Position numbers and translations under genes: made by a program
The notes under the pieces: model-generated
Told to the model about the DNA's origin: nothing
The model's database searches: none
Seen by the model: only the letters and a program-made list of their open reading frames with translations
DNA from: an uncultured virus (IMG/VR IMGVR_UViG_3300012933_000168)
Taxonomy: Duplodnaviria > Heunggongvirae > Uroviricota > Caudoviricetes
Direction: 5' to 3' (one strand)
DNA: 64,000 nt
IMG/VR virus record: IMGVR_UViG_3300012933_000168
Part shown: in pieces, positions 1 through 64,000 of the stretch
How positions within the stretch are numbered: the stretch's first letter is position 1
Layout of the letters: every line of letters starts with the position of its first letter

Positions 1-197
1 AGTGTTGCCCGTGCTGACGTAGGTGTAACGTATTGATAGTTACCTTTGCCATACTCCATCACCACGCACCATGAGTTGCGTTCCTCTCGGGCCATGGCCT
101 CGCCACAGCACTTACATACTCGGTAGCCGAGCGCCCAGCGGTCAATGTGAACGTCATCACCACACTCAACACAATCTCTCCACTCTGTATCTAACAT
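1..197 (-). CDS. C4 zinc-finger protein (DksA/TraR-like), runs off window start
   Basis: Manual translation MLDTEWRDCVECGDDVHIDRWALGYRVCKCCGEAMAREERNSW... with CxxC..CxxC; GAGGGG RBS; ATG lies inside the 13-bp palindrome at 191-203. Confidence 0.7.
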   Translation of the reverse strand, partial: MLDTEWRDCVECGDDVHIDRWALGYRVCKCCGEAMAREERNSWCVVMEYGKGNYQYVTPTSARAT

Positions 198-207
198 TGT
201 TAGCCCC

Positions 208-315
208 TCAGTAAATTTCACTAATCCAAGCACAGAACAACAGCACGGTCACAGTCATTGACGCGCCGTCGCCGAGCGACATAATCCAAGCCACAAAAAT
301 AAGCCAAGCAGTCAT
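208..315 (-). CDS. 35-aa hydrophobic (membrane) protein
   Basis: MTAWLIFVAWIMSLGDGASMTVTVLLFCAWISEIY*; ATGA overlap with the upstream stop. Confidence 0.55.
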   Translation of the reverse strand: MTAWLIFVAWIMSLGDGASMTVTVLLFCAWISEIY

Positions 316-488
316 TCGTCGTCTCCATCCAATTCGTTGAGCACCTCGGTCAGCACATGGCCGAGCAAGAAGCCGCTGAACATAAGGGCAAAGTTATAGA
401 TTGGTTCGTCGTGGCCCCAAGCGATGTAGATGGTCAGGGTGGCGATGATTGATTGCACGATGCGCATGAGTTGGGTTTCGGCTTGCAT
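312..488 (-). CDS. Small two-TM membrane protein
   Basis: MQAETQLMRIVQSIIATLTIYIAWG...; GAAGGA RBS before ATG 488; lies downstream of a sigma70-like promoter. Confidence 0.65.
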   Translation of the reverse strand: MQAETQLMRIVQSIIATLTIYIAWGHDEPIYNFALMFSGFLLGHVLTEVLNELDGDDE

Positions 489-574
489 TGTTACGTTTCC
501 TTCGTTTGTTGTGCCTAACATTGTTAGGTCGGGTGGTTTGTCTGAGGCACTTTGTTTTTTGTTCCTCAGCCTAT

Positions 575-603
575 ATTGTATCACAATGTGATAGACAAGT
601 CAA
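575..603 (-). promoter_or_regulatory. Sigma70-type early promoter
   Basis: Minus strand TTGACT-17 nt-TACAAT. Confidence 0.75.
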
Positions 604-634
604 GGGCGTTGGTCTTGGGGGTGAGCAAAGGTTT

Positions 635-974
635 TGTTACAGATTTGAGGGAATGTTACGTTACGATGTGACGAAATAAAAGCGAAACGTAACACGGAAA
701 CGTAACATTAGAAATGGCTTAACCATGCGGGTTGGTGATATGTTGTAGTATGTAATGTTATAAAGTTATGAAAAAAAAAAAAGAGAGAGAGCGGCGTCTA
801 AAAGTTGTGTGATACGAATTGCGCTTGCTGGGAGGCTCGTTGCCTCAGTTTCCCCGAAACTCAATCTTGAAAAAAGCGTAACATTGTAACAATGTCTCGC
901 AAGCCGCATAAAGCCTAGATTGTTACGTTACGTTTGTACATTGTCAAAACGTAACAACCCTAAAAAACGTAACA
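635..974. repeat. Non-coding cluster of CGTAACA/TGTTACG half-sites
   Basis: Copies near 635, 654, 687, 701, 877, 885, 921, 950 and 968 in an AT-rich region without a credible ORF. Confidence 0.75.
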
Positions 975-993
975 TCGCACCATAACATTGTTA

Positions 994-1130
994 GGTCGCT
1001 ACTCCCCCTCGGAGAACTGGTATTAAATTGGGGGGACGAAAGCTCTTGCCCCTGCTTCGGTATGCCCAAGGCTTCGCCGACTCGGTCGCTACCCCCTATC
1101 GGAGAACTGGTATTGAATCAGGGAGACAAA
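994..1130. repeat. Imperfect ~47-bp direct repeat, 90-bp period
   Basis: GGTCGCTAC..TCGGAGAACTGGTATT..GG.GAC at 994-1040 and 1084-1130; identical 16-bp core at 1009 and 1099. Confidence 0.85.
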
Positions 1131-1178
1131 CGTAACAAAGCCCTAACATTGTTAGGGCTCGCAGAGAAAACGCAGACG

Positions 1179-1204
1179 AAAAAAAGCCCGCTCGTCAGCG
1201 GGCT
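1179..1204 (-). terminator. Rho-independent terminator
   Basis: AGCCCGCT-4 nt-AGCGGGCT stem followed by a T run on the minus strand. Confidence 0.8.
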
Positions 1205-1309
1205 CCCGTGTGGGTTGTGGTCTTACCAGCCTAAAAGCCGAGCCCTTTGTTTATCGTGGTGCATTTTAATCCTAACATTGTTAGGGCGGGGCTTGCGCCC
1301 CGCCTTGGT

Positions 1310-1825
1310 TTACTTACCCTCGTTAATCAGGCTCAGGTCAACGCCCATCGCTTTGAGCGCGGCCTTGATACCATCGAGCGCACCGCTTTGCTTTGTGCTC
1401 AGCGAATCGGCTTTGTGGCACGCCTTATAGAGCGCGGTCAATTCCTCCACTAAGCGCAGGTCTAATGGGCGTGCTTTGCTACCCGCTTCCGCTTCGGGTT
1501 CGGCTTCGGCCACTACACCGAACAAAGCACGGGCAATAGCGTCTTGCTTTGCGTACTGTTTAACCATCTTCCATGCGTTCGATGGGTTCGAATAGCCGAT
1601 GGCTTTCAGTCCCGCATAGTAGGCTTTCTTTTCGCCCTCGATGGCTTCGGGCAGTTTGCCGCCGTTGCCCTCCAATTCAAACCATGCACATTCGCTAATG
1701 TCATTCATTCCCGCCGCATAGTTACGGCGCGCGCCGTAGTTGCTTGTCTCCGCTTCGATAGCCTTAACACGCAAGGCGGCGATTATTGAATGTGTCGTGG
1801 GCGTGGTGATGTTGATTGCAGTCAT
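1310..1825 (-). CDS. Hypothetical early protein, 171 aa, isolated transcription unit
   Basis: AGGAG RBS, natural helical composition, hairpin at 1285-1303 and terminator downstream. Confidence 0.85.
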   Translation of the reverse strand: MTAINITTPTTHSIIAALRVKAIEAETSNYGARRNYAAGMNDISECAWFELEGNGGKLPEAIEGEKKAYYAGLKAIGYSNPSNAWKMVKQYAKQDAIARALFGVVAEAEPEAEAGSKARPLDLRLVEELTALYKACHKADSLSTKQSGALDGIKAALKAMGVDLSLINEGK

Positions 1826-2159
1826 AAGAACTCCTAAGTGTCAGGGCTTGATTGCCCGTATGAATAGAGAACAATTCCCTTTTCATGCCGCTATATTACC
1901 AAATTGTGATGCAAAAAGCCAAGTATTTAAGGGAAAATTTCAGGGGGGCAACGGCCTAACATTGTTAGGTTATAGCGAACCCACTACACCGCCACCACCC
2001 CAAATGGGCAAAGGGGAGGTATGGGTCCCATACACTGGGTTCCGCTCAAACGATATTCATTTTTTAAAAACGGGGGGTACCCCCTATTATTTTGTATTAC
2101 AAAGTTACCCCACCCCCTTCATATAGGAAACCCCCCGGCATAGGAGTCCCAGAAAAATT

Positions 2160-2189
2160 TTGACCCCCATATATTTTTTGTTGTATAGT
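2160..2189 (+). promoter_or_regulatory. Sigma70-type promoter for tRNA/terminase operon
   Basis: TTGACC-18 nt-TATAGT directly upstream of the tRNA. Confidence 0.6.
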
Positions 2190-2207
2190 CGGCCCCGTTG
2201 GTGATGT

Positions 2208-2283
2208 TCCTCGATAGCTCAGCCGGTAGAGCATGTGACTGTTAATCACAGGGTCCGTGGTTCGAGCCCACGTCGAGGAGCCA
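2208..2283 (+). tRNA. trnN: tRNA-Asn (GTT)
   Basis: 76-nt cloverleaf: acceptor TCCTCGA/TCGAGGA, anticodon stem TGTGA-CTGTTAA-TCACA, GGTTCGAG T-loop, encoded CCA. Confidence 0.95.
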
Positions 2284-2431
2284 AAAATAAAGAAGATTGC
2301 GTATGACGCTAGGCACATAGCCCAGAAAGTCTGTAGTCTTCTTTATTGTTGGAGTTCGGAGTTTTATCAACACACGATAGAGCTACAGGCCCAAGCTCCA
2401 ACAACCCCTTCTTTTTTGAAGTGCACACAAT

Positions 2432-3130
2432 ATGATTGAAATCCAGCCTAGCGCAGACAAACCTCTGCCCTTTGACCTGTCCGATGAGCAACCCAAGACT
2501 CATGCGGATAGCATCGCTATTGCTGCAAACACAGTCGATCTAGTTGAACGCCTCGGCGGGATGCTGGACTATGACGCAAAAGATTTCCAAGCAGCAGCTG
2601 CACTTGCCACCGGCAAAACAAAACCCAACGTACCAACCACCGTCCAGAAAACAGGGATGGCAAAAGTCTTGGCCGTTGCGGTAAAAGAATGCGACTTCCA
2701 AGTATTTGCGGATGTGCAGCAAGCGCGCAATTTCGTAACAAACAAACTCGTGGCCATGGCCGACTGCGGCGACCCGAAGCTGGAACTCAAGGCGCTAGAG
2801 CTCTTGGGCAAACACAGCGACATCGGGCTTTTCACCGAGCGCTCAGAAATTACTGTCCACCACACAACTTCCAAGGGATTGGAAGACTCTATTAAAGAAC
2901 GCGTCAAACGTCTGATGAACGCAGAAGTGACAGACGTGATTCCATTCGACGACCTCGATGCGCACCTAGGTGCCATGGGTGAGGGTGAGTTTACAAACGC
3001 TGAAGAACCGACATGTAAAGCGGACGAAGCTACTGATACGCAAGTAGTGGAAGAAGACAATCCAATTAGTCCAGCGCAACCTAGTTTGGACACTTTGGAC
3101 ACCTCCAAAGGCAAGAAAACCAAAAAATGA
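2432..3130 (+). CDS. Putative terminase small subunit
   Basis: Directly upstream of and overlapping terL; ALELLGKH..GLF motif typical of TerS. Confidence 0.7.
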   Translation: MIEIQPSADKPLPFDLSDEQPKTHADSIAIAANTVDLVERLGGMLDYDAKDFQAAAALATGKTKPNVPTTVQKTGMAKVLAVAVKECDFQVFADVQQARNFVTNKLVAMADCGDPKLELKALELLGKHSDIGLFTERSEITVHHTTSKGLEDSIKERVKRLMNAEVTDVIPFDDLDAHLGAMGEGEFTNAEEPTCKADEATDTQVVEEDNPISPAQPSLDTLDTSKGKKTKK

Positions 3131-4653
3131 GCATCGACGTATCCAAAATGTCCCTTGCGGACGTCCTGAAAGTCCTCCCGAGTCTCTCGGAATCGGACCA
3201 GCGGGTGTTGGAAGCTCAGCTTGCGAAGCTCGAAGAGCTCAAAAGCAGGGAGCTGATGCAGGAGAAGTTCATCAAGTTCGTGGAAACGGTCTGGCCGACG
3301 TTCATTGCCGGTCGACACCACAAGCGGATGGCTGAAGCGTTCGAGCGAGTGGCCAACGGGACCTGTAAACGGCTGATTATCAACATGCCGCCACGTCATA
3401 CGAAGTCAGAGTTCGCCTCATACCTGCTCCCAGCTTGGTTTTTGGGCAAATATCCGGGCAAAAAAGTCATTCAGACGTCCCATACTGCCGAATTGGCGGT
3501 GGGTTTTGGTCGAAAAGTGCGTAACTTGGTGGATACGGAGCAGTATCATGACATTTTTCCGGAATTGGGCCTTCAAAGCGACTCCAAAGCAGCGGGTCGA
3601 TGGAATACGTCTAAAGGTGGTGACTATTTTGCTATTGGTGTGGGTGGTGCGGTCACTGGAAAAGGTGCTGACCTCCTGATTATTGACGACCCGCACTCAG
3701 AACAAGAGGCTGCGATGGCAGCTACCAACCCAGAAGTCTACGATAAGGTCTACGAGTGGTACACGTCAGGTCCGCGTCAGCGTCTGCAACCCGGTGGGGC
3801 GATTGTGATCGTTATGACGCGCTGGGCTCAGCGTGATTTGACAGGACAGGTGCTCAAAAATGCTCAACTACGTGGCGAAACGGACTGGGAAGTTATCGAG
3901 TTTCCGGCGATCCTGCCATCTGGCAACCCGCTGTGGCCTGAGTTTTGGAGCATGGGCGAGCTTTCTGCACTCCGCGAAGAACTCCCGAATTCGAAGTGGC
4001 AAGCGCAGTATCAGCAGAACCCAGTGGGTAATGAGAGCGCGATTGTTAAACGTGATTGGTGGCAGTGGTGGGAAGAGGATGAGCCTCCTCAGTGCGAGTA
4101 CATCCTCCAGACGTGGGACACCGCGTTCGAGAAACACCAGCGGGCTGACTTTTCTGCGGGCACGACTTGGGGCATCTTTACCCACTATAAAGACAACTCG
4201 AAGAACATCATCCTACTCAACACATATAAGAAGCGTGTGGAGTGGGTGGACTTGAAGCGCGACGTGCTCCGTGAGTACAACGACTACGAGCCAGATGGTC
4301 TGTTGATCGAGAAGAAGGCGACCGGCGCGCCGCTCATCTATGAGTTGCGAGCCATGGGCATACCGGTCATGGAGTACACGCCGAGTAAAGGGCAAGACAA
4401 AATTGCCCGTTTGAACTCAGTCTCGGACATAATTGCGTCTGGGAAAGTTTGGGTACCCAAGACTCGTTGGGCTGAAGAGCTCGTGGACGAGATTGCGGCG
4501 TTTCCATCAGGCGAACATGATGACTTGGTTGACGCGACGACTCTAGCGTTGATGCGATTCCGCCAAGGTGGGTTCTTACGTCTGCCATCAGACGAGCCCG
4601 AAGATATTCAATGGTTCCGTAATCACCGCAAAGAGCGGTACTACACAGTGTAA
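3127..4653 (+). CDS. terL: Terminase large subunit
   Basis: Walker A-like NMPPRHTKSE, Walker B LLIIDDP, nuclease residues WDTA, IEKKA and HDDLVDA. Confidence 0.95.
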   Translation: MSIDVSKMSLADVLKVLPSLSESDQRVLEAQLAKLEELKSRELMQEKFIKFVETVWPTFIAGRHHKRMAEAFERVANGTCKRLIINMPPRHTKSEFASYLLPAWFLGKYPGKKVIQTSHTAELAVGFGRKVRNLVDTEQYHDIFPELGLQSDSKAAGRWNTSKGGDYFAIGVGGAVTGKGADLLIIDDPHSEQEAAMAATNPEVYDKVYEWYTSGPRQRLQPGGAIVIVMTRWAQRDLTGQVLKNAQLRGETDWEVIEFPAILPSGNPLWPEFWSMGELSALREELPNSKWQAQYQQNPVGNESAIVKRDWWQWWEEDEPPQCEYILQTWDTAFEKHQRADFSAGTTWGIFTHYKDNSKNIILLNTYKKRVEWVDLKRDVLREYNDYEPDGLLIEKKATGAPLIYELRAMGIPVMEYTPSKGQDKIARLNSVSDIIASGKVWVPKTRWAEELVDEIAAFPSGEHDDLVDATTLALMRFRQGGFLRLPSDEPEDIQWFRNHRKERYYTV

Positions 4654-4662
4654 GGACACGAC

Positions 4663-7119
4663 ATGGAAAAAGGTTTATACGCAGCGCCCATGGGCCTATC
4701 TGATTTGGCCGAGCAGCCCGAGTTGGAAATCGACATCATGCTGGAGCCCGGCGAAGAAGGTGAACACCTAGACGCGGAAACCGAAGGTACTGCCGACGAC
4801 TTTGACGCCAACCTTGCAGAGTTCATGGACGACAAGGACTTGCAGGCTCTGGGCGAAGAGCTCGTTGCTGATTTCGATAAGGACACTGGCGACCGACGCG
4901 ATTGGATTCAGACCTATGTTGATGGTTTGAAGCTGTTGGGTTTGAAGTACGAGGACCGGACAGAGCCATGGCAAGGTGCTTGCGGTGTGTTCCACCCCAT
5001 GCTGACCGAGTCAGTTGTGCGATTCCAGAGTGAGTCCATGATGGAGACGTTCCCAGCGATGGGACCTGTCAAAACTCAGATCGTTGGAGCTATTGACGTA
5101 CTCCGAGAAGAAGCAGCGGCCCGGGTTCGCGAAGACATGAACTACCAGCTCACCGAGGTGATGACTGAGTACCGCAGCGAGCACGAGAAGATGTTGTGGT
5201 CTCTGCCGTTGGCAGGTTCCGCGTTCAAGAAGGTGTACTACGACCCAGCTAAAGGTCGTCAAGTTGCTACGTTCATTCCCGCTGAAGACATCGTGGTGCC
5301 GTACGGCGCATCTAATATTGAGGATGCCGAGCGCGTTACCCATGTGATGCGTAAGACTGAGAACGAGTTGAAGAAACTGCAACATGCGGGTTTCTATATC
5401 AACGAAGACTTGGGCGACCCCATCGTGGAGTTGGACGACGTCGAGAAGCAGAAGGCCGAAGAGAATGGCATGTCTGCTATTCAGGATGACCGCTATCGCC
5501 TGTTGGAGATGCACGTCATGTTGGACCTCGAAGGGTTCGAGGATGAGGAAGATGGCGAGGAGACAGGTATCGCGTTGCCATACGTGGTGACTATTGAGAA
5601 GGGCACTCGTAAAATCTTGGCCATCCGTAGGAATTGGTATGAAGACGACCCGCTCAAACTCAAGCGCCAGCACTTTGTGCATTACCAATACATTCCGGGG
5701 TTCGGTTTTTACGGCTACGGACTCATTCACCTCATCGGGGGTTATGCGAAGAGCGCCACCATGCTCATTCGTCAGCTCGTCGATGCTGGTACCTTGTCCA
5801 ACCTCCCGGGGGGTCTTAAGTCTCGCGGATTGCGAATTAAAGGCGATGACACGCCCATCCAACCGGGTGAGTTCCGCGACGTAGACGTCCCATCGGGTTC
5901 GATCCGCGACAACATCTTGCCACTCCCATATAAGGAGCCATCGCAAGTTCTGTTCGCTTTGTTCAATCAGATCGTCCAAGAAGGCCGTGCGTTTGCATCG
6001 TCTGGCGATATGAGTGTGTCCGACATGAGCAGCCAAGCCCCAGTGGGTACGACTTTGGCTCTGTTGGAGCGTACGTTGAAGGTGATGTCCGCTGTGCAGG
6101 CCCGCTTGCACTATGCGATGAAGCAGGAGTTCAAGCTCCTCAAAGTCATCATCGCCGACTACACCCCAGAGGATTACGACTATGAGCCAGAAGAAGGCAA
6201 TCGCGCAATCAAAAAGTCTGATTACGACATGTGCGATGTCATCCCCGTGTCCGACCCCAACGCAGCTACCATGGCCCAAAAAGTCGTGCAGTACCAAGCA
6301 GTGTTGCAGTTGGCCCAGAGTGCACCGCAGTTGTATAACCTGCCCCTTCTTCACCGCCAGATGATCGAGGTGTTGGGTGTGAAGAACGCCAGCAAGCTCG
6401 TGCCAGTGGAAGATGACGCTACGCCGACCGACCCAGTGCAAGAGAACCAGAACTTGTTGACCGGCAAGCCCGTGAAAGCGTTCATGGAGCAGAACCACCA
6501 AGCTCACTTGGGTGTGCACATGGCAGCGATGCAAGACCCCAAGATCATGCAGATCGTTGGTCAGAACCCACAAGCTCAGGCTATTCAGGCAGCGATGATG
6601 GCTCACATCAACGAGCACGTCGCGTTCGAGTACCGCAAGCAGATCGAACAAGCTATGGGTATGGTCTTGCCGAGCGAAGAGAACCAGAAGCACCTGACTA
6701 CAGAGCAAGCCGACCAGATCGCGATGATGGCAGCTAAGGCTTCACAGCAACTTCTCCAGCAGAACAAGCAGGAAGCCGCAGCCCAGCAAGCTCAGCAACA
6801 AGCTCAGGACCCTGTGGTTCAAATGCAACAGCAAGAACTCCAGATCAAGATGCAAGAGTTGCAGCTCAAGGCTCAGAAGCAACAGCTCGACGCTGCTGCC
6901 AAGGCCGACCAGCTCGAAATCGAGAAGTCTCGCATCATGGCCCAGAAAGAGATCGCCGCTATGCAGGTTGGGGCCAACGCCGCAGCCGCTAAGGACAAGC
7001 TCAACAAGATGCAAGAGCTTGAAGGTACACGCATGGGGATTGACGCTGCTAAACATCGCGCTCAACTCCAGCAGCAACGAGCCTCACAAAACCGCGCGCC
7101 GCGCGACAAGAAGGAGTAA
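4663..7119 (+). CDS. Portal protein with Gln-rich C-terminal coiled coil (P22-like barrel)
   Basis: Follows terL; 818 aa; GFYGYGLIHLIG motif; Q/A-rich tail. Confidence 0.9.
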   Translation: MEKGLYAAPMGLSDLAEQPELEIDIMLEPGEEGEHLDAETEGTADDFDANLAEFMDDKDLQALGEELVADFDKDTGDRRDWIQTYVDGLKLLGLKYEDRTEPWQGACGVFHPMLTESVVRFQSESMMETFPAMGPVKTQIVGAIDVLREEAAARVREDMNYQLTEVMTEYRSEHEKMLWSLPLAGSAFKKVYYDPAKGRQVATFIPAEDIVVPYGASNIEDAERVTHVMRKTENELKKLQHAGFYINEDLGDPIVELDDVEKQKAEENGMSAIQDDRYRLLEMHVMLDLEGFEDEEDGEETGIALPYVVTIEKGTRKILAIRRNWYEDDPLKLKRQHFVHYQYIPGFGFYGYGLIHLIGGYAKSATMLIRQLVDAGTLSNLPGGLKSRGLRIKGDDTPIQPGEFRDVDVPSGSIRDNILPLPYKEPSQVLFALFNQIVQEGRAFASSGDMSVSDMSSQAPVGTTLALLERTLKVMSAVQARLHYAMKQEFKLLKVIIADYTPEDYDYEPEEGNRAIKKSDYDMCDVIPVSDPNAATMAQKVVQYQAVLQLAQSAPQLYNLPLLHRQMIEVLGVKNASKLVPVEDDATPTDPVQENQNLLTGKPVKAFMEQNHQAHLGVHMAAMQDPKIMQIVGQNPQAQAIQAAMMAHINEHVAFEYRKQIEQAMGMVLPSEENQKHLTTEQADQIAMMAAKASQQLLQQNKQEAAAQQAQQQAQDPVVQMQQQELQIKMQELQLKAQKQQLDAAAKADQLEIEKSRIMAQKEIAAMQVGANAAAAKDKLNKMQELEGTRMGIDAAKHRAQLQQQRASQNRAPRDKKE

Positions 7120-7122
7120 TAG

Positions 7123-7320
7123 TTGGACAACAGCCGAGTGCTTGCTTACATCGCCAAGGAGATCGACAAACTCCGTGGCGACCAAAATTCCTTCCTCTCT
7201 GGAGGAGGTGCTAAAACGTTTGACGAGTATCGTCACGTCTGTGGGGTCATCCGAGGTCTGACTCACGCAGAAACCATTGTCAAAGACCTTGTGCAACGAA
7301 TGGAGCAATCTGATGAGTGA
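7123..7320 (+). CDS. Small head-module protein
   Basis: AAGGAG RBS; YR..CG.IRGL motif; lies between portal and GroES-like gene. Confidence 0.75.
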   Translation: MDNSRVLAYIAKEIDKLRGDQNSFLSGGGAKTFDEYRHVCGVIRGLTHAETIVKDLVQRMEQSDE

Positions 7321-7726
7321 ACTCAATTTAGCGGGCGCAGTGGACCTATCTGGTCTGTTGAACAAGCCCGTCGAGGATAAGGCGAAGCAACTGCCTGATC
7401 CAAAGCGCTTTCATGTGCTGTGTGTAGTCCCCGAGGCTATGGAGCAGTACGCCGACAGCGACGTAGGCATCATCAAATCTAGCCAAGCTATGTATCACGA
7501 AGAAGTCCTGACTTCTGTGCTGTTCGTAGTGAAACTTGGCCCTGACGCGTACAAAGATGAGACTCGTTTCCCATCTGGCCCGTCATGCAAGGAAGGTGAC
7601 TTTGTCATCGTCCGACCCAATTCAGGCACCCGCTTGAAGATTCATGGCCGCGAATTTCGCATCATCAATGATGATTCGGTTGAAGCAGTTGTGGAAGACC
7701 CCCGTGGCATCTCACGTGCATCGTAA
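7313..7726 (+). CDS. groES: GroES/Cpn10-like co-chaperonin
   Basis: P..F.VL..., GII, VVKLGPDAY, CKEGDFVIV..NSGT, REFRIINDDSVEAVV match the Cpn10 pattern; ATG 7313 overlaps the upstream gene. Confidence 0.85.
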   Translation: MSELNLAGAVDLSGLLNKPVEDKAKQLPDPKRFHVLCVVPEAMEQYADSDVGIIKSSQAMYHEEVLTSVLFVVKLGPDAYKDETRFPSGPSCKEGDFVIVRPNSGTRLKIHGREFRIINDDSVEAVVEDPRGISRAS

Positions 7727-7736
7727 GGAGTAAGAA

Positions 7737-8729
7737 ATGGACGACTTTAAAGACGAGTTTGAGTTTCCTGATGAGAAGGAAGCTAAAAAAGCTGCTGCTG
7801 AAGACGCTAAGTTTGAAGTAGAAATCGAAGACGATACCCCGCCAGAAGACCGTGGCCGTAAAGCCGCGCCTCCTCCTGAAGACCCAACTGAAGATGAGCT
7901 AGCCTCATACGACGAAAAGGTTCAAGCGCGTATCAAGAAGTTCACCCGTGGTTACCACGATGAGCGCCGCGCCAAGGAAGAAGCCTTGCGCGAACGTCAG
8001 GCCGCTGAGTCTTACGCCAAGCAGGTCTACGAGGAAAACAAACGCCTCCAACAGCAGCTTGCTACCGGTAGCCAAGCCTATATCGAGCAGTCAAAGTCGT
8101 CTGCTGATATTGAGTTGAGCACTGCCAAGAAAGCGTACAAGGAAGCGATCGAAGCTGGTGACATTGACGCTCAGGCCGACGCCCAAGCAGACATCGCCCG
8201 CGCCATGTTGAAGATTGAAAAAGTCCAAAACATGAAGCCGATCGAGGTGGAAGAGAAGGACGACTTCAAACCTGCACAGACCGTTCAAGACGACCAGCCC
8301 AAGATGAGTCCACGTACTCAAAAATGGGTTAACGCCAATTCAGATTGGTGGGGCGTTGATGAAGAAATGACTATGACTGCTATGGGGCTTGACAAGAAGC
8401 TTGCAAAGGAGTATGGTTCGGACTATGTAGGGAGTGAAGAGTACTTCCGAACCATCGACAAAACGATGCGCAAACGATTTCCTGAGCATTTTGAAGATGC
8501 TCAGAGCCATGAGGATGACGAAACGCCTCCCCGAAAGACGTCAGAACCGGCTGAAGAGGAAACTCCCCGCCGTGCAACAAAATCCGCTACTGTTGTGGCT
8601 CCGGCCTCACGTAGCACCCCGCCTAATCGTATTCGTTTGAAGGCATCCGAAGCAGCGATCGCTCGCCGTCTTGGGGTTCCAATCGAACAATATGCTAAAC
8701 AGGTTGCTTTGCTGAAGAGAGGTGAATGA
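7737..8729 (+). CDS. Putative capsid scaffolding protein
   Basis: Acidic, coiled-coil; C-terminal IARRLGVPIEQYAK helix; position upstream of capsid genes. Confidence 0.75.
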   Translation: MDDFKDEFEFPDEKEAKKAAAEDAKFEVEIEDDTPPEDRGRKAAPPPEDPTEDELASYDEKVQARIKKFTRGYHDERRAKEEALRERQAAESYAKQVYEENKRLQQQLATGSQAYIEQSKSSADIELSTAKKAYKEAIEAGDIDAQADAQADIARAMLKIEKVQNMKPIEVEEKDDFKPAQTVQDDQPKMSPRTQKWVNANSDWWGVDEEMTMTAMGLDKKLAKEYGSDYVGSEEYFRTIDKTMRKRFPEHFEDAQSHEDDETPPRKTSEPAEEETPRRATKSATVVAPASRSTPPNRIRLKASEAAIARRLGVPIEQYAKQVALLKRGE

Positions 8730-9190
8730 TGGAAAACGGTACTAAACAAAACCGACTGGATCGTAAATTAGAGGACCGTACGGTCGCACAACGCGCAACT
8801 GCGTGGCGTCCACCCGAGACTCTGCCTAGCCCTGATGCCCGCTCCGGCTGGACTCATCGCTGGATTCGAATCAGTACTTTGGGTACAGCCGACCCGTCAA
8901 ATATTTCTTCGAAGCTTCGCGAAGGATACGAACCCTGCAAGTCAGAGGAATATCCTGAGCTCATGATGCACGCTACTACCGAAGGTCGCTTTAAAGGCAA
9001 CATTGAGGTGGGTGGTTTGTTGCTCTGCCGCATCCCATCGGAGTTCTTGGAACAACGATCAGCGTACTACGCTAATCAGAACAAGTCTCAAATGGAGTCC
9101 GTGGACAACAATTTCCTTCGAGAAAGTGATCCTCGTATGCCCTTGTTCGCGGACAAGAAGTCGAAGGTTACTTTCGGTTCTGGTTCTTAA
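8726..9190 (+). CDS. Head-module protein
   Basis: HRWIR..REGYEP..GGLLLCRIP motif; coupled to the scaffold gene. Confidence 0.75.
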   Translation: MMENGTKQNRLDRKLEDRTVAQRATAWRPPETLPSPDARSGWTHRWIRISTLGTADPSNISSKLREGYEPCKSEEYPELMMHATTEGRFKGNIEVGGLLLCRIPSEFLEQRSAYYANQNKSQMESVDNNFLRESDPRMPLFADKKSKVTFGSGS

Positions 9191-9205
9191 ATTTTGGAGT
9201 CCTAA

Positions 9206-9802
9206 ATGGCATACCCTACCGTTTCGGCACCTTATGGCTTAGAGCCCGTCAATTCGCTTGACGGCAAACCCTACGCTGGTGCAATCCGCCAAATTCCCGT
9301 GGCCGCAGGTTTCGCTACCGCTATTTTCAATGGCGACACAGTGCAAATCGGCAGCGATGGTTATTTGATTAAATCAACTGCAACAAACAGCGGCGCTATC
9401 GTCGGCGTTTGCTTGGGTGGTCAATACGTGAACTCGGCTGGTCAAACAGTTCAAGGTCAGTACATCCCCGCAGGTCAATCAACATCTACCAACTTGGCTT
9501 ATGCCTACGTTGTGGATGACCAACAAGCTTTGTTCAAAGTGGCCGTTGTTACCTCTGGTACAACTATGGGCACTGCGAGCCGCGCTGATGTCGGTTCTAA
9601 CGTTCCTTTGGTGTTGAACGCTGGTTCTACTACTACTGGCAATAGCGCTTTCGGCGTGACATTGACCGGTGCTGGTACTACTGCAACCATCCCATTGCGC
9701 GTTATCGACGTGGTCCCTGAGACCGCCACTTCAGCTGGTGTTTACACCGAGTTGTTGGTGAAGATCAACACCCACCAATACAACAACACCACTGGTGTTT
9801 AA
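9206..9802 (+). CDS. Putative capsid decoration/cement protein
   Basis: Beta-rich G/T/A composition, IFNGDTV motif, immediately before the major capsid gene. Confidence 0.7.
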   Translation: MAYPTVSAPYGLEPVNSLDGKPYAGAIRQIPVAAGFATAIFNGDTVQIGSDGYLIKSTATNSGAIVGVCLGGQYVNSAGQTVQGQYIPAGQSTSTNLAYAYVVDDQQALFKVAVVTSGTTMGTASRADVGSNVPLVLNAGSTTTGNSAFGVTLTGAGTTATIPLRVIDVVPETATSAGVYTELLVKINTHQYNNTTGV

Positions 9803-9812
9803 GGAGTAAACC

Positions 9813-10745
9813 ATGGCTATTTCACGCGCACAGTTACTTAAAGAACTGCTCCCCGGTCTGAACGCTTTGTTCGGTATGGAATATGCTCGCTACGGTGAGC
9901 AACACAAAGAGATTTACGAAACTGAAACTTCTGAGCGTAGCTTCGAAGAAGAAGTTAAGTTGTCTGGCTTCTCCGCTGCTCCAGTGAAGAACGAAGGCTC
10001 TGCAATCTCTTACGACAATGCACAAGAAGCATGGTCGACTCGCTACAACCACGAGACTATCGCTCTGGGCTTCTCCATCACTGAAGAAGCTGTGGAAGAT
10101 AACTTGTATGACAGCTTGTCTGCCCGCTACACCAAGTCTTTGGCTCGCGCCATGGCTTACACCAAGCAAGTTAAAGCCGCTTCCGTTTTGAACAACGGTT
10201 TCAACGGTGGCTACTTGGGCGGTGACGGTGTGTCATTGTTCGGTTACAACAGCTCTAGCTCGTTGGTTAACCACCCTCTGGTTTCTGGTGGCACCAACGC
10301 CAACACACCATCTACTCAAGCTGACTTGAACGAGACTTCTTTGGAAGCCGCCGTGATTCAAATCGCTGCTTGGACTGATGAACGTGGTCTGTTGATCGCT
10401 GCTAAGCCAAAGAAAATGGTTGTGCCTCCAGCGCTCCAGTTCGTTGCTACTCGTTTGTTGGAAACTAACCTCCGTGTTGGTACCGCTGACAACGACATCA
10501 ACGCGATCAAGAACAACGGTTCTGTGCCAGAAGGCTACACCGTTAACAACTTCTTGACCGACACAAACGCTTGGTTCTTGACAACTGACGTGCCTAACGG
10601 TTTGAAGCACTTCGTTCGTACACCGCTGCAAAACAGCATGGACGGCGATTTCGATACCGGTAACGTGCGTTACAAGGCCCGCGAGCGTTACAGCTTCGGC
10701 TGGTCTGATGCTCTGGGTATCTGGGGTAGCTCTGGCTCTAACTAA
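9813..10745 (+). CDS. Major capsid protein (HK97 fold)
   Basis: 310 aa, strongly biased codons, strong RBS, followed by a terminator; C-terminal DFDTGN.RYKARERYSFGWSD. Confidence 0.9.
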   Translation: MAISRAQLLKELLPGLNALFGMEYARYGEQHKEIYETETSERSFEEEVKLSGFSAAPVKNEGSAISYDNAQEAWSTRYNHETIALGFSITEEAVEDNLYDSLSARYTKSLARAMAYTKQVKAASVLNNGFNGGYLGGDGVSLFGYNSSSSLVNHPLVSGGTNANTPSTQADLNETSLEAAVIQIAAWTDERGLLIAAKPKKMVVPPALQFVATRLLETNLRVGTADNDINAIKNNGSVPEGYTVNNFLTDTNAWFLTTDVPNGLKHFVRTPLQNSMDGDFDTGNVRYKARERYSFGWSDALGIWGSSGSN

Positions 10746-10753
10746 GCCAACCT

Positions 10754-10783
10754 AAGAAAAGGACCTTCGGGTCCTTTTCTTTT
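10754..10783 (+). terminator. Rho-independent terminator after capsid gene
   Basis: AAGAAAAGGACC-TTCG-GGTCCTTTTCTT. Confidence 0.9.
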
Positions 10784-10810
10784 GTCCAAATTGGGTGTAT
10801 ATTCACCACA

Positions 10811-10885
10811 TCCCGGGGTCCCCGGTGTATCTGACAGTCCCGGCTGACTTTCATGCAGACAGATACGCCTAATTCGCATGAAGGA
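10811..10885 (+). ncRNA. Candidate pseudoknotted cis-regulatory RNA
   Basis: Three interlocked helices: 10813-18/10838-43, 10824-33/10860-69, 10850-56/10876-82; the last abuts the Shine-Dalgarno of the next gene. Confidence 0.6.
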
Positions 10886-10892
10886 ATAAATC

Positions 10893-11108
10893 ATGTCACG
10901 CACTACTTTCTCTGGCCCAGTCGCATCGACTAACGGCTTCATCGCTCCCACCTACACCGTCACTACTGCCAACGCAATCGCATCAGGTGACAAGACTACT
11001 GGCCAAGTCATCTACGTTTCTAACGGTTTGGCTGGCGCACCTTGCTTGGCTGTGTACAACGGTACAAACTGGATTTCTCCAGCTGGTACAGCGATCGCTG
11101 CATCCTAA
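10893..11108 (+). CDS. Small virion protein (head fibre-like)
   Basis: AAGGA RBS; MSRTTFSGPV start; GQVIYVSNG..YNGTNW fibre-like motif. Confidence 0.75.
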   Translation: MSRTTFSGPVASTNGFIAPTYTVTTANAIASGDKTTGQVIYVSNGLAGAPCLAVYNGTNWISPAGTAIAAS

Positions 11109-11117
11109 TTGGTCTTC

Positions 11118-11137
11118 GGGGCTTCGGCCCCTGTTTT
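11118..11137 (+). terminator. UUCG hairpin / possible terminator
   Basis: GGGGC-TTCG-GCCCC then TGTTTT; the same 14-mer occurs on the minus strand at 41027-41040. Confidence 0.6.
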
Positions 11138-11145
11138 AAAGGAGA

Positions 11146-11436
11146 TTGATTATGATGCAAACGGACGTTAAGGCAGCTCACCTCGACGCAAGCGGTGTTA
11201 TTTTTGCGGGTACAACTCGCGTAAAAGGTTACTCTGTTTCACCCGGCGGTACCGCTGGAGAGATAGAGTTTTACGACAACGCAAGCGCCGCTAGCGGGAC
11301 TATTCGCCTTATCTTGAACATTTCAACAAACCAAGCGCTGGATTCTTTGGCCATCCCCGGCGAAGGCATAAAGTTTAATAACGGCGTGTATGTTTCAATG
11401 CCAGCTAACGCTCACTTGACGGTGTACTATGGCTGA
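11146..11436 (+). CDS. Small beta-rich virion protein
   Basis: AAGGAG RBS; IPGEGIKF..GVYV motif. Confidence 0.75.
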   Translation: MIMMQTDVKAAHLDASGVIFAGTTRVKGYSVSPGGTAGEIEFYDNASAASGTIRLILNISTNQALDSLAIPGEGIKFNNGVYVSMPANAHLTVYYG

Positions 11437-12181
11437 TACAGAGAAGAGCATTAACCTAGCTGGGCGCAAATTGATGATTTGCATCCCGGCCTATGACGGT
11501 AAGTTGAACATTGATTCAGCTTTCGCCTTGTCCAACCTCGCCGTTCAGGTGGGTCACTTGGGGGTTAAGCTTTACCTCACGCACCTTTCGGGGTGCTCCC
11601 TTATTACGAAGGCTCGCAACGCTCTTGTTGCGGACTTTCTGGCGTCCGACGCAGACACGCTTCTGTTCGTCGATGCCGACGTTGTCATCAATGCCGACGC
11701 AGTGCTCCGCCTCATGGCGTTGAGCTTGGACAAAGACATCACTGCTGGCATCTATCCACGTCGCGGTATGGACCGCAAGTTCTTCTTGGACTACTACTTG
11801 GATGGCGACGGTGCTTTGGAGTTCGACGCCAACGGCATGATGCGTGTGAAGCGCATCGGTACAGGCTTCATGATGATTCAGCGCCACGTCCTTGAGACTC
11901 TGCGCGACAAGCACCCAGAGTGGAGCTACTACAACAACGTCAACGAACGTACTGACCACGCTATCTTTGATCTGGGCATCATGGAGAACGAGTACTACGG
12001 CGAAGACTACCTCTTCTGTGACCGCGCAGCCAAAGAAGGCTTCACGGTTTACCTCGACCCATCAATCAGCTTGCCTCACGTCGGCCAAGAGAAGTTCTCC
12101 CGTAGCTTCGAGGAAGACGTGTTGCAGCCGTTGCTGGCCCAGCACTGCACACCCAAACTGAAAGTCGTCAATGGCAACTAA
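11429..12181 (+). CDS. GT-A fold (GT2-like) glycosyltransferase
   Basis: ICIPAY, ITKARN, LLFVDAD (DxD), GTGFMMI, GEDYLFC, LPHVG. Confidence 0.85.
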   Translation: MADTEKSINLAGRKLMICIPAYDGKLNIDSAFALSNLAVQVGHLGVKLYLTHLSGCSLITKARNALVADFLASDADTLLFVDADVVINADAVLRLMALSLDKDITAGIYPRRGMDRKFFLDYYLDGDGALEFDANGMMRVKRIGTGFMMIQRHVLETLRDKHPEWSYYNNVNERTDHAIFDLGIMENEYYGEDYLFCDRAAKEGFTVYLDPSISLPHVGQEKFSRSFEEDVLQPLLAQHCTPKLKVVNGN

Positions 12182-12428
12182 GAAGACTCCATCGTTGGCA
12201 GTTGGTCGTGGCGAGAAACTCCCAGCGTCTAAGGGCGCGGGTCTCACAGCCAAGGGCCGTGCTAAATACAACGCTGCTACTGGCAGCAACCTCAAGGCAC
12301 CCCAGCCACAAGGCGGCAAGCGCAAAGACTCGTTCTGCGCCCGCATGTCTGGTATGCCCGGCCCAATGAAAGACGAGAAGGGCAAGCCCACTCGTAAGGC
12401 CGCGTCCTTAGCTCGCTGGAAGTGCTGA
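12171..12428 (+). CDS. Small basic protein (DUF6321-like)
   Basis: RKDSFCARMSG..SLARWKC motif. Confidence 0.7.
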   Translation: MATKKTPSLAVGRGEKLPASKGAGLTAKGRAKYNAATGSNLKAPQPQGGKRKDSFCARMSGMPGPMKDEKGKPTRKAASLARWKC

Positions 12429-12429
12429 A

Positions 12430-12678
12430 ATGGACAACATGGTTTGGAACCTAATTCTCTCAGCGGGCCTTGGTCTGTTGACTTGGATTTTGAAGGAAAA
12501 GTCCGATGAGCTCAGCCGCGTCACGATCCTCCTTAATCGCACTCGCGAAGAAATTGCCAAAGAGTACGTCACCAAAACCGAAGTCCATGCCGACATTAAC
12601 CGCGTCTTGGACCGCCTTGATAGGCTGGATGAAAAACTGGACCGCCTTATGGAGAGTAAACATGCCAGCAACAAGTGA
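12430..12678 (+). CDS. N-terminal TM plus coiled-coil protein
   Basis: Hydrophobic N-terminus; LDRLDRLDEKLDRL heptads. Confidence 0.75.
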   Translation: MDNMVWNLILSAGLGLLTWILKEKSDELSRVTILLNRTREEIAKEYVTKTEVHADINRVLDRLDRLDEKLDRLMESKHASNK

Positions 12679-13081
12679 AAAACAGAAGAAGTTCATGGAC
12701 GCCGCAGCGCACAACCCGTCGTTTGCAAAAGCAGCTGGCGTGCCCGCTAAAGTGGCCAAGGAATTTAGCGAAAAAAGCAAAGGACTGAAGTTTGGTAAGG
12801 GCTCAGACTCCCGCGCCGACCTCCAGAAAGTTAACAAGCCCGAAGCCCTCCACGGCAAATCGGCTCTCTTCAAAAAAGGTGGTGAGACCATGGACAAAAA
12901 AGACATCAAGCAGGACAAAGCGATCGTGAAGAAAGCTGTAACCATGCACGATAAACAGCTGCACGGCGGCAAGAAAACGAACTTGGCCAAGTTGGCTAAG
13001 GGTGGTGGTGTCGAGTCCAAGGGCAAGACCAAAGGTAAGAACATCGCCATGTGCGGTGGTGGCATGGCCAAGAAAAAGTAA
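12662..13081 (+). CDS. Lys-rich small protein with xxxGG motifs
   Basis: GGAG RBS; MPATSEKQKKFM start; FKKGG, LAKGG, MCGGG. Confidence 0.75.
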   Translation: MPATSEKQKKFMDAAAHNPSFAKAAGVPAKVAKEFSEKSKGLKFGKGSDSRADLQKVNKPEALHGKSALFKKGGETMDKKDIKQDKAIVKKAVTMHDKQLHGGKKTNLAKLAKGGGVESKGKTKGKNIAMCGGGMAKKK

Positions 13082-13091
13082 GGAGCTCATC

Positions 13092-13631
13092 ATGGCACGT
13101 AAAAAAGATTTAGCTGGCTTAGCCACATTGGCCGGTCTGGCCTACATGGCGTCTCGCGACAAGGGTGGGGAATCAGCGGCTCCAGAAGCTGCGACTGATG
13201 GTGCGGTAGCGTCACCCGTCCGTTCGGGTGAAACAGAAGAGACTAAGCTTGACAGCATGGCCGACGTGCCACGTTCTCGTCCCGCAGCCCCTAAAGCTTC
13301 TGCACCAAAACCCATGGGTGGTTCTGGCCGTGGTGGTCGTGGTGGCGCTTCAGCTGAAGAGTTGGCTACGTACGCCGCTAGCAAGAAGCCCGCGTACGAA
13401 ACACCTTATGACCGTTCACGTCGTGAAGACCGTGAAGCTGGCCGTGACATCGGTTCTGTGATCGAAGGCTTGAAGAACAAGCTCACCAGCGAAGACACTC
13501 GTAAGCCTTTGCCTTTGAAGAGCACCAAGTCTGAGACTGGAAACTCGTTTATGGGCGCAGGGATGAAAAAAGGCGGCTCCGTCAAAGGCTGGGGCATGGC
13601 TCGCGGCGCTCGTAAAGCAAAAACCTACTAA
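13092..13631 (+). CDS. Low-complexity protein with C-terminal MKKGG motif
   Basis: AGGAG RBS before ATG 13092. Confidence 0.75.
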   Translation: MARKKDLAGLATLAGLAYMASRDKGGESAAPEAATDGAVASPVRSGETEETKLDSMADVPRSRPAAPKASAPKPMGGSGRGGRGGASAEELATYAASKKPAYETPYDRSRREDREAGRDIGSVIEGLKNKLTSEDTRKPLPLKSTKSETGNSFMGAGMKKGGSVKGWGMARGARKAKTY

Positions 13632-13640
13632 GGAAAAATC

Positions 13641-13844
13641 ATGGCTAAAGACAAAGTTTATACCGCTGACATGGGCCAACCCCCACAAGACGTTGACGGT
13701 AAGTCAGCTGGCAAGACCGACAAGAAAGACCAACCCGAGCAGGCTGGTAGCGGCATCATCGTCAAGAAAGCCAAAGGCGGTTCCGTGTCTTCACGCGCAG
13801 ATGGCTGCTGTATCAAAGGCAAAACACGCGGCAAGGTGCTGTAA
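13641..13844 (+). CDS. Small Lys-rich protein (KAKGG..RADG)
   Basis: AAGGA RBS; coupled to the next gene. Confidence 0.7.
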   Translation: MAKDKVYTADMGQPPQDVDGKSAGKTDKKDQPEQAGSGIIVKKAKGGSVSSRADGCCIKGKTRGKVL

Positions 13845-14080
13845 TGTTGGCGAGCCGTGGTATGGGGGCCGTCAAAGCCTCCAAGATGCCTAAACCCAAA
13901 GTCATTAAGAAGCGTGACGGAGACTACCCAGTTGACGTCTACGCTGATGGTGGCCAAGTCGGGTTGTACGCTAACATCAACGCTAAGCGTAAACGTGGAG
14001 AAAAGATGCGTAAGCCCGGTGCCAAAGGCGCGCCGACAGCCCAAGCATTTATCGACTCCGCAAAAACAGCAAAGAAGTAA
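13844..14080 (+). CDS. Small basic protein (YADGG..GLYANI)
   Basis: TAATG overlap; GLYANINAKR..KPGAKGAPT motif. Confidence 0.7.
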   Translation: MLASRGMGAVKASKMPKPKVIKKRDGDYPVDVYADGGQVGLYANINAKRKRGEKMRKPGAKGAPTAQAFIDSAKTAKK

Positions 14081-14083
14081 ACC

Positions 14084-15013
14084 ATGGCAGTCACATCCGG
14101 TCAAACCTCCTTTAACCTCGAACTAACTGAGTTGGTCGAGGAAGCGTTCGAGCGCGCCGGACGTGAACTGCGTTCGGGTTATGACCTGCGTACAGCCCGT
14201 CGTAGCCTCAACATCATGTTCGCCGACTGGGCGAACCGTGGCATCAACATGTGGACGATTGAGCAAGGTCAGATCGACTTGGTTCAAGGTCAGAGCACCT
14301 ACGCACTGCCGAACGACACAGTGGATTTGCTTGAGCACGTCATCCGCACACAAGCGGGCCAGACTTCTAACCAAGCTGACCTGACCATCACACGTATCAG
14401 CGTCTCAACCTATGCGACCCTCCCAAACAAGCTTCAGCAGGCTCGTCCAATTCAGGTATGGGTCCAAAGACTGGATGGGCAGACTGCGGCGTCAATCACG
14501 ACTCTTGCGAGTGGCATATCGGCTACTGACACAACGATTGCGTTGACATCTGCGCTGGGTATGCCAGCGGCGGGTTTCATCAAGATCGACAACGAGACCA
14601 TCAACTACACCGCTGTCAGTGGCAATGACCTCACAGGCTGTTTCCGTGGGCAGAACGGTACTACCGCCGCTACTCATTCAACCGCCGCCGCTGTGTCCGT
14701 GCAGAACCTTCCAGCTGTGACCGTGTGGCCGACTCCAGACGGTGCTCAGACCTATCAATTCGTTTACTGGCGTCTCCGCCGCACCCAAGATGCGGGCGGT
14801 GGTGTGAACGTCATGGACGTACCTTTCCGATTCATCCCTTGTATGGCCGCTGGTTTGGCTTTCTACATCGCTGGCAAGATTCCAGAAGGCGCTGAGCGCA
14901 TCATGATGTTGAAGCAACAGTACGACGAGGCTTGGGAGCTGGCTGCTTATGAAGATCATGAGAAGGCAGCGATTCGATTTGTACCGCGCCAGCAGTACAT
15001 TGGGGGCACCTAA
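14084..15013 (+). CDS. Putative head-tail adaptor (tail tubular protein A-like)
   Basis: RTARRSLN..WANRG N-terminus and helical C-terminus typical of podovirus adaptors; internal ~65-aa inserted module. Confidence 0.7.
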   Translation: MAVTSGQTSFNLELTELVEEAFERAGRELRSGYDLRTARRSLNIMFADWANRGINMWTIEQGQIDLVQGQSTYALPNDTVDLLEHVIRTQAGQTSNQADLTITRISVSTYATLPNKLQQARPIQVWVQRLDGQTAASITTLASGISATDTTIALTSALGMPAAGFIKIDNETINYTAVSGNDLTGCFRGQNGTTAATHSTAAAVSVQNLPAVTVWPTPDGAQTYQFVYWRLRRTQDAGGGVNVMDVPFRFIPCMAAGLAFYIAGKIPEGAERIMMLKQQYDEAWELAAYEDHEKAAIRFVPRQQYIGGT

Positions 15014-15441
15014 TGGGTAACCGGTTCGCCAGCGGCAAATGGGCGATTGCTCAGTGCGACCGTTGCGATGGTCGGTTCAAACTGAAGGTCCTCAAGCGCG
15101 AGATTATCAAGACCAAGAACTATGAGCTCTTGGTGTGCCCAGAGTGCTGGGACCCTGACCAACCACAACTTCAACTGGGTATGTATCCGGTTGACGACCC
15201 ACAAGGTTTGCGCAACCCACGTCCCGATCGTAGCTACGTTACATCAGGCACAACAGGCTTGCAAATTCTGAACGGGAACAGCACGAATATCAATGCTCAA
15301 GGTTTCCAAGGCGAAGGCAGTCGCGACATACAATGGGGCTGGAACCCTGTTGGTGGCGCAGCTTTAAATGATGCAGGTTTAACGCCAAACTACTTGGCTT
15401 TAGCTGTGGAAATTGGTACAGTCACCATATCAACGACGTAA
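15013..15441 (+). CDS. Zinc-ribbon virion-module protein
   Basis: CDRC..CPEC; TAATG coupling. Confidence 0.75.
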   Translation: MGNRFASGKWAIAQCDRCDGRFKLKVLKREIIKTKNYELLVCPECWDPDQPQLQLGMYPVDDPQGLRNPRPDRSYVTSGTTGLQILNGNSTNINAQGFQGEGSRDIQWGWNPVGGAALNDAGLTPNYLALAVEIGTVTISTT

Positions 15442-15451
15442 GGAGTCGAAC

Positions 15452-15649
15452 ATGTCTTTTAAAAAATCAGCCGACGGCGTTACCAAGTCAGGTAAGACCG
15501 AAGGTAAAAATCTCGGTGATAGCGGCCCAACAGCAGCAGCTCAAAAGGGCAAAGGCGGCAAGGGCGGCAAAAACGGTGGCAAGACTAACGAAGACATGCT
15601 GAGCATGGGTCGTGGTATGGCTAAAGTTGCAAACCAAAAGCGAGGCTAA
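15452..15649 (+). CDS. Small Lys/Gly-rich protein
   Basis: AAGGAG RBS before ATG 15452. Confidence 0.7.
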   Translation: MSFKKSADGVTKSGKTEGKNLGDSGPTAAAQKGKGGKGGKNGGKTNEDMLSMGRGMAKVANQKRG

Positions 15650-15651
15650 TC

Positions 15652-15921
15652 ATGGCTAAATTCAGCAAAAAAATGATGGGCAAAGAAGTTGGCAGTGCCA
15701 GCGTCTACGCTAAGCCACACACTATGGACGGCAAGCCTCTCAAGGCCACAAAGAAAACCGACCCAAACACTTTGTCTGCTAAGCAGATCAGCCCACGTAC
15801 CGTAGCAATGCGCGTGAGTGGTGGTGACCCTGCTGCCGACGACGTCAAAACTTCGGGCATCAAAATCCGTGGTACCGGTGCAGCAACCAAGGGCCTGATG
15901 GCTCGCGGACCAATGGCCTAA
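15652..15921 (+). CDS. Small basic protein (IRGTGAATKG)
   Basis: GAGG RBS; in-operon position. Confidence 0.7.
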   Translation: MAKFSKKMMGKEVGSASVYAKPHTMDGKPLKATKKTDPNTLSAKQISPRTVAMRVSGGDPAADDVKTSGIKIRGTGAATKGLMARGPMA

Positions 15922-15922
15922 C

Positions 15923-16029
15923 ATGACCTACGACGAACTCTACGCAAACATTCAGGCGTACACGGAGAACACGTTCCCCGATACGTACCTTGCTGACGGA
16001 AGTTCTGTGGACACTGAGACACAGATCAA
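15923..16029 (+). CDS. 5' fragment of a tail/neck protein, truncated by gap
   Basis: MTYDELYANIQAYTEN... runs into the Ns. Confidence 0.65.
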
Positions 16030-16802
16030 NNNNNNNNNNNNNNNNNNNNNNNNNNNNNNNNNNNNNNNNNNNNNNNNNNNNNNNNNNNNNNNNNNNNNNN
16101 NNNNNNNNNNNNNNNNNNNNNNNNNNNNNNNNNNNNNNNNNNNNNNNNNNNNNNNNNNNNNNNNNNNNNNNNNNNNNNNNNNNNNNNNNNNNNNNNNNNN
16201 NNNNNNNNNNNNNNNNNNNNNNNNNNNNNNNNNNNNNNNNNNNNNNNNNNNNNNNNNNNNNNNNNNNNNNNNNNNNNNNNNNNNNNNNNNNNNNNNNNNN
16301 NNNNNNNNNNNNNNNNNNNNNNNNNNNNNNNNNNNNNNNNNNNNNNNNNNNNNNNNNNNNNNNNNNNNNNNNNNNNNNNNNNNNNNNNNNNNNNNNNNNN
16401 NNNNNNNNNNNNNNNNNNNNNNNNNNNNNNNNNNNNNNNNNNNNNNNNNNNNNNNNNNNNNNNNNNNNNNNNNNNNNNNNNNNNNNNNNNNNNNNNNNNN
16501 NNNNNNNNNNNNNNNNNNNNNNNNNNNNNNNNNNNNNNNNNNNNNNNNNNNNNNNNNNNNNNNNNNNNNNNNNNNNNNNNNNNNNNNNNNNNNNNNNNNN
16601 NNNNNNNNNNNNNNNNNNNNNNNNNNNNNNNNNNNNNNNNNNNNNNNNNNNNNNNNNNNNNNNNNNNNNNNNNNNNNNNNNNNNNNNNNNNNNNNNNNNN
16701 NNNNNNNNNNNNNNNNNNNNNNNNNNNNNNNNNNNNNNNNNNNNNNNNNNNNNNNNNNNNNNNNNNNNNNNNNNNNNNNNNNNNNNNNNNNNNNNNNNNN
16801 NN
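16030..16802. other. Assembly gap (N run)
   Basis: 773 Ns. Confidence 1.
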
Positions 16803-17066
16803 TACACCGCAGGTGGTGAGACCCTGACAGTTACACAAGTGCCGACGATCGGCAATCAGACAGGCAACGCTACGGCGTACTTGTCTTTCCAGAATGTTAC
16901 TTGGACTTCGGCGCTTACCGCTCGCGGCGCGTTGATCTATAAGTCCGGCAGTGGCAACCCGACAGTCTGCGTGTTGGACTTCGGTGCTGACAAAACCTCA
17001 ACCACAACTTTCACGGTGCAGTTCCCCGCTGTTACCAATACAGCGGCGATCATCCGCATTTCTTAA
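16803..17066 (+). CDS. 3' fragment of a tail protein
   Basis: YTAGG..TARGALIY..VLDFGADK..AIIRIS*. Confidence 0.75.
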   Translation, partial: YTAGGETLTVTQVPTIGNQTGNATAYLSFQNVTWTSALTARGALIYKSGSGNPTVCVLDFGADKTSTTTFTVQFPAVTNTAAIIRIS

Positions 17067-17077
17067 GGAGCATTGAC

Positions 17078-17584
17078 ATGCAAGAAAAAACTCACGGCGG
17101 CGGTGTTTTCACCGTTCAATGCCTCGACAAAGACGGTAACCTCAAGTGGGAACTCGCACAGCCTAACTTGGTTGTCAACGAAGGTTTGGCCGACATGAAT
17201 GACAAGTACTTCTCCGGTAGCGGCTACACCGCTGCGTGGTACTTGGGCTTGATCTCTGGTTCTACCCCGGTGATCGCAGCTGCGGACACTTTGGCCTCAC
17301 ACGCTTGGACTGAAGTGCCTGTGACTACTGGCTATAGCGGTAACCGCAAGGCTGTGACTTTTGGCGCGGCTACTGAAGCTGACCCATCTGTTTGCGCTGG
17401 TGGTTCTGTGTCGTTTGCCATGTTGGGCACCTACACAGTGTCTGGCGCGTTCTTGTGCACCGTTGCTTCTGGCACATCTGGCGTGTTGTTCTCCGCTTCT
17501 ACTTTTGAAGCCCCCGGCGACCGTTCAGTTGTTTCGGGTGACACGCTCAACGTGACATACACATTCGAGCTGGCTGCAACCTAA
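17078..17584 (+). CDS. Tail-associated structural protein
   Basis: AAGGAG RBS; NLVVNEG..GDTLNVTYT motif. Confidence 0.75.
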   Translation: MQEKTHGGGVFTVQCLDKDGNLKWELAQPNLVVNEGLADMNDKYFSGSGYTAAWYLGLISGSTPVIAAADTLASHAWTEVPVTTGYSGNRKAVTFGAATEADPSVCAGGSVSFAMLGTYTVSGAFLCTVASGTSGVLFSASTFEAPGDRSVVSGDTLNVTYTFELAAT

Positions 17585-17595
17585 TAGGTTAGCCA

Positions 17596-18417
17596 GTGCT
17601 TGGAAACTCCGCTCTAGCCCAAACCCCGTTCGCCGCTCTTGGCGGCGGGAATAGCTACGGGCGGAACATTGCTGAGTTAGCAACAGGCACCGAAGCAGAG
17701 GTGGCGATTGCTGTCTTTGCCCCAAGTATTCTGGAAGCGCTTCTTGCTACCGAAACGGTAGCGGTGGGTGCAAGCACGTTCAACGCCCCAATCGACGAAA
17801 ACGCTTCTGGTACAGCCCCTGTAACCGTTGACCCCAGCATCTTTAACGCCCCAATCAATGAAGGCGCTACTGGTACTGAGACCTCCGTGGCGCGTGTTGA
17901 TTTCCTAGCGGCGGTAAATGAAGCCTCTCTTGGCACAGATACCGTGCTGGTGGGGCCGAGCACGTTCAACGCTCCAATCAACGAGAACGCCACGGGCACA
18001 GAGCAGGTCATCGGTGGCTTGCTTTACCTCTGCGATGTGGTGGCGTCTGCTACTGGCACTGCGCTCCCTTCCGCGCTGCAAGGGTTCGTAGCTGCTGTTT
18101 CAGCTACAAGCACGGGTACTGATGCCGTTGCGGCGCTGCAAGACCATATTGCTCAGGTTATGGCTACGGCCACGGGCACGGACTCTTCAGCGGCTCTGGT
18201 TGACTTTAGCGCTGACGTAGTGGCATCCGCCGCTGGTGAGGCTCTTGTGTTGGCCAATGCTACGTACATTGCTGCTGTTTCCGCTGGAGCGCTTGGTGTT
18301 GACGTAATCGTGGCTCGATTGCTTTGGGAAGTAATCAATGACAGCCAGAACGCGAACTGGCAAAATATCAGCGATGCGCAAACAACGACTTGGTCTGTTG
18401 TGAAGACACAATCGTAA
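17596..18417 (+). CDS. Tail protein with ~20-aa tandem repeats
   Basis: Repeated STFNAPI.E.A.GT units. Confidence 0.75.
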   Translation: MLGNSALAQTPFAALGGGNSYGRNIAELATGTEAEVAIAVFAPSILEALLATETVAVGASTFNAPIDENASGTAPVTVDPSIFNAPINEGATGTETSVARVDFLAAVNEASLGTDTVLVGPSTFNAPINENATGTEQVIGGLLYLCDVVASATGTALPSALQGFVAAVSATSTGTDAVAALQDHIAQVMATATGTDSSAALVDFSADVVASAAGEALVLANATYIAAVSAGALGVDVIVARLLWEVINDSQNANWQNISDAQTTTWSVVKTQS

Positions 18418-18426
18418 GGAATAAAA

Positions 18427-21093
18427 ATGGCAATCGTACTCAAAGACCGAGTTAAAGAATCCACCGCCGTTACCGGCACGGGCACGGCTACATTGCTTGG
18501 CGCAGCTGCGGGCTACCAAGCGTTTTCTGTCATTGGTAACGGCAACACTACCTACTACGCAATCGTGGATGCCGAGAACGGCACATGGGAAGTAGGTACG
18601 GGCACGTACAGCACGACAGGCCCAACGCTGACACGTACTACAGTTTTTGAATCCAGCAACGCCGGTGCGTTGGTTGACTTTGCCGCTGGCGCAAAGGATG
18701 TGTTCATCACGTACCCAGCTGAGCGAGCCATCTATGAAGAGCCTTCTGGTAACACCCTGATTGACGGTGGTCCTCTGACTGTTGTTGGTGCCGGTGTCAC
18801 AGGCTACACCAGCTTCTCCGCCGTGCTTGCCGAGTTGTACGGAAACGTGGATTCGTTTGCGCAGTTGTACGCTCAGAACTTGAACGATGGCTCCTCAGCT
18901 TCTGCTGACCTTGTTGCGTACAACGACCTCGGTGATGGCCTGACAAACTTTGTAGACGTGGGCATCAACAGCTCAAACTACACATCCGTTGACTACCCCA
19001 TCTTCACGCCAAACTCCGCTTACCTGTTTAACGACGGTGGTGAGATGTTTGTCGGTAGCGCCACTGATGATGTGGTGTTCTTTGCTGGTGGTGTTGACAC
19101 TACCGATGAAGCAGCCCGTATCGACAAAACAACCAAAGCTCTGACCACTGCAGCTGATGTAAATGTTGGCGCTGATCTGGACGTTGTTGGCGCAACAACT
19201 TTTGGCTCGACTGTCACTCTGGATGCCAACCCAACAACAGCGCTCGAAGCGGCGACTAAGCAGTACGTTGACTCTGCGGTGTCTACTGGGTTTGTGGTTC
19301 ATGGAGCAGTGCTTCTGGCTACAGCGGCGGCGCTCCCGTCCAATACATACAACAACGGTACCGCTGGGGTTGGCGCGACACTGACTGGCTTGAGTATTGC
19401 CCAGCTTGAAATTGACGGCGTGCCTGTAACTGTTGGCGACCGTGTGCTGGTTAAAGATGAGGCGGCTCCAGCCAATAACGGCGCTTACACAGTTACTGTC
19501 GACGGAAGTTCGGCGGTTTATGTTCTGACCCGTACAACAGACTTTGACACTGTTGGAGCCGGAGAGGTGGCGACTAACGCGTACTTCTACGTAACAGCCG
19601 GTGATACGAACATTGGTTCTTCATGGATTATGTCGCAGACTGCGGCTATCACCATCGGCACAACAGCGCTTCCTTTTGACTTATTTGCTCAGCCGATCGG
19701 TTACGCCGTTGTGTCCCCGCTGAACCTGACAGGTACGACACTTTCTTTGGCGGGCACTGTTGCGGCTACGAACGGTGGCACAGGTACGGCTACGGTGACA
19801 ACAGGCGATCTGCTCTACGGCTCAGGTACAAACACTTGGGGCAAACTAGCAGCCGGTGCGGGTTACAAGTCTTTGGTGATGAACGCTGGCGGCACGAACG
19901 TCGAGTGGAACGCTGTCGCTTTGAACCAATCAGGCGCTGTGTCAGGTGCTCTTGGTGCTACGAACGGCGGTACAGGCCAAAACGCATACGCTGTTGGCGA
20001 CATTCTGTATTCTGGTGTAACCGACACACTGAGCAAATTGGCGGGCAACACAACCACGACCAAGAAGTACCTCATCCAAACAGGTACAGGTTCAGGTTCC
20101 GCCGCCCCTGAGTGGAGCACGATTGCTGGCGCGGATGTGGGCGGTGCGGTATCTTCAGCTACTAACGTAGCAGGCGGCGCGGCCAACCAAATCGTCTATC
20201 AGTCAGGTTCTGGCGCTACGGCATTTGCTACTGCTCCGACTACCTCCGGCACCTTCTTGGGCTGGAACGGCTCTGCATTGGCTTGGGCTGCTGCTGGCGC
20301 GACGATCACAGACGACACCACAACAAACGCTTCGTACTACCCAGTGTGGGCGAACGGTACATCGGGTTCCCTGACTACGGCTTATGTGTCTAGCACCAAG
20401 ATGTCGTTCAACCCCAGCACCGGCGTGTTAACTGCCTCGGGCTTCTCTGGTCCTTTGACCGGTAACGTCACGGGTAACGCTTCTGGTTCTGCTGGTTCTG
20501 TTACCAACGCGGTAACTTTCGCTGCCTCTGGTGGCGCGGCTGCGGGTACAACCTACAACGGTTCTGCTGCTCGTACCGTTGACTACAGCTCTGTTGGCGC
20601 ACAGGCCGCTCTGGTCAGCGGCACAAACATCAAGACCGTCAACGGAACTACACTGCTCGGCTCAGGTAACTTAGCTGTTTCCGCTTCCCCTGCCGGTTCT
20701 AGTAGTCAAGTGCAGTACAACTCTGGAGGCGCGTTTGCTGGCTCAGCTAACTTGGTTTTTGACGGCACAAACTTGACTTGCGGCGGAACGATCACCGCTA
20801 ACTCGGATGAGTCTTTGAAGACAAACTGGCGCGACCTCCCTGCCGACTTCGTTGAGCAACTGGCCAAAGTGAAGCACGGTACGTATGACCGCGTGGATGT
20901 GGAGTTGACCCAAGACGGTGTGTCTGCGCAGTCGCTGCAAAACCTGCTGCCAAACTCTGTCCTCAAAGGCGAAGACGGCAAACTCTCTGTGGCCTACGGC
21001 AATGCTGCCTTGGTCGCTGCTATCGCACTTGCTGAGCGCGTTGTACAACTCGAAGCAATCGTGGCAAAATTGACCCAAGGAGCCTCTGAATGA
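18427..21093 (+). CDS. Tail fibre with C-terminal S74-type intramolecular chaperone
   Basis: LKDRVKE N-terminus; AATKQYVD; GDRVLVKD..NGAY; NGGTG repeats; SDESLK cleavage-type motif; terminal coiled coil. Confidence 0.85.
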   Translation: MAIVLKDRVKESTAVTGTGTATLLGAAAGYQAFSVIGNGNTTYYAIVDAENGTWEVGTGTYSTTGPTLTRTTVFESSNAGALVDFAAGAKDVFITYPAERAIYEEPSGNTLIDGGPLTVVGAGVTGYTSFSAVLAELYGNVDSFAQLYAQNLNDGSSASADLVAYNDLGDGLTNFVDVGINSSNYTSVDYPIFTPNSAYLFNDGGEMFVGSATDDVVFFAGGVDTTDEAARIDKTTKALTTAADVNVGADLDVVGATTFGSTVTLDANPTTALEAATKQYVDSAVSTGFVVHGAVLLATAAALPSNTYNNGTAGVGATLTGLSIAQLEIDGVPVTVGDRVLVKDEAAPANNGAYTVTVDGSSAVYVLTRTTDFDTVGAGEVATNAYFYVTAGDTNIGSSWIMSQTAAITIGTTALPFDLFAQPIGYAVVSPLNLTGTTLSLAGTVAATNGGTGTATVTTGDLLYGSGTNTWGKLAAGAGYKSLVMNAGGTNVEWNAVALNQSGAVSGALGATNGGTGQNAYAVGDILYSGVTDTLSKLAGNTTTTKKYLIQTGTGSGSAAPEWSTIAGADVGGAVSSATNVAGGAANQIVYQSGSGATAFATAPTTSGTFLGWNGSALAWAAAGATITDDTTTNASYYPVWANGTSGSLTTAYVSSTKMSFNPSTGVLTASGFSGPLTGNVTGNASGSAGSVTNAVTFAASGGAAAGTTYNGSAARTVDYSSVGAQAALVSGTNIKTVNGTTLLGSGNLAVSASPAGSSSQVQYNSGGAFAGSANLVFDGTNLTCGGTITANSDESLKTNWRDLPADFVEQLAKVKHGTYDRVDVELTQDGVSAQSLQNLLPNSVLKGEDGKLSVAYGNAALVAAIALAERVVQLEAIVAKLTQGASE

Positions 21094-21983
21094 GCACGTA
21101 CTCAACCAACCTCGGTATCGAACTTATCACCAACGGCACACAAGCCGGTGTGTGGGGGACGACGACCAACACAAACTTAGGCACGCTCATTGAGCAGGCC
21201 ATCTCAGGCTACCAAACCCAAGCGGTGACAGGCGGTACTGACACCATCACGATGCCCAACGGCTCGACTGGCGTTGCCCGTAACATGTTCTTGGAGCTGA
21301 CCGGCACAGGTGGCGGCAACTTGGTTGTCCCGGCTAAGAAGAAGCTGTACTTCATCTACAACAACACGGGTAGCGGCGGCGCAGTGACGGTCAAAGTCTC
21401 TGGCCAAACAGGCGTTGCTGTACCAGCGGGCGCAAAGATTCTGTTGGTGTGTGACGGCACAGACGTTGAGCTGGCCACGAACTACATGATCTCGCCGACG
21501 TTCAGCTCCCCAACAATGTCTTCCCCTACCGTGACAGGTACAGCGGTGTTGACCGGCGCTTCGGTTACTGCTGGCACATTCAACAGCCCCACGTTGGTAA
21601 CCCCCGCTTTGGGCACACCTGCTTCAGGTACGCTGACAAACACTACTGGGCTTCCTGTTGCCACAGGCATTTCTGGTTTGGGCACAGGCGTGGCCACCGC
21701 TTTAGCGGTAAATGTCGGCTCCGCCGGTGCGCCAGTCGTGAACGGTGGGGTGTTAGGCACGCCTTCTTCTGGCACGTTGACAAACTGTACGTTCCCTACA
21801 TTGAACCAAAACACGACTGGTACGGCGGCTAGTACACCCAAACTCTTGACTTCAAACTTCACTGTAGAAGAATCTGGCGGCAACCTTGTGTTTAAATACG
21901 GTTCCACATTGATCGCCACGCTGTCTTCAGCAGGCGTATTCACAGCGTTGGGTGACATCACATCTGACGACACACTAGCATAA
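21090..21983 (+). CDS. Tail fibre/spike protein
   Basis: WGTTTNTN N-terminus; PALGTPASGTLTN repeats. Confidence 0.8.
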   Translation: MSTYSTNLGIELITNGTQAGVWGTTTNTNLGTLIEQAISGYQTQAVTGGTDTITMPNGSTGVARNMFLELTGTGGGNLVVPAKKKLYFIYNNTGSGGAVTVKVSGQTGVAVPAGAKILLVCDGTDVELATNYMISPTFSSPTMSSPTVTGTAVLTGASVTAGTFNSPTLVTPALGTPASGTLTNTTGLPVATGISGLGTGVATALAVNVGSAGAPVVNGGVLGTPSSGTLTNCTFPTLNQNTTGTAASTPKLLTSNFTVEESGGNLVFKYGSTLIATLSSAGVFTALGDITSDDTLA

Positions 21984-21993
21984 GGAGTAAATC

Positions 21994-22410
21994 ATGGCAG
22001 CAACACTCAACGCATCTGGGCTTGTCACAAGTGACGGTAGCCCATTTTATTCAAACGCATACGGAACAGGCATAGGTAGTTACTGTGTGTTTTTTAACTC
22101 CAGCGGCACTTACACTTTACCTAACACTACTATATCCGGCTCTTACTTGTTTTATCCGTCGGTTGGTGCTAACTACACCGCTACTAGTTATCCAAGCGGT
22201 TGGACTAGCGTGAGCACGTATGCCTTCGGGTTGCCGAACGCGGTAAACAGAACATCAACATTTCAGTCTGGTACTGGTGCTAACATTTTGCAAATGGTCT
22301 GTGTGGCTACTGGCACATGGCGAAGGATGTCAGGATTGCAGAGGACATTGTTTGACTCCTGCGCTGGGCAGTCGAGTTTTAACCCCGGGCTGTACGTTAG
22401 AATTTCTTGA
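21994..22410 (+). CDS. Fibre-tip / receptor-binding-like protein
   Basis: GTWR.M..LYVRIS C-terminus; locally AT-richer. Confidence 0.65.
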   Translation: MAATLNASGLVTSDGSPFYSNAYGTGIGSYCVFFNSSGTYTLPNTTISGSYLFYPSVGANYTATSYPSGWTSVSTYAFGLPNAVNRTSTFQSGTGANILQMVCVATGTWRRMSGLQRTLFDSCAGQSSFNPGLYVRIS

Positions 22411-22419
22411 GGAGTACTT

Positions 22420-22674
22420 ATGTTAACTGTAGAACACGCACAAAACTTACGATGGGCAAACCAAGAAAACGATTACTTTGACTGCGAAGTAAAGTTTAAA
22501 GAGTTTGCTGAGGTTATGCCTTTTACTTGCAACGTGGCTGACCCCATTGCCCATTCCGTTGATTTATGGACTCGGGCGCATGGTGGAGAGTTTGGCGACA
22601 TTCAACCCTACACAGAGCCAGAGCAAATTGCAACTGAGCCGCAACCAGATGTGTCTGGAGCGCAAACGCTGTGA
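22420..22674 (+). CDS. Tail fibre assembly-like protein
   Basis: PFT...D..H...GEFGDI motif; follows fibre genes. Confidence 0.65.
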   Translation: MLTVEHAQNLRWANQENDYFDCEVKFKEFAEVMPFTCNVADPIAHSVDLWTRAHGGEFGDIQPYTEPEQIATEPQPDVSGAQTL

Positions 22675-22841
22675 CCTACTTTGAGTCTACTCCCGAGTTT
22701 CGAGTTCTTGTATCACAAGAGGGGCAAGAGCGCCTTCAAGTGCGTTACATCAATCAAGCGCAGGGGTATACAGGCTCGTGGCAAGACGTGCCAGTGGTGA
22801 AAGAAAATGAACTTAGTACAAGTAACGCACCAAGTAATTAG
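22671..22841 (+). CDS. Small hypothetical protein (56 aa)
   Basis: GTGA overlap with GGAG RBS; MTYFESTPEFRVLV..WQDVPVV. Confidence 0.55.
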   Translation: MTYFESTPEFRVLVSQEGQERLQVRYINQAQGYTGSWQDVPVVKENELSTSNAPSN

Positions 22842-23085
22842 CGATGGCGCTCAGTTGAATGTTTACCACGCCAACAAAGGCGATGGATTGCCACGCCATG
22901 AGCATATTTACTCTCACGTAACTATGTGTCATTCAGGCTCAATCAAAGTTAGCAATCAGAATCGCAGCATTGTGATGACCAAAGACACGCAGCCTGTGAA
23001 CTTGGTGGCAAATGAGTGGCATGAAATAGAAGCAATGGAAGACGGAACTGTTTTTGTGAATCTGTTTGCCGAAGGTAAATACTAA
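22807..23085 (+). CDS. Cupin-fold protein
   Basis: LPRHEH.YSH..C..G..WHEIEA.EDGTVF. Confidence 0.8.
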   Translation: MNLVQVTHQVISDGAQLNVYHANKGDGLPRHEHIYSHVTMCHSGSIKVSNQNRSIVMTKDTQPVNLVANEWHEIEAMEDGTVFVNLFAEGKY

Positions 23086-23088
23086 GGT

Positions 23089-23820
23089 GTGGACCCAATC
23101 AGTCTTCTCCTCATGGCGCAAAGCGCAGTCGGTGCTATCCGCGCTGGCTGTCAAATGCTCAGTGAAGGGAAGGCTGAAATTGGCAAGTTCAAAAAGCAAG
23201 TCGAAGGTGGAATCGCCGACGCCAAAGCAATCTACGCAGAAGTCACAGGACTTTGGGCGTGGGTTACTGGACTTTTTCGAAGCTCAGGACCGGCTAAACC
23301 TGTACCTGAAAAACAAGTTACTGCCGCCGCCGAGCCAGCCAAATCACCCGAGAAAAAATCCAAACGGGAGTCAGAACTAAGTTACGAGGAGTTTCAGGCT
23401 CGTGCAGTGCATGAGATTTGTGAGAATTTGAAGGTCTATTTTGAGGCGATTCGTCAACTCAAAATCCATTGTCGGGAACTTGAAGAAGAAGCTCTCACCA
23501 CCGAGAAGGTTGCCGACAGTGCTATCGACCGCATCGAAATCCAGTGGCAAATGCAGCAGTTGTCCAAGCAGCTCAAGCAGGCCATGATTTACGGTACGCC
23601 AGAGGAGCTGGGGCTTGGGTCGATGTACCAAGAGTTCTTAGCTAAGTACGATGAAATTTTGGAAGAGCAGGAGGTTGCTCGTGAAGTCAAACGCAAGAAA
23701 GAACGAGACAGCGCATGGCGACACGAGCACCGCAAACAAATTCTGGTGGCCAAAGTGGGCTACGTAATCGTGATAACGGTCGGGGTCCTGTGGACGACGG
23801 CGTTGTATTCCGCTCTATGA
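23089..23820 (+). CDS. Coiled-coil protein with C-terminal TM (lysis region)
   Basis: MDPISLL start; C-terminal hydrophobic helix. Confidence 0.75.
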   Translation: MDPISLLLMAQSAVGAIRAGCQMLSEGKAEIGKFKKQVEGGIADAKAIYAEVTGLWAWVTGLFRSSGPAKPVPEKQVTAAAEPAKSPEKKSKRESELSYEEFQARAVHEICENLKVYFEAIRQLKIHCRELEEEALTTEKVADSAIDRIEIQWQMQQLSKQLKQAMIYGTPEELGLGSMYQEFLAKYDEILEEQEVAREVKRKKERDSAWRHEHRKQILVAKVGYVIVITVGVLWTTALYSAL

Positions 23821-23996
23821 AGGAGTTCTACTGGTGGGTGCTTGTTGTCACGTTCATCTTGGTGCTGCTGGGTTTCTCCGCCGCACTTGCATTGCACGCT
23901 GACAAACAAGTACGCAAAGCCGAGATAATCCTGCAACGCGCTGAACAACTGGAAAAGAAGCGCCTAGCGAAACTTGAACCTAAGAAGGACGAATAA
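23817..23996 (+). CDS. Small TM protein (possible spanin or holin accessory)
   Basis: ATGA overlap; MKEFYWWVLVVTFILVLLG then a charged tail. Confidence 0.6.
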   Translation: MKEFYWWVLVVTFILVLLGFSAALALHADKQVRKAEIILQRAEQLEKKRLAKLEPKKDE

Positions 23997-24478
23997 TGTT
24001 ACCAATCGTTGCAGGCATCGTAGCCAACCTCATAAACAACGGGATGCACAAGGTCGCCGACCAAGTCATTGAGAAGGGCGTAGATGCTGTTCAAGCCAAG
24101 CTAGGTATTGAGCTCAAGCCTGAAGGCGAAGCCACACCTGAGTACAACGCCAAGCTGCAAGAAGAGGCCAACCGTCACTCTGAGTTCATGGCCGAGCTGG
24201 ACGAGAAGTCTACCCAGCGTGCATCGGATATGTATATGCAGGACGACAGCACAAAACGCTTCACCCAGCAGTACGCTTGGTTCCTGAGCATTGTGACCTT
24301 TGCTTACTTCTTCATTGTTTCGTTCGTCAACATCGAGAACAAGAACCGCGACTTCGTGAACATCATCTTGGGTTTCCTGATTGGCACTGCGCTAAACAGC
24401 TTGATTCGCTTCTTCTACGGTAGTAGCAACAAGAGCCAAGAGGCTTTGGACCAGAAGCAAAAGGACCAAGACAAATGA
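23996..24478 (+). CDS. Putative holin
   Basis: Two TM helices ending FFYGSS; directly before the endolysin. Confidence 0.7.
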   Translation: MLPIVAGIVANLINNGMHKVADQVIEKGVDAVQAKLGIELKPEGEATPEYNAKLQEEANRHSEFMAELDEKSTQRASDMYMQDDSTKRFTQQYAWFLSIVTFAYFFIVSFVNIENKNRDFVNIILGFLIGTALNSLIRFFYGSSNKSQEALDQKQKDQDK

Positions 24479-25134
24479 CACCTACTCTCGCCGACTTGCA
24501 AGCTGCTAAGGTAAAAGACCCAGCCAAGTGGTTGGAGGCTATTGTGCAGACTTGCCAAGAGTTTGAAATTAACACGCCCCAGCGCATTGCTGGGTTCTTG
24601 GCGCAGACTTCCCATGAGTCCGGTGGCTACACCATGCTGTCGGAGAATTTGAACTACCGTGCGGCTACGCTGGCCGCGTGTTGGCCCAACCGCTTCGCTG
24701 TGCTTGGCCCCGACAAGAAACCCGTCAAGGATAAGCAGGGCAAACTGACCCCGACCGCTGTGGCTAACAGCATAGCCGGTAAGGCGGAGCTCATCGCAAA
24801 TTTGGTTTACAGCTCACGTATGGGCAACGGACCTGCTGAATCCGGCGAGGGCTGGGCGTTTCGCGGGCGCGGGCTCAAACAATTAACTGGCAAATTCAAC
24901 TATGAAAAATGCGGGCTTGGGCTGGGTCTTGATCTTGTCGGTAATCCTGATTTGCTGCTTGAACCTATTAACGCCGCCCGATCAGCCGGATGGTTCTGGA
25001 AAACGAACGCCCTATCCACATTCGCCGACGCTGGCGACATCAAGGGTATGACCAAGAAAATTAACGGTGGTTACATTGGCCTAGAAGCACGACAAGCGCT
25101 ATATGATGCGTGCTATGGACAGTGCCGCGCCTAA
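24475..25134 (+). CDS. GH19 (chitinase-like) endolysin
   Basis: FLAQTSHESGG, ENLNY, FRGRGLKQLTGK.NY, SAGWFW, TKKINGG. Confidence 0.92.
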   Translation: MTPTLADLQAAKVKDPAKWLEAIVQTCQEFEINTPQRIAGFLAQTSHESGGYTMLSENLNYRAATLAACWPNRFAVLGPDKKPVKDKQGKLTPTAVANSIAGKAELIANLVYSSRMGNGPAESGEGWAFRGRGLKQLTGKFNYEKCGLGLGLDLVGNPDLLLEPINAARSAGWFWKTNALSTFADAGDIKGMTKKINGGYIGLEARQALYDACYGQCRA

Positions 25135-25150
25135 GTGAGAAAATCCCACC

Positions 25151-27373
25151 ATGCCTTTACAGAAACTGCAATTCCGCCCCGGTGTAAACCGTGAAGGCAC
25201 GACTCTCGCTAACGAGGGTGGTTGGTTTGAAACCGACAAGGTCCGCTTCCGCTCAGGCTACCCCGAAAAAATTGGTGGTTGGGAAAAAGACACGGGCACA
25301 GACGCTTCTACTTTGCAACCGCCGACTGGCGTGTTCTGGGGCGTATGCCGTGCAATGTGGAATTGGTTGAACCTGTCTGGCTACAACCTGCTGGCGTTGG
25401 GCACCAACCTCAAGTACTACATCCAAAACGGCGCGGACGGATTCATCTACGACGTTACGCCGATTCGATACACAACTACGGCTGGCGCAGCTACATTTGT
25501 AGCTACGACTGGCTCTAACATCCTCACTGTCAATGATATTGCTCACGGTGCAGAGAACGGCGACTTTGTAACTTTTAGCGCCGCCGTAACGCTAGGTGGC
25601 AACATCACTGCTGACATTCTCAATGCTGAGCATCAGATCACATATCTAAGCCCGACTCAGTACACCATCACGGTGTCCGTTAACGCTAACAGCAGCGACG
25701 TGGGCGACGGCGGCTCAGCCACTATTGCGCAGTACCAGATCAACACCGGCAACACCGTCTACACATTTGGCGTTGGTTGGGGCGCTGGTGCTTGGGGTGG
25801 CGCGACTGTTGGTGGAGTTTTCTCTACGTTAAGCGCAGGTATCAACGCATCAGCTACAACTATTTCTCTGGTAGACGCATCGAGTTTCCCCGCGTCGGGC
25901 CAGATACTGATTGACTCTGAGCTCATTAATTACGCGGCCAAGTCCACGAACGACTTGACTGGCTGTACCCGTGGAGTAGAAAGCACCACTGCTGCTACTC
26001 ACTCTAGCGGCGCGACGGTTCAAGACACGGCAGCGTTTGTCGCTTGGGGTGAAGCCGCCCCGTCTGTTGGGGGTCTTGGTGAACAGATTCGTTTGTGGAG
26101 TCAATCAAACTACGGCGGCGATTTGATTTTCAACCCCCGTGGTGGCGCTATGTACTATTGGGCGAACAACACAAACCCCAACGTGTTTGATCGTGGGCAG
26201 CTCCTCGGCCCAAGCGCAAACATCGTTACTCAATACGGCACAACCGCTGTGGATGCGTACTGCCCTTCAGTGGCCAACATTGTGTTGGTGTCCGACAACT
26301 CTCGGTTCATCATTGCCTTTGGCTGTAATGACGTGCTCAACTCCGATGCGCCGCTGGCTCAAAACCCTCTGTTTATTGCTTGGTCCGACCAAGAGAACTT
26401 TGCTGTGTGGGACCCCACCGACATTACGAACCAAGCAGGTCAGTACCAGCTCAGCCATGGCTCTGAAATCGTGGCCATCCAACAGACACGCCAAGAGATT
26501 TTGACGTTCACTGATTCTGCTATCTATTCGATGCAGTACCTCGGTCCACCTTACGTGTGGGGCTTCCAGCTCATGGGCGACAACATTTCGGTGATTGGTC
26601 CCAACGCTGTGTCGACCGCCAACAACGTGACCTACTGGATGGGCACCGACAAGTTCTACATGTACTCCGGTCGTGTGGAGACGCTCCCCTGCGCGTTGCG
26701 TCAGTATGTGTTCCAAGACATCAATATGCAGCAGGCGTTCCAAGTGTTCTCCGGCACTAGCGAAGGCTACAACGAAATTTGGTGGTTCTACTGCTCAGGT
26801 TCTTCGACAACCATTGACAAGTACGTGGTGTTCAACCACTTGGAGCGCACTTGGTATTACGGCACTATGGAGCGCACCGCTTGGCTTGACAGCCCACTGC
26901 GCGATGTACCCATGGCCACTGCTTACGGCGAACCCGGCGGTGATGCCAACGGCGTATTGGTCTACCACGAGACAGGAAATGATGATGGAACCACTAGCCC
27001 TGCTTCACCTATTGAGGCGTATTGCCAGTCTTCAGATTTCGACATTGGTGATGGCCATAACTTCGGTCTTGTGTCTCGCATCATTCCTGATGTGACCTTT
27101 GATGGCTCAGATGTAGCGCAGCCGACTGTGACGTTTACTGTGCGCCCACGCCAGAACCCCGGTGCTAACTACGGCACATCGAATAGCCCTGATGTGGATA
27201 GCGTGAACAACTACGCCAACCAGCGTACATACAACGTGCAGCAGTTCACTCAGTATGTCTACGTCCGAGTCCGTGGTCGTCAAATGGCGTTCCGTGTTGG
27301 CTCAAATGACTTGGGCGTGGCATGGCAGCTCGGCGCTCCTCGCATTGATATTCGACCAGACGGGAGACGTTAA
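25151..27373 (+). CDS. Tail nozzle / tail tubular protein B-like
   Basis: 740 aa, beta-propeller-like (IAWSDQE, WMG...FY.Y.G, EIWWFY); precedes the ejection genes. Confidence 0.75.
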   Translation: MPLQKLQFRPGVNREGTTLANEGGWFETDKVRFRSGYPEKIGGWEKDTGTDASTLQPPTGVFWGVCRAMWNWLNLSGYNLLALGTNLKYYIQNGADGFIYDVTPIRYTTTAGAATFVATTGSNILTVNDIAHGAENGDFVTFSAAVTLGGNITADILNAEHQITYLSPTQYTITVSVNANSSDVGDGGSATIAQYQINTGNTVYTFGVGWGAGAWGGATVGGVFSTLSAGINASATTISLVDASSFPASGQILIDSELINYAAKSTNDLTGCTRGVESTTAATHSSGATVQDTAAFVAWGEAAPSVGGLGEQIRLWSQSNYGGDLIFNPRGGAMYYWANNTNPNVFDRGQLLGPSANIVTQYGTTAVDAYCPSVANIVLVSDNSRFIIAFGCNDVLNSDAPLAQNPLFIAWSDQENFAVWDPTDITNQAGQYQLSHGSEIVAIQQTRQEILTFTDSAIYSMQYLGPPYVWGFQLMGDNISVIGPNAVSTANNVTYWMGTDKFYMYSGRVETLPCALRQYVFQDINMQQAFQVFSGTSEGYNEIWWFYCSGSSTTIDKYVVFNHLERTWYYGTMERTAWLDSPLRDVPMATAYGEPGGDANGVLVYHETGNDDGTTSPASPIEAYCQSSDFDIGDGHNFGLVSRIIPDVTFDGSDVAQPTVTFTVRPRQNPGANYGTSNSPDVDSVNNYANQRTYNVQQFTQYVYVRVRGRQMAFRVGSNDLGVAWQLGAPRIDIRPDGRR

Positions 27374-27690
27374 TGGGAAATCGTATTGCAATTGCCCCAC
27401 GACTGCTCGCCGCGCCGGTAGAATACGACCAGCGGTTTATGGACGACCTGACAAACACTTTGCGTTTGTACTTTAACCAACTGGACAATGCTTCGCCGAT
27501 GGCAGCGGCATCCCAAGGAGTAGGTACAACTAAAGTGATTTCTGGGTTGAACTTTAGTCAGCCAGACCCAACAACGCCGGGCTCATTTCAGCTCAGCTTG
27601 CCAACACAGGCTGACTTAGCTAACCTACGAGTGGGTGATGTCTATGTGGACACAACTGCTGGGGCCAACACATTGAAGGTAAAAGTATGA
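27373..27690 (+). CDS. Small tail-associated protein
   Basis: P.EYD..LRLYFNQLD; coupled to the nozzle gene. Confidence 0.7.
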   Translation: MGNRIAIAPRLLAAPVEYDQRFMDDLTNTLRLYFNQLDNASPMAAASQGVGTTKVISGLNFSQPDPTTPGSFQLSLPTQADLANLRVGDVYVDTTAGANTLKVKV

Positions 27691-29129
27691 GCCTTAAACA
27701 AGCTGCAAACCATTTAGCCGCACACGGTCGCGGCCCCGACACCGAACTCGTCCACATGACCAAGGGCGAGATTAACGGCCTGCAAACTTTGGCCAAAGCC
27801 AACGGTGGCTCATTGACTATCAACCCACACACTGGGTTGGCCGAAGCTGGCTTCTTGTCGAACATTCTCCCCGTGGTGGCCGGTGCTGCTGCTATGTACT
27901 TCACTGGCGGCACAGCTGCTCCTTTGATTGCTGGTATGAGCAACGCAGCCACGATTGGTATGGGTATTGGCGCACTTCAAACCGCACGTACAGGTAGTAT
28001 CCAAAAAGGTTTGATGGCCGGTATGGGCGCTTATGGCGGTGCTGGTTTAGCTGGTGGTTTAATGGGCGCTGGCGCGGCAAGTGCTGCTACTCCATCTGCT
28101 GCCCCCGCCGTAGCTGATGCTGGTATTAGCGCTTCTCAGGCCCCTGCCGTAACCAACGCGGTTTCTCAAGGAGCCGTAACTGGACAGGCATTGCCCGGTA
28201 TGGCTAACTACAGCATAGCCCCAACTGCCGCTGGGAATGTGGCTTCCGCCGCTCCGGGTATGGAGTCTATGGCGGGTCGTATCGCAGCTGCTGGCGCTAA
28301 TACCGGTACAGTTGCTGGTGCTACCCCAATGTGGAAGTATGGCCTTGCCGCAGCCGCCCCCGCCTTGTTGCAGTCGGGCAGCCAGCAACCTCAAACTACA
28401 GTGGACAGTGGCAAGATGCCTCAACGCCTGCAATACAACGCAGGTCGCCCAACAGATGCGCAAGGGCAAACGGTTACACCCCAACCAGACGTACCAACCT
28501 ACGACAGTGGTATGGGCCAAAACTTTGGGCGACAACAAAACTACTTCCCCGATGCTGGGTATCAAAACATCACTGATGAGCAAGCCAAGCAAATGCGCGG
28601 ATATGCTGCTGGTGGCATCTTGCCAAGTCAAGGCGGTGGCCCAGTCGAGGCTATGTCAAACGCAAACGCAGTGGGCGCAAATACTGGCTTCCCTATGGCA
28701 GACGTTGGTGGCCACGCCTACGCTACTCCTTGGCAAACCCCAGTGTCTCAGAATGTGGTGCAAGGTACTGCCGACACCGGTGTGAACAGCATGACTGGTG
28801 AGCAGAACGAGTTTGCCAAGGGTGGTTTGTCTGCCGCAGCTTCGCATCTCGGTGACTACTCTGATGGTGGCCGACTGCTCAAGGGCCCCGGCGATGGTGT
28901 TTCTGATTCCATTCCAGCAACGATTGGCAACAAGCGCCCCGCCCGTCTCGCCGACGGTGAATTTGTGGTTCCAGCCCGCATCGTTTCTGAGTTGGGCAAC
29001 GGCTCTACTGAGGCAGGTGCACGTAAGCTGTACGCCATGCTGGACCGAGTCCAAGCTGCACGCAAGAAGTCAATCGGCAAAGGTAAAGTGGCTAAGAACA
29101 GCCGCGCCGACAAACTATTGCCCGCCTAA
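27687..29129 (+). CDS. Putative internal virion (ejection/pilot) protein
   Basis: GRGPDTELVHM..INPHTGL.E N-terminus; Gly/Ala TM-like segment; C-terminal GPGDGVSDSI..LADGEFVV domain. Confidence 0.75.
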   Translation: MSLKQAANHLAAHGRGPDTELVHMTKGEINGLQTLAKANGGSLTINPHTGLAEAGFLSNILPVVAGAAAMYFTGGTAAPLIAGMSNAATIGMGIGALQTARTGSIQKGLMAGMGAYGGAGLAGGLMGAGAASAATPSAAPAVADAGISASQAPAVTNAVSQGAVTGQALPGMANYSIAPTAAGNVASAAPGMESMAGRIAAAGANTGTVAGATPMWKYGLAAAAPALLQSGSQQPQTTVDSGKMPQRLQYNAGRPTDAQGQTVTPQPDVPTYDSGMGQNFGRQQNYFPDAGYQNITDEQAKQMRGYAAGGILPSQGGGPVEAMSNANAVGANTGFPMADVGGHAYATPWQTPVSQNVVQGTADTGVNSMTGEQNEFAKGGLSAAASHLGDYSDGGRLLKGPGDGVSDSIPATIGNKRPARLADGEFVVPARIVSELGNGSTEAGARKLYAMLDRVQAARKKSIGKGKVAKNSRADKLLPA

Positions 29130-29536
29130 TGTCTCTGTACCATATCCAGCCCCGAGAGCTTCCAGTTGTCTGGGGCGAAGTTGCGCCTATGCTGCAAAAA
29201 GCAATTGATATTGACCCCAATGCGGTGACAATCGAACAAGTTGAATACTCTGTACGAACAGGAGCTGCACACCTGCTCGTATGGGAAGAGCCCGGCGAAG
29301 GGCTTACTGGCGCTGTAACTGTTGAGTTCATCGACTACCCTCGGGCGCGAGTCGCACACGTAAACCTGATGGGCGGTAAAGGCATCGTGAAGAAGCATGT
29401 GTTTGAAGAAGCACAAAATTGGATGCGGATGCACGGAGCCACAAAAGCACAATGTTGGTGTCAGGACAATCTGGTGCCGATGTACGAAAAAATGGGAATG
29501 ACTAACACCCACAAGGTGATGAGGATTGAGCTATGA
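29129..29536 (+). CDS. GNAT-like acetyltransferase (T7 gp13-like position)
   Basis: 135 aa alpha/beta, VNLMGG..WMR.HG..MYEKMG; lies among internal virion genes. Confidence 0.6.
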   Translation: MSLYHIQPRELPVVWGEVAPMLQKAIDIDPNAVTIEQVEYSVRTGAAHLLVWEEPGEGLTGAVTVEFIDYPRARVAHVNLMGGKGIVKKHVFEEAQNWMRMHGATKAQCWCQDNLVPMYEKMGMTNTHKVMRIEL

Positions 29537-31815
29537 ATATCTTAGACCTGAAACGTAAATTGCTCCCTATGAGCGGCCCTCAAATGGACGGCGGCGGTGG
29601 TGGCGGCGGCAGTTCTAGCACAGGCACTCAGACTCAAATCTCTGAGCTCCCCGAGTGGGCGCGTGGTTACGCCAAGAGTGCTTTGGAGAAGGGCGCGGCT
29701 CTATCTGAAACGCCATACCAAACTTACAACGCCGACCGTATTGCGGGCTTCAGCCCATTGCAGCAGCAGTCTCAACAAGGCGCGGCAAACATGCAAACCA
29801 ACGCCGGTACCGGTATGGGTATGGGCCTCGCCGGTGCAGCTGCTCTCGGTGGTTTGAATCAAAACTACCAAGGGGGTCAGTTCCAAGGCGGGCAGTTTTC
29901 CCCCAATGCAGCTTCTCAGTACATGAGCCCGTACATCGAGAACGCTATGCAGCCACAGCTCCGTGAAGCTGCCCGTGCTTCTTCTTTGCAAGGCCAACAA
30001 AATGCGGCACAAGCTGTGGGTAAAGGCGCGTTCGGTGGTTCACGTTCTGCTTTGGTCGAGGCCGAGCGCCAACGCAATCTGGGTATGCAGCAGGGTGACA
30101 TCCGCGCTAAGGGCTACCAAACTGCTTACGAGCAGGCGGCTAACCAATTCAACCAAGACTCTACTCGTGGTTTACAGGCACAGCAGGCAGGTGAACAATC
30201 ACGTCAGTTCGGTGCCAACCTTGGCCTCCAAGGTTTGAACACAGCCCTGCAAGGTGCTGGCCAGCTCGGTGCTCTGGGCCAACAGCAATTCCAACAAGGC
30301 ATGGACATCAACAAGCTGCAAAACGCTTACGGTGGCCAGCAGCAGGCTCTGCAACAACAGGGTCTTACACAAGCTTACCAAGACTTCCAGAACCAACAGA
30401 ACTACCCATACAAGCAGTTGGGTTTCATGTCCGACATGATTCGCGGCTTGCCGCTGGGCCAAGTTACATCCAAGTCTATGTACGAGCCAGACCCCGGTAT
30501 GGCGCAGCAGATCGGCTCCCTCGGTATGGGTGCTTATGGTTTGAGCAAGTTCATGGCCGACGGTGGTATGGCTTCGTACGCCGACGGCGGCTCTGTGGAT
30601 AGCGCGGATAACGTGTCTCGTATTGTCAGCAAGCTGTCAGACCAACAACTTCAGCAAGCAGCGCAAGCTGCCCAAGCCCGTGGCGACCAAGACCAGCTCG
30701 AAGCAATTCAGAGCGAGATGGGTATGCGCGCATCCGAGCGTAACGGCTTGGCCAGTGCAGTGACTCCTCAAATGGCTGACCAGATGGCTGGTGGCGGCGT
30801 GGTTGCGTTTGCTGAGGGCGGTGTGAATGATGCACTTACCCGTATGCGCGGCCTCGCAGAGACCGACCTGACAATGACCCCCGAGCAACGCATGGCTGGT
30901 ATCAAGGGCGCACTGCCCGGTATCCAAGAAATGTATGGTCCAAGCGCAACTGCCCCCTACATGGAAGAAATCAAAAAAGAACGCGCCGGTCTGAGCAAGA
31001 TGAAAGACCAAGGCGAAGGCTTGGCGTTCTTAGCCGCGTCTCAAGCACTTGTGAAACCCGGTAGTAAGTCCCGCGCAGTTGCCGGAGCTATGGGCGCGTT
31101 TGGCCAAGAAATTGTGAAGATGGACAAAGAGAAGCGCGAAGCAGATCGTATGCTGCGCCAATCTGAAATCACTTTGGCTACCGCCGATCAAGCACGCAAA
31201 GACGGTCAAATCGGCAAGGCCGAGTCACTGTTCGACAAAGCTCAGGAACTCAAAGAGAAGGGCCTCACACGCCAACTCAGCGCCGCCGAGAAAGAAGCCA
31301 CTGTTTTGGGCGGTATCAAGCAAGCTCAAATCGGCGCATCCGCCACTCTGGGCAAGAAGACAGACTTGGAACGCCTCACCGACGCTCAGTACGCCAAAAT
31401 GCTTGAGGCAGGTGAACCGGCTAACGCGACTACCAAAGCACTTGCTTCAGAACGCGCCGCAAACTTATATGGAAAAATGGCGGGTTCTACTCGTGCCGAG
31501 ATTGCCGACACTACCGCCCGCGAGAAAGCAGCAGCCGCTGTTGACACGCTTAAGTTCCAAGACCCTGTTTGGAAAGAGGCTAAGAAGAACAAGGACCCCG
31601 AGGGTATGCGTGCGCGTGAGCAGCAGCTCATCAACGATCGTATGAAAAAACCTGAAGGGCAAGGTGGCCCAGCCCCTACCCAACAGCAACCTCAAGTTTC
31701 AGCCCCTCCAACAAAAGCGATTAGTATTTTGAAAGGCGATCCTTCAGCTCAAAATAGGGCATACTTCGACCAGACATTTGGCGCTGGCGCAGCGGCACGA
31801 GCTTTAGGAGAATAA
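29533..31815 (+). CDS. Internal virion / DNA ejection protein
   Basis: Gln/Gly/Ala-rich; YMSPY..GAFGGSR motif; helical. Confidence 0.75.
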   Translation: MNILDLKRKLLPMSGPQMDGGGGGGGSSSTGTQTQISELPEWARGYAKSALEKGAALSETPYQTYNADRIAGFSPLQQQSQQGAANMQTNAGTGMGMGLAGAAALGGLNQNYQGGQFQGGQFSPNAASQYMSPYIENAMQPQLREAARASSLQGQQNAAQAVGKGAFGGSRSALVEAERQRNLGMQQGDIRAKGYQTAYEQAANQFNQDSTRGLQAQQAGEQSRQFGANLGLQGLNTALQGAGQLGALGQQQFQQGMDINKLQNAYGGQQQALQQQGLTQAYQDFQNQQNYPYKQLGFMSDMIRGLPLGQVTSKSMYEPDPGMAQQIGSLGMGAYGLSKFMADGGMASYADGGSVDSADNVSRIVSKLSDQQLQQAAQAAQARGDQDQLEAIQSEMGMRASERNGLASAVTPQMADQMAGGGVVAFAEGGVNDALTRMRGLAETDLTMTPEQRMAGIKGALPGIQEMYGPSATAPYMEEIKKERAGLSKMKDQGEGLAFLAASQALVKPGSKSRAVAGAMGAFGQEIVKMDKEKREADRMLRQSEITLATADQARKDGQIGKAESLFDKAQELKEKGLTRQLSAAEKEATVLGGIKQAQIGASATLGKKTDLERLTDAQYAKMLEAGEPANATTKALASERAANLYGKMAGSTRAEIADTTAREKAAAAVDTLKFQDPVWKEAKKNKDPEGMRAREQQLINDRMKKPEGQGGPAPTQQQPQVSAPPTKAISILKGDPSAQNRAYFDQTFGAGAAARALGE

Positions 31816-31817
31816 GT

Positions 31818-34800
31818 ATGGCGAATCCATTCGCGGAGTTTGCCCCAGCAAAAGAGGAGGTGAACCCGTTCGCGGAATTTGCTCCTAAACAGGAAAAGCC
31901 CGAAGAGGGAAATCCGTTTGCTGCCTTTGCTGCAAAGCCTGAACCAAAGCCAGAGGACCAATCGTTCCTGCGCAGTGTTGCCGACGTACCCCTCAAAGCC
32001 GCTTCTGGTTTGGCTACTGGCGTGCGCTTGGTTGCCGACGCTTTTGGTGCGGGTAGTGGCGTGTCCAACACCATCAAGGGTGTGGAAGATTACATCGGTG
32101 ATTTGTACAGCGCGCAGTCTAAGAAGGACTCGGCTGAGATTTCCCGCATCATGAAGGATGCTGAGGACAAAGGCGTTGGCGATCAAGTTAAAGCTGCCAT
32201 CAAAGCCTTCACCGTTGCCCCTATCGACACAGTCGTAAACGCCTTGGGCACCTCCGCTCCCGCTATCGTGGCGGGTTTAGGCGCGTCTGTTCTCGGTGCT
32301 GGTGCACTTGCTACCACTGCCGTCGGTGCGGGTGTGGGTTCCGTCATGGGCGCAGGTACGATCAAGGGTTCTATCTACGATGCGGTCAAGGAAGAACTCC
32401 AGAAGACCGAGATGCCCGAAGAGCAGATCGAAGCCCGCGCAAAGATTGCGCAGGAGTATGGTGGCAAGAACTTAGACCAAATCCTGATGGGTGCTGGCTT
32501 AGGCGCAATCGGCGCAACTACAGGTTTCGAGCCCGCAGTTGCCCGTCAAGTGGCTAAACAGATCGCCACAGGTAGTGTCAAGAAACAAGCGATTGCTACG
32601 GCTGCTAAGGAATTTGCAGGTGAAGCCGCTGAAGGTGGCCAAGAACAACTGGCCCAAAACATTGCTCTCCAGCGCGAAGGCTATGACGTACCCACCATGC
32701 GCGGCGTGGTTGGGCAAGCTACTCTTGAAGGTCTGGCTGGTGCTGGCCTCGGTGCAACGTCTGGTGTGCGTGAAGGTTTGGAAGCTCGACGCATTGCCGC
32801 CGAGAAAGATATGCCAGTTCCCTCTGCTACTCCTACGGCAGAAGAACAACCAACGCAGGCAGCTCCAGTTGAAGAGCGCGTAGTCGCTCGGGCCAAAGAA
32901 TTGGAAGCCCAAGGCTACCAAGCCGACGATGCCGTCAAAGTGGCTACACGTAATATTGCCGACGAGGATGCGAAAGCCCGTGCCCCAGAAGTGGAAGCTG
33001 CGGTAGCCGACGTAGTGGCTAACCCCGAGCGCGTGGCTGAATTGACCTCTACGCTCCAGCAAGAATTTAACTTTAGTCTCGCAGAAGCTGAAACTACTGC
33101 GGTCGAACTTGCCACAGAGGAAGCCAAAGAAGATGCGCTCGCCCAAGCGGATACAGCAGGAGAAGCAAATGTTGGACAACCTATCGCCGAAGCAGGTGGA
33201 GTCAGCCCTGAGTTGGCTGGACAGCCCGATCAAAACGCCCCCGCCGCAGGAGTTGGAGAGCCTACAGCCGCTGGAATGGTTCCTGCTGGAGAGAATGTTG
33301 CACCTACTGTTGCAGGAGAAGCGGTCGAGCCCACTGCACTGAAAGACAAACTAGTCACTTCAATCGACGGCAAACCTTGGACGTATTTCAAGCCCGGTGC
33401 AGAGGTGGTGCAAACGCGTTACGCCGGGGCACCTGCAAAGGTGATCGAGGCGATAGATCGTCCAGAAGGTGGAACTGACTATAGACTTGAAGTTGACGTT
33501 AGCCAACACCCCGACGGTGTGGATGACAACGGAGAACGAATCGGCACCGCAAATGTATTGGTGTCGGATGATGAACTAAACCGCTCAAACCCCGCTACTC
33601 AACAACCACAAGGAGCCCAAGTTGGCACTGAAACCACTGAAGCCGTCCAAGCAGAAACGCAAGGACAAGAACCAGCCCCTGCCGCCGAAGTAATCGAAGA
33701 AGCTCCCGCCGAGGAGTTCACACCACAACAGATCGCTCAGGAGCTTATTGCTACTGAAGAAGCCAAAGCTGAAGAAGCCCCGGCAGTGGAAGTCGCACCA
33801 GTCGCTAAGCCTACAAAGGCGAGTAAAAAGGCGCAAGACAAAGCTAACCTCAAAGAAGTTGAGGAGCTTGAAACTAGGTTTGCAAGCGTGAGCCGCCCGC
33901 TTACGGATGCAGAAATTGAGTCGATGCGTGCCGCTAGAGAAGTTGCTACTGGCGCAGACCCAAAGGACCTAACCGACCTCGTGCGCGAACACCGACTGGA
34001 TAAGGTTAAGGCGATCAACGACATCCTTGATATGCGTGAGCGCATGAAGACGGCTAGCCCCGAGGTGAAGGCGCGTCTCAACGACTTGATTAACAGCCCC
34101 AACATTTCTGCGCAAGAGTACAAAGACGTCGTTGCGGGCCGAGCACTGCGCGCCAAGTACAGCGCCCAGCTCAAAGCTGCGGAAGCCCCTGCGAATACTG
34201 CGTTTGGCAAAGCCACCAATGGCGCGCAAGCGTTGGCCATCGTCATCAAGACAGGTGACGGCTTCCAGAAGATGCTCGCTAAGCGCATCCTCCCATTCGT
34301 GCGCAATGTTAAGTTTGTGGTCGTGGAAAAGGGCAACGAGCCCGACGCGCTGAAGACTGAGAAGGGCGAGAAGTTCTGGAAAAACGCCAGCGGTCTGTTT
34401 GTGCAGAACGACGCCACAGGCGAGCGCACCGTCTATGTGGCGGGGGACAGCTACGGCGAACTCCAAGGCATCAACAACATCACCGTGCTGCACGAGCTGC
34501 TGCACGCCGCAACAAACCAAAAGCTGTACCTCGGCCTCAAGGCGATTGAGAACGGATTCTCTTCTAACGCCGACCTCACTAAAGCAGTCCGAGAGTTGCA
34601 AGATGTCATGCACCGCGTGCAAGACTACGTCATGGATAACAGGGGCCAACTGCCTCCAGCAGTCCTTGAAATCATCAGGAACACCAACGGCATGGTGATT
34701 ACCGACCTGCGCGAGTTCTTGGCCTACGGTATGTCTGACCCAGACTTCCAAGAGTTCATGATGAATGTGCAGGGTGTTGAGGAAGACGTATCGTTCTTCT

Positions 34801-37800
34801 CCCGTTTTGTCGCTGCTATCCGTGAGTTCTTCAAGATGGGCGAGGACACTACCAACGCCTTGACCGACTTGATCGTATCGACTGACCGCTTGCTGTCGGC
34901 CCAGAAAGATGCGCGTATGCGTTTCTTGGAAGCTGGGGATAAAGCTTTGGCCCAACGTGGCGAAGCCGAACTCAAGATGTCCCAACAGACGATCACCAAG
35001 TCTACGCAGAAGAAAGTGGACAAGCTGACGAAGTCTTCGTTTGCCGACAACCTCCGTGACGGCTTTCCAGCACTGGCTGCATTGCGCGGCCAAACTCCGA
35101 TTGCGGATGAACTCAACCTGCGTGCGGGCGACTTCAAGCTCAAGGCTCTCCAGCAGCTCCTGCCTAGCTTGCAGACTGAGACTCTGGTTCAATGGGCTAC
35201 TCGTATTGACGCAGGTGGTGGCCAACGCGGTATTCCCGGTATTGCTGAGTCTTGGCAGGCTACAGGCGACATGGTTGCTATGCGCACCAAGTTCACAAAC
35301 GCTATGGGCAAGATCAACGACAAGTTGTCTGAAGTGTCGGCCAAGGCACCTGACCAATACAAGCAGCTCGCCGACGTGATGCACTTGTCTACGCTGCTCT
35401 CCAAAGACCCAGCTACAAACAAGACCAACCCCGCACTCAACCGTATGTGGGATGGGCTGACCGACGCAAACAAAGCGTTGTACGAAGACATTCGTGACTT
35501 CTACAAGAACAGCCACGAGCTGTACCACTCCCTGCTCGACGAACAGTTGGAGGCTTCAACGCTCCCCCAAGAAGCGAAGAGCAAGCTCATGGCGTCTATC
35601 AAAAAGATGTATGAGGACGGCAAGAAGTTGTACCCGTACTTCCCACTGATGCGCTACGGACAGTTCTGGGTGCGCGTCGGTAAAGGCAAAGAAGGTGAGT
35701 TCCACATGTTCGAGAGTTCTCTCGACCGTGACCGCTTTGTGCTGGAGCGCGTGCGTCAAATGAATGAGAGCGGGGATACGCGTTCCAAAGCCGAGATGAT
35801 GAAAGACCTCGACATAGACGAGGGCAACGACCTGACCAGCGCACGCCGTAGAGATGACAGCGCCAGCGATATGCTGAAGCAAATCTTCAACACCATTGAT
35901 GCTTCCAAGAAAGACGGAGACGTTAAGTCCGAGGCACTCAAAGACGAGATTTACCAGCTCTACTTGCAGACTCTGCCCGACCGCAACTTCCGTCGCCAGT
36001 ATTTGAAGCGCCAAGGCAAGGCTGGTTTCTCTGGTGACATCCAGCGCAACTTCATCAACATGGGCACCAACACAGCTGCCCAGTTGGCGCGCATCAAGTA
36101 CGGCCCGACTATCATGGGGCAGTTGGAGCGTGCGGAGGCTTCGTTAGTTGGTAACCCAGACAAGGCGCGCCTCGGTGAGTTTGTGTCGGAGATGCGTATT
36201 CGTGCCGAGCAGCAAGTTCGCCCTGACCCAGAAAACGGTGTCGGCTTTGAGCTGGCCAAGCTAGCTAACACTTCGGCGTTCTTGTGGATGATGACCTCGG
36301 TGAAAACCATGGCCACCCAATTTACGTCTATCCCTATCTTCGTAGCTCCTGTGTTGGCGTCAAAGCACGGCACGGCCAAAACCGCTGCGGCATTGGGCAA
36401 GGCTCTGAACGTGTTCAACGGCATCGGCATCGTGGGTAAGGATGGCAAGTACACCCCGCCGAGCATGGAGAACTTAAAGGGTTTGACTGCCGACGAGAAA
36501 GCCGCCATGCAGTACATGGTGGACCGTGGCCTGAGCGACAACACAATGGCGTTTGAGCTGGGCAACCGACGCGATATGTCCACTGCGGCATACAACAACC
36601 CCGTGCGTGCGGGTATGCGCCAAGTCTCTAACGCGATGACTGCTATGTTCCACCACGCGGAACGCTTGATTCGTGAAGTGACGTTCATTACTTCGTACCG
36701 CTTGAACAGAGAAAAACTTGGAAACACACCCGGCGCACATGAAAAAGCACTGCGTCTGGCCGAGGCCGAGTCACACGAGGCGCTGAACAACTACCATGGC
36801 TCTAACCGCCCACGCGGTATCTTGGCCAACAAACAACGCGAAGTCATGCTCGACGCGCACAAGCCGCTTGGCCGCGCAGTGCTCCAGTTCAAGATGTACC
36901 CAGCGTTTGTGACCACCTACTTCGTGCGCAACTTCTACCGCATGACTAACCGCATGGAAGACCCACAAGTTCGCAAAGAAGCGCGCATCCAATTCCTTGG
37001 TTCGTTGGGTATGTCAATGAGCTTGGCTGGCTATATCGGTATCCCCGGAATTAGCTTTGCTATGGGCATCATCCAAGGACTGTTGAACGGCCTACGCGGT
37101 GACGACGACGATGACGAGTTGGAAGGCCGAGACCTTGAGTTCTGGATTCGCAACAAGTGGATGCCTGAGACCTTCGGAAACGTGAAGATTGGCGGTAAGG
37201 GGCTCGACGAGATTCTCGACCGTGGTGTTGTTGCTGCTTTGACTGGCTATGACATTACCAGCAGCTTGTCGATGAACAACATGTGGTTCCCTGAGCAGAA
37301 GGAACAAGCTACTGCCGTCGGTGAAATGCAGAGCTTCTTGTTGTCGCTCGCTGGACCCGGCGCGTCTCTTGCCACTACGCAAATCCCCAAAGCGATTGAC
37401 TACTTCAACCAAGGTAAGATTTTGCAAGGGATGGAGCAGCTGTCCCCAGCGTTGTTCCGTGGCGGCTTGACTGCGGTTCGGTATGGCCAAGAGGGTGCGA
37501 CTACTTCTTCTGGTGCAGTGATTAAAGAGCCAAACGAGTTCACCGCAGGTCAGTTGCTGGCGCAAAGTGCTGGTTTCGTTACCGACGGTCTCCAAGCAAA
37601 GCGCGAAGCCATCTTCAAGCTGCAAGGTGAGATCATGAAGGTTAAGCAAGAGCGCACCAAGATTCTTGACCGCCTCGACTTGGAAATCAACAAGGGCTCT
37701 GACGAAGATGTGGAGAAGGCGTTTGAGAAGGTGTACAAGTTCAACTCGCGCAACCCAATGGACGCGATCGACAACGACAACATCCGCCAGTCTTTGAAGA

Positions 37801-37922
37801 AGCAAATGGAGCGCCGCATGATGTCTGATCGTGGGTTCCCCATCGACAAGAAGTACTACCCGTTTGTTGTTGACCTGCTTGGCCCTAGCTCTGCAAAGCT
37901 TGACCGAGAAGCTGCGAAATAA
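31818..37922 (+). CDS. Giant ejection protein with zincin-like HExxH domain
   Basis: 2034 aa, last gene of the virion arm; VLHELLHAA at 34491 and downstream EFLAYG; N-terminal NPF repeats. Confidence 0.85.
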   Translation: MANPFAEFAPAKEEVNPFAEFAPKQEKPEEGNPFAAFAAKPEPKPEDQSFLRSVADVPLKAASGLATGVRLVADAFGAGSGVSNTIKGVEDYIGDLYSAQSKKDSAEISRIMKDAEDKGVGDQVKAAIKAFTVAPIDTVVNALGTSAPAIVAGLGASVLGAGALATTAVGAGVGSVMGAGTIKGSIYDAVKEELQKTEMPEEQIEARAKIAQEYGGKNLDQILMGAGLGAIGATTGFEPAVARQVAKQIATGSVKKQAIATAAKEFAGEAAEGGQEQLAQNIALQREGYDVPTMRGVVGQATLEGLAGAGLGATSGVREGLEARRIAAEKDMPVPSATPTAEEQPTQAAPVEERVVARAKELEAQGYQADDAVKVATRNIADEDAKARAPEVEAAVADVVANPERVAELTSTLQQEFNFSLAEAETTAVELATEEAKEDALAQADTAGEANVGQPIAEAGGVSPELAGQPDQNAPAAGVGEPTAAGMVPAGENVAPTVAGEAVEPTALKDKLVTSIDGKPWTYFKPGAEVVQTRYAGAPAKVIEAIDRPEGGTDYRLEVDVSQHPDGVDDNGERIGTANVLVSDDELNRSNPATQQPQGAQVGTETTEAVQAETQGQEPAPAAEVIEEAPAEEFTPQQIAQELIATEEAKAEEAPAVEVAPVAKPTKASKKAQDKANLKEVEELETRFASVSRPLTDAEIESMRAAREVATGADPKDLTDLVREHRLDKVKAINDILDMRERMKTASPEVKARLNDLINSPNISAQEYKDVVAGRALRAKYSAQLKAAEAPANTAFGKATNGAQALAIVIKTGDGFQKMLAKRILPFVRNVKFVVVEKGNEPDALKTEKGEKFWKNASGLFVQNDATGERTVYVAGDSYGELQGINNITVLHELLHAATNQKLYLGLKAIENGFSSNADLTKAVRELQDVMHRVQDYVMDNRGQLPPAVLEIIRNTNGMVITDLREFLAYGMSDPDFQEFMMNVQGVEEDVSFFSRFVAAIREFFKMGEDTTNALTDLIVSTDRLLSAQKDARMRFLEAGDKALAQRGEAELKMSQQTITKSTQKKVDKLTKSSFADNLRDGFPALAALRGQTPIADELNLRAGDFKLKALQQLLPSLQTETLVQWATRIDAGGGQRGIPGIAESWQATGDMVAMRTKFTNAMGKINDKLSEVSAKAPDQYKQLADVMHLSTLLSKDPATNKTNPALNRMWDGLTDANKALYEDIRDFYKNSHELYHSLLDEQLEASTLPQEAKSKLMASIKKMYEDGKKLYPYFPLMRYGQFWVRVGKGKEGEFHMFESSLDRDRFVLERVRQMNESGDTRSKAEMMKDLDIDEGNDLTSARRRDDSASDMLKQIFNTIDASKKDGDVKSEALKDEIYQLYLQTLPDRNFRRQYLKRQGKAGFSGDIQRNFINMGTNTAAQLARIKYGPTIMGQLERAEASLVGNPDKARLGEFVSEMRIRAEQQVRPDPENGVGFELAKLANTSAFLWMMTSVKTMATQFTSIPIFVAPVLASKHGTAKTAAALGKALNVFNGIGIVGKDGKYTPPSMENLKGLTADEKAAMQYMVDRGLSDNTMAFELGNRRDMSTAAYNNPVRAGMRQVSNAMTAMFHHAERLIREVTFITSYRLNREKLGNTPGAHEKALRLAEAESHEALNNYHGSNRPRGILANKQREVMLDAHKPLGRAVLQFKMYPAFVTTYFVRNFYRMTNRMEDPQVRKEARIQFLGSLGMSMSLAGYIGIPGISFAMGIIQGLLNGLRGDDDDDELEGRDLEFWIRNKWMPETFGNVKIGGKGLDEILDRGVVAALTGYDITSSLSMNNMWFPEQKEQATAVGEMQSFLLSLAGPGASLATTQIPKAIDYFNQGKILQGMEQLSPALFRGGLTAVRYGQEGATTSSGAVIKEPNEFTAGQLLAQSAGFVTDGLQAKREAIFKLQGEIMKVKQERTKILDRLDLEINKGSDEDVEKAFEKVYKFNSRNPMDAIDNDNIRQSLKKQMERRMMSDRGFPIDKKYYPFVVDLLGPSSAKLDREAAK
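33169..33342 (+). CDS. Candidate overprinted 57-aa ORF inside the giant gene
   Basis: AGGAG 6 nt before ATG; MLDNLSPKQVESALSWLD..WFLLERMLHLLLQEKRSSPLH; host frame here is a low-complexity linker. Confidence 0.5.
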   Translation: MLDNLSPKQVESALSWLDSPIKTPPPQELESLQPLEWFLLERMLHLLLQEKRSSPLH

Positions 37923-37945
37923 AAAAGCCCCGCACTAGGCGGGGC
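37921..37945 (-). terminator. Terminator at the convergence of the two arms
   Basis: GCCCCGC-4 nt-G(T/C)GGGGC stem; T run on the minus strand. Confidence 0.75.
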
Positions 37946-37981
37946 AACAGAGGAGTCAGCAACTAACATTGTTAGTCTACG

Positions 37982-38176
37982 TCAGGTTCTCCAGACGCGC
38001 AATCCTTTGATTCCATCTTCTATGGTTACTTTCGTAATCACAGTGATCTTTAACCTCCGGGTTATCTGCGCGATGGTTTTTCTGGCTTCTTTGTGGTCGA
38101 TGCAGGGCACAAAGAAACTGTGCCCCTTTCGGAATTTCCCCCAGTTAAGCCGGTACGTTACCGTCTCGATCTTCAT
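37982..38176 (-). CDS. Small protein downstream of primase
   Basis: SFFVPC..GLRVWR motif. Confidence 0.7.
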   Translation of the reverse strand: MKIETVTYRLNWGKFRKGHSFFVPCIDHKEARKTIAQITRRLKITVITKVTIEDGIKGLRVWRT

Positions 38177-40997
38177 CAGTCAGCGCGTCCAGTGGCACGA
38201 GGTTGTCGAAGTTCTTGGTGTTGAAGTGCAATGCGCGCACGGCTGGGGACACCATTTTCATGCCCTTTGACATACGCTTGTTGACGGCTTCGATGAACAC
38301 ACCTTCACTAGTCAGCTGCTTAATTGCATCACGGTAGTGGATTTGGAACTTCACGCAGTAGTCTTTGAACGCCTTGGCCGCAATAAACAGGTCGCCCGTG
38401 TCGGGTTCAAACCGCATGAGCAGTTCGCCCTTCGGCTCAGACAGTGGCAGTGCTTCCATATTCGTGCGCTTATCCACCGCTCCGTTCACAACCAAGGCGT
38501 TGTTCATGTGGGAGTTGATGAAGTCGCCGAGCATGATGGTTGGGTTAGAAGCAGGTGGGGTCACTTCCTCACGCATATCCGCCAGCATACCGAGCAGCCA
38601 CTTGTAGATGGCCTTCATGTCATAGTCGTGCAAGCCGAGCTCTTGGGAAATCAAACCACCAGCAATGTTGATGGCAGCGGCGGCTGACCAGAAGCGCTCC
38701 CGTGCGGTGAACTTAACTTCTTTGTCGATACGGGCTTGGATGCTACGGACCAAGTTGGTGGCCTCTTCCAAGTTGTTGACCAACCACTGAGCATAAATGT
38801 CACCGGCGTGGCCGTAGTTCTCAAGCATCTGATGGTCAAACATGTGCTTGCCTTCTTCGACGCTGATGATCGTTGTCGGCTCAATCTTGTACTCAAGCAG
38901 ACGCATGGATTCGCCGTCGGGTGAGTTCTTTGCCGCGCCGAGTTTCTCGTAGAAGCTGGCATTGGACGATGCCAAGGTCATGTTGTTCCACTTGGTGTGG
39001 TTGGCGCGCAGTTCGTTGGTTTGCGACTTAGCGCGGTCCTTGCCTCGGCCTTGGGAGATGCTGTAAGCCAAGTCAGAGAACTCCATGGGGCTGGTGTTCG
39101 TAATCTCGTCGATGGTGTTGGGCAAGTTGTTGTGCACACCGAGACGCATCATCTTGGCATTGAGCGTGTCCTTCCACATGGACGACAACTCTTTGGGGTG
39201 GCCCCAGACACTGTTGCACATGAACAACGCTGTCGACTTACCTGAGCCTGACGACTTGTGGATGACGTTGATGATCGCGCCGCTTAAGCCCGTGAACTTC
39301 AACAATGGGGAGCCGAAAGCTGTCAGTGCTGCAAACGCATGGGGCTCAAGGCCGGGCCGTGCGTACATATTGAACACTTCTTTCCACTTCTCGAACGAAC
39401 CCGTCGGCACCATCTTCTCGGCGAACGAACGGGTAATGGCTGACGGTGGGCTGTAAAACACCCCGTCCTTTGTAATCTCGCGGTCGCCGACAATGAACTT
39501 GCTGTCGTTGTCCACCCAACCAAATTGTGTGCGCATAACTTCTGCCTTCCTCACATACTGTAAATTTTTCATGAAGGCCACGACGAAGATCGCCAGCAGC
39601 TCATGTTGTTTTTGTGTTGCCATCACACCGTGGTGTGACAGTTGTTTGCGTAGCTCATCCTTTGCAGAAATCGCTGTCGCGGGTATCGAGAACTCCTTCA
39701 CTCCGTCGTGCGGCAGGTGCAGTCGGAACAGAGCCACTTCGCCCATCTCAGGGTCTTTCATCCGCTTGACCACGTACAGGTCATGCTCGTACACCAGCAC
39801 GGGTTGGTCCTCATCGGTCTCCCCTTTGCGCCAGATACCGCCGTCCTTGCCACGTACAAAAGGAAACGGATACTCAGGAATACGGTAGCTTGTGGCTTCT
39901 CCATCTTCCTCTGTCGGTTCTTGCTCGACGACGTACTCACCGTCTTCGACTTCAGCTACGGCAATCTCCATGCCGAGCACGATTGGGGATTTGATCTTGC
40001 CTTTGTGTGGGCACCCTGCGCAGCCAGTCGGGTTGATCTTCTCGAAAGTCAGGCAGTGATGTGGGCCACCGTTGGCTACCAACTCGGCTACCTTCTTATC
40101 TACCTCGGAAGGGTTGTAGGCTGGGTACTGGCTGGACATCATGTGGGCGGCTTTGTCTTTGTCCACGCAGAACGCGGTAATTGACAGGGCCGAGCGCCAC
40201 AGGGGTTCCTCGATGGTGTCTTGGTTTTGGTAGCAGTAGTTCAGCTGTGCGCAGCCGTTCTCTGCCTTCATCATGATGTTCTTGAACCGCTTCACCTTGT
40301 TACCCATCAAGGCTTCCATCATTGGGCTGATGGACGGTAAGAAGTCAGGTTTGTCGTCAACTGGGTCGGCAGCGCCGAGCAGCTCTTTCCATTGGTCGTA
40401 CGTCAGGGTCTGCGTGTTCTCATTGAGAACAGTGACTTCCATCGGTTCGGCTTGCTTGAAGTTAAATGTGCCGGGGATGCGCAGTACCCGTGCTGCTTCG
40501 AATACGGAGGAATCCACAATAAGTCCATGCTCAACGCACAGCTCACGTAGACGGTTTGCGAGGGGGAGCCAGTCGCGGCGCTCAACTGTTTCTTCAATCA
40601 ACCAGTAGGCGTGAACGCCATAACCTGAGCTGACCATGATTGGGCGGGGCATACCTGCGGCGATGCAGAACTTCTTCAGTTCATCCAAGCCGATTTGCTG
40701 CGTGAGATACCCTTGAATGATGCCCTTGTCGTTAGGCACACCCTTTGTTGGGCCGCAGTCAATATCCATCCACAGTGCGCGGAAGTACATGGCGTTGTCT
40801 GCTGTGCGCTTATTTAGGGGGCCGTACTTGGCGCATCCGAAATACACATCAAACTTGTTGTCCACCAGTGTCTGAGCCTGTGCCTCTACTTCTTCTCTCG
40901 TATCGAAAAACTTTTGGTCTGGGTACCGTCCAAGCCCGAGCACACAATACCGGCCATCGGTGGGCAGTACGGTGTCGAGAAGGTCGAAGTTAGACAT
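38145..40997 (-). CDS. Primase-helicase (AEP-like N-terminus plus DUF927-type helicase)
   Basis: LWMDIDCG, SSGYGVHAYW, RVLRIPGT; Cys cluster; Walker A SGSGKST, IDEIT. Confidence 0.85.
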   Translation of the reverse strand: MSNFDLLDTVLPTDGRYCVLGLGRYPDQKFFDTREEVEAQAQTLVDNKFDVYFGCAKYGPLNKRTADNAMYFRALWMDIDCGPTKGVPNDKGIIQGYLTQQIGLDELKKFCIAAGMPRPIMVSSGYGVHAYWLIEETVERRDWLPLANRLRELCVEHGLIVDSSVFEAARVLRIPGTFNFKQAEPMEVTVLNENTQTLTYDQWKELLGAADPVDDKPDFLPSISPMMEALMGNKVKRFKNIMMKAENGCAQLNYCYQNQDTIEEPLWRSALSITAFCVDKDKAAHMMSSQYPAYNPSEVDKKVAELVANGGPHHCLTFEKINPTGCAGCPHKGKIKSPIVLGMEIAVAEVEDGEYVVEQEPTEEDGEATSYRIPEYPFPFVRGKDGGIWRKGETDEDQPVLVYEHDLYVVKRMKDPEMGEVALFRLHLPHDGVKEFSIPATAISAKDELRKQLSHHGVMATQKQHELLAIFVVAFMKNLQYVRKAEVMRTQFGWVDNDSKFIVGDREITKDGVFYSPPSAITRSFAEKMVPTGSFEKWKEVFNMYARPGLEPHAFAALTAFGSPLLKFTGLSGAIINVIHKSSGSGKSTALFMCNSVWGHPKELSSMWKDTLNAKMMRLGVHNNLPNTIDEITNTSPMEFSDLAYSISQGRGKDRAKSQTNELRANHTKWNNMTLASSNASFYEKLGAAKNSPDGESMRLLEYKIEPTTIISVEEGKHMFDHQMLENYGHAGDIYAQWLVNNLEEATNLVRSIQARIDKEVKFTARERFWSAAAAINIAGGLISQELGLHDYDMKAIYKWLLGMLADMREEVTPPASNPTIMLGDFINSHMNNALVVNGAVDKRTNMEALPLSEPKGELLMRFEPDTGDLFIAAKAFKDYCVKFQIHYRDAIKQLTSEGVFIEAVNKRMSKGMKMVSPAVRALHFNTKNFDNLVPLDALTDEDRDGNVPA

Positions 40998-41054
40998 ATT
41001 GATTTTCTTTTAGGGACGGCAAAGCTGGGGCCGAAGCCCCAACAGTGCACGGAT

Positions 41055-41294
41055 TTACTTTTTTGCCTTGAGGCGCGGGAGCAAACGCTCAATTTGTTCG
41101 CAGTGGTGTCGGGTCGGGAGCGTAGTGCCCCAGAACCAGTTGTAGATGGTCGCTCGACTCACATCAAGACGACCAGCTATCTCACTCACAGGAATGTTGA
41201 GTTGGATGCAAGTGCGGCCAAGGACGACGCCCCATGACTTGTCATCAGCCGCTTTGTTGGCTTCGACCAGTTGGTAGCTGTATCCGTAGCTCAT
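41055..41294 (-). CDS. Cro/XRE-like helix-turn-helix protein
   Basis: VSEIAGRLDVSRATIYNWFWG. Confidence 0.8.
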   Translation of the reverse strand: MSYGYSYQLVEANKAADDKSWGVVLGRTCIQLNIPVSEIAGRLDVSRATIYNWFWGTTLPTRHHCEQIERLLPRLKAKK

Positions 41295-41297
41295 TGC

Positions 41298-42197
41298 TTA
41301 CTCCTCGTCAGACCAAGCTTTGACCACGTCGTCCAAACCCTTTTTGGCGGTTGGAGCAGGGGCGGCAGCTTTGGCGCTTTCGCGTTTGACTGGCTCGGCA
41401 ACGTCCTCGGCCACAGGTGCGGCGGCTTTAGGAGCAGGTGCAGCCAATGCAGGGGCACGGCCCGACACGTCAGCTTGGTAAGGAGTCATCGTCACCATCT
41501 TTTGAACTTCGGGCTTCTTAGCCACTTCGCTCGTCACTGCGTACTCTTGCTTGTTGATGAAACGCGCAGGTGTGAACAGGATAGATTGGTTGTCGTTGTT
41601 CTCGTTGAAGCTGAGTTCAGTCACCACGTAGTCCAAGCTCTTGCCGTTGTTGGCCAAGTACTTGGTGTAGTTCTCAAACGTGTGTGAGTTGTCACCGTTG
41701 CCGTCGCCGAAGAGAGACTTCGATGCCAAGTTCAGTTGGTAGACTTCGCCTTCCAAAGAAGTACCAAAATCTTCCACCAAGTTCACAGCAATGCGGCGGC
41801 TGTAACGGCAAGCCTTCGATGTACCTTGACCCGAACCTTTGATGTTCTGAGCGCAGGTGTCGCAACGGCTAGCTTGAGGTGCGGTAGAACCAGCATCAGG
41901 CGCATTGCCATCGTTAGAGAAGCAGTCAGGTGCCGAAGGGTCAGCATCAGGTGTCCATGCCTTCGCGTAGAAGATACGACCGACTTTGGGGGAAGCGTTC
42001 ACGATGACAACTTCGAGGTTGCCCTTGACCTTGCCCATCTCTTCGCCGCCGACCATCTTACGGAAGATACCGTTCTTAGGCACGATGCGCTTAACGCCAG
42101 TCTTGCCAGCGAGTTGTTTGGTGAGGTCACTGACGCCAGCGGTTTGCAGGAAGTCAGGCAGGTCTTGGTTCAAAAGTGCGATGTTACTCATTTTCAT
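41298..42197 (-). CDS. Putative single-stranded DNA-binding protein
   Basis: Zn motif CDTC..N..GS..KAC; Ala/Pro linker; acidic WSDEE tail; replication module. Confidence 0.7.
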   Translation of the reverse strand: MKMSNIALLNQDLPDFLQTAGVSDLTKQLAGKTGVKRIVPKNGIFRKMVGGEEMGKVKGNLEVVIVNASPKVGRIFYAKAWTPDADPSAPDCFSNDGNAPDAGSTAPQASRCDTCAQNIKGSGQGTSKACRYSRRIAVNLVEDFGTSLEGEVYQLNLASKSLFGDGNGDNSHTFENYTKYLANNGKSLDYVVTELSFNENNDNQSILFTPARFINKQEYAVTSEVAKKPEVQKMVTMTPYQADVSGRAPALAAPAPKAAAPVAEDVAEPVKRESAKAAAPAPTAKKGLDDVVKAWSDEE

Positions 42198-42206
42198 TTA
42201 CTCCGA

Positions 42207-42626
42207 TTAGTTCTTTGCGCGTCGTACGACGATTGTGTATTCATTCTCAACATTCAAGCCCATCGGCATAACGTCAGGGTTCTCGTTGAGAAAGTCCTTC
42301 ATGTTGGTTTGGTGCAGTCGCTTCTCAAGCAAACCGAAAGCGCCATGCTCCTTGATGAAGTTGTACATAGAGTCCCAGTCGCCAGTCCAGTACTTTGACT
42401 TGACCGAACGAATGATCGTTCCATGTGGGGTCTTGATGCTGTCAGCACCGAGTTCTTTGCATGAGTCGAGCATCTGCTCGGCCAGCATCTTCTGTTGCTC
42501 TTCGAGGTCTTTGTCCACGTTCTCAAACTCACGTTTGTTCTCGGCGCGGGTATCTCGAATCTTCAAATAAATTGAAGTCAGCTGATCTAGGTCTGGCCGT
42601 GTGGCCACTTCATTTTCTTCACTCAT
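42207..42626 (-). CDS. Conserved replication-module protein
   Basis: Coiled coil, then KTPHGT..DWD..LLEKR. Confidence 0.75.
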   Translation of the reverse strand: MSEENEVATRPDLDQLTSIYLKIRDTRAENKREFENVDKDLEEQQKMLAEQMLDSCKELGADSIKTPHGTIIRSVKSKYWTGDWDSMYNFIKEHGAFGLLEKRLHQTNMKDFLNENPDVMPMGLNVENEYTIVVRRAKN

Positions 42627-42655
42627 CTAACACTCCGTTGGTTGAAAGAAAACCG

Positions 42656-42683
42656 ACTATAACATAACTTTAGACATTGTCAA
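42656..42683 (-). promoter_or_regulatory. Sigma70-type promoter with palindrome-like -35
   Basis: TTGACA-16 nt-TATAGT with TGn extension; TAGACATTGTCAA at 42671-42683. Confidence 0.65.
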
Positions 42684-44067
42684 GCTCTGTCGAAGAAATT
42701 TCTTGTCGGTACAAATCAATGATTTGTTGGTGGTTGGTTACGTTCCCCCGAAGCATCGCGTAAACGCGGCGTTCGGTTTGGCTCCCGCAGATGTGCACGA
42801 TAGTCATTGGGTTGACTTGACCGGGGCGGTCAATACGTGCGTTGGCCTGAAGATAAGTCTCCACGCTGGTACAGGGAGCGTACCAAATAATTGTGTCAGC
42901 CGCCGTAAGGGTAAGCCCATGCGATGCAGCTTGTGGCTGGATGATGAGAACCTTCGTAGTCGGCTGGGTTTGAAAGTCGGTAACAATTTGACTGCGTCGG
43001 TTCACTGGCACTGCGCCGTTAATCACGTCACACGTTATGCCGTTCTTAGTCAGATGCTTTTGGAGCATCTCAATCGTGTGGGTGAAGGGCACGAACACCA
43101 GCACTTTGTTACTGCTCTCGTCAATGACTTCCTGCACCACGTTCATGCGGTTGGACACATCAAACTCAAGCACCTCGCCAGTGTCGGTGTAGACCGAACC
43201 ACAAGAAATCTGAAGCAGCTTGCTCATCTTCGTAGCGGCGTTCACTGCGGAAACCTCTTCGCCCGCTGCCTCTAACAACATCTCCTTCTTGAGAATACCG
43301 TAGTACTTCGCTTGCTGCGGAGTCAATGGCGCATCACGGTCGATGAACGTCAGGGGCGGCAAGTCGATGCAGTCCTTCTTCACGAAACGAATCGCTGGTT
43401 GCAGGATGCTGTGCACCGTGTGCTTGGCAGTCGGCTTCGGAATCCACTTGAACTTGGTGAGTTGCGTCATGACCATGTCCTTGTACTGCCCGTGGAACAT
43501 AGGTACGCCCGTTGGGTTAATCAGTTTGGCCAAGCCATACGCATCGAGTGGGGACTGCGCCGCTGGCGTACCTGTCAACATCCACAAGCCTTTGACGGTT
43601 TTGTTAATGTCGCGCAGAGTTTTCCAGCGGGTTGTCTGTGCGTTCTTATACGCAGATGCCTCGTCAACAACAATGAGGTCGAACCCACCGTTGATGACTT
43701 CGTTCTTCACAATCTCGACACCGTCAAAGTTGATGATGACGAACTCGGCTCCAGCTTCGATGATTTCTTTACGCTTGCGCGCACTGCCGTGGGCTACTGC
43801 TACTGTGCGATGCAAAGCAAACTTGAAAAGGTCTTGCTGCCAAGCCGACTTCATGATCGACAACGGGCAAATCACTAACACTCTCTTCACTATCTTTCGC
43901 TGCATCAAATAGTCCACCGCCCAAATCACCGACGCTGTCTTACCTGTACCCTGCTCGTTGAAGCAGAACGCCTTGCGGTTGGTAGTCAGGAACTTCGCTG
44001 TTTCTTTTTGGTGGTTGAATGGCTCGAACCCGAAAGGGCGCGGCCACTCGTATTTCTCTAGGCTCAT
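42670..44067 (-). CDS. SNF2-family helicase
   Basis: EQGTGKT, VVDEAS, LTGTP, HGLTLT, QANARIDRPGQ. Confidence 0.92.
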   Translation of the reverse strand: MSLEKYEWPRPFGFEPFNHQKETAKFLTTNRKAFCFNEQGTGKTASVIWAVDYLMQRKIVKRVLVICPLSIMKSAWQQDLFKFALHRTVAVAHGSARKRKEIIEAGAEFVIINFDGVEIVKNEVINGGFDLIVVDEASAYKNAQTTRWKTLRDINKTVKGLWMLTGTPAAQSPLDAYGLAKLINPTGVPMFHGQYKDMVMTQLTKFKWIPKPTAKHTVHSILQPAIRFVKKDCIDLPPLTFIDRDAPLTPQQAKYYGILKKEMLLEAAGEEVSAVNAATKMSKLLQISCGSVYTDTGEVLEFDVSNRMNVVQEVIDESSNKVLVFVPFTHTIEMLQKHLTKNGITCDVINGAVPVNRRSQIVTDFQTQPTTKVLIIQPQAASHGLTLTAADTIIWYAPCTSVETYLQANARIDRPGQVNPMTIVHICGSQTERRVYAMLRGNVTNHQQIIDLYRQEISSTELDNV

Positions 44068-44378
44068 TTTTTCTTACGTTCTTTTGTGCTGGTCTCTGTC
44101 ACCAGCTTGTGTTGTGAATTGCGTTTGAACGAACGGTTCTTAGCCGCCGACTCCAAGCGCACACCGTCTTTGTTCGTGCCACCCTTGGACAACGCCTTGA
44201 CGTGAGCCACGTCTTTGCCTTCTCGCTTATCTGCAATGCCGTTGCCGTTCTTGTCGGCGCTCTTCTTGTCGATAGCTTCACGGGCACGTTGGCGCTCCAT
44301 GCGGTCAGGCAATTCGCCACGGGCGACTTGCTGTTGATATTCTTTTTTATAGGGACGGGGTTTGTTCACGTACGGCAT
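44064..44378 (-). CDS. HNH-like small basic protein
   Basis: GKDVAHVKALSKGG..NRS. Confidence 0.65.
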   Translation of the reverse strand: MPYVNKPRPYKKEYQQQVARGELPDRMERQRAREAIDKKSADKNGNGIADKREGKDVAHVKALSKGGTNKDGVRLESAAKNRSFKRNSQHKLVTETSTKERKKK

Positions 44379-44673
44379 CGAGTTCTTTTCCTATGATGTG
44401 GTGGCTGTCAATAGATTCTCGCGTCAAGCCAAACTCCTCGGGGGTTGCTTCCCAAAGCGGCTTGCGCCCCTCATTTTCGATCAAACGCAGGTGTTTGCCA
44501 ATCGTGACGCTGATCTCCATCAGCATGGCTTCTTTCTGCTTTGCAAACTGCTCCCGCATCTCTTCACGCACAATGTCTTGCACGATGCGTACGGCTACTT
44601 CTTTCACGCGGCGCTTCAGCTCGTTCTCAAGAATCAGGGCTGTGTCGGTCTGCTCGTTAGTCATTTCGTTCAT
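44347..44673 (-). CDS. Hypothetical protein
   Basis: ATGA-coupled; helical. Confidence 0.6.
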   Translation of the reverse strand: MNEMTNEQTDTALILENELKRRVKEVAVRIVQDIVREEMREQFAKQKEAMLMEISVTIGKHLRLIENEGRKPLWEATPEEFGLTRESIDSHHIIGKELDAVREQTPSL

Positions 44674-44879
44674 TGTTTGTTCCATTGGTTTTGAATAACC
44701 ATCTTTACGTTTTCTTTGAAAGCGTACCCAGTCAAAAGTGGCACTGCAATTTGCGTGTGCAGGGGGCTTCCGTAGTTCATAAGCTCTTTGTAGATCGTGT
44801 CCACAATCAACTGCCTCACATCTAGTTGCAACTTCATATACGCCGCAGCTTGGTCGTCACTTGTAACTTCATCCATCAT
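44670..44879 (-). CDS. Hypothetical protein
   Basis: AGGAG RBS; TAATG coupling. Confidence 0.65.
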   Translation of the reverse strand: MMDEVTSDDQAAAYMKLQLDVRQLIVDTIYKELMNYGSPLHTQIAVPLLTGYAFKENVKMVIQNQWNKQ

Positions 44880-45550
44880 TAACTCCTGTTATGTTCACAC
44901 TGTTTCACTGCACAAAATCGGCATAAGGGGCCAGTCACGGGATTCCACACACCGTTCTCTAACGCTGCTTCGATTCGCGCAACATCTTGGGTGGGTTTCT
45001 CCATGTACTTGGCCACCATCTCGGCATGGTGCGTAGCCTTGACGAACTCCTTGCTCACCACGAACAGCAGTGCTGACTTGATGCGCTTGATATTGGGGTA
45101 CTTCTTGAAGATGGCTGTGGCCACCAAGTCCAACTGTTTCACGTCGGCATAACGGGCAGACTTGCTAGTTTTGTAGTCAACCGACCACGCCAACTCCTTC
45201 TCCTCGTCCAAGATGACCAAGTCGGCAATACCACGCCACCATGCCTCGGGTGCGTCAAACGCGCATGGCTCTAGGTCTTTGGTCAGGCCCAGCTCTTCCT
45301 CGCAAAGTTTGATCCCGGGGATAGCAGCTAGAGCGTCTAGCGTATCTCTAAGATATTCAAAGGCCGGTGGAATATCTACGCCGTCACGGATGTACTCCTC
45401 CGCCACAGTGTGAGCCGACTTACCGTACAGCGTTGCCGTGGTGTCGGGCTCTTTCACATCCTTGGCTACCTTGGTGTGGTAGTACTTCTTCGGGCATTGT
45501 TGAAATGTCTTCAGGCTACTGAATGACCACTTAATTGATTGGGTTTGCAT
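44879..45550 (-). CDS. PD-(D/E)XK Cas4/RecB-like exonuclease
   Basis: WSFSSL..CP; GIADL; VDYKT; QL; CRFC..C cysteines. Confidence 0.88.
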   Translation of the reverse strand: MQTQSIKWSFSSLKTFQQCPKKYYHTKVAKDVKEPDTTATLYGKSAHTVAEEYIRDGVDIPPAFEYLRDTLDALAAIPGIKLCEEELGLTKDLEPCAFDAPEAWWRGIADLVILDEEKELAWSVDYKTSKSARYADVKQLDLVATAIFKKYPNIKRIKSALLFVVSKEFVKATHHAEMVAKYMEKPTQDVARIEAALENGVWNPVTGPLCRFCAVKQCEHNRS

Positions 45551-45770
45551 TTTTCTCTTTCAGTTTATTTACGATTGCCTCGACAAAATTGTTGACACCT
45601 TCAACCACCAAGTATTCTTGACCCGTGTATTGTTCGTATTCTTTATCCGCTGACAAAAGCCATTTACATCCTTCAATGTCTTCGTCTGTTAACCCCACCC
45701 ACTCACCTTTGCCGCACTCGGGGCAGTACTCTTTAGCAATCTCCATAACTCTCTCCATATCCTGATTCAC
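45531..45770 (-). CDS. Small hypothetical protein (EWVGLTDE motif)
   Basis: WVGLTDEDI..KLKEKN pattern common in proteobacterial phages. Confidence 0.55.
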   Translation of the reverse strand: MNQDMERVMEIAKEYCPECGKGEWVGLTDEDIEGCKWLLSADKEYEQYTGQEYLVVEGVNNFVEAIVNKLKEKNANPIN

Positions 45771-47553
45771 AGTTCAAGGGCAACTCCATGCCCCACTTGG
45801 GTCGGATGCGCATACACATCTCGACGTATTCCACAGCAGTCTTAACTTCCTCGGTCTTGACGATACAAGCCACCGCGTCATGCACAGTCATCACAACGTG
45901 GTACTTCTTGGCAATCATCAGCATTTGGTCGCCGATGATGATACGCGCTAGGGCTTGGCATACGTTTTCGATTACCTTCCCGCCGTAGATGCGGTTGGGG
46001 ATAACGGCTCGGCCCTTCTTGGTGTCATACACAATCTCGGTTTTGCCTGTTTCCTCGTCGGCCTTCTGACGCAGGTTGGGGTAGCGGATATACAAGCCGT
46101 TGGGCAAGCGGATGCCGTCCTTACCTTCGATCTTCAAGATGCCGTCACGTCCTAACATTGTTAGCTGGCCCCTAAGAATCGCCTCCAGCGCCGTACCGGC
46201 TTCTTTCCACAGCTTCGTGATTCGTGGGTATGTAGCTCGATATGTGTCAATGATTCGTTTCGCCTCATCGAGCTCGACGATGACGCCGAAGTTCTTAAGC
46301 TGAGCTTGAAATTTCGCCGCGCCCATGCCGTACCCCGCCCCAAGAATCGTTGTCTTTCCAACAAAGCGCTCATCTTTCGATATATCCGCAACGTCCTTGC
46401 CGTAGATAGCCGATGCCATGATTTTGTAAACGTCCTCGCCACGGTCAAATGCCTCCACTAAGTCGTCTTGCCCAGCTAGCCATGCTAGCGTACGGGCTTC
46501 AATTTGTGATGAGTCAGAGTCGATCATCAGATACCCCGCAGGTGCGAGGATAGATTTCTTCAGCGCTGACCCCCTCGGCAAGTTCTGAAGATTAAGTTTG
46601 TCATCGCCCCCCCATCGCCCAGTGTGGGCGGCGTAATAACGGAGGGGAACTGGCATGGCACCTCGCTGAGCAATCCCAATAAAACGTTCAGTTCTCGACT
46701 CCTCAATCGTAGATTTCGTACCCAGTCGGGCGGCGACGAGTGCTTGTACGGACGGATTCGGATGTTCGAGAAGTTCTTTGAACGCCTCGTCTGTCTTTGC
46801 GAAGGCATAGGTTTCCTTTCCAGTAGCAGGGCTCTTCTTCATCGGTGGCGCGACACCGAGTACCGTGAGTAGCTCGGCGAACTTGGGGTTGCTCATCAGC
46901 GTGTCTTTGTCGAAGTTCTCCAGCAGCTCAGCTTTGCGTTGCTGTTCTTTCAGCAGATGGACGCGCAACATACTCTCATCCAGTTGCAAGACTGGCTCGG
47001 TAAACATACGGATGGTCAGGTCGATCAAGCGCAACTCAGTCGGCGGGAAGTCTTGACTCATGCAGTTGAACAAGTCCCATGTCAGGCGCACGTCGTTCTT
47101 ACAGTACTCACCATACTGGGCTAGCTGTTCCTTGGGGAAGTCAGTGCGGCGCAATCCCTTCGCATCGTTGACCTCAGTGCCCTTCTCGCCGATGCCGTAG
47201 AACTCCGCCAGAACCTTCAGGCTACCGCCTACGTTCGTACCGTGAAGAGCGCGGCCCATAGATAGCGTGTCAAGCCAACCCTTCGGCTTGATTTGGAAAT
47301 GCTCGGTCAGGATGAACCCGTCGAACATAGCGTTGTGCGCCAGCGCAAGGGAGTTCTCCCAATCGAATTGCTTGAGGAACGCATACGTACCGATGGAGTC
47401 ACCTGTGTACCACTCAGGTTCACCGTCATTGACCTGCACAGCCACACCCACAACTTCAAAGCGTGGGTCGCGTACGTATTCCTCAGTAGTCTGTTTAGAG
47501 AAGCCAAGGTCGGCCCCATACGCCGACTCAAAGTCAATAGTAATAATATCCAT
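45733..47553 (-). CDS. polA: Family A DNA polymerase with 3'-5' exonuclease
   Basis: TIDFES, AHNAMFD, HTGRW, NLQNLP, DSSQIEAR, KTTILGAGYG, VHD. Confidence 0.95.
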   Translation of the reverse strand: MDIITIDFESAYGADLGFSKQTTEEYVRDPRFEVVGVAVQVNDGEPEWYTGDSIGTYAFLKQFDWENSLALAHNAMFDGFILTEHFQIKPKGWLDTLSMGRALHGTNVGGSLKVLAEFYGIGEKGTEVNDAKGLRRTDFPKEQLAQYGEYCKNDVRLTWDLFNCMSQDFPPTELRLIDLTIRMFTEPVLQLDESMLRVHLLKEQQRKAELLENFDKDTLMSNPKFAELLTVLGVAPPMKKSPATGKETYAFAKTDEAFKELLEHPNPSVQALVAARLGTKSTIEESRTERFIGIAQRGAMPVPLRYYAAHTGRWGGDDKLNLQNLPRGSALKKSILAPAGYLMIDSDSSQIEARTLAWLAGQDDLVEAFDRGEDVYKIMASAIYGKDVADISKDERFVGKTTILGAGYGMGAAKFQAQLKNFGVIVELDEAKRIIDTYRATYPRITKLWKEAGTALEAILRGQLTMLGRDGILKIEGKDGIRLPNGLYIRYPNLRQKADEETGKTEIVYDTKKGRAVIPNRIYGGKVIENVCQALARIIIGDQMLMIAKKYHVVMTVHDAVACIVKTEEVKTAVEYVEMCMRIRPKWGMELPLNCESGYGESYGDC

Positions 47554-48041
47554 CAGTACGATTCCCCTCTAACAATTAAACTAATCACTCTTTGGCTTAC
47601 ATCGAATTTGTTCGCCAGTTGTTTTTGTGTGAGCCCATGCACCTCGTAAGCCCTGCGGATTTCCGCAGCTTGCTTGTTGGTCAGCTTTGCATTTGCATGA
47701 TTCTCACCCTTGGGTTGCGCCCTACGCTTCTTAGCATAGGCGTCTAGTTGGTTGTCTGCGTACGAGCCAATGAAGAAATGCGTTGGGTTACAGCACTTGC
47801 GGTTGTCACACTTGTGCAGTACGTGGGCTTTCTCCTTCGAGTTAGTCGGCCTCGCTGGGTCTGCTACCAAATCGCTAAGCCAAGCGGCAACCCTGTGTGC
47901 CGTGTACGTCTTACCGTGCCACGCCACCGTACCGTAACCTGTGTTGTTACACGCACCCTGCCACTCCCAACACCCGTTGCGCTGACGCCTATCCCCTTGG
48001 ACTCGCGCCCAAAAAGATTCTGCTGTTTGCTTTTTTGCCAC
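47553..48041 (-). CDS. HNH homing endonuclease
   Basis: CWEWQG..GYG, AHRVA, VLHKCDNRKCCNP.H, C-terminal HTH. Confidence 0.9.
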   Translation of the reverse strand: MAKKQTAESFWARVQGDRRQRNGCWEWQGACNNTGYGTVAWHGKTYTAHRVAAWLSDLVADPARPTNSKEKAHVLHKCDNRKCCNPTHFFIGSYADNQLDAYAKKRRAQPKGENHANAKLTNKQAAEIRRAYEVHGLTQKQLANKFDVSQRVISLIVRGESY

Positions 48042-48181
48042 GTTAGACTCCTAAAACGTATTCGTATCCAGTGTACCACCTTCTTTGATAGCCCACCAAA
48101 TATCCACCGCTTTTTTAACGCGCTCTTTGTCTACGCCCTGTTGCCATAGGTATTCCATGACGAGGGCAAGTTGCTCGGCGG

Positions 48182-48679
48182 TCATTTAAAAATTCCTGAA
48201 AGAAAACCGCCGCTGTTGGTTGTTATACCTGTTGAGTTTTGCGCGGCGTTTTGTATGGGATGGATTTGGCCGGGAGCGCCAATTTGTGCTGTTGTATATG
48301 TACCTGTGCTGTTCATCATTTGATTCTGAATCATCGCCCTTTGTTGGGCTTGGTACATCTGCTGTTTCATCTTCAACCGCTCCATCTCAGCTTCACGTTC
48401 TTCCGCGCCGTCGTCAAAGATTTTCTCCATGACTTCCTTCTCCATGCGGGTGCGGTGGTACTTCTTCCATGCTTCGAGCAGTGCCTCTTTGTCGGCATCG
48501 TTCAGAAACCAGTAGGCGTATCTCTTACCCTCGTCGAGTCCAGCCAACCCGTAAAGAGCGCCAGCCGTTTCGCCAAACTTGGCCTTGTTGTATAGCTCCC
48601 CGTTGTAAACGTCAAAGTCTTCGGGGTGTGATTCCATCCGTGCAATCAGCACGGTCACTGCGTTAGATAGTTCGCTCAT
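48182..48679 (-). CDS. Hypothetical protein, paralog A
   Basis: IARMESHPEDF. Confidence 0.75.
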   Translation of the reverse strand: MSELSNAVTVLIARMESHPEDFDVYNGELYNKAKFGETAGALYGLAGLDEGKRYAYWFLNDADKEALLEAWKKYHRTRMEKEVMEKIFDDGAEEREAEMERLKMKQQMYQAQQRAMIQNQMMNSTGTYTTAQIGAPGQIHPIQNAAQNSTGITTNSGGFLSGIFK

Positions 48680-49035
48680 TTTGCTGGCCCGTTCATGCGT
48701 TTAATCATCTCCGCTTGTGCGGCGTTGATAATCATCTTCGTTGGGGGTTGGTACGTGTTCGCCATGAGGGTCTTCGTCACACTTTCGTCGGCGTACTCGT
48801 CTTCCGTTTCGTCAGGCATGATTGTGGCTATCGCCTTATGCGTAATCTCCAAGCGACGAACCTTGGTCATGCCCGAATGGAGCGCGGCCTTCTCAGGCTC
48901 ACTCATTACCTCGCGCAAGTTCTCGCTAAAAATCCAGCGCCACTTGCTGTTCGTCTCCCCCAAGCCAAAGAACTCTTCGGGGTGTGTTTCCATACGGGCC
49001 AAGATGATGCCCACGCCTTCGTTTACTTCACTCAT
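48676..49035 (-). CDS. Hypothetical protein, paralog B
   Basis: LARMETHPEEF; AAGGAG RBS. Confidence 0.75.
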   Translation of the reverse strand: MSEVNEGVGIILARMETHPEEFFGLGETNSKWRWIFSENLREVMSEPEKAALHSGMTKVRRLEITHKAIATIMPDETEDEYADESVTKTLMANTYQPPTKMIINAAQAEMIKRMNGPAK

Positions 49036-49327
49036 TTCCAAACTCCTTGATGTACGCTTCAAAATTCTCTAGGTTCGATTCCCGAACCACCCACGCATCG
49101 CCTTCGGCTTTCTCAATATCTCGGATGTTCTTCTCTTGCAACGCTGTCGGTATACCTTTACCGGCTTTCGCTTCAACTGCTAAGAACTTGCCCTTGATAC
49201 AACACAAGAAGTCAGGGACTCCACTGTTGCCGTACCCCGTGCCCATCGGCATCGCGTAGTACACGCCGTGTTCTTTCAGAATCTTCTTTATCTTCTCTTT
49301 GACTTTCGCTTCGGGTGTTGATGCCAT
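49028..49327 (-). CDS. VRR-NUC nuclease (resolvase-like)
   Basis: PEAKVK..GVPDFL..AVEAKAG..TALQ. Confidence 0.88.
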   Translation of the reverse strand: MASTPEAKVKEKIKKILKEHGVYYAMPMGTGYGNSGVPDFLCCIKGKFLAVEAKAGKGIPTALQEKNIRDIEKAEGDAWVVRESNLENFEAYIKEFGNE

Positions 49328-49387
49328 GATACTCTCTAATTAGACTTTGTCAAGAGGGCTAACATTGTTAGCCCCCCGTGTTTTTAC

Positions 49388-50008
49388 TTAAACTTGGCCG
49401 CGCTCTTTCAAGATAGCCATACCTGCATACACGATAGCGCCGAACACTTCTTGCTCAAATGCTTCGCCTGTGCGGGTACTCGCGGCCTCTTCCAATTTCT
49501 TGGTGGCTTGGCCTGTTGCAAAACCACGACCGTGCATCTTGGTGTAGTGCGCCCAAGGTTGTTCCAAGAATGGAGTACGCGCACCGCCATGACGTTCGCC
49601 TTTACCGTGCATAGCTTGCTTGATCGCATCCATGAATACGTGGTACAGCGGGTGGTCTTCAACGCGGTCGGCTTGCGGTTCTTCCATTGTGATGCGCTCG
49701 ACGTTCTCCATCAGCATCTTGCCTGTCACGGGGTGCATACGTTGACGGCCTTTGGTCAGTTCGTAGATTCGCTCGGCCTCTTCCTTGAACGGCATCGCGG
49801 GTTCTTTGCTCGTGGTCGTAGTTACGTGCCTCCACTTCAACTGCTTCGGCACTTTCACGCTCAGCTTCTTGTCGTCGTGGCGGATAGCGTATACGTAAGC
49901 GGGGGTAATACCACACGCCTTAGCTACATCGACGGCGGTTGCCTTTGGGTGCGCCGCTTGGTATGCGCGGACTTTAGATGCTTTGCTCGGTTTAGTCGCT
50001 GTTGTCAT
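49388..50008 (-). CDS. Two-domain protein (N-terminal HTH-like; C-terminal GKGERHG domain)
   Basis: GGAG RBS; AVDVAKACGITPAYVY. Confidence 0.7.
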   Translation of the reverse strand: MTTATKPSKASKVRAYQAAHPKATAVDVAKACGITPAYVYAIRHDDKKLSVKVPKQLKWRHVTTTTSKEPAMPFKEEAERIYELTKGRQRMHPVTGKMLMENVERITMEEPQADRVEDHPLYHVFMDAIKQAMHGKGERHGGARTPFLEQPWAHYTKMHGRGFATGQATKKLEEAASTRTGEAFEQEVFGAIVYAGMAILKERGQV

Positions 50009-50009
50009 T

Positions 50010-50207
50010 TCAATATTCTCCAGTTTGGGTTTGTACATAGTTGGTTAGAACTTCTCGGATTTTGGCTTGCTTGTTGGGAAAGGTCTCGAAATACTCGATC
50101 ACCTCTCGCGGCAAACGCAAGCTCGTATTAACAAAGGTCGGCTTCTTACCGGGACCGCGCCCTTGTCGTTTTTTCTCGGGTTTCAGATATTCAATTCCAG
50201 TTGTCAT
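50010..50207 (-). CDS. BrnA-antitoxin-like ribbon-helix-helix protein
   Basis: GRGPGKKP..TSLRLPREVIEYF..QAKIREVL. Confidence 0.65.
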   Translation of the reverse strand: MTTGIEYLKPEKKRQGRGPGKKPTFVNTSLRLPREVIEYFETFPNKQAKIREVLTNYVQTQTGEY

Positions 50208-50225
50208 AGCAGTGCTTCCTCTTCA

Positions 50226-51231
50226 TCAGGGAAAAAAGTTGTGTTTGAGTTTTTCGGAAAGAGTTTTGGATTGAGCCTTGTGAACGGCCACCAAGCGTTC
50301 AGCTCGGCCTGAGTCAATCGGCGTGATGGCGATACGGACTTTGACGGGGAACAATGTTTCTCCGTTTGCTTGCGCCCACTCTTTAGCGGCTTTTCTCGCG
50401 TCGAACATGATGTAGCCGATACCTTCGTCAACCTTGACATAGTTTCCTTTCAGTGTGCGTAGTGTGTACTTGGTTACGTGTACTGTTTGCATTACGACAC
50501 CTCTTTGTTAATATTTTCATCAATCCATGCCTGTACCTCTGACCCGCTCCACATCTTGCGAAGCATCGTAGGAAACAGGACGCGTTGGCGTTGGGGTGTA
50601 TTTTTAAGCTGCTCAACGTCATGCACAGCATTACTCCAAGACATGATTACGCACTTGGGGTGGTCAACGATTGCGCCGACCTCATCACCCGGAATTACGT
50701 CCCGATACACCACGGTCAGGTATTTACCGCTACGGTCAGGTTTCCAATCGCTCTGCATTACATCTTCTCCTTGATAGGCCGCATCCGTTTGGCGCGGTAC
50801 TCCTGCTCTACTATCTTCATCGCCAGCTCCATGTCACGCACCGTGGTGTTCTCCAGTTGTGCGTCGTGAATTTCCATGACTAGGTTCATAGCCTTGAGTT
50901 CCTCGGCCTTCAATATGAAGCGGCCACTCTCCACACCGCGTTTACCGACAGCGTGAAGTGCATCCAAGCCAGCCTTAATTTCGTCTTTCCAATCGTGGCC
51001 AAGCTCAGGGCGCAACATGATGTACGCCTCACACATATTGAACGCGCCAATCAGTACGTCAATAGTCGCTACCGTTGCATCACCACGACGCAATATGTCC
51101 ATCGCATCGTGGTTCTTGATTCGCAGGTCGGCACTCAGTGACACACTTGTAAACGGTTTCATGCCAGCCAGCACCCAGCTCACTGGGTCAGGGAACACAC
51201 CCTTGGGGCGATACTTAGAACGCTTTCTCAT
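50226..51231 (-). CDS. Three coupled hypothetical genes (50226-50492, 50492-50758, 50758-51231)
   Basis: TAATG overlaps and RBSs; 50492-50758 ends with the FPTMLRKMWSGSEVQAW motif. Confidence 0.65.
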
Positions 51232-51746
51232 TTCTTTGCCCTCAAAATAAACTTCAATGTGTCTGCGTCTTCCTCAGCCGCCACAATTTCAAAGTCGGCC
51301 TTGTAGATACTGCGGAAGTCACTCATGGATGTTTTGCCCACAGCAACGTAGCGCCACTGCTCCAAGAACACCAACTGCTCCTTCTGCATCACACGGGTAT
51401 GTGACGGGTCGCCCAATGCCCACACCGAATGACGTGACGGGCACGTAGCCAGCAGGTAGCCGTTAGGTTTCAACACGCGCCAAAAGTCTGAGAACTGCCA
51501 AAAGAAAAACTTGTAGTCTCCCTGTGCGCCAGTATGCTCAAGCACCTCGTAAGCGTGAATCTCGTCAAAGGTATTCGCCTCGAACGGCAAACCCGACGGG
51601 CTGGTCAAGTCCCACACTACATCAGGCTTGTGGTCGTCGTTGTAGTCCAGCGTAGTCAGGCTGCTCCACGTATCAGCATCGGTAGGGTTGGCCTTCAGGC
51701 GCTTGCCCTTGTCGCTCCCGCAACCAATCAACAGCTCGGTCTTCAT
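51228..51746 (-). CDS. Class I SAM-dependent methyltransferase
   Basis: LLIGCG, LPFEANTFDEI, VLEH, RVLKPNG, DPSH. Confidence 0.85.
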   Translation of the reverse strand: MKTELLIGCGSDKGKRLKANPTDADTWSSLTTLDYNDDHKPDVVWDLTSPSGLPFEANTFDEIHAYEVLEHTGAQGDYKFFFWQFSDFWRVLKPNGYLLATCPSRHSVWALGDPSHTRVMQKEQLVFLEQWRYVAVGKTSMSDFRSIYKADFEIVAAEEDADTLKFILRAKK

Positions 51747-53398
51747 ACGCCCATACCTCGCATCGTCATCACCACAGCAATCTGCTCGGCGAGTGGTCGG
51801 CTCTCGTCCAAGATGTAGTACTCGGTCTTCCAATCAGGGCCGTGGCTATTCCGCTGATACGACTGCACCTCTAGCATCTTGCCGTTCATCACATCCATCA
51901 CAGCCACGCGCACCTTGGGGCGTGGTTTGTCCACAGCTTCGTCTGCCGTTGCCAAAGCAGGTGCATAAAACTCTCGCTCACGGTCTTTGTCGGTCATCAC
52001 CCACGTAATAAATTTTTTCAGCGCCTTCTTCATTTCTTCTCTCCTTGTTCACGTTGGATTCGTTCAAACTCGTCGTCTTCTGCCTTGGCATCATCCTGCT
52101 TTTTCTTGTTTCCCCAAATCAAATCGTAGTTACTGCCGTATTTATTTTGATCTGTTGGGCGTTGGGTATCACCCTTGCCGCCATCACCGTGTGTCATTGC
52201 TTCACTCCTTTGGGCATACCTGCACCACTGAAATAGTTGAAGTCCCTCGGCTTGAGCGCGAGTTCCTTTTTCTTGGCTAGGTCTAACCGTGCTTGTTCCT
52301 TGGAAATCTTTACGGATAGCGACTTAGTCACAGTCTTCAATGGTTTCCTGTTGACCTTCAGCTTCTTCTCCTCACGCACTTCGCGGTTAGCCGCATGGGT
52401 GCGAAAGTCTTTCATCAGGTCAGGCATATACGTCTTCACGTAGTCGGGGTGGAACGCGTTCATGGCACTCTCCTTTCCATCATGTTGCACTTCTTACAGA
52501 ATCGCATCTGTGTTTTGTTTTCTTCCTTGGTCTCCCACATACCCCAGTTGTGTCGGCACCAGTCGTTGTTCAGCCATCGTTCAAAGATAACCTTCCCCAT
52601 AACCCACACAGCACATACGGCAACCGTAAAGCCAAACGTGCTGGCAACAAGCCAAAATTCATTCATTGCATAGCCCTCAGTTGTGCGAACAAGCCCCAAA
52701 ACTTGGCGGTCTTCGGGTCTTCCTCACCTGCATCCAATGCGTTACACACGCTCTCGGCTTCCTCCACCAGCTTCTTCATCACCTCGGCCACGTTCGCACC
52801 TTGCTCAAAGCCCAGTTCGTAGGCGTTGCCCATTGCCGTGATGGTGTTCTCATCACAGCTAACACTGCGTAACAGCGTAGTCATATCGTCTTTTGTCATA
52901 TCAATCTTTCAAGAACCATGTTTCTAAAAATTCGTTCACTGCTAGGTACACAAAGATGATGCCAATAAACATCACGATGCCCACACCCATCAGTAAACAA
53001 ATCAACCCAATGTTTACCAAGTCGCTATCCATTACACCTGCTCCTTACGTGCAAAGTCCACACGCATGAACAGAGCCCAACCAAACAGCCCAGTGCTGAT
53101 AGCGTAGAACATCCTGTCAGTACGCTCCCACATGAACGGGTCTGTGTCTGCGCCCACGATAGCCATGAACGGGTACACCATCAGCGCCGACACTATGAAC
53201 GGCACGATACAAGTCAATATTTCTTTCAGTTCTTTCATTTGAATTTCCTCGTTAGGTTTTTGTCAGCCCACTCTGTGAACTTCTTGTCTGTGTTTGCTAT
53301 CTTGCTGGCGCTCTTTGGCGGCGGTATCTTCCTCGGCTTCGGCTTGGGTTTCGGTTTAACCAACTCCCCGTTCTCGTACTTAGGCCAAGGTGCGTTAG
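51743..53398 (-). CDS. Run of small hypothetical early genes (51743-52033, 52030-52197, 52194-52463, 52460-52666, 52663-52899, 53032-53238 and neighbours)
   Basis: Consecutive ATGA/TAATG overlaps on the minus strand; several have TM segments. Confidence 0.6.
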
Positions 53399-53637
53399 GT
53401 GCTAGTACTGTTTTCATTCTTCTCCTTGTGTTCAGTGGCCATACGGCGGTACTGAGAAATGTTGTTCTTGATTGCGCGGGGGTCGGCACTTGAGTTCTTA
53501 CTGATGATCTGAGCTTGTGGAAAGTCAGCGAACACAATAAGAAAGTGCGAACCGTTGCGTGGATGGACTTCAGTTATCGTCAGTCCAGCCTTCTCGTACT
53601 CAACTAGTTGCTTGCGTAGGACTTTCGGGAACTTCAT
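53395..53637 (-). CDS. HicA-like (dsRBD-fold) protein
   Basis: AGL......NGSHFLI....SS.DPRAIKN..SQYRR; ATGA-coupled. Confidence 0.55.
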   Translation of the reverse strand: MKFPKVLRKQLVEYEKAGLTITEVHPRNGSHFLIVFADFPQAQIISKNSSADPRAIKNNISQYRRMATEHKEKNENSTST

Positions 53638-53805
53638 ACCACTAGCTTCACCAATATGCCGATGACTAACAATGTTAGGGCGTAGAGAATAATGTCGTTG
53701 ATAGTCGGCGCGGGGCGCTTGTGCGCAATCCACCATTCACCTAGGCGGTCTTGGGGGAACGCCTCTTCTAGTGTGCGTGGGTAGCATCGGGTTGTAGGCC
53801 AACCT

Positions 53806-54639
53806 TCAAATTTGGGGTTTGGTTTCTTCATCTTCATTCTCCAAAATCAACACAAAACTTTCATCATTAACTCGGCAACCTATACCAGTTACCATCGCTT
53901 CCTTCTCCACCAGCTTGAGCATACCTAGCTTGCCGCGTAGCTCGACGGGTAAAGTCACATCATCATACAGTTGTACATTGTCACGTATCTTAACAATATA
54001 TTTGCTGTCTGCCAATACCACCAATGCAGTTCTGTTGTTCTGAAACGCCTTAATAGTTTCGGCAATCGTCACCATGTCGGCTCGGACATCCTCTAACATT
54101 GTTAGGTGTTCCAGCATAGCTGTATTGTGGTTGTGCTTCAGCTCCAAGATGTACTGACTCATGTTGGCTTTTGCCCACTTATACAAGTCGTTCTCAATCG
54201 GACGCTCATGCTCACGTTGCTTGCTTTGGTTGCGATAGCTTTGATTCTCCAGTACACCCTCGGCTACCACTAACGCTTTGTTGACACGCTCGGATAGATT
54301 CATCGGGCCGAATGTCTTCTTCACTCGCAGGTACGCTTTGTCTACCTTGTCGGTGTGGTATGCGTTCTTACGTGTGTTGTTAGCACCAATGCGGTCGTTA
54401 CGCACAAACAGCTTCTGACTACTGCCGTACCACTCAGAGCCGATATAGCCCAGCTCCTCACTACCATCTACCACACGGAATGTACGGAACCCCACCACCT
54501 CGACAGTCCATAGTGGATGCTTGGTCGCCACTTCCCACGCCAGCATCTTGGCCTCGCCATGTAGCTGGTTCTCGTCAATCGGTTTCTCATTCTTACCCAT
54601 ACGCACGTTGGGCAACTTCATCAATTCAATAGCCATCAT
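53806..54639 (-). CDS. Hypothetical protein, 277 aa
   Basis: GAGGA RBS; LP.ELRGKLGMLKL C-terminus. Confidence 0.8.
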   Translation of the reverse strand: MMAIELMKLPNVRMGKNEKPIDENQLHGEAKMLAWEVATKHPLWTVEVVGFRTFRVVDGSEELGYIGSEWYGSSQKLFVRNDRIGANNTRKNAYHTDKVDKAYLRVKKTFGPMNLSERVNKALVVAEGVLENQSYRNQSKQREHERPIENDLYKWAKANMSQYILELKHNHNTAMLEHLTMLEDVRADMVTIAETIKAFQNNRTALVVLADSKYIVKIRDNVQLYDDVTLPVELRGKLGMLKLVEKEAMVTGIGCRVNDESFVLILENEDEETKPQI

Positions 54640-55034
54640 TCAATCCTCTCTTAATAAATCTAACCACATCTTTACTTCGCTGGGCTTCACCCACTTCTTC
54701 AACACCTTGGTGCTGTGATGGAAACCCCAAAAGGTCTCACGCACAATGAAGTAGCGGTTGGTCTTCCCTGTCTCGTGCCGCTTGGCAAGATACTTTACGT
54801 TGTCATCCATACATCTTTTTCTCCGTTAAACAAAATCAAATTCAAATACGCGACAGCTTCATCGTCTGACAAATCCCGTGCCACTACTTCAGTAGTCCAA
54901 CCACTTCGGGGGCCCATACTTGTACGGGTGATAGACCACCCTGTCGGTTGGCTGGCTAGCCCATACTCATGTATGGCGTTACTACTGTTCACGCGCCACG
55001 CATACCCCTGCGTTAATTGTTCTTTGACTACCAT
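54640..55034 (-). CDS. Two small paralog-family genes (54640-54810, 54795-55034)
   Basis: Overlapping ORFs ending in strand-helix motifs KVLKKWVKPSEVKMWLDLL and EVVARDLSDDEAVAYLNLI. Confidence 0.6.
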
Positions 55035-55885
55035 TCAAACTTCTGCAAAATCGCATCTACCTTGTTCTTCAAGTTCTCACGAACCATCGAACTCTCTTTG
55101 ATGTACTCAATGTCAGCACCGAGCATCGTCTGCTCCAACTGCTTACGTGCTTCCTCCAGCTTGGGGTCGTTCGTAATGTTCATCTTGTCCAGCAAGCCAC
55201 ACAAGTCCACAGCATTGGTCACGAGCGAGTCGTGGTAACGCTTCTTGGTATCGCCAAACTCATCCTCGTCCTTCAGCTTCTCTGACATGGCGGTCAACAC
55301 ACTGTGCAGTCGCTCCCATGGGGTACGCATAGCCTCGGCCAATCGCTCGTCGAACTTGGCTTCATAGTTAGACTTCATCTCCTCTAACTCATTCGCTGAT
55401 ATGTCCAAGCGAAAGTCACCAGACTCAGGTATCGGGTCAATCGCCATACGGAAACCGAACTTCATCTGCACCTCTGCAATGTCAGGGTAGTCACTCGCTC
55501 GGTACATCGTGCCCAAGTGCGTCTGTGCTTCGCTAACCAACTGCGGGTAGGCGATAAAGAAGTTACTGCACATCTGCTTGAACTGTGCCTCGTAGTTGTT
55601 CATCGTCTGCTTGTATTCCATGAACAGCTTGGTCGGCAACAGTCGCTGGCCCTTGTCGGCCCAAGGCATCGTGTGCTGGTTGTGATAGAGGCGTATACGC
55701 GCCGCCAGCTTCTCAATGTCTTTGCGTAGTGACGTACCTGCAAACAGATTCTTCCTTGTCTGCGAGGCATCACGTACTGCTGACGCATTGGCATTTACTG
55801 TGTCCGTCATCTCTCGGTCAACCTTGTTGGCTGGCCACACACTTATGTTCAGTTCCACTAGAACCGCGCTTGATGCAATACTCAT
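55028..55885 (-). CDS. DUF3150-like protein
   Basis: VELNISVW..K.D; HTMPWADKG.RLLP; DYP; LL..MNITNDP.L. Confidence 0.65.
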   Translation of the reverse strand: MSIASSAVLVELNISVWPANKVDREMTDTVNANASAVRDASQTRKNLFAGTSLRKDIEKLAARIRLYHNQHTMPWADKGQRLLPTKLFMEYKQTMNNYEAQFKQMCSNFFIAYPQLVSEAQTHLGTMYRASDYPDIAEVQMKFGFRMAIDPIPESGDFRLDISANELEEMKSNYEAKFDERLAEAMRTPWERLHSVLTAMSEKLKDEDEFGDTKKRYHDSLVTNAVDLCGLLDKMNITNDPKLEEARKQLEQTMLGADIEYIKESSMVRENLKNKVDAILQKFEW

Positions 55886-56346
55886 TTCATTTCTCCTTCA
55901 GGTTTCATATCTAACAACTTCAACTGTCGTGCAATGTCGCACACTTCCTCTTTCACCCACTCGAACGTGCGGTAGGTATCTCTCATGTGATGGCTAATGT
56001 CTGTCTCGGTGTACTCCATCAACGTAGCCACCAGCTTCGGGCTAAAGTCCCCTGCGTGTGAGCAGTCGAACCCAACCACCCACTCGTCTGTCTCCTTGTC
56101 TTTCTCCGAGTACGTCAGCCCACCATGCGCTTCAATACCCCTATCGTTGAGCCAGTCGTAGTTGAACCCGTACGCCTTGTGCCCCCTTGGTATAGCCACG
56201 TACCCGTTCAGGTGTCCGAGCGTTCCATGTCGCCACACTGTGCACTTGTACCCAGTCAGGTCATGTACCCACTCCTCGTTGTCAGGCTCGTGTTCCCACG
56301 GGCGGTCGCTTATCAGCAACTTCATCTTCTGTTCTGCATCTAACAT
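55882..56346 (-). CDS. Conserved phage protein (HGGLTY..GFDC.H)
   Basis: GHLNGYV, HGGLTY, GFDCSHAGD; ATG inside the palindrome. Confidence 0.8.
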   Translation of the reverse strand: MLDAEQKMKLLISDRPWEHEPDNEEWVHDLTGYKCTVWRHGTLGHLNGYVAIPRGHKAYGFNYDWLNDRGIEAHGGLTYSEKDKETDEWVVGFDCSHAGDFSPKLVATLMEYTETDISHHMRDTYRTFEWVKEEVCDIARQLKLLDMKPEGEMK

Positions 56347-56348
56347 TG

Positions 56349-57306
56349 TTAGCCTCCTTCATGTTTCGCGTTACTCAATAGCATCTTCACCATTCCGTGT
56401 GCTACTTCTTCACCTTCGTAGATACCCATAGGTTGCTTCTCTCCTCTCAATCCAATGGCGTACTTGTGCGAGTCGGTGATGAAGTCGCGTTGCCACTGCA
56501 CCCAAAAGCCAATCTGACCCAATGCCATGTTTGCGGATACCCACTTCATCTCGTGCTCATGCTCGTCTCTACTACTTATAGCCATCACTCCTCCTTCTTC
56601 AGTAGCTTCATGTAGTTCTTCATTTCTTTCTCGTTCAACCCCCACGCCACACGCATCCCATCCTTGCCGTAGATAGTCCACTTCCCATACTTGCGCTTGG
56701 AGTAGTAGTCGGGGTTGTACTTGTACCATTGCTCTTGGAACACGTTGGCCACCGTACCCCGCATACTCCGCGTCAATGCCTCGGCGTACTGCTTGCCAAT
56801 CCTCTCCAGCATTTCATCTTCTAGCGTACTCATATCAATCCTCGGGCTTTCCCGCCAGCTTGTACATGGCGTAGGTGTCTCTGCTAATCAGCTTCGCGTT
56901 CATTTGCTCCTCCAGCATAAAGATGTGGTGTGTCGCCCCTGTCGCTCCGTTGTACTTGCATCGGTACTTCTCCGCCTTCTCAAGTATCTTCATCAACGCC
57001 ATCGCATCCTCGACTGGCAACACCATGTCCCCGTAGGGCATCGTCACAATCATCGGCATATCAATCCTTCCATAATTCAAACAACTTCAACGTACCCTTC
57101 AGTCCATCGAACGTCAGGTTCCTGTGCACTTCATCCGTGCCGTCAAGCCTTACCCATCCACCCTTCGCGGGTTTCAATCGCCCTATGAAGTGAAAGCGCA
57201 GGTTGTAACGCCACGGCCTCCACCACACTCGGCTGACTGACCACGCATATAACTGAGATGGATGGTCGGGCGGCACCATGTACATATCCCCGCACTTAAT
57301 CTTCAT
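56349..57306 (-). CDS. Four small early genes (56349-56585, 56585-56833, 56835-57080, 57061-57306)
   Basis: Coupled ORFs with RBSs. Confidence 0.65.
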
Positions 57307-57308
57307 GT

Positions 57309-58523
57309 TTAGACTTCGAGGTAGATTGTTTTACCGTTGTCGGACACTGCGCTTGTGTTGCCACCACTGATGACCCACATAGTCGGCGCTGTCCACTCGC
57401 TACCCCAGTTCGGTACGTAGCCGTCAGTCAGCACAATCACACACTCGGGCACGATGTTCTCGTCTTTCAGGTACTGAGATACACAGCTTGGGTCTGTACC
57501 ACCACCGCCTCGTGGCTTGGTCGAGCTAACAATGTTAGATACATCACCACCCTCGTACTTCTCATGCCCTGCCACATGGCCGTCCCAGTAAATCAAGTCC
57601 ACCACCTCGGGGCTGACTTCCTCGGCGATACCCTGTACCTCGGATAAGAACTCGGCAAGCTCAGGCCCACCGATAGAACCCGATGTGTCGATAGCCACAA
57701 CCAAGTGACCAACCTTCTCGCCAATCATGCTGGGCATATACATACCTGTGCTGAGGAATCGGCGGTTCACACGACGCCATGAGCTTGTGTCTTTGTTAGA
57801 ACACGTAGCCTTAACGAAGTCGCGCAACACTTCACGCCAATCAATCTTGGGTGCAAGTAAGTCTTCCAGTTCACGGTCGAGCATCCCACCGCCTTTGCCA
57901 GCGTTCTTCTGATGTGCAATCAAGCCTTGACGAATCGCTTGGTCAATCTCACGCGCCAACTCTTTCTTCTCGTCCTCGGTCAGGTTCTCAGCGCCTTCCC
58001 AATCATGTTCATCGAAGCCGTCACCACCGCCACCGTTGGGGTCGTTCTTCTTCTCCTCTTTGAGAATGTCGTAGACCTGCTTGGTGTTCATGCCACGGAA
58101 TCGTTCGTCAACCAAGCCCATGAAGTCACCCTTCTTAGCCTTGGGGTGTCCTGTGTCCTCGGCGTAGCGTGGCATAGCGATGACTGACTCGTTCGGGTCT
58201 AAGTCCTTGAGCATCAAGTTAATCACGTAGTCCATAGCTTGATTAGCCAACTGCGCGTCCTCGGTGTGCAACTTAGTCCACGTTGTCAGGTGGCGGTACA
58301 TCTTGTGCCCAGCCTCATGCGCAATCACAAATGCCAGTTCCCTGTCGCTCATCTTCTTAACGAACGCACGGCCATACATCTCGTCGCGTCCGTTGGTACA
58401 CGCTGTCGGAATGTCATCGCGTACATGGGTCTTGCCCACCATCATCACGCCTTGTAGTAGTGCGAACTTGGGGTTGCGCATTACTGTGATTTTTGCTTTC
58501 TGCAATTTACGTTCTTCTAACAT
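57309..58523 (-). CDS. DUF2201-type metallopeptidase / vWA protein
   Basis: TACTNG, HEAGH (HExxH), DYVIN, MIDAS DTSGS, GGGGTD, LTDGY. Confidence 0.88.
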   Translation of the reverse strand: MLEERKLQKAKITVMRNPKFALLQGVMMVGKTHVRDDIPTACTNGRDEMYGRAFVKKMSDRELAFVIAHEAGHKMYRHLTTWTKLHTEDAQLANQAMDYVINLMLKDLDPNESVIAMPRYAEDTGHPKAKKGDFMGLVDERFRGMNTKQVYDILKEEKKNDPNGGGGDGFDEHDWEGAENLTEDEKKELAREIDQAIRQGLIAHQKNAGKGGGMLDRELEDLLAPKIDWREVLRDFVKATCSNKDTSSWRRVNRRFLSTGMYMPSMIGEKVGHLVVAIDTSGSIGGPELAEFLSEVQGIAEEVSPEVVDLIYWDGHVAGHEKYEGGDVSNIVSSTKPRGGGGTDPSCVSQYLKDENIVPECVIVLTDGYVPNWGSEWTAPTMWVISGGNTSAVSDNGKTIYLEV

Positions 58524-58537
58524 TGTTAGCTCCTTGT

Positions 58538-59685
58538 TTAAAAATCTGAATTGATACTTCTAGCCACACTCAACCGATAGTCGGAATAGTCCGAACGGTT
58601 CTGCTCAATGTCATCGGTGTCCTCACCGATACGCACGAACTCGTAAGCCCAGCGCCTCTCGCTAGCTTCCTCTCCATCGGCTAACTCCAAGAAGTTAGAT
58701 GCGAACCTGTTGAACGCTTGCACATCGGGGTAGCTGTCGTACCACTTCCATCCATCGCCTTCAAACATATACCCCGCATACCTACCGTTGTCTATTGGAT
58801 GTAGGTCGCCCTTCAACTCGTCGGGAAAGTTCTCGTCCACGTACAGTTTCAGTACTGGCGCGTGTTCCTTCGGCGCATAGAACGCCGCCTTTATGTCACT
58901 GCGATAGCCCATCGTTTTCCTCCTCAATACTGTTTAACAAAATACACATAGCATCGGCCTTGTCCTTCGTCTCATACTTACCCATGCCGATGTTGTCGAA
59001 CTTGCGTCTGTCGCATACCTCCCACCCCTTGAGTTGCAGGTATCCTGTTACTGAGTCAGGCTCAGTTACCCATCGTGTGAAGTACCTGTTCAAGTTCCCA
59101 TGTCCGTCTGTGTACTCGTCTCTCATGGAATCCAACTCGACTTCTGCTTGTATGCCCTTGCCAATACTTCAGCCTCGTTAATCAACATGAACAACGTAGC
59201 CTCCATCTGTGCAGGGTCGGATGTTTCCAGCAGTACCTCGCGCTTCTTTTTCGGTAGGTCGGTCTGCGTGTGTTGCGCTGTCGGTGTCTCTTGCTCCCAC
59301 TTGACCAACACGCATCGGTACTCGGGGTGCAATGCGCTGTACAACATACGGCGCTCAATGTTTAGTTGATAGCCCCACATCATGCGGTTCAAGTACTTGA
59401 ACATATCGTTGCACTTCTCCCATTCGAGCGGCCAGTCCATGTGCTTGTTCTTGTGGTTGTTCATCTGTGCATATAACATTGTTAGTCTCTCCACATCGTT
59501 AGCTTCTTGTACTCTTTCACCTGTCGGCGTACCTGTATGTGAATAGCCACAACCTCCGCCTCGTTGCCGAGTTGTTTTTGTAGGGCATCCACAACGTGTT
59601 TCCACTCCCCTGCTTGAGTGTGGCTATCCATAATCAACGTCGCCGCATCACGCACGAGTTGGTCGGTGTCAATCGTCACTAACAT
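58538..59685 (-). CDS. Four small early genes (58538-58912, 58896-59126, 59123-59479, 59482-59685)
   Basis: Coupled ORFs; starts 59479 and 59685 lie in palindromes; 58538-58912 has a KWY..Y..RIGE..DDIE motif. Confidence 0.7.
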
Positions 59686-59723
59686 TGTTAGTCTCCTAGG
59701 CGGGGTTTCCCCCGCCGTTCTCG

Positions 59724-60794
59724 TTACAGCAAGTCTTGGTTCTTAGCGACCCAGTCGGCGAACGCCTTAGCGCCGAACGCGATGGATTGTTTCGATGGTG
59801 TCTTAGCAATGTTGATTGCGAACACGGCTTGCCACTCTGCGTCGAAGCGTTCCAAGTACTCCATGAATGGGGCGATGTTGGTCTTGTCGATACGAGCGAT
59901 TGCACCGAAGATAACGATGGCACAAGCGCCAGGACTTGTCGGTACTTTCGTATGCTTAGGGTCTTTGATGGTGTCCTCCCATGATGGAAGTTGGTCAGAG
60001 AACTCGATGTACGCTTGCATATCACGAGCCGCCGCTTCACCAATCGCACCACTGAGCGCCGCGATAACAGAGTCAGAGTCATTCTGCTTACGGGTACTAA
60101 CAATGTTAGATGCCGTTGCCAGTGAACGAGGAGACACGAACGCAACCTGTGGCTTCTTGGGGTTGAAGATGTACGGGTTGTCGCCTTGTCCTGCGTCGGT
60201 ATAGCTAGCCATTGCGTGAGGGAATCGGTTAACCCACGCCAACACCTCAGCCGCGATGCCGTTGTTCATGCCCCACTCAATCCATTCCTCAGATGTTGGC
60301 TTGGCAATAGTCACGGGCACGATACGGTTCAAGCTGTGCGCCTTCATGTTGTCGCCCACACCATCGGTCGATAAGTTACCAGTCAGGAAACAGATTGTGT
60401 CCTTGGGCAATGGGATGTCACCGAGTCGTGGGTTTGCCTTCTCAAGCATGGGGTGCAACATATTCTTAACTGGGTCAGCGCCTTTGCTGAACTCGTCAAG
60501 CATGATGACCATTGGCTTGCCTGTATGAATACCGAAACGTGCGTTGGGGTAGTAGCGGGTCGTCTTAGTCTCGTGGTCAATCACGGGCATTGCAATGTCG
60601 CCCAAGTCCATGTTCGGTACGTCGATGTACGCATGGTCGTAGCCTAGTGGTGCGGCGATTGCTTCTAGCAGAGAAGACTTACCAATTCCGGGCTCACCTC
60701 GTAGCATGAAGCGGGTACTTGGGTTGGTGCGAATCAGGTTCGCGGCTTGCTTCAATGTGATGGTCTTACCAAATTTAACTTCTGACATTTTCAT
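59724..60794 (-). CDS. MoxR-like AAA+ ATPase
   Basis: GEPGIGKS, MLDEF, TGN, LNR, SPRS; vWA gene nearby. Confidence 0.88.
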   Translation of the reverse strand: MKMSEVKFGKTITLKQAANLIRTNPSTRFMLRGEPGIGKSSLLEAIAAPLGYDHAYIDVPNMDLGDIAMPVIDHETKTTRYYPNARFGIHTGKPMVIMLDEFSKGADPVKNMLHPMLEKANPRLGDIPLPKDTICFLTGNLSTDGVGDNMKAHSLNRIVPVTIAKPTSEEWIEWGMNNGIAAEVLAWVNRFPHAMASYTDAGQGDNPYIFNPKKPQVAFVSPRSLATASNIVSTRKQNDSDSVIAALSGAIGEAAARDMQAYIEFSDQLPSWEDTIKDPKHTKVPTSPGACAIVIFGAIARIDKTNIAPFMEYLERFDAEWQAVFAINIAKTPSKQSIAFGAKAFADWVAKNQDLL

Positions 60795-60902
60795 TTCCTT
60801 CGTTGATTACTGCTAACGCAGTTGTTATCTCTATGCCTAACATTGTTAGGCGACTCGTTTAAGTTCACTTGCTGGTGGGCGATAGTTATTCGCCAAGCCT
60901 TT

Positions 60903-60931
60903 ATTGTATCACAAATACTTGACAATGTCAA
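60903..60931 (-). promoter_or_regulatory. Near-consensus sigma70 promoter with palindromic -35
   Basis: TTGACA-17 nt-TACAAT; CTTGACAATGTCAAG at 60918-60932; flanked by 13-mers at 60837 and 60966. Confidence 0.85.
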
Positions 60932-60943
60932 GACCTTTGCTCC

Positions 60944-61482
60944 TCAATTCCTACCTTTGCTCTCGCTAACATTGTTAGGTTGTTCGTACCTGTTGAACTC
61001 CTCAGCCCACCATGCGTGTTCTAAGAAGAATTGGTTCTTGTGTTTCGGATATACCCTGCGTAGGCTAGTCACAGCACTCCGCATCAAGTCCTCTACATTC
61101 AGCATCACTCGGCGGCAGTCTTGCAACTGCTCGGGTGTCGTGTCGGGGTGACGCATCAACTTGAGCACACAGCTATCAGCCTTGGCCTTGTACTGCATAG
61201 TCTCTCGCCATATCTGCTTACACCTAACCAACTTCTCAGTCGGCGTAGTTGTATCTCGTGGCATCCCTGTTGGTGTGTTGGTATCTAACATTGTTAGAGC
61301 CCATGCTTCTTCTTGAACCTGTCGAACTGCCCAAAGATTCCCTCTCGCTCCTCGGGGTGCATGAACAGTATCTTGAGCATCACGCCTAAGCTATTCGCCT
61401 TCTCCCTCTCACGGAAGTAGAAGATAGTCGCGCCCACCGCCCAGCCCAGCAGGAAACATTCCGCATCACTCAGTCCAAACAT
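60944..61482 (-). CDS. Two hypothetical genes (60944-61291, 61294-61482) joined by a palindrome
   Basis: TAA 61294 and ATG 61291 both lie inside the 13-mer. Confidence 0.7.
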
Positions 61483-61483
61483 A

Positions 61484-62500
61484 TCAATCCTCCTCAGTCA
61501 TTACGTAGTCGGCATACTTGTGCGTAGGTACTTTGCCCTCGGGCAACGCCACCTTCTTGAACACCTTGTCGCTGAACATCTTGAACAGAATCCTGTCCAA
61601 CACCTTCTCGAATTGGTCAACACCCAACGTCACCTGTGACTCCATGCTGTCGCGCCAATACAAGCTCTGTTCCTGAACAAACAGAATGTTGAACGCAATC
61701 CAATAGTTTTGGTGGCGTGCGTTGTCATCTTGGTCATTCCGTACTAGGTCGAAGAACTCAGCGGTTGCCTGTCGGTAGTTACTCCACGCCTCATCCTTGT
61801 CCTCGGGTCGGTAGTACTTGGGCTTCTCGGTTATCTTCCACTTGTTGCCCACATCGGGTCGGCATCCGCCATTTACATCCTGAGACTTGCCAAACACCTC
61901 AATCAATTCCCCATACGTTGTTTTGACCACAGAGAAACCCTCACGCCCCCAAACGCCTTGAATCTCCTCACCCTTGAGCTTGATGACTCCAGCCAAGTAG
62001 TCACGGAATTGGCTCACGGACTTCCTAACATTGTTAGAGTCCTTGCGGCTCACTCGGTAGTCGTAAAGCGTCTGCGTTTCTTTTGGCAACCATCCGCCGT
62101 TTGCCGTGCGAACTAATGCCAGTTCCCCCTTGGCGGGTAGCATCGCCTTCGCGTTCGTACCTGAGAAGCCCAAGACCACCTGACCCTTGACTCGGTACGC
62201 ACCCACGCCACTCAGCACTCGGCTAATGAATTGGCACGTCGATGCACTTGGCCAGTTGTCTATGTTGATGATGACCTCATCCTCCACCGTGAACTTAATC
62301 ACGGGCGTTTGGTACAGCACACACTCGATTGCGTTTGTCCATACGTTCTTACGGATAGAGTAGGTGTCCACGTCACGACGCTCACCCAGTGGTCGCTTGT
62401 CCTCAGCCCTGCCCTTGATTGGCTTGCTGTTGTCGAACTTCTTTACTGCCTCGGCGTAGTCGCGTACCTTCGGCACTCTCATTACTGTTGCGTATCCCAT
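61484..62500 (-). CDS. Hypothetical protein, 338 aa
   Basis: AAGGAG RBS; long ORF in operon. Confidence 0.85.
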   Translation of the reverse strand: MGYATVMRVPKVRDYAEAVKKFDNSKPIKGRAEDKRPLGERRDVDTYSIRKNVWTNAIECVLYQTPVIKFTVEDEVIINIDNWPSASTCQFISRVLSGVGAYRVKGQVVLGFSGTNAKAMLPAKGELALVRTANGGWLPKETQTLYDYRVSRKDSNNVRKSVSQFRDYLAGVIKLKGEEIQGVWGREGFSVVKTTYGELIEVFGKSQDVNGGCRPDVGNKWKITEKPKYYRPEDKDEAWSNYRQATAEFFDLVRNDQDDNARHQNYWIAFNILFVQEQSLYWRDSMESQVTLGVDQFEKVLDRILFKMFSDKVFKKVALPEGKVPTHKYADYVMTEED

Positions 62501-62504
62501 TTCA

Positions 62505-63975
62505 TTACTCCTTTAAAAGTTTCTCGTATTTCTCTACCCACTCAATCGCTTGCTCGTTCGTTGGTATGCCCTCGGCGACGTACTCCCACTTGTGCCCGTT
62601 GGCAAACCTCCGAGCTTGTGGCTCCCATTGGTACCTGCGCTTGACCATCAACTCTCCGTCATGCCACCTCACGATGCACCAGTCAGGCTCCCTCTCTAAC
62701 ATTGTTAGCCCTCCTTCATGGGAACATATCCCAAGCAGATGTGCGGTCGACTAACGTGTGGTCTGCTACCGCGTCGTAATCCACCTCGAAGCGCATCATG
62801 TAGTCATGCCGCGCCAGCTTCGCCATTGCAATCAGCCTCTCCTTGTCTGTGCCCTCGGCTACTATCTCGGCGGTGTCCTCGGTCTCGCCTCTGTCTTTGA
62901 GTTGGTTCCAACACCGAACCGTTGTCTTGCTGGCTAGCCGTTTCAGGTACACCCTCGCATCTCCATCGGAGAAACTCACCAGCACATAATTCACCTTCTT
63001 CATACGCTAGCCAGTGCAACCGTTGCCCTGTCTCGTAGTTGCATCATCAGCCCTTGCGGGTTGCGCCCTAGCTTCGCGGCCAGTTGGTACATGGCGTTGC
63101 GCTTGGCATTGTTCGGGTTGGTTGCTGTCGTGTACATCGTCAGGATTTCCCCTGCGTTGTTGACTGTCACCTTGAACTTGTACTTCTCTAACATTGTTAG
63201 GTCTCCTCTGTTAATGCTTTGAATCTCATAATCTCCATCGTGTCGTCGCTCTCGGCGATAACCTCGGCTTCGTATGCCCCACGATAGAACGCTTTCTTTT
63301 GGAACTCATTCCATCTCTGCCTGTCCAGCATGAAACAATTCCCGTCCACCTTCATGCGTATCAGCACCCAAAACTTAGGCTTCTCGTGGTTGTCCATGAT
63401 TACTCTCCCTTCGCCAGTTGCACGGCTTTCTTCGCCAGCTCGTAGTCGTCGGTCTCCATCATCACTTCGCGCTTATACAAGTCCGAGTCCTTGTGTGCTT
63501 GGTTTAGCTCCCACTGCCCTCTCGTGCGTATGAAGAACTCCACGTCCCCCACCGCACTTGTGCGTCGGTACACCACCCAATCCTTCACACCCTTGGCCCT
63601 CGTACAAAGCTCCGCAACTTCACCATCTGTATAGTGGCGTAGGTGTATCTGCGGCATAAGTCGGCGTAGTCGGCTTCGCTTGTGTCCTCGTTCATGGCTA
63701 TCTCGGTGAACTGCCTCGTCATGTCTGCGTACGCCGCCTCCATGTTGAGGTACTCGGTAATCTGCTCTGCGTTAAATTTCATCTTCGTTCTCCTTCGGTT
63801 CGTTCGCTAACTCTGTTAGGTTGATTGCATCTACTAGCGTATGCCCTCGACTAACAAACTCGCATTTGGTGTTGGGTGTCTCTTGCACGTAGTTGTCCCA
63901 TGTAATGTCTCGGATGTACTCCAGCAGTCGTCTTGCATACCCTGTTCGGTAAATCACGTACTCGGCTTCATCCAT
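62505..63975 (-). CDS. Array of small early genes (62505-62702, 62716-63003, 63000-63194, 63197-63397, 63400-63657, 63772-63975)
   Basis: RBSs and overlaps; shared C-terminal strand-helix motif in most. Confidence 0.7.
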
Positions 63976-64000
63976 CCTCTTGCTCCTTCATTAGTTTGAG

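Follow-up and report, generated by a model that had tools for sequence, protein, structure and literature searches.

A conserved junction-bearing leader between the capsid and capsid-accessory genes of HTVC023P-type phages that looks like a larger relative of Mu-gpT-DE

The window, a stretch of 64,000 nt from an uncultured virus of the Caudoviricetes (IMG/VR IMGVR_UViG_3300012933_000168), is a podophage-like genome arm with terminase, portal, GroES and capsid genes. Its capsid protein shares 64.6% identity with the capsid of pelagiphage HTVC023P, and between the capsid gene and the next gene lies a spacer that contains a compact RNA fold. The features of this region are:

9813..10745, + strand: major capsid protein gene of the HTVC023P type (PF10124, Mu-like gpT, 28.3 bits against a cut-off of 20.1)
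10757..10784, + strand: intrinsic-terminator-like hairpin (UUCG loop) with U tract at the end of the capsid message, by sequence inspection
10798..10803, + strand: probable -10 box, with conserved spacing to the first helix
10813..10818, + strand: helix a, 5' strand; its partner is the loop of d, 10838-10843
10821..10825, + strand: alternative partner of strand a (competing 5' hairpin), using two letters of b
10824..10833, + strand: helix b, 5' strand; partner 10860-10869
10834..10847, + strand: junction core, with A10834, helix d (10835-37/10844-46) around the 6-nt loop a', and A10847
10848..10859, + strand: probable lone pair e (C10848-G10858) around the loop with strand c (10850-56), and the third junction A, A10859
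10860..10869, + strand: helix b, 3' strand
10876..10882, + strand: helix c, 3' strand, ending on the first Shine-Dalgarno letters
10881..10895, + strand: Shine-Dalgarno-like site and start codon, from the sequence
10893..11108, + strand: 71-aa capsid-accessory gene, with the family N-terminal motif and a PF26696 (phage-tail-like trimerisation) region
11118..11137, + strand: small terminator-like hairpin 3' of the accessory gene, from the terminator scan

The spacer measures 147 nt from the capsid stop (10745) to the 71-aa gene (10893), and the next longest within 2432-15921 is 43 nt, so the first-pass annotation was right to call it the only long spacer in a tightly packed arm. The capsid terminator, which it described as strong, is plain in the sequence as a hairpin and U tract, but is absent from the output of the terminator scan; similar hairpins follow the capsid stop in relatives too. 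The hairpin after the accessory gene occurs in 32 of the 99 relatives with enough flank and is therefore not general. As for the proposed -10 box, TATATT, the best TAnnnT lies 7-9 nt 5' of helix a in 63 of 95 sequences with the window's architecture (hereafter the long form) and 7-9 nt 5' of the first helix in 72 of 107 with a smaller one (the short form, described below). The promoter call depends on this conserved spacing, because the sigma-70 scan lacks the box and the -35 element matches at only 3/6 positions. An early reading as an extended -10 (TGn) was ruled out by the sequence itself. We infer a transcription start near 10810, 2-3 nt 5' of helix a, and because the element fills the stretch from the -10 box to the Shine-Dalgarno-like site, it is probably the entire 5' UTR of the accessory gene. 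Four RNA runs, which consisted of contigs, gave little cover of the leader.

Several other genes of the window deserve mention. The stretch 2160-2283 comprises a single tRNA gene, tRNA-Asn(GTT), with a promoter-like site upstream (TTGACC-18-TATAGT), whose TGTATA flavour is common to the leader's -10 box. A GroES co-chaperonin gene (7313-7726) precedes the head genes, as is common to HTVC023P-type phages. Within the head module, a glycosyltransferase-like gene (11429-12181) may serve to glycosylate the virion, and 12171-12428 encodes a small basic DUF6321 protein, a candidate nucleic-acid binder, whose domain occurs in several PHROG families.

The three helices a, b and c that had been drawn for the spacer are all present, each of their six strands pairing as claimed, and helices a and c can be extended to 7 bp and 9 bp (10848-56/10876-84), respectively. 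Their non-nested order, a-b-a'-c-b'-c' with at least 6, 10 and 7 bp, never arose in 3000 dinucleotide shuffles and was found in 3 of 2102 + strand tiles, the window element being among the 3; nested-only folding shows nothing unusual (z -0.51). Three features were absent from the first reading: helix d (3 bp), the probable lone pair e and the competing 5' hairpin. Adding these, we model the element as a three-way junction, b-A-d-A-e-A, in which the 6-nt loop pairs with the 5' end and the 8-nt loop with the strand before the Shine-Dalgarno site. The earlier description, double-pseudoknot-like, thus captured the crossed helices but understated the fold, a three-way junction whose two small loops each pair with a strand outside it. 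Kissing loops provide a precedent for a short stem that carries a 6-nt loop with every letter paired; helices a and d could also be alternatives rather than coexist. Strand c', said to run into AAGGA, overlaps its first two letters but covers no more of it.

We scored pairing with own and with swapped partners in 122 distinct long forms, from which two loci with a variant core (L015, L016) and short or unclear forms had been left out. Strand a pairs over at least 5 bp with its own partner in 121 of the 122 (31% when swapped), strand b in all 122 (38%) and strand c, again over at least 5 bp, in 120 (45%). The loop paired with the 5' end has 6 nt in 109 sequences and the loop with strand c has 8 nt in 108. 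Five core letters are invariant, partly owing to the anchoring of the parser, and about seven are near-invariant overall; the three A linkers of the junction are invariant apart from sporadic A-to-G changes at the first of them (L316, L320). The middle pair of helix d is Watson-Crick in every one of the 122, with four pair types, and in 64/64 rows of a plain MAFFT alignment. It is also Watson-Crick in 29 of 31 further matches, the other 2 being mis-anchored, in a set chosen by a model that contains d. Pair e is C-G in 117 sequences and U-A in 5, both sides having changed in the same five, and the change occurs again in 023Pt_psg01; it is this joint change of the flanking C and G to U and A that suggests a lone pair.

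A home-made tree-aware covariation test was applied to 95 sequences, from which 3 mis-anchored rows and 24 lacking a unique 6/8 regex anchor had been removed beforehand. The 21 top-scoring column pairs all fall within a, b, c or d, with the scores of a and c' inflated because their registers were picked by pairing. On the tree, the middle pair of d underwent 7 double and 0 single changes; pair e underwent 3 double and 0 single, which is not significant in the all-pairs test. In the plain MAFFT alignment, which was not fitted to the structure, 78.6% of cells are paired, as against 59.9% when shuffled and 30-41% when slid, with a paired in 70% of cells and c' in 63.5%. The alignment and covariance model used below (the long-form model) were built from 64 sequences hand-chosen from 124 references (60 left out). 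Covariation in homologous spacers, on which the first-pass annotation had staked its fold, is hence seen for a, b and c, plus d, and on these comparisons the structure is well supported as a real, conserved fold.

Among the 95 sequences, c' abuts the Shine-Dalgarno-like site in 47, shares 1-3 nt with it in 33 and leaves a gap of 1-5 nt before it in 15, always ending 7-15 nt from the AUG. The 9-bp extension of c into the Shine-Dalgarno site is not conserved, its first pair being G.A in 49 and G.G in 34 of 98. The competing 5' hairpin (at least 4 Watson-Crick pairs) can form in 41 of 95 relatives, mostly of one clade, against 16% with swapped partners.

Taking as relatives the best 80 capsid relatives in IMG/VR, the long-form model finds one copy in 71 of the 80 loci, training rows included, and a single copy in the window. 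Among its nine misses, L015 is a variant recognised by eye, six contigs run out no more than about 720 nt beyond the capsid stop, and L013 and L030 have neither accessory gene nor leader within 1.5 kb. The model also matches HTVC023P, HTVC027P, DSL-LC04 and 023Pt_psg01, as well as 30 of the 59 loci (L302-L360) in which the capsid group occurs in a collection of species-representative genomes. These 59 come from uncultured bins (MAG or similar), mostly on short contigs, and being assigned to unrelated phyla, one archaeon included, are likely to be mis-binned phage contigs. A scan for the core letters that was blind to capsids returned at least 120 long-form matches, at least 114 of them distinct. 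Among the 114 distinct matches listed, 113 have at least 7/10 b pairs and all have a and c of at least 5 bp; 101 stand before the family N-terminus by regular expression and 13 by eye, the latter including one at a contig end and one that is apparently frameshifted.

In genomes where endonuclease-like or other ORFs have entered behind the capsid gene, the element is displaced by 700-1100 nt together with the accessory gene, which it still immediately precedes (e.g., L014, L029, L031, L050-52, L059, L062, L068, L077, L079). By its arrangement in these genomes, the element goes with the downstream gene, not with the capsid gene. Three loci have the accessory gene and no recognisable leader (L273, L291, L312).

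Other observations concern the same site. Insertions of endonuclease-like ORFs (HNH/GIY-YIG-looking, by eye) and of other small ORFs cluster in the interval that separates the capsid terminator from the leader (L012-L014, L016, L022, L025-L027, L032, L039, L040, L046, L047, L051, L052, L068, L079). In L031 and L077 a 23-aa ORF, which we take to resemble a PqqA precursor peptide, is inserted about 130-170 nt past the capsid stop. The stretches before the accessory gene in L273 (2445-2544) and L291 (2490-2591) hold degenerate or different leaders, that of L273 keeping a core-like hairpin with a UUCG loop. In the GC-rich relative Pag-Yong1 (L086), the post-capsid spacer (3404-3507) has a different fold, with an 8-nt strand complementary to the Shine-Dalgarno region of the 'minor capsid protein' gene; it matches neither the long-form model nor RF03012 and is possibly a third leader type. 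The phage records OQ594354, OL906435 and PP438419 bear differing names and hosts and are identical in length (65,014) and capsid score.

An Rfam search of the window returned the tRNA alone, with weak terminator-type matches at E<=10, and the same search at the element in 20 related loci gave no match. The claim that this is not a known family therefore holds as far as Rfam matches go, but position, downstream gene family and core are common to the family Mu-gpT-DE (RF03012; 53 positions, Rfam type Gene; sRNA). Like the long form, including the window element, Mu-gpT-DE comes after a terminator that ends a capsid gene of the Mu-like gpT type, precedes the same accessory family and aims a strand c at the initiation region. 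The two have in common a core of helix b, A, a C-N-G helix d, AC, a 7-10-nt loop, GA and b'. The window contains the core letters of RF03012, GACAG...CUGAC...GA, together with helices b and d; it has neither the 4-bp outer helix into the Shine-Dalgarno site nor the free d hairpin. Membership of RF03012 was set at a covariance-model score of at least 49 bits. The positive control, Roseobacter phages CRP-901 and CRP-902, reaches 72.3 bits at the same site and locus L328 reaches 74.5 bits there. Identity of the window element with RF03012 was rejected, since no match was found at the element in the window, in the 20 related loci or in the five records searched.

The differences are architectural. 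Helix b has about 10 bp in the long form, 33 nt from the AUG in the window, against 4 in Mu-gpT-DE. The d arm of the long form carries a 6-nt loop paired to the 5' strand, whereas in Mu-gpT-DE it is a free hairpin of variable length. Strand c pairs beside the Shine-Dalgarno site in the long form and with the start codon in Mu-gpT-DE. Helix a is present in the long form; the short form lacks it yet has the core. The Rfam consensus structure of Mu-gpT-DE has no helix c and no pair e, which the authors' own alignment may include (11 pairs against 9), judging from the accessible part of the source. Because the long-form model does not match short forms, the link between them rests on core letters, topology, position and gene.

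A pattern scan for short forms gave at least 120 matches; among the 120 listed, 118 stand before the same gene family and 2 at a contig edge. In the pairing set (n=107, the 2 contig-edge rows excluded), strand c matches the gene's fifth letter as G-C in 70 and C-G in 36, with one mismatch; this switch follows Ala versus Gly at codon 2, in sequences that are related and not independent events. The middle pair of d varies in short forms too (L261, L275, L342, L343). Scanning for short forms with U at e gave 10 matches, 5 of them genuine (3 identical), with U.G twice, U.U once and no U-A, so that pair e is unsupported there.

Long and short forms are mixed on a tree of 223 capsids, non-uniformly sampled, with at least 9 changes between them, 6 forced by strong branches; recombination can explain this mixing. 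Intermediates also exist: L243, L245 and L344 combine helix a and a long b with a start-codon-type c, and L316 combines a long b and a Shine-Dalgarno-side c with no a. Both forms have cultured carriers, HTVC023P, HTVC027P and DSL-LC04 for the long and CRP-901/902 for the short, and the junction is kept across hosts from Pelagibacter to Roseobacter. On these sequence comparisons, the long form looks like a larger relative of Mu-gpT-DE, and the two look like two builds of one leader.

The 174 complete downstream proteins (62-295 aa), less 16 residues, fall into 20 clusters, in 10 of which both leader forms are found. Only the N-terminal ~12 residues are conserved across the family, with free synonymous variation; this arm has few basic residues, and in the predicted cement model it is of low confidence. 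RNA-binding arms, in contrast, are typically basic. Pfam gave no match for 9 of 10 accessory proteins tested, Foldseek none for the window's 71-aa protein, and sequence searches of the PDB with the accessory proteins of the window and of L054, and with the capsid, returned nothing useful. The 151-aa protein that L054 has at the same site is predicted to be a jelly roll closest to phage cement proteins. Its best fold matches are those of Pam1 (7eel_H, cyanophage), KHP40 (7dou_4, Helicobacter phage) and GP4 (8h89_J, Ralstonia phage), with Foldseek E 2.8e-4, Z 11.9 and 12.2, rmsd 4.7 and 3.1, and 125 and 113 aligned; the KHP30 cement protein is also among the closest. The copy in DSL-LC04 is annotated as 'cement protein'. 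The window's protein and the cement-like L054 protein have the N-terminal motif alone in common, and we infer from these data that the family consists of capsid-surface (cement or spike) proteins with a common anchoring arm.

Among the functions that the first-pass annotation had offered for the element, the structured, cis-acting leader is the one supported, in that the element spans the -10 box to the ribosome-binding site and stays with its gene; the remaining readings are weighed separately below. Because the junction is common to both architectures, each of which directs the same strand to the initiation region in its own way, we favor a leader that acts on translation in cis over a free RNA, and give it a probability of about 0.8. 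The leader probably sets how much accessory protein is made. Its invariant core suggests recognition, and a protein seems a better candidate than a metabolite since the target is structural and single-copy. Whether the leader is a protein-operated switch is an even call; that a phage protein operates it is a tentative proposal, and a host protein would be an unlikely operator.

Such a switch could work as follows. The junction would hold strand c, and helix c, within the footprint of the 30S subunit, would lower initiation. A conserved protein would recognise the invariant face of the junction and shift the equilibrium of helix c. It is tempting to speculate that this protein is a head component of which free molecules exist only while head assembly falls behind or has reached saturation, such as the conserved N-terminal arm of the accessory protein or a capsid or scaffold protein, and that accessory synthesis might thereby be matched to the available capsids. 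Repression may be weak because c mostly abuts rather than covers the Shine-Dalgarno site. Several findings count against an operator: there is no conserved alternative 'on' fold, the 5' hairpin being limited to the 41/95 relatives noted above; the arm is non-basic and the remainder of the accessory protein is not conserved; and the three loci named above have the gene with no recognisable leader. An autogenous operator would call for a conserved nucleic-acid-binding product, and here the products form 20 clusters with cement-like or PF26696 domains.

The main rival is a static leader, whose compact fold would stay as it is and, with no ligand, would tune the initiation rate and/or protect the 5' end from decay, its junction letters serving tertiary packing. 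The inferred 5' end is buried in helix a, no alternative fold is universal, the near-invariant letters number only about seven, and the downstream proteins are too diverse for a common large RNA-binding surface. However, a plain hairpin would suffice for this purpose, whereas the same junction recurs in two architectures and in hosts from Pelagibacter to Roseobacter, and the short form keeps the core even where helix a is missing; we consider a static leader the less probable explanation, though one to be taken seriously. A riboswitch for a small molecule or ion, with the three-A junction as aptamer and helix c as expression platform, has in its favor the conserved multistem junction with pseudoknots and near-invariant core, the position as the whole 5' UTR and the helix at the Shine-Dalgarno site or start codon, features that fit the criteria for sophisticated RNAs given in the available part of PMC5737381. 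Riboswitches control metabolite- or ion-linked genes, but the sole gene that would be regulated here encodes a virion structural protein; there is one copy per genome, conserved unpaired letters are few, and no Rfam riboswitch matches. We therefore judge a riboswitch to be distinctly unlikely. Slightly less so, and still improbable, is a broader version in which the three-A junction would be an aptamer of a new fold, sensing a capsid-assembly intermediate, a small molecule or an ion, and would be coupled to either of two exchangeable expression platforms, one on the Shine-Dalgarno side and one on the start-codon side.

Two further readings of the fold we regard as very improbable. Small self-cleaving ribozymes are of this size and have junction-plus-pseudoknot topologies and, like the 6-nt loop here, loops on very short helices, so that the element might process the 5' end of the message. 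Yet the inferred start 2-3 nt before helix a leaves nothing upstream to remove, and no Rfam ribozyme matches: HDV-like, pistol, twister and hatchet models gave no hit at E<=10 in the window or E<=1 in relatives, with the reservation that minimal variants can escape such models. The hammerhead core consists of CUGANGA and GAAA; it is absent, the window reading CUGACUU, with the second letter being A in 59, U in 37, C in 23 and G in 3 of the 122 long forms. A free-standing small RNA or packaged structural RNA (pRNA-like), with a/a' or c/c' pairing between copies, is equally hard to credit. It would account for an own -10 box after a terminator, for loop-to-flank pairings that could be intermolecular, and for the classing of the sister motif Mu-gpT-DE by Rfam as an sRNA gene. 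RNAs of the phi29 pRNA type are independent transcripts with their own 3' end, however, and no terminator separates this element from the start codon, although processing could supply an end. The distance from c' to the AUG is fixed at 7-15 nt, strand c of the short form covaries with codons 1-2, and the element stays with the downstream gene rather than the capsid gene. The packaged RNA of the first-pass annotation is accordingly unlikely because the fold runs into the ribosome-binding site in the long form and into the start codon in the short.

Control of translation in cis, as favored here, would turn an Rfam orphan, a 'downstream element/sRNA', into a testable hypothesis, in which a 5' leader targets the site where translation of a capsid-accessory gene begins. 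Ready-made mutants and hosts are available in the form of natural covariation, the intermediates and the cultured carriers, and an RNA of ~70 nt with four helices around a three-A junction is an attractive structural target. If the aptamer reading were true, one of the most abundant groups of aquatic phages would tune its surface cement or spike per capsid; a small-molecule or catalytic version would, if true, add a class of riboswitch or ribozyme, found in lytic phages, to those known. The literature searched documents few cases in which a folded leader controls virion stoichiometry after transcription.

The Mu-gpT-DE motif reportedly comes from a survey with criteria for sophisticated RNAs. 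In our literature search, 'Mu-gpT-DE' was named in one work only (with its preprint), and no description of the long-form leader was found. That work, PMC7657543 and preprint, names Mu-gpT-DE/RF03012 in one main-text passage and in supplement table rows, as far as its accessible parts go, and gpT is not mentioned in the accessible main text of PMC5737381. According to the available part of PMC10690425, a computational screen of IMG/VR nominated leaders that precede GP20, GP32 and capsid genes in phages, and recovered RF03012 six times. These candidates resemble the long form in being structured leaders of phage genes; none named in that part matches it, and the long form may be one of the unnamed ones. 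The closest functional parallel considered is the operator of T4 gene 32, where a leader pseudoknot is thought to nucleate the binding of a protein that blocks the ribosome-binding site (PMC3014915, as far as available). Both have a pseudoknot in a phage gene's own leader. That of T4, as described there, is a simple two-stem pseudoknot 67 nt upstream with an unstructured A+U-rich tract, whereas here a junction reaches the Shine-Dalgarno site; its ligand is a nucleic-acid-binding protein, whereas the gene product here would be a capsid-surface protein. By sequence, the long form appears new relative to Rfam, in which its sister Mu-gpT-DE is already catalogued.

Follow-up and report, generated by a model that had tools for sequence, protein, structure and literature searches.

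A palindromic 13-bp element confined to the early arm of an uncultured freshwater phage as the putative operator of its first early protein

Several described systems can be set beside short palindromes that recur along a phage genome. Stoperators form a palindromic operator network, matS is a site of 13 bp, and T4 RegA and lambda N with boxB are models for the reading of an element in RNA. An 11-bp core, TAACATTGTTA, is bound by MtvA, a MazE-like antitoxin, as reported in passages of PMC11826091. The same core lies within CTAACAWTGTTAG, a 13-bp palindrome that occurs in 21 exact copies in the window analysed in this work, a stretch of 64,000 nucleotides from an uncultured freshwater phage (Table 1).

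None of these copies is expected by chance. Exact matches were absent from 100 dinucleotide-preserving shuffles, in agreement with the expectation far below one given in an earlier note on this DNA, and our search recovered all 21 starts listed there and no others. With up to two mismatches allowed, 24 matches were obtained against a shuffle mean of 1.11, the extra ones being the near copies named earlier (982, 59473 and 63807). On the plus strand, 18 of the 21 copies have T at the centre, as previously counted; early genes are encoded on the minus strand, and these copies therefore read ...CAATG... in the mRNA sense.

Every exact copy lies in the early, leftward arm (P = 3.7e-8 for all 21 falling within its 28.3 kb under uniform placement). 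Positions 1969-37962 contain no exact copy in readable sequence; the absence from the virion arm claimed earlier therefore applies to its readable part, 16030-16802 being a run of N. Density rises as described toward 56-64 kb (11 copies) and 0-2 kb (five), against five copies in 37.9-56 kb. The palindrome had been said to mark the early/replication arm, which holds for only part of that arm: the copies mark mainly the promoter-proximal early module, 16 of the 21 being in 56-64 and 0-2 kb, few occur in the replication genes of the window, and the array in relatives stops before the polymerase block. Seven copies are located inside coding sequences, the number given earlier (46152, 53666, 54093, 57526, 60097, 60966 and 62025), eight contain a start codon (191, 515, 56340, 58517, 59679, 61285, 62696 and 63188), and the other six lie between genes and contain no start codon (1143, 1272, 1956, 37963, 49359 and 60837). 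The coincidence with start codons was absent from the earlier note, whereas its placement of copies 37963 and 1956 at the arm boundaries was confirmed. The window also has 13 TGTTACG repeats, nine of them in the noncoding 0.6-1.15 kb region beside the candidate regulator gene.

Table 1. Copies of the palindrome, predicted promoters and the candidate regulator gene in the window (G001, a motif-rich complete relative; L005 and L006, further relatives).
Feature	Position	Strand	Remarks
Copy	191..203		Central ATG starts small Cys-rich ORF; GAGGGG upstream
Copy	515..527		~47 bp downstream of predicted transcription start of promoter 603-575; central ATG opens 69-codon ORF; CTGACAAATGTCAG at orthologous place in L005
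Sigma-70-like early promoter	575..603	-	TTGACT, 17 nt, TACAAT, TG; only a 10/12 consensus match
Near copy	982..994		Outermost-base mismatch; noncoding region
Intergenic copy	1143..1155		Within extended 23-bp palindrome, terminator-like; RNA hairpin -14 kcal/mol; kept in G001 with central base flipped
Putative operator copy	1272..1284		26 nt past regulator stop codon, directly after GC-rich hairpin
Candidate regulator gene	1310..1825	-	First early ORF, 171 aa, all-helical, two domains
Putative operator copy	1956..1968		Centre 137 bp upstream of start codon of regulator (first early gene); kept in G001 despite indels alongside
Copy	37963..37975		In 59-bp gap between convergent virion and early arms; kept in G001
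Intragenic copy	46152..46164		Family A DNA polymerase gene, peptide LTMLG; not conserved in G001
Sigma-70-like promoter	49326..49353	-	TTGACA, 16 nt, TATCAT; 11/12 matches
Copy	49359..49371		Ends 5 nt upstream of -35 hexamer of promoter 49353-49326; heads replication block; kept in G001; CTGACAAATGTCAG at same place in L006
Intragenic copy	53666..53678		Central A on + strand; kept in G001
Intragenic copy	54093..54105		277-aa ORF; not conserved in G001
Gene junction	56340..56352		TAA ends 126-aa ORF, ATG opens 154-aa ORF; AAGGAGG upstream; kept in G001
Intragenic copy	57526..57538		DUF2201 metallopeptidase/vWA gene, peptide SNIVS; CTGACATTTGTCAG at these codons in L005 and L006, reading frame intact
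Copy	58517..58529		ATG starts 404-aa DUF2201/vWA gene; AAGGAG upstream; kept in G001 beside 28-bp insertion
Near copy	59473..59485		Outer-base mismatch
Copy	59679..59691		ATG starts 67-aa ORF; preceded by GC hairpin and TAGGAGA
Intragenic copy	60097..60109		AAA ATPase gene, peptide SNIVS
Intergenic copy	60837..60849		~53 bp downstream of predicted start of promoter 60931-60903; ahead of AAA gene
Sigma-70-like promoter	60903..60931	-	TTGACA, 17 nt, TACAAT, TG; 11/12 matches
Intragenic copy	60966..60978		~76 bp upstream of start of promoter 60931-60903; 3' end of 115-aa ORF
Gene junction	61285..61297		TAA stop and ATG start; spacer-2 form CTAACATTTGTTAG in G001
Intragenic copy	62025..62037		338-aa ORF, peptide SNNVR; not conserved in G001
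Copy	62696..62708		ATG starts 65-aa ORF; GAAGGAGGG upstream
Gene junction	63188..63200		TAA stop and ATG start; AGAGGAGA upstream; kept in G001
Doubtful near copy	63807..63819		Two mismatches; + strand reads CTAACTCTGTTAG

The candidate binder is the 171-aa product of the first early ORF, modelled with a pLDDT of 86. Pfam, PHROG and PDB sequence searches gave no match, Foldseek returned nothing at E <= 0.001, and the sequence showed no signature of ParB, partition or replication-initiator proteins; judging from these searches, the protein belongs to a family with no described member. A likeness to the KaiA helical bundle was rejected, since the best VIA Z of 7.1 lies inside the noise range for helical models. 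The predicted homodimer scored 0.67 against 0.00 for the best of three controls, a mark that 20 of 30 proteins with structures solved as pairs attain and 1 of 23 with single-chain structures. The runs agreed in at least 97% of contacts, and partner pLDDT was at least 79. A conserved helix, NPS..W.RVRKYA, falls mostly outside the predicted interface.

We consider it somewhat better than an even chance that the palindrome is an operator bound by a homodimer of this protein, which controls or shuts off early transcription through a stoperator-like network; the binding, its dimeric form and the repression are all three inferred. Control would probably mean shut-off, the choice of repression over activation being drawn only from site positions. 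The protein would be expressed from the transcription unit that opens the early arm, and its own sites bracket that unit, thus implying autoregulation. It would go on to bind roughly 20 sites of the host-takeover (early) module, the most likely effect being that early transcription by host RNA polymerase is shut off or throttled. Downstream sites could serve as roadblocks and paired sites possibly as looping partners, the site beside the -35 hexamer of the replication-block promoter may tie that block to the same switch. Further sites are placed at gene junctions and in gene interiors. Use of TAA and ATG of the motif as stop and start codons would be a by-product, because the sites sit in very short gene junctions. 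A protein of this kind should prefer a duplex with CTAACAATGTTAG over one with CTGACAAATGTCAG or with mutated arms.

Transcription control is indicated by the fixed positions of the sites around sigma-70-like promoters. The analysis covered 130 distinct strong sense-strand promoters in the relatives, whose counts here and below are phylogenetically non-independent; all of these promoters, like those in the window, are predicted from matches to a sigma-70-like consensus. Within 150 bp around them there are 118 motif centres, 39 between -90 and -61 and 53 between +30 and +59. The peaks are thus ~75 bp ahead of the predicted transcription starts and ~45-50 bp beyond them. Window promoters 60931 and 603 have the same geometry, the former being bracketed by copies 60966 and 60837, 129 bp apart. 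In the regulator unit, 35 of 38 distinct relatives have a copy between -114 and -169 relative to the ATG, 22 have one between -18 and -56, and 17 have a promoter (at least 10/12 positions) between the two. These promoter-fixed positions favour transcription control over the coating, organising or pulling in of DNA suggested in the earlier note, for which we found no specific support.

Activators, too, classically bind ~75 bp ahead of a transcription start. The upstream peak, together with copy 49359 directly upstream of the -35 of the replication-block promoter, would also fit a less probable reading, to which we give a minor but appreciable share: the 171-aa protein on the palindromes activates or times delayed-early and middle promoters, or organises, protects or replicates the DNA. 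Also in its favour are the 40% of 325 copies in relatives that are intragenic-like and copy 37963 at the arm boundary, and the TGTTACG-rich noncoding region beside the regulator could be an origin. However, the commonest position, +30 to +59 (53 of 118), suits a roadblock or loop instead of activation, sites are scarce in the replication genes, the protein lacks recognisable ParB, partition and initiator signatures, and nothing links the sites to genome ends or packaging.

The assignment of the operator to the 171-aa protein draws on its distribution. Among 59 early ORFs, it alone was found in the motif-rich complete relatives G001-G004 and missing from G005, a motif-poor complete relative with a single motif copy. 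Its family is the top positively associated ORF family (23 of 54 motif-rich versus 1 of 28 motif-poor sequences). Among loci anchored on the regulator gene, 20 extend for 3 kb or more downstream, and every one of these has an array of at least three copies there; the anchored loci contain 331 copies in 196 kb downstream versus 3 in 247 kb upstream. A motif copy flanks 38 of 39 regulator genes, and in 23 of 38 distinct relatives a copy lies 21-39 bp beyond the regulator stop. Among the binders proposed earlier, it is thus this protein that the motif tracks. Divergent regulator subfamilies pair with other palindromes (CTGACAWWTGTCAG and spacer-2 forms) at orthologous sites: CTGACAWWTGTCAG in the L005/L006 subfamily, NTAACAWWTGTTAN in L014/L044/L057, CTAACAATTGTTAG in L021 and TAACATNATGTTA in L030. 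Each subfamily's gene is flanked by the matching spelling, and in relatives another spelling substitutes at the places of window sites 515, 57526 and 49359. Judging from these sequences, site spelling and first early protein co-vary as lock and key. There are exceptions. L059, L063, L064 and L078 carry 4-7 copies each of TAACA-N(1-3)-TGTTA and an unrelated first early gene of ~170 aa, 'family 2' (hhalign probability 2% versus family 1), and no family-1 gene was found in the three whole contigs searched (31-39% complete). L020 and L021 have closely related proteins and sites of different spacer length.

Such cases leave a still smaller probability that the binder is a host factor or another phage protein and that the first early gene merely co-travels. 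A few fragmentary relatives carry window-type sites with no family-1 gene detected, L006 and L044 have window-type copies plus another type on contigs that encode the other subfamily only, and a DNA-binding fold was not recognised in the 171-aa protein; MtvA, as described in the same passages, shows that unrelated folds can read the core TAACATTGTTA (PMC11826091). Against this, the spelling switches with the first-gene subfamily between phages ~97% identical in their other proteins, which a shared host factor would not explain; the gene of every subfamily also has sites of the matching spelling on both sides. The HTH (41055-41294) and RHH (50010-50207) proteins put forward earlier also have homologues (56% and 65% identity) in G005, which is motif-poor, and no AbrB/MazE-type match was detected among the 59 early ORFs scanned.

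Comparison of orthologous sequences shows that selection acts on the motif as DNA. Of 46 distinct orthologous 45-nt sequences from the AAA ATPase gene, 26 encode the peptide ASNIV(S/R) with exactly TCT AAC ATT GTT AG, and in those 26 the neighbouring codons for Ser, Leu, Thr, Ala and Arg use 4-5 alternatives each. Relatives of other types have different codons at the conserved ASNIV peptide. Where this site is present, the locus has at least two other copies in 38 cases and lacks them in 2, versus 3 and 19 where it is absent. The selection postulated in the earlier note is thereby borne out at synonymous positions of the AAA site; three of the seven intragenic copies are not common to G001 (Table 1). 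In relatives of another motif type, the orthologous sites have a different spelling, inside genes as well as between them, and intergenic copies persist in G001 across flanking indels. The 56 one-mismatch copies have changes at positions 1/13 and 6/8 only, with a mirror-equal spectrum (16|21, 6|4, 1|2 and 3|3) in which outer-base variants are the commonest class. The central base is A in 183 and T in 136 of 325 copies, and the motif has no strong orientation rule. The recogniser thus looks symmetric, and the mirror-symmetric spectrum and the predicted homodimer of the candidate both agree with the dimeric binder proposed earlier.

It is improbable that the element acts in RNA, as a CUAAC-ANU-GUUAG hairpin at translation starts and junctions read by a translational repressor or RNase. 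Start codons inside 8 of 21 window copies, with a Shine-Dalgarno sequence immediately upstream, and inside 54 of 325 copies in relatives would suit this role, as would compensatory arm changes between types (CTAAC/GTTAG versus CTGAC/GTCAG), a loop that could vary in size (spacer 1-3) and the extension of two copies into strong hairpins of -14 kcal/mol. However, the bare fold is weak (-2.4 kcal/mol) and in one of two ordinary contexts no better than shuffles, 271 of 325 copies are away from starts, and sites upstream of promoters and between the convergent arms (37963) have no translation start. Wobble-preserving arm changes were found in none of the 56 one-mismatch copies, and mirror symmetry with respect to the transcribed strand fits duplex recognition.

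Promoter/stem-loop cassettes of T4-type phages are comparable exchange units, and many copies lie exactly on gene junctions, the small early ORFs between them are highly variable across relatives, most without a homologue in G002-G005, and L006 resembles a mosaic of two site types; even so, we regard it as least probable of all that the palindromes are chiefly recombination boundaries for early-gene cassette swaps with no dedicated regulatory role, since this leaves unexplained the intragenic copies held at synonymous sites, the fixed promoter distances and the co-variation with one protein family, and a stretch of 13 bp gives very little length for homology-driven exchange, which may still occur at the sites as a side effect.

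Among the described systems, matS, to which the palindrome had been likened, shares its 13-bp geometry and nothing beyond. The phage sites vary far less than transcription-factor sites usually do, which counts against the operator reading. The array as a whole is, in our reading, probably a stoperator-like palindromic operator network.

A scan of the window with the pattern CTAACAWTGTTAG returned 21 exact copies of the 13-bp palindrome, and none in 100 dinucleotide-preserving shuffles. All 21 positions reported in the earlier note proved exact on recount, and allowing two mismatches added only the three near copies that it had named. The copies are restricted to 37963-64000 and 1-1968, a distribution with a probability of ~4e-8 under uniform placement, and the claimed confinement to the early arm is borne out, with the qualification that the N run of the virion arm is unreadable. 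Genes of the + strand arm code for the terminase and capsid proteins, an SU10-type adaptor, a GH19 lysis enzyme and the 2034-aa polyvalent protein; those of the - strand arm code for a primase-helicase (DUF927), an SNF2 helicase, a PD-(D/E)XK nuclease, a family A polymerase, and an AAA ATPase and the DUF2201/vWA protein that partners it, besides numerous small ORFs. The complete relative G001 has 64,157 bp with terminal repeats, and its early proteins are mostly ~60-99% identical to those of the window. Judged by this genome, the window is almost a whole genome, and the early arm therefore spans the window's ends. No integrase or partition family was found among the 90 ORFs scanned for signs of lysogeny. 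Features are collected in the table.

Features of the window and of its relatives
Feature	Sequence	Coordinates	Strand	Remarks
Virion arm	window	2.4-37.9 kb	+	
Near copies of the palindrome	window	982, 59473, 63807		up to two mismatches
Regulator (family 1) gene	window	1310-1825	-	171 aa, first early ORF
Strong sigma-70-like promoter	window	603-575	-	
Strong sigma-70-like promoter	window	60931-60903	-	
Strong sigma-70-like promoter	window	49353-49326	-	
15-bp palindrome CTTGACATTGTCAAG	window	60918-60932	-	
Heptamer and repeat region	window	489-1137		mostly noncoding
tRNA-Asn (anticodon GTT)	window	2208-2283	+	divergent gap between arms
N run	window	16030-16802		773 N; zero-GC dip in composition profile
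HNH/His-Me endonuclease ORF with HTH tail	window	47553-48041	-	directly past polymerase gene
RHH-like ORF	window	50010-50207		
AAA ATPase	window	59724-60794	-	
DUF2201 metallopeptidase/vWA	window	57309-58523	-	
Palindrome copies	G001			16 copies
Palindrome copies	G002			9 copies within 9 kb of 63.6 kb
Palindrome copies	G003			13 copies
Palindrome copies	G004			12 copies within 11.4 kb
Palindrome copies	G005			1 copy
Palindrome CTGACAWWTGTCAG	L003, L005, L006			flanks regulator-family gene
Palindrome NTAACAWWTGTTAN	L014, L044, L057			flanks regulator-family gene
Palindrome CTAACAATTGTTAG	L021			flanks regulator-family gene
Palindrome TAACATNATGTTA	L030			flanks regulator-family gene
Palindrome TTGACANTGTCAA	L008, L014, L034, L054, L057, L074, L076, L077 and others			top palindrome
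Family 2 gene, two copies	L094 (G005)	9338-9847, 10399-10908		
Family 2 gene	L059	4841-5353		
Family 2 gene	L063	4465-4974		
Family 2 gene	L064	4265-4789		
Family 2 gene	L078	253-771		

Relatives were collected by scanning viral contigs with the DUF2201/vWA protein; 144 contigs matched and 80 loci were kept. In most of these loci the 13-mer ranks as the top palindrome, reaching 22 copies in loci with 57% protein identity; ~22 loci lack it. It is clustered in the complete and near-complete relatives too. DNA runs containing parts of the early arm come from 13 studies and are labelled freshwater or aquatic metagenomes; no RNA runs were listed with early-arm sequence. Neither the early nor the virion arm had a nucleotide match among 50,697 phage records. 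The nearest cultured relative by terminase is Phage DSL-LC04, the first 50 kb of which contain no repeated palindrome. Literature searches with the motif strings found none described as a phage element, and the listing from a generic search on palindromic repeats in phage early regions gives no account of this system.

Read along the early-gene strand, the spelling is CTAACAATGTTAG in 18 of the 21 copies. The central ATG serves as a start codon in eight copies, six of which have a clear Shine-Dalgarno sequence directly before the palindrome, and in three of the eight the palindrome's TAA doubles as the stop codon of the previous gene. The remaining copies are intragenic (seven) or intergenic without a start (six). 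Among 325 distinct copies in the relatives, 54 are located at starts and the centre base is mixed (A in 183, T in 136), so that codon use is opportunistic and not the purpose of the element. By a strict test, intragenic-like copies make up 40% of the total, compared with 62% for positions drawn at random from those regions, and a minority of the 21 window copies adjoins predicted promoters.

Selection acting on the DNA itself, which had been supposed from the intragenic copies, is confirmed at synonymous sites in the AAA ATPase gene. The conserved peptide ASNIV(S/R) is spelled exactly as TCT AAC ATT GTT AG in 26 of 46 distinct orthologous 45-nt sequences; within these 26, the adjacent Ser, Leu, Thr, Ala and Arg codons each show 4-5 alternatives. 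The other 20 sequences include those of two loci (L005 and L003) with 97.5-97.7% protein identity to the window, which use different codons for the same peptide. The presence or absence of the AAA site tracks whether the locus has two or more further copies (38/2 vs 3/19, counts that are phylogenetically non-independent). In comparison with G001, intergenic copies are retained across flanking indels, and of the seven intragenic copies four persist intact or almost so, whereas G001 does not share the other three. The synonymous-site signal in conserved genes illustrates the strength of the constraint that such sites can place on coding sequence.

The data fit symmetric recognition of duplex DNA, and a role as an RNA hairpin receives no support. 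Transcribed into RNA, the bare element would form a hairpin with a 5-bp stem and a 3-nt loop (-2.4 kcal/mol), and sites are also found upstream of promoters and between convergent arms. All 56 one-mismatch copies in motif-rich regions deviate at the outermost pair or at positions 6/8, with mirror-equal counts relative to the transcribed strand (16 vs 21, 6 vs 4, 1 vs 2 and 3 vs 3), and none of them carries a wobble-preserving arm change. Degenerate sites are nearly absent, which is unusual for transcription factors. We consider it very probable that the palindrome is a selected protein-binding DNA site.

The strong promoters on the early strand of the window have copies of the site at close range. 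The promoter at 60931 is flanked by copies 60966 (~-76) and 60837 (~+53), which are 129 bp apart; copy 515 lies at ~+47 of the promoter at 603, and copy 49359 stops 5 nt short of the -35 hexamer of the promoter at 49353. Around 130 distinct strong sense-strand promoters of the relatives, 118 motif centres were counted at distances of up to 150 bp, with 39 between -90 and -61 and 53 between +30 and +59. The transcription unit of the regulator gene repeats this layout, with one site 114-169 bp ahead of the ATG in 35/38 cases, another 18-56 bp ahead of it in 22/38, a promoter with at least 10 of 12 matched positions between both sites in 17/38, and a site 21-39 bp past the stop codon in 23/38; copies 1956 and 1272 of the window match this layout. 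Only 21 of 526 adjacent spacings are of 110-145 bp, and eight of these enclose a strong promoter, so that paired sites represent a subset. Part of the geometry could simply reflect the location of sites at gene ends or starts around promoter-bearing gaps.

Two assignments of the element to known promoter types were rejected. The N4-type hairpin promoters of a virion RNA polymerase are disfavored by the 2034-aa virion-arm protein, which has only an LPD39 polyvalent-protein domain, and by the unfixed orientation of the sites; a MotA-box-type middle-promoter element fails for want of a consistent -10 element downstream of the sites. Separately, the -35 element of the promoter at 60931 is contained in its own palindrome, CTTGACATTGTCAAG, and TTGACANTGTCAA, which has the 6+1+6 geometry of the operator, is among the top palindromes of several relatives. 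The region beside the regulator gene at 489-1137 contains 9 of the window's 13 TGTTACG/CGTAACA heptamers, often in the form of TGTTACGTTT, and a duplicated ~35-bp segment (AATACCAGTTCTCCGA...GTAGCGACC). This repeat region could be an origin, or provide half-sites for the same or another protein.

The protein likely to bind the palindrome is the 171-aa product of the first early ORF. When 59 early ORFs were scored for presence or absence in five complete relatives, this was the only one present in G001-G004 and missing from the motif-poor G005, and its gene is located at the upstream edge of the array in each genome that carries it. In an unbiased test of all families, in which many loci were too short to include the gene, it was the best positive associate of the motif (23/54 motif-rich vs 1/28 motif-poor sequences). 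Further loci were found by searching with a sub-alignment of the regulator family. All 20 distinct protein-anchored loci with at least 3 kb of downstream sequence have three or more copies there, and in total 331 copies were counted in 196 kb downstream vs three in 247 kb upstream. A copy lies within 220 bp upstream or 70 bp downstream of 38 of 39 regulator genes. The HTH and RHH ORFs, put forward in the earlier note as binders, did not hold up, as G005 encodes homologues of both and neither follows the occurrence of the motif. The MazE-like antitoxin MtvA is reported to bind TAACATTGTTA (PMC11826091); a binder of this MtvA/AbrB type was dropped because the 59 early ORFs include none of the AbrB/MazE type.

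The regulator family has 208 homologues in a large protein collection, all of them unnamed and without Pfam domains. No homologues were found in cultured phages (50,697 phage records) or in prokaryotes (one genome from each of 185,579 species). The 171-aa protein could be placed in no known family by Pfam, PHROGs or PDB sequences, nor by searches of Foldseek (PDB), VIA wide and the ESM Atlas. Pfam gave no hit for it, HTH domains included; the PDB held no sequence match at E < 0.03, and its model had no Foldseek hit at E <= 0.001. The best VIA match (Z 7.1 over 80 residues, 3.1 Å rmsd) is within the range common for helical models, and the nearest named ESM Atlas cluster, DUF3102 (0.82), is under the lead threshold. 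The model is all-helical (pLDDT 86); residues 8-104 form a bundle, which an acidic linker joins to a C-terminal part (115-167) that is likewise helical. The homodimer prediction scored 0.67, compared with 0.00 for the best of three controls. Of 30 proteins solved as pairs 20 attain this mark, as does one of 23 solved as single chains. The homodimer runs share at least 97% of contacts, with partner pLDDT of at least 79, which supports a predicted pairing of the 171-aa protein as a homodimer. Most of the conserved NPS..W.RVRKYA helix falls outside the predicted dimer interface, and by inference only it is a candidate DNA-reading helix.

Relatives that seemingly lack the motif have other palindromes and divergent members of the regulator family, with at least four protein subfamilies pairing with four spellings. 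Sites orthologous to those of the window are respelled in place: the counterpart of 515 lies before the first ORF downstream of the promoter corresponding to 603, that of 57526 occupies the same codons of the DUF2201/vWA gene with the frame preserved, and that of 49359 is upstream of the promoter at 49353. Loci L020 and L021 have similar proteins and different site spacer lengths. In L006 and L044 two site types are mixed and one subfamily is encoded in the contigs. L006 is a mosaic in which 8 window-type and 8 CTGACAWWTGTCAG sites are interleaved, and its 32.5-kb contig encodes only the regulator of the second type. This mosaic suggests a recent exchange between phages of different site types.

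Four loci (L059, L063, L064 and L078) are exceptions to this pairing, as they contain 4-7 TAACA-N(1-3)-TGTTA copies, yet their first early gene encodes a ~170-aa protein unrelated to family 1 and has AGGGTTTACCCT on its flanks, like that of the relatives of G005. A search of three whole contigs of these exceptions, which are only 31-39% complete, detected no family-1 gene. The second ~170-aa family (family 2) occupies the first early position in some relatives, has a strong TTGACA-17-TACAAT promoter before the gene and AGGGT(T/A)(T/A)ACCCT palindromes in its flanks, and is unrelated to family 1. G005 encodes two such first early proteins of 169 aa, with no detectable homology to family 1 (hhalign probability 2-3%). 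A search for phages with family 2 gave six loci only and no new complete genome. Family 2 is possibly an analogous regulator with few sites.

Several other features of the window were recorded. The - strand ORFs over the tRNA-Asn gene are spurious. The HNH/His-Me endonuclease ORF has no homologue in G001-G005 and is probably a homing endonuclease insertion. For the AAA ATPase and DUF2201/vWA pair, the nearest cultured homologues (~30% identity) belong to Pectobacterium, Kosakonia and Acinetobacter podophages and to Bacillus phage G, to which the window phage shows no other resemblance in the searches run.

As an interpretation of the whole, we lean, if only somewhat, towards a dispersed operator network run by an autoregulated, dimeric first early protein that most likely represses early transcription. 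The protein would regulate its own synthesis through the sites bracketing its gene, and its dimer, bound to ~20 exact palindromes, would control transcription of the early module by the host polymerase. The control would most likely be repression, by a roadblock just past the starts and perhaps by looping, and one site would bring the replication-block promoter under the same control. Against this interpretation stand the lack of any recognised DNA-binding fold in the protein, the loci with family 2 genes, the mixed site types of L006 and L044, the differing spacers of L020 and L021, and the scarcity of degenerate sites. If confirmed, a single palindrome and a single protein of an undescribed family would govern the whole early block in widespread uncultured freshwater phages, a group with 144 relatives from the scan of one collection and 208 regulator homologues. 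Such a system would provide a new sequence-specific DNA-binding fold whose several natural orthogonal specificities could serve as regulatory parts, a marker by which early DNA can be read off in phage genomes from metagenomes, and a test case for the co-diversification of regulators and operators outside lysogeny.

An immunity-like function of the same network is doubtful. It supposes that the phages, which live in freshwater and seem to be lytic, use the first early protein made by a resident infection to silence the early genes of later relatives with the same palindrome, giving heteroimmunity without lysogeny. If true, such silencing would drive diversification into the at least five site-and-protein types observed among phages with up to ~97% identity in their other proteins. 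It would account for the mosaics and orphan sites as well, and would be exerted by a DNA-binding family without a described fold relative.

Among known systems, the closest to the proposed operator network are the operators or stoperators of Cluster A mycobacteriophages (L5 gp71, Bxb1 gp69 and the TipsytheTRex repressor). Cluster A genomes are described as having 20-30 copies of one 13-bp site over transcription units, few of them in promoters, which are well conserved per genome and clustered around the regulator gene, and the site consensus and binder co-vary between related phages (PMC6550527, PMC9283540). The proposed action is blocking of both initiation and elongation; the sites are asymmetric with a single orientation relative to transcription, located in short intergenic spaces over the whole genome (both arms) of temperate phages, and the binder is a monomer with an N-terminal HTH and a 'stoperator' domain (PMC6550527, PMC9283540). 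The array of the window is similar in copy number, 13-bp size, dispersal with few copies in promoters, conservation within the genome and clustering around the regulator; its site spelling likewise co-varies with the candidate binder, and the mode of action proposed for it is of the same kind. In contrast, the site here is a perfect palindrome without an orientation rule, is found in the early arm only and is 40% intragenic-like, and the 171-aa candidate is unrelated, without an HTH hit, and a predicted homodimer. Since the Cluster A sites are asymmetric and oriented, occur in both arms of temperate phages and are bound by a monomeric HTH protein, the palindromic array is not a member of that family.

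The closest match in site geometry is to the OB operators of KorB in IncP-1 plasmids such as RK2. OB is a 13-bp palindrome (6+1+6) with about a dozen near-perfect copies at varied promoter distances, some far off or intragenic, that mediate global control of backbone genes; KorB is a plasmid protein of the ParB family that also serves as a partition protein. A 13-bp palindrome, many near-perfect copies and varied promoter distances are found here too. Unlike in the KorB system, the sites are in a phage early region rather than a plasmid, the 171-aa protein has no HTH signature, and neither it nor the other 58 early ORFs have a ParB-type Pfam hit.

In the bracketing of promoters, the closest match is provided by the operator pairs of the GalR/LacI type, which repress by looping, as exemplified by gal OE at ~-60 and OI at ~+54, with ~11-12 helical turns between operators. 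Here, likewise, identical palindromes flank a promoter without overlapping its -35 and -10 elements, at ~-75 and +45 and 108-129 bp apart. The protein family is different, with no LacI-family hit.

Two further systems share the 13-bp length. The start-associated sequences of Cluster K mycobacteriophages are conserved, asymmetric 13-bp elements just upstream of the start codons of many genes. The palindrome also recurs at translation starts, but only for 8/21 copies (54/325 in relatives), with the start codon inside the palindrome, and the remaining copies are intragenic or promoter-associated. The matS sites mark the enterobacterial Ter macrodomain, an 800-kb domain organised by the host ribbon-helix-helix protein MatP, and are 13-bp palindromes of similar geometry that, as here, mark one domain. 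However, the RHH-like ORF of the window has no Pfam hit and has a homologue in the motif-poor G005, and the positions of the sites in these phages follow promoters and gene junctions.

Follow-up and report, generated by a model that had tools for sequence, protein, structure and literature searches.

Palindromic sites with the consensus CTAAC-N3-GTTAG form an array along the early arm of the uncultured virus DNA analyzed here, a stretch of 64,000 nucleotides referred to as the window. We lean towards reading this array as an operator system bound by the product of the first early gene, most likely for negative control of the early block. A homodimer of that protein (1310–1825) is quite likely the palindrome binder and, given binding, repression is the probable outcome.

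Results

Form and placement of the palindromic array

The palindrome noted in the preliminary description is real, with 22 exact matches in the window against 0.07 expected (0/100 shuffles). The centre of the 13-mer is AAT or ATT in 21 of these 22 matches, the AGA variant occurring once, at 63807, and the centre is reversed in three window copies. Two further copies matching at 12 of 13 positions (982 and 59473; final base T) give 24 sites in total, of which eight cover gene starts, eight are intergenic and eight are gene-internal (46152, 53666, 54093, 57526, 60097, 60966, 62025 and 63807). As previously described, the motif contains the ATG of eight genes (197, 56346, 58523, 59479, 59685, 61291, 62702 and 63194), whose products begin with ML(D/E/V/Y). 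The upstream TAA also comes from the motif at all four junctions claimed (56349, 59482, 61294 and 63197), with the 59479 start belonging to a 12/13 copy. A GGAG/GAGG-type ribosome binding site precedes seven of the eight motif starts and is absent at 61291. The earlier suggestion of an operator placed over translation starts is supported as to the operator but not as to a special placement over starts, which account for only 8 of 24 sites in the window; in relatives, starts comprise 45/317 of the 13-bp, 123/501 of the 14-bp and 3/33 of the TGAC-type sites. The evidence supports a double-stranded DNA site spread along the whole early arm, with starts as a minority placement. The 13-mer, in either orientation, had no match in the main texts of the openly available papers searched, and the listings covering phage palindromes, phage operators and the present phage group held nothing relevant.

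The sites, promoters and associated genes are as follows (window coordinates, strand in parentheses).

1956–1968 (-): site in the interval separating the first gene from the divergent terminase genes, ~140 bases upstream of the former
1310–1825 (-): first early gene, encoding an all-helical 171-aa protein modelled as a homodimer and proposed to bind the palindrome
1272–1284 (-): intergenic site directly downstream of the first gene
1143–1155 (-): intergenic site
982–994 (-): intergenic site, 12/13 copy
575–603 (-): early promoter 1, strong sigma-70-type, TTGACT-17-TACAAT
515–527 (-): site, centre ~+48 of early promoter 1
191–203 (-): site giving start 197, which opens a conserved Cys-rich early gene
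63807–63819 (-): variant site, centre AGA, within gene 63975–63772
63188–63200 (-): site giving stop 63197 and start 63194
62696–62708 (-): site giving start 62702
62025–62037 (-): site within the 338-aa gene 62500–61484
61285–61297 (-): site giving stop 61294 and start 61291
60966–60978 (-): site in the 3' end of gene 61291–60944, ~-76 of early promoter 2
60903–60931 (-): early promoter 2, strong sigma-70-type, TTGACA-17-TACAAT, before the AAA-ATPase/VWA block
60837–60849 (-): site, centre ~+54 of early promoter 2
60097–60109 (+): site within the AAA ATPase gene (60794–59724), centre reversed
59679–59691 (-): site giving start 59685
59473–59485 (-): 12/13 copy giving stop 59482 and start 59479
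58517–58529 (-): site giving start 58523 (DUF2201 VWA-like gene)
57526–57538 (+): site within the VWA-like gene
56340–56352 (-): site giving stop 56349 and start 56346
54093–54105 (-): site within the 277-aa gene 54636–53806
53666–53678 (+): site in the 3' end of gene 53831–53634, centre reversed
49359–49371 (-): site ending 5 bases upstream of the middle promoter -35 box
49326–49353 (-): middle promoter, sigma-70-type, TTGACA-16-TATCAT, upstream of the nuclease and DNA polymerase genes
46152–46164 (-): site within the family A DNA polymerase gene
37963–37975 (-): last site, at the junction of the early/middle arm with the convergent late arm

Position relative to promoters

A site occupies the +28 to +80 interval of 37 of the 38 strong early promoters in 19 genomes, compared with 3.2 expected, where the interval bounds were chosen after inspection of the promoter data and the expectation assumes no intergenic preference. 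This fixed position, ~50 bases behind the early promoters, indicates control of transcription. Just 2 of the 38 promoters carry a site over -45 to +10, which does not fit a classical promoter-occluding repressor. The site near -150 of the first gene recurs in most relatives, and the site by the middle promoter lies at ~-46 in the window and at ~-85 in most relatives. None of 314 sites falls in the late arm. In 17 of 18 genomes the sites are spaced more evenly than chance would give (p ≤ 0.05 for 12 of them), and site density declines with distance from the first gene.

Symmetry and selection

Among 40 early sites with single substitutions, drawn from 12 genomes, changes occur mirror-wise and only at positions 1, 6, 7, 8 and 13, while positions 2–5 and 9–12 are unchanged. 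The central base on the sense strand is A in 177 cases and T in 132, so both orientations occur. Arm-to-arm covariation in the flanks, the mark of a hairpin or cruciform, was not found.

The AAA ATPase peptide SNIV is kept in 29/30 phages of the 'YW' clade, yet the 13-mer is present there in only 8/30, versus 18/20 in the 'NPS' clade; the site is lost synonymously in most relatives of the 14-bp class. The same comparison for the VWA site gives 17/21 in the 'NPS' and 1/28 in the 'YW' clade, and relatives of the TGAC type carry their version of it with an amino acid change from SNIVSST to SDICQTT. At the site in the 338-aa gene, relatives encode NNV or NIV where the site is of 13 bp and TNV where it is of 14 bp. 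The 285-aa gene contains a 14-bp site in 15/28 'YW' and 0/18 'NPS' phages. Judged from these sequence comparisons, the gene-internal sites are kept beyond coding need. The mirror-symmetric changes, the retention within genes and the promoter position together agree with a double-stranded DNA operator bound by a dimer.

The first early gene as candidate binder

The clade of the first-gene protein and the site class (13 or 14 bases) agree in 63 of the 67 relatives compared, the discordant four being L021, L214, G021 and G023. On the first-gene tree, site class undergoes 3 changes, compared with 11 on the TerL tree and 10 on the TerS tree; when only distal sites are counted, 4 changes are obtained for the first gene versus 10 for AAA and 7 for VWA. 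Independent pairs on TerL changed the same way in 5.8 cases and the opposite way in none (p ~ 0.03, optimistic, as are the other p values, because near-identical genomes were counted separately); with TerS, the p value of this test stayed above 0.05. Phages 95–98% identical in TerL differ in site class jointly with the first gene. When all open reading frames shared among 20 near-complete genomes were scanned, the first gene, with its 3 changes, only tied with two other early genes, and an adaptor gene required 2 changes over 18 genomes. At least four sites are present at all 85 loci that have the first gene, whereas 7 of the 11 loci that do not have it contain fewer than four; the remaining 4 still carry 4–7 sites. 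Where an unrelated first gene stands, the arrays have shrunk to relic sites that mainly lie within coding sequence or at gene starts. On these comparisons, related phages most likely swapped the first protein and rewrote their sites jointly.

The 171-aa protein is predicted to form a homodimer. Its dimer model scored 0.52 versus 0.00 for the best control, with at least 90% of contacts in agreement between runs and pLDDT of at least 78; of the structures used for calibration, 20 of 30 solved pairs attain the homodimer mark, as does 1 of 23 single chains. In the model, helix 81–98 lies largely outside the interface. The protein has no Foldseek match (0 at E ≤ 0.001), its best VIA-align hits (Z score up to 6.6) are generic helical bundles only, and PDB profile, Pfam and PHROGs searches returned neither a match nor a recognized DNA-binding fold. 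Its Atlas neighbours are unnamed viral clusters. The missing fold and family matches do not imply a new fold. Homology to the gene heading the early arm of Planktothrix phage Pag-Yong1 (hhalign 0.1%) or to the L058 type (4.3%) is unsupported.

Three other proteins were rejected as binders because they do not track site class: an 'RHH-like' protein (50013–50207; a label read from the sequence, to which Pfam assigned no family), identical in 13-bp and TGAC-type phages; an XRE-like protein (41058–41294), 96% identical across these two types; and a 216-aa protein (49388–50038).

Host and lysogeny

Querying GTDB with the AAA protein gave no match. The VWA alignment gave 29 loci, the 11 closest of which lie on 3–63 kb contigs in MAG or uncultured bins from many phyla; these 11 are taken as co-binned phage DNA rather than as host evidence. 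None of the long host contigs in GTDB was found to contain a close relative. The five complete relatives contain no match to a tyrosine integrase or a resolvase-type (serine) recombinase, in a search whose PF00589 control was detected in 14/14.

The integron attC reading

The preliminary description also likened the palindrome to a collapsed integron attC site, at which a recombinase would add, remove or shuffle ready-to-translate cassettes. The AAC and GTT triplets are inverted in both, and the left arm holds a TAA stop; cassettes habitually have their stop inside the inverse core of attC. The proposed match to RYYYAAC...GTTRRRY is confined to 3 of the 23 TAACA-N-TGTTA copies (515, 1956 and 60837) and fails in the rest, and the triplet itself is absent from TGAC-type relatives. 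As published, attC sites comprise an L box, an unpaired central spacer and extrahelical bases within 57–141 bp (PMC5027507), features that are absent from the 13-bp site with its 3-nt centre; the flanks show no extended pairing past the consensus. As stated earlier, the window holds no visible recombinase: none was found among 81 open reading frames by Pfam (52 also by PHROGs), with 773 N at 16030–16802 unreadable. IntI is likewise missing.

Breakpoints between related genomes fall at 14/26 motif starts and 43/89 plain starts (p = 0.66), and a second count gave 5/1234 motif anchors versus 59/2119 plain starts. The suggested search for junctions joining two copies did yield isolated cases in the contigs of relatives, but these do not amount to an enrichment of breakpoints. 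Five motif-to-motif recombinant junctions were found in relatives. Among the junctions listed, one contig of run X9 places the gene starting at copy 56340 next to the flank of copy 191. In one contig of run X3 the gene flanked by copies 60966 and 61285 is missing, and the junction there is displaced by a few bases from an exact one. The sequencing-run junctions represent the best 15 of 68 joints and the best 24 of 409 loose ends, from runs that contain relatives only (best share 0.32), all as contigs. A small number of motif-bounded rearrangements thus occur, so that the repeat can act as incidental microhomology. Homology is continuous through four gene-internal copies in 34/34 alignments, and selection retains copies inside conserved genes, where crossover would harm. 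The crossover reading is thus largely refuted, and we give it the smallest chance of all the explanations considered.

Comparison with known systems

The stoperators of Cluster A mycobacteriophages (L5 gp71, Bxb1 gp69 and TipsytheTRex) are 20–35 genome-wide copies of a 13-bp site that is asymmetric, oriented with transcription and inactive when reversed, and that is bound in temperate phages by a monomer with an N-terminal HTH (PMC6550527, PMC3029335, PMC9283540). The likenesses are several: some copies lie at promoters and many are intergenic or overlap gene ends (here 24 copies, and 37/38 promoters in the 19 genomes), the consensus varies among related phages along with the regulator (63/67 concordant here), and the regulators are alike in size (183 aa for Rep, 171 aa for the first protein). 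In contrast, the present sites are palindromic and occur in both orientations, a third of them are gene-internal with amino acid recoding, and the spacer length switches between versions (13, 14 and 15 bp). The first protein, moreover, has no detected HTH family match and models as a homodimer, and the five complete relatives gave no integrase match. The Rep of Cluster A phages also has a stoperator domain and, once bound, blocks transcription elongation and confers immunity to superinfection, in phages that carry integration or partitioning genes. By analogy, the array would work like stoperators but is separate, with palindromic sites and a protein that appears unrelated.

The matS sites of E. 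coli, bound by MatP, have the consensus GTGACRNYGTCAC and number 23 (PMC6907758). The two systems share a palindrome of 13 bp built from 5-bp arms around an RNY centre, ~23 copies in one domain, and binding by a dimer (modelled here). However, the arms are CTAAC rather than GTGAC, so that only the 5-3-5 layout is common, the spacing is 0.6 kb rather than 35 kb, and the present array is phage-borne with a fixed position behind promoters. Neither Pfam nor the fold search listed a MatP-family match.

Pag-Yong1 (OL906435), an isolated capsid relative, has 22 copies of GTTCA-N3-TGAAC in the 50 of its 65 kb covered, mostly between early genes, and shares the combination of a palindrome array with an AAA/VWA early block. 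It differs in the sequence of the motif, which lacks an ATG, in having 5 copies in the late arm, and in the gene heading the early arm, which cannot be aligned to the first-gene family. Its record does not describe the array as an operator. The first 50 kb of HTVC023P and of DSL-LC04 contain no such array.

Discussion

In the mechanism we propose, a homodimer of the first-expressed protein would bind the ~24 sites of the early arm. Some of these adjoin its own gene, one follows each strong early promoter of the host-sigma-70 type at ~50 bases, and the others are spread every 0.4–1 kb with falling density. As the protein accumulates, transcription of the early block would be blocked or attenuated, amounting to a self-timed shut-off, and a second incoming genome of matching site class would be silenced. 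The stop/start overlaps may be one cheap fit for a site in a packed genome.

The same protein and sites could serve a job other than repression, which we consider unlikely. The dimer might organize, protect or pull in the first-entering 15–20 kb in the manner of MatP/matS, or aid transcription through middle-promoter activation or antitermination. The even spacing and declining density would suit such a role, the -35 and -10 boxes are avoided, the site upstream of the middle promoter suits an activator, and no integrase was found that would require a lysogeny repressor. Against it, the fixed position behind the early promoters indicates transcription control, placement at gene junctions would also produce even spacing, and the late arm has no sites yet must also enter the cell. 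It is very unlikely that a host regulator binds the sites, with site class following host switches and the first gene merely travelling with host range. That account draws on the four discordant genomes, the ties in the shared-ORF scan, the first protein having no known DNA-binding fold and the GTDB queries naming no host, but it requires a series of host proteins for the 13-, 14- and 15-bp and the TAAC, TGAC and TAACC versions; nor does it sit well with the joint change of class and first gene between phages nearly identical in TerL, or with the relic arrays beside unrelated first genes.

A translational operator at the RNA level, in which a 5-bp hairpin, its loop and 3' arm containing the AUG, masks the start codon or is recognized on the mRNA by a binder, is highly improbable. 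The starts in the window are compatible with it, as are the use of AUG-bearing sites as starts at about twice background (45/178 and 123/324 versus 0.13) and the preference for the sense orientation. The 13-mer hairpin is weak, however (-1.1 kcal/mol), the core shows neither G-U-preserving nor compensatory changes, two thirds of the window sites are not starts, and many lie in the orientation without an AUG.

Extending the repression reading, we tentatively picture, as a possible but doubtful scenario, an apparently lytic and abundant freshwater group that has an immunity-like system without lysogeny. A dimer with a new fold, made first, would coat the first 15–20 kb and shut down its own and kin early genes; conflict among kin would drive horizontal swaps of this single gene, after which 15–25 sites per genome would be rewritten, including those in conserved genes and even the dimer spacing (13, 14 or 15 bp).

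The analysis puts forward a likely master regulator, together with its sites, for a large group of uncultured phages. The group comprises 368 clusters at 50% identity, and nearly all of its early genes lack annotation. Proteins and sites vary in step across these phages, both in sequence and in spacer length, which provides a natural set from which to learn how specificity shifts when 20 sites must follow, and mixed genomes caught mid-transition are available. The stoperator idea would be extended to palindromic sites, to a different protein and to phages in which no integrase was detected. Since Pag-Yong1 is an isolated phage and has an analogous array, the question is open to experiment.

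Genome organization

The window represents most or all of the genome of one uncultured tailed phage. The plus strand carries terminase, portal, capsid and tail genes from 2432 to 37922, and the minus strand encodes a primase, a helicase, a family A polymerase, an AAA ATPase, a DUF2201 VWA-like gene and many small genes. The capsid protein shares 65–67% identity with its counterparts in Pelagibacter phage HTVC023P and in Pag-Yong1/MinM2, the only basis for linking these phages. Relatives with terminal repeats have genomes of 60–66 kb, and the sequencing runs with early-arm relatives are freshwater in most cases. The early arm begins at the first gene (1825–1310), reaches base 1 and, judged by synteny, resumes at 64000 and runs down to ~38000. 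Two further features are:

47553–48041, minus strand, HNH homing-type endonuclease directly adjoining the 5′ end of the DNA polymerase gene
16030–16802, run of 773 N within the structural module

The small terminase gene is preceded by a G/C-run palindrome (2070–2090), and many related contigs (loci L102–L181) start 50–260 bases ahead of that gene; the region is a possible packaging start or genome end. By eye, a tRNA-like gene (Asn-type, plus strand, about 2205–2280) can be made out in the gap that separates the first gene from the terminase genes.

The palindrome and its placement

The 13-bp palindrome CTAAC-N3-GTTAG occurs in 22 exact copies in the window against 0.07 expected, and two 12/13 copies bring the total to 24 sites. 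We take it to be a real feature and lean towards an operator array rather than a cassette junction. The preliminary description saw it as a stop–start gene junction; the eight starts and four stops assigned to it were all correct on re-checking, but 8 of the 24 sites are gene-internal and another 8 are intergenic. No published mention of the 13-mer, nor any description of a comparable array in this phage group, was found in openly accessible main texts.

Placement was analyzed for 314 sites in 19 near-complete genomes (three of them 78–83% complete). No site was located farther than 28.5 kb beyond the first gene, and over the first 16 kb the number of sites per 2-kb bin drops from 81 to 7. Of 38 strong early promoters (TTGAC[AT]-17-TA[CT]A[AC]T), 37 have a site centred at +28 to +80, mostly +40 to +59, where local density predicts 3.2; the bounds were chosen post hoc, and the expectation ignores the intergenic preference of the sites. 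Only 2 of the 38 have a site over −45 to +10. Other sites recur near −85 of the middle promoter (−46 in the window) and ~150 bases ahead of the first gene. In 17 of 18 genomes the sites are spaced more evenly than random placement would give (p ≤ 0.05 in 12 of them), a pattern that placement at gene junctions could yield by itself.

The −35 box of early promoter 2 (60918–60932) is itself palindromic, CTTGAC-ATT-GTCAAG, with the 3-nt-centre layout of the motif, and several relatives have a similar palindrome there. A second repeat, TGTTACGTTT-like, is packed into non-coding DNA (490–1140) that follows the first gene; its AAACGTAAC form has seven window copies, and it could represent origin iterons or half-sites. 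Where the window has this repeat, the relatives L030 and L064 carry tandem arrays of 15–19-bp units, likewise in non-coding DNA that follows their first gene.

Site classes among relatives

Of 80 loci retrieved with the VWA protein, most carry an array, and its unit varies by genome: TAACA-N-TGTTA (13-bp), TAACA-NN-TGTTA (14-bp), TGACA-NN-TGTCA (TGAC) or TAACA-NNN-TGTTA (15-bp). The different classes occupy the same positions. Loci with TerL 95–98% identical to the window include 13-bp (L084, L107), TGAC (L005, L106), mixed (L105) and 14-bp (L102; 3 sites in a short stretch) arrays, and the array of L006 (AAA 98%) is mixed. By an automatic rule (an ORF of 40 codons plus an RBS word), start placement is the minority, with 45 of 317 distinct 13-bp, 123 of 501 14-bp and 3 of 33 TGAC-type sites; 24, 75 and 3 sites, respectively, supply both stop and start.

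More distant relatives (L065, L300, L302, L306) have other palindromes. L065 (1–10000) has two similar first genes of 200 aa and, at 5–6 early sites, a bipartite inverted repeat with arms around CTTAG-N6-CTAAG. The phage-like contigs L298, L300, L302, L306 and L307, binned in MAGs, have further palindrome arrays, namely TGTTTAAACA, TAACC-NN-GGTTA, GGTAC-NN-GTACC and ACCCT-N7-AGGGT, and the TAACC-NN-GGTTA array occurs with a distant member of the first-gene family. The first 50 kb of HTVC023P and of DSL-LC04 contain no array.

The first gene product as candidate binder

The first gene encodes a 171-aa protein predicted to be all-helical (AlphaFold2 pLDDT 81), with no match in family or fold searches and with 368 relatives among 50%-identity representatives. 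Its homodimer model scores 0.52 against 0.00 for the best control, and among solved structures 20 of 30 pairs, but also 1 of 23 single chains, pass the mark used. At least 90% of contacts recur between runs, with pLDDT of at least 78, and the conserved helix 81–98 lies mostly off the listed dimer interface. This protein is the likely binder of the palindrome.

The clades of this protein match the site classes: NPS the 13-bp, YW the 14-bp, RANID and L161 the TGAC, and L030/L137/L163 the 15-bp class. With mixed, TGAC and 15-bp rows left out, clade and class agree in 63 of 67 rows with at least 5 sites, the discordant ones being L021, L214, G021 and G023. On these rows the first-gene tree needs 3 changes of site class, the TerL tree 11, the TerS tree 10 and shuffles at least 13, and independent pairs fall 5.8 the same way and 0 opposite for TerL (median p 0.03) and 4.1 and 0.0 for TerS (p 0.125). 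Sites from the AAA gene onward alone give 4 changes against 10 (AAA) and 7 (VWA) over 47 rows. In 20 near-complete genomes the first gene ties at 3 changes with 277-aa and 285-aa early genes and an adaptor gene has 2 (18 genomes), so that this sample cannot single out the first gene.

All 85 TerS loci with the first gene, duplicates included, have at least 4 sites. Among the 11 loci lacking it, 7 have fewer than 4, and the other four keep 4–7, mostly at coding or start positions. A different 170-aa first gene stands in for the family in L058 (2706–4276, two paralogues), L059, L063 and L064, which keep 1–7 relic sites. L037 (1966–3793) has two first-gene paralogues in tandem and 21 sites in 11 kb. 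The family match in genome G016 (C1:45374–45841) has one in-frame TGA near the contig end, either a broken gene or an assembly error.

Two other proteins, which by appearance are better DNA-binding candidates, were rejected as binders on more direct grounds: an RHH-like protein (50013–50207) is letter-identical in the 13-bp genome G001 and the TGAC-type L003, and an XRE-like protein (41058–41294) is 96% identical in the TGAC-type G016.

Probable double-stranded dimer site, and alternative readings

The sequences suggest that the palindrome behaves as a double-stranded site for a dimer. The early arms of 12 13-bp-class genomes hold 127 exact sites and 40 with one change, confined to positions 1, 6, 7, 8 and 13, with none at 2–5 or 9–12; the changes come in mirror pairs (C1A 9, G13T 8; A6T 5, T8A 3). 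Flank complementarity shows no excess over within-genome shuffles, the sense-strand centre is A in 177 and T in 132 cases, and the bare 13-mer hairpin is worth −1.1 kcal/mol. An RNA operator is very improbable. Gene-internal sites are retained more than the encoded protein requires. Of 30 YW-clade phages, 29 have the AAA peptide SNIV but only 8 have the 13-mer, which is present in 18 of 20 NPS-clade phages. The VWA-gene site is found in 1 of 28 YW and 17 of 21 NPS phages, and is recoded in two TGAC-type phages (SNIVSST to SDICQTT); the 285-aa gene has a 14-bp site in 15 of 28 YW, 3 of 4 RANID (TGAC form) and 0 of 18 NPS phages. Fisher p values of 1e-4 to 1e-8 overstate the case because near-identical genomes were counted separately. 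Binding by a host factor seems improbable.

A crossover site for gene cassettes, the other proposal of the preliminary description, is the least probable reading. According to PMC5027507, attC sites require R and L boxes, extrahelical bases and 57–141 bp; only 3 of 23 copies fit the R-box pattern, and TGAC-type relatives lack the AAC/GTT triplet. Tyrosine and resolvase-type recombinases were each found in 0 of 5 complete relatives (controls 14/14 and 12/14). Comparing the window with 10 close relatives, homology ends within 30 bases of 14 of 26 motif starts against 43 of 89 plain starts (p = 0.66). It is uninterrupted through four gene-internal copies (34/34 cases), and breaks in 3 of 6 at a fifth, 30 bases from the next start. 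An all-against-all search placed recombinant junctions at 5 of 1234 distinct motif anchors and 59 of 2119 plain starts (p = 0.40 for start-type anchors alone, estimated denominator ~250). In favour of crossover, among the 15 of 68 joints and 24 of 409 loose ends listed, a contig from run X9 passes from copy 56340 into the flank sequence of copy 191, and a contig from run X3 is missing the gene that separates copies 60966 and 61285, its junction lying a few bases away from an exact crossover. The repeat therefore sometimes serves as microhomology, no more often than ordinary gene starts. The cassette model fails on attC features, on recombinases in the five complete relatives and on breakpoints.

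Among known systems, the array is stoperator-like in working. As described in PMC6550527 and PMC3029335, Cluster A phages have 20–30 sites, some at promoters and most intergenic or overlapping gene ends, whose consensus follows the repressor. It is not a member of that system: stoperators lack symmetry, depend on orientation and bind a monomeric protein with an HTH (PMC9283540), whereas the phage sites here are palindromic and the first protein is modelled as a homodimer. The matS sites share the 5-3-5 layout and confinement to one domain but differ in sequence, spacing and protein (PMC6907758). A structural or positive role for the same protein–site pair is possible, though rather unlikely.

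Proposed mechanism

With modest confidence, we favour an operator system in which first-protein dimers and palindromes throttle early transcription. On entry, host sigma-70 polymerase would transcribe the first gene; its dimer would build up and occupy sites adjacent to its own gene, at +50 of the two early promoters and throughout the early block, where bound dimers would act as serial roadblocks. Resident first protein would likewise shut down any incoming genome that shares its site class, which would explain why close kin exchange the first gene and rewrite their sites. Judging by the mixed genomes, each first protein may tolerate a neighbouring class, offering a stepwise path between classes. 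The isolate Pag-Yong1 (L182, OL906435; 50 kb fetched) carries 22 copies of GTTCA-N3-TGAAC at 1828–43471, by its annotation 15 intergenic, 5 in genes and 2 overlapping gene ends; most lie between a stop codon and the next RBS, and its record does not annotate the repeat. As a cultured phage, Pag-Yong1 may provide a test system for such arrays.
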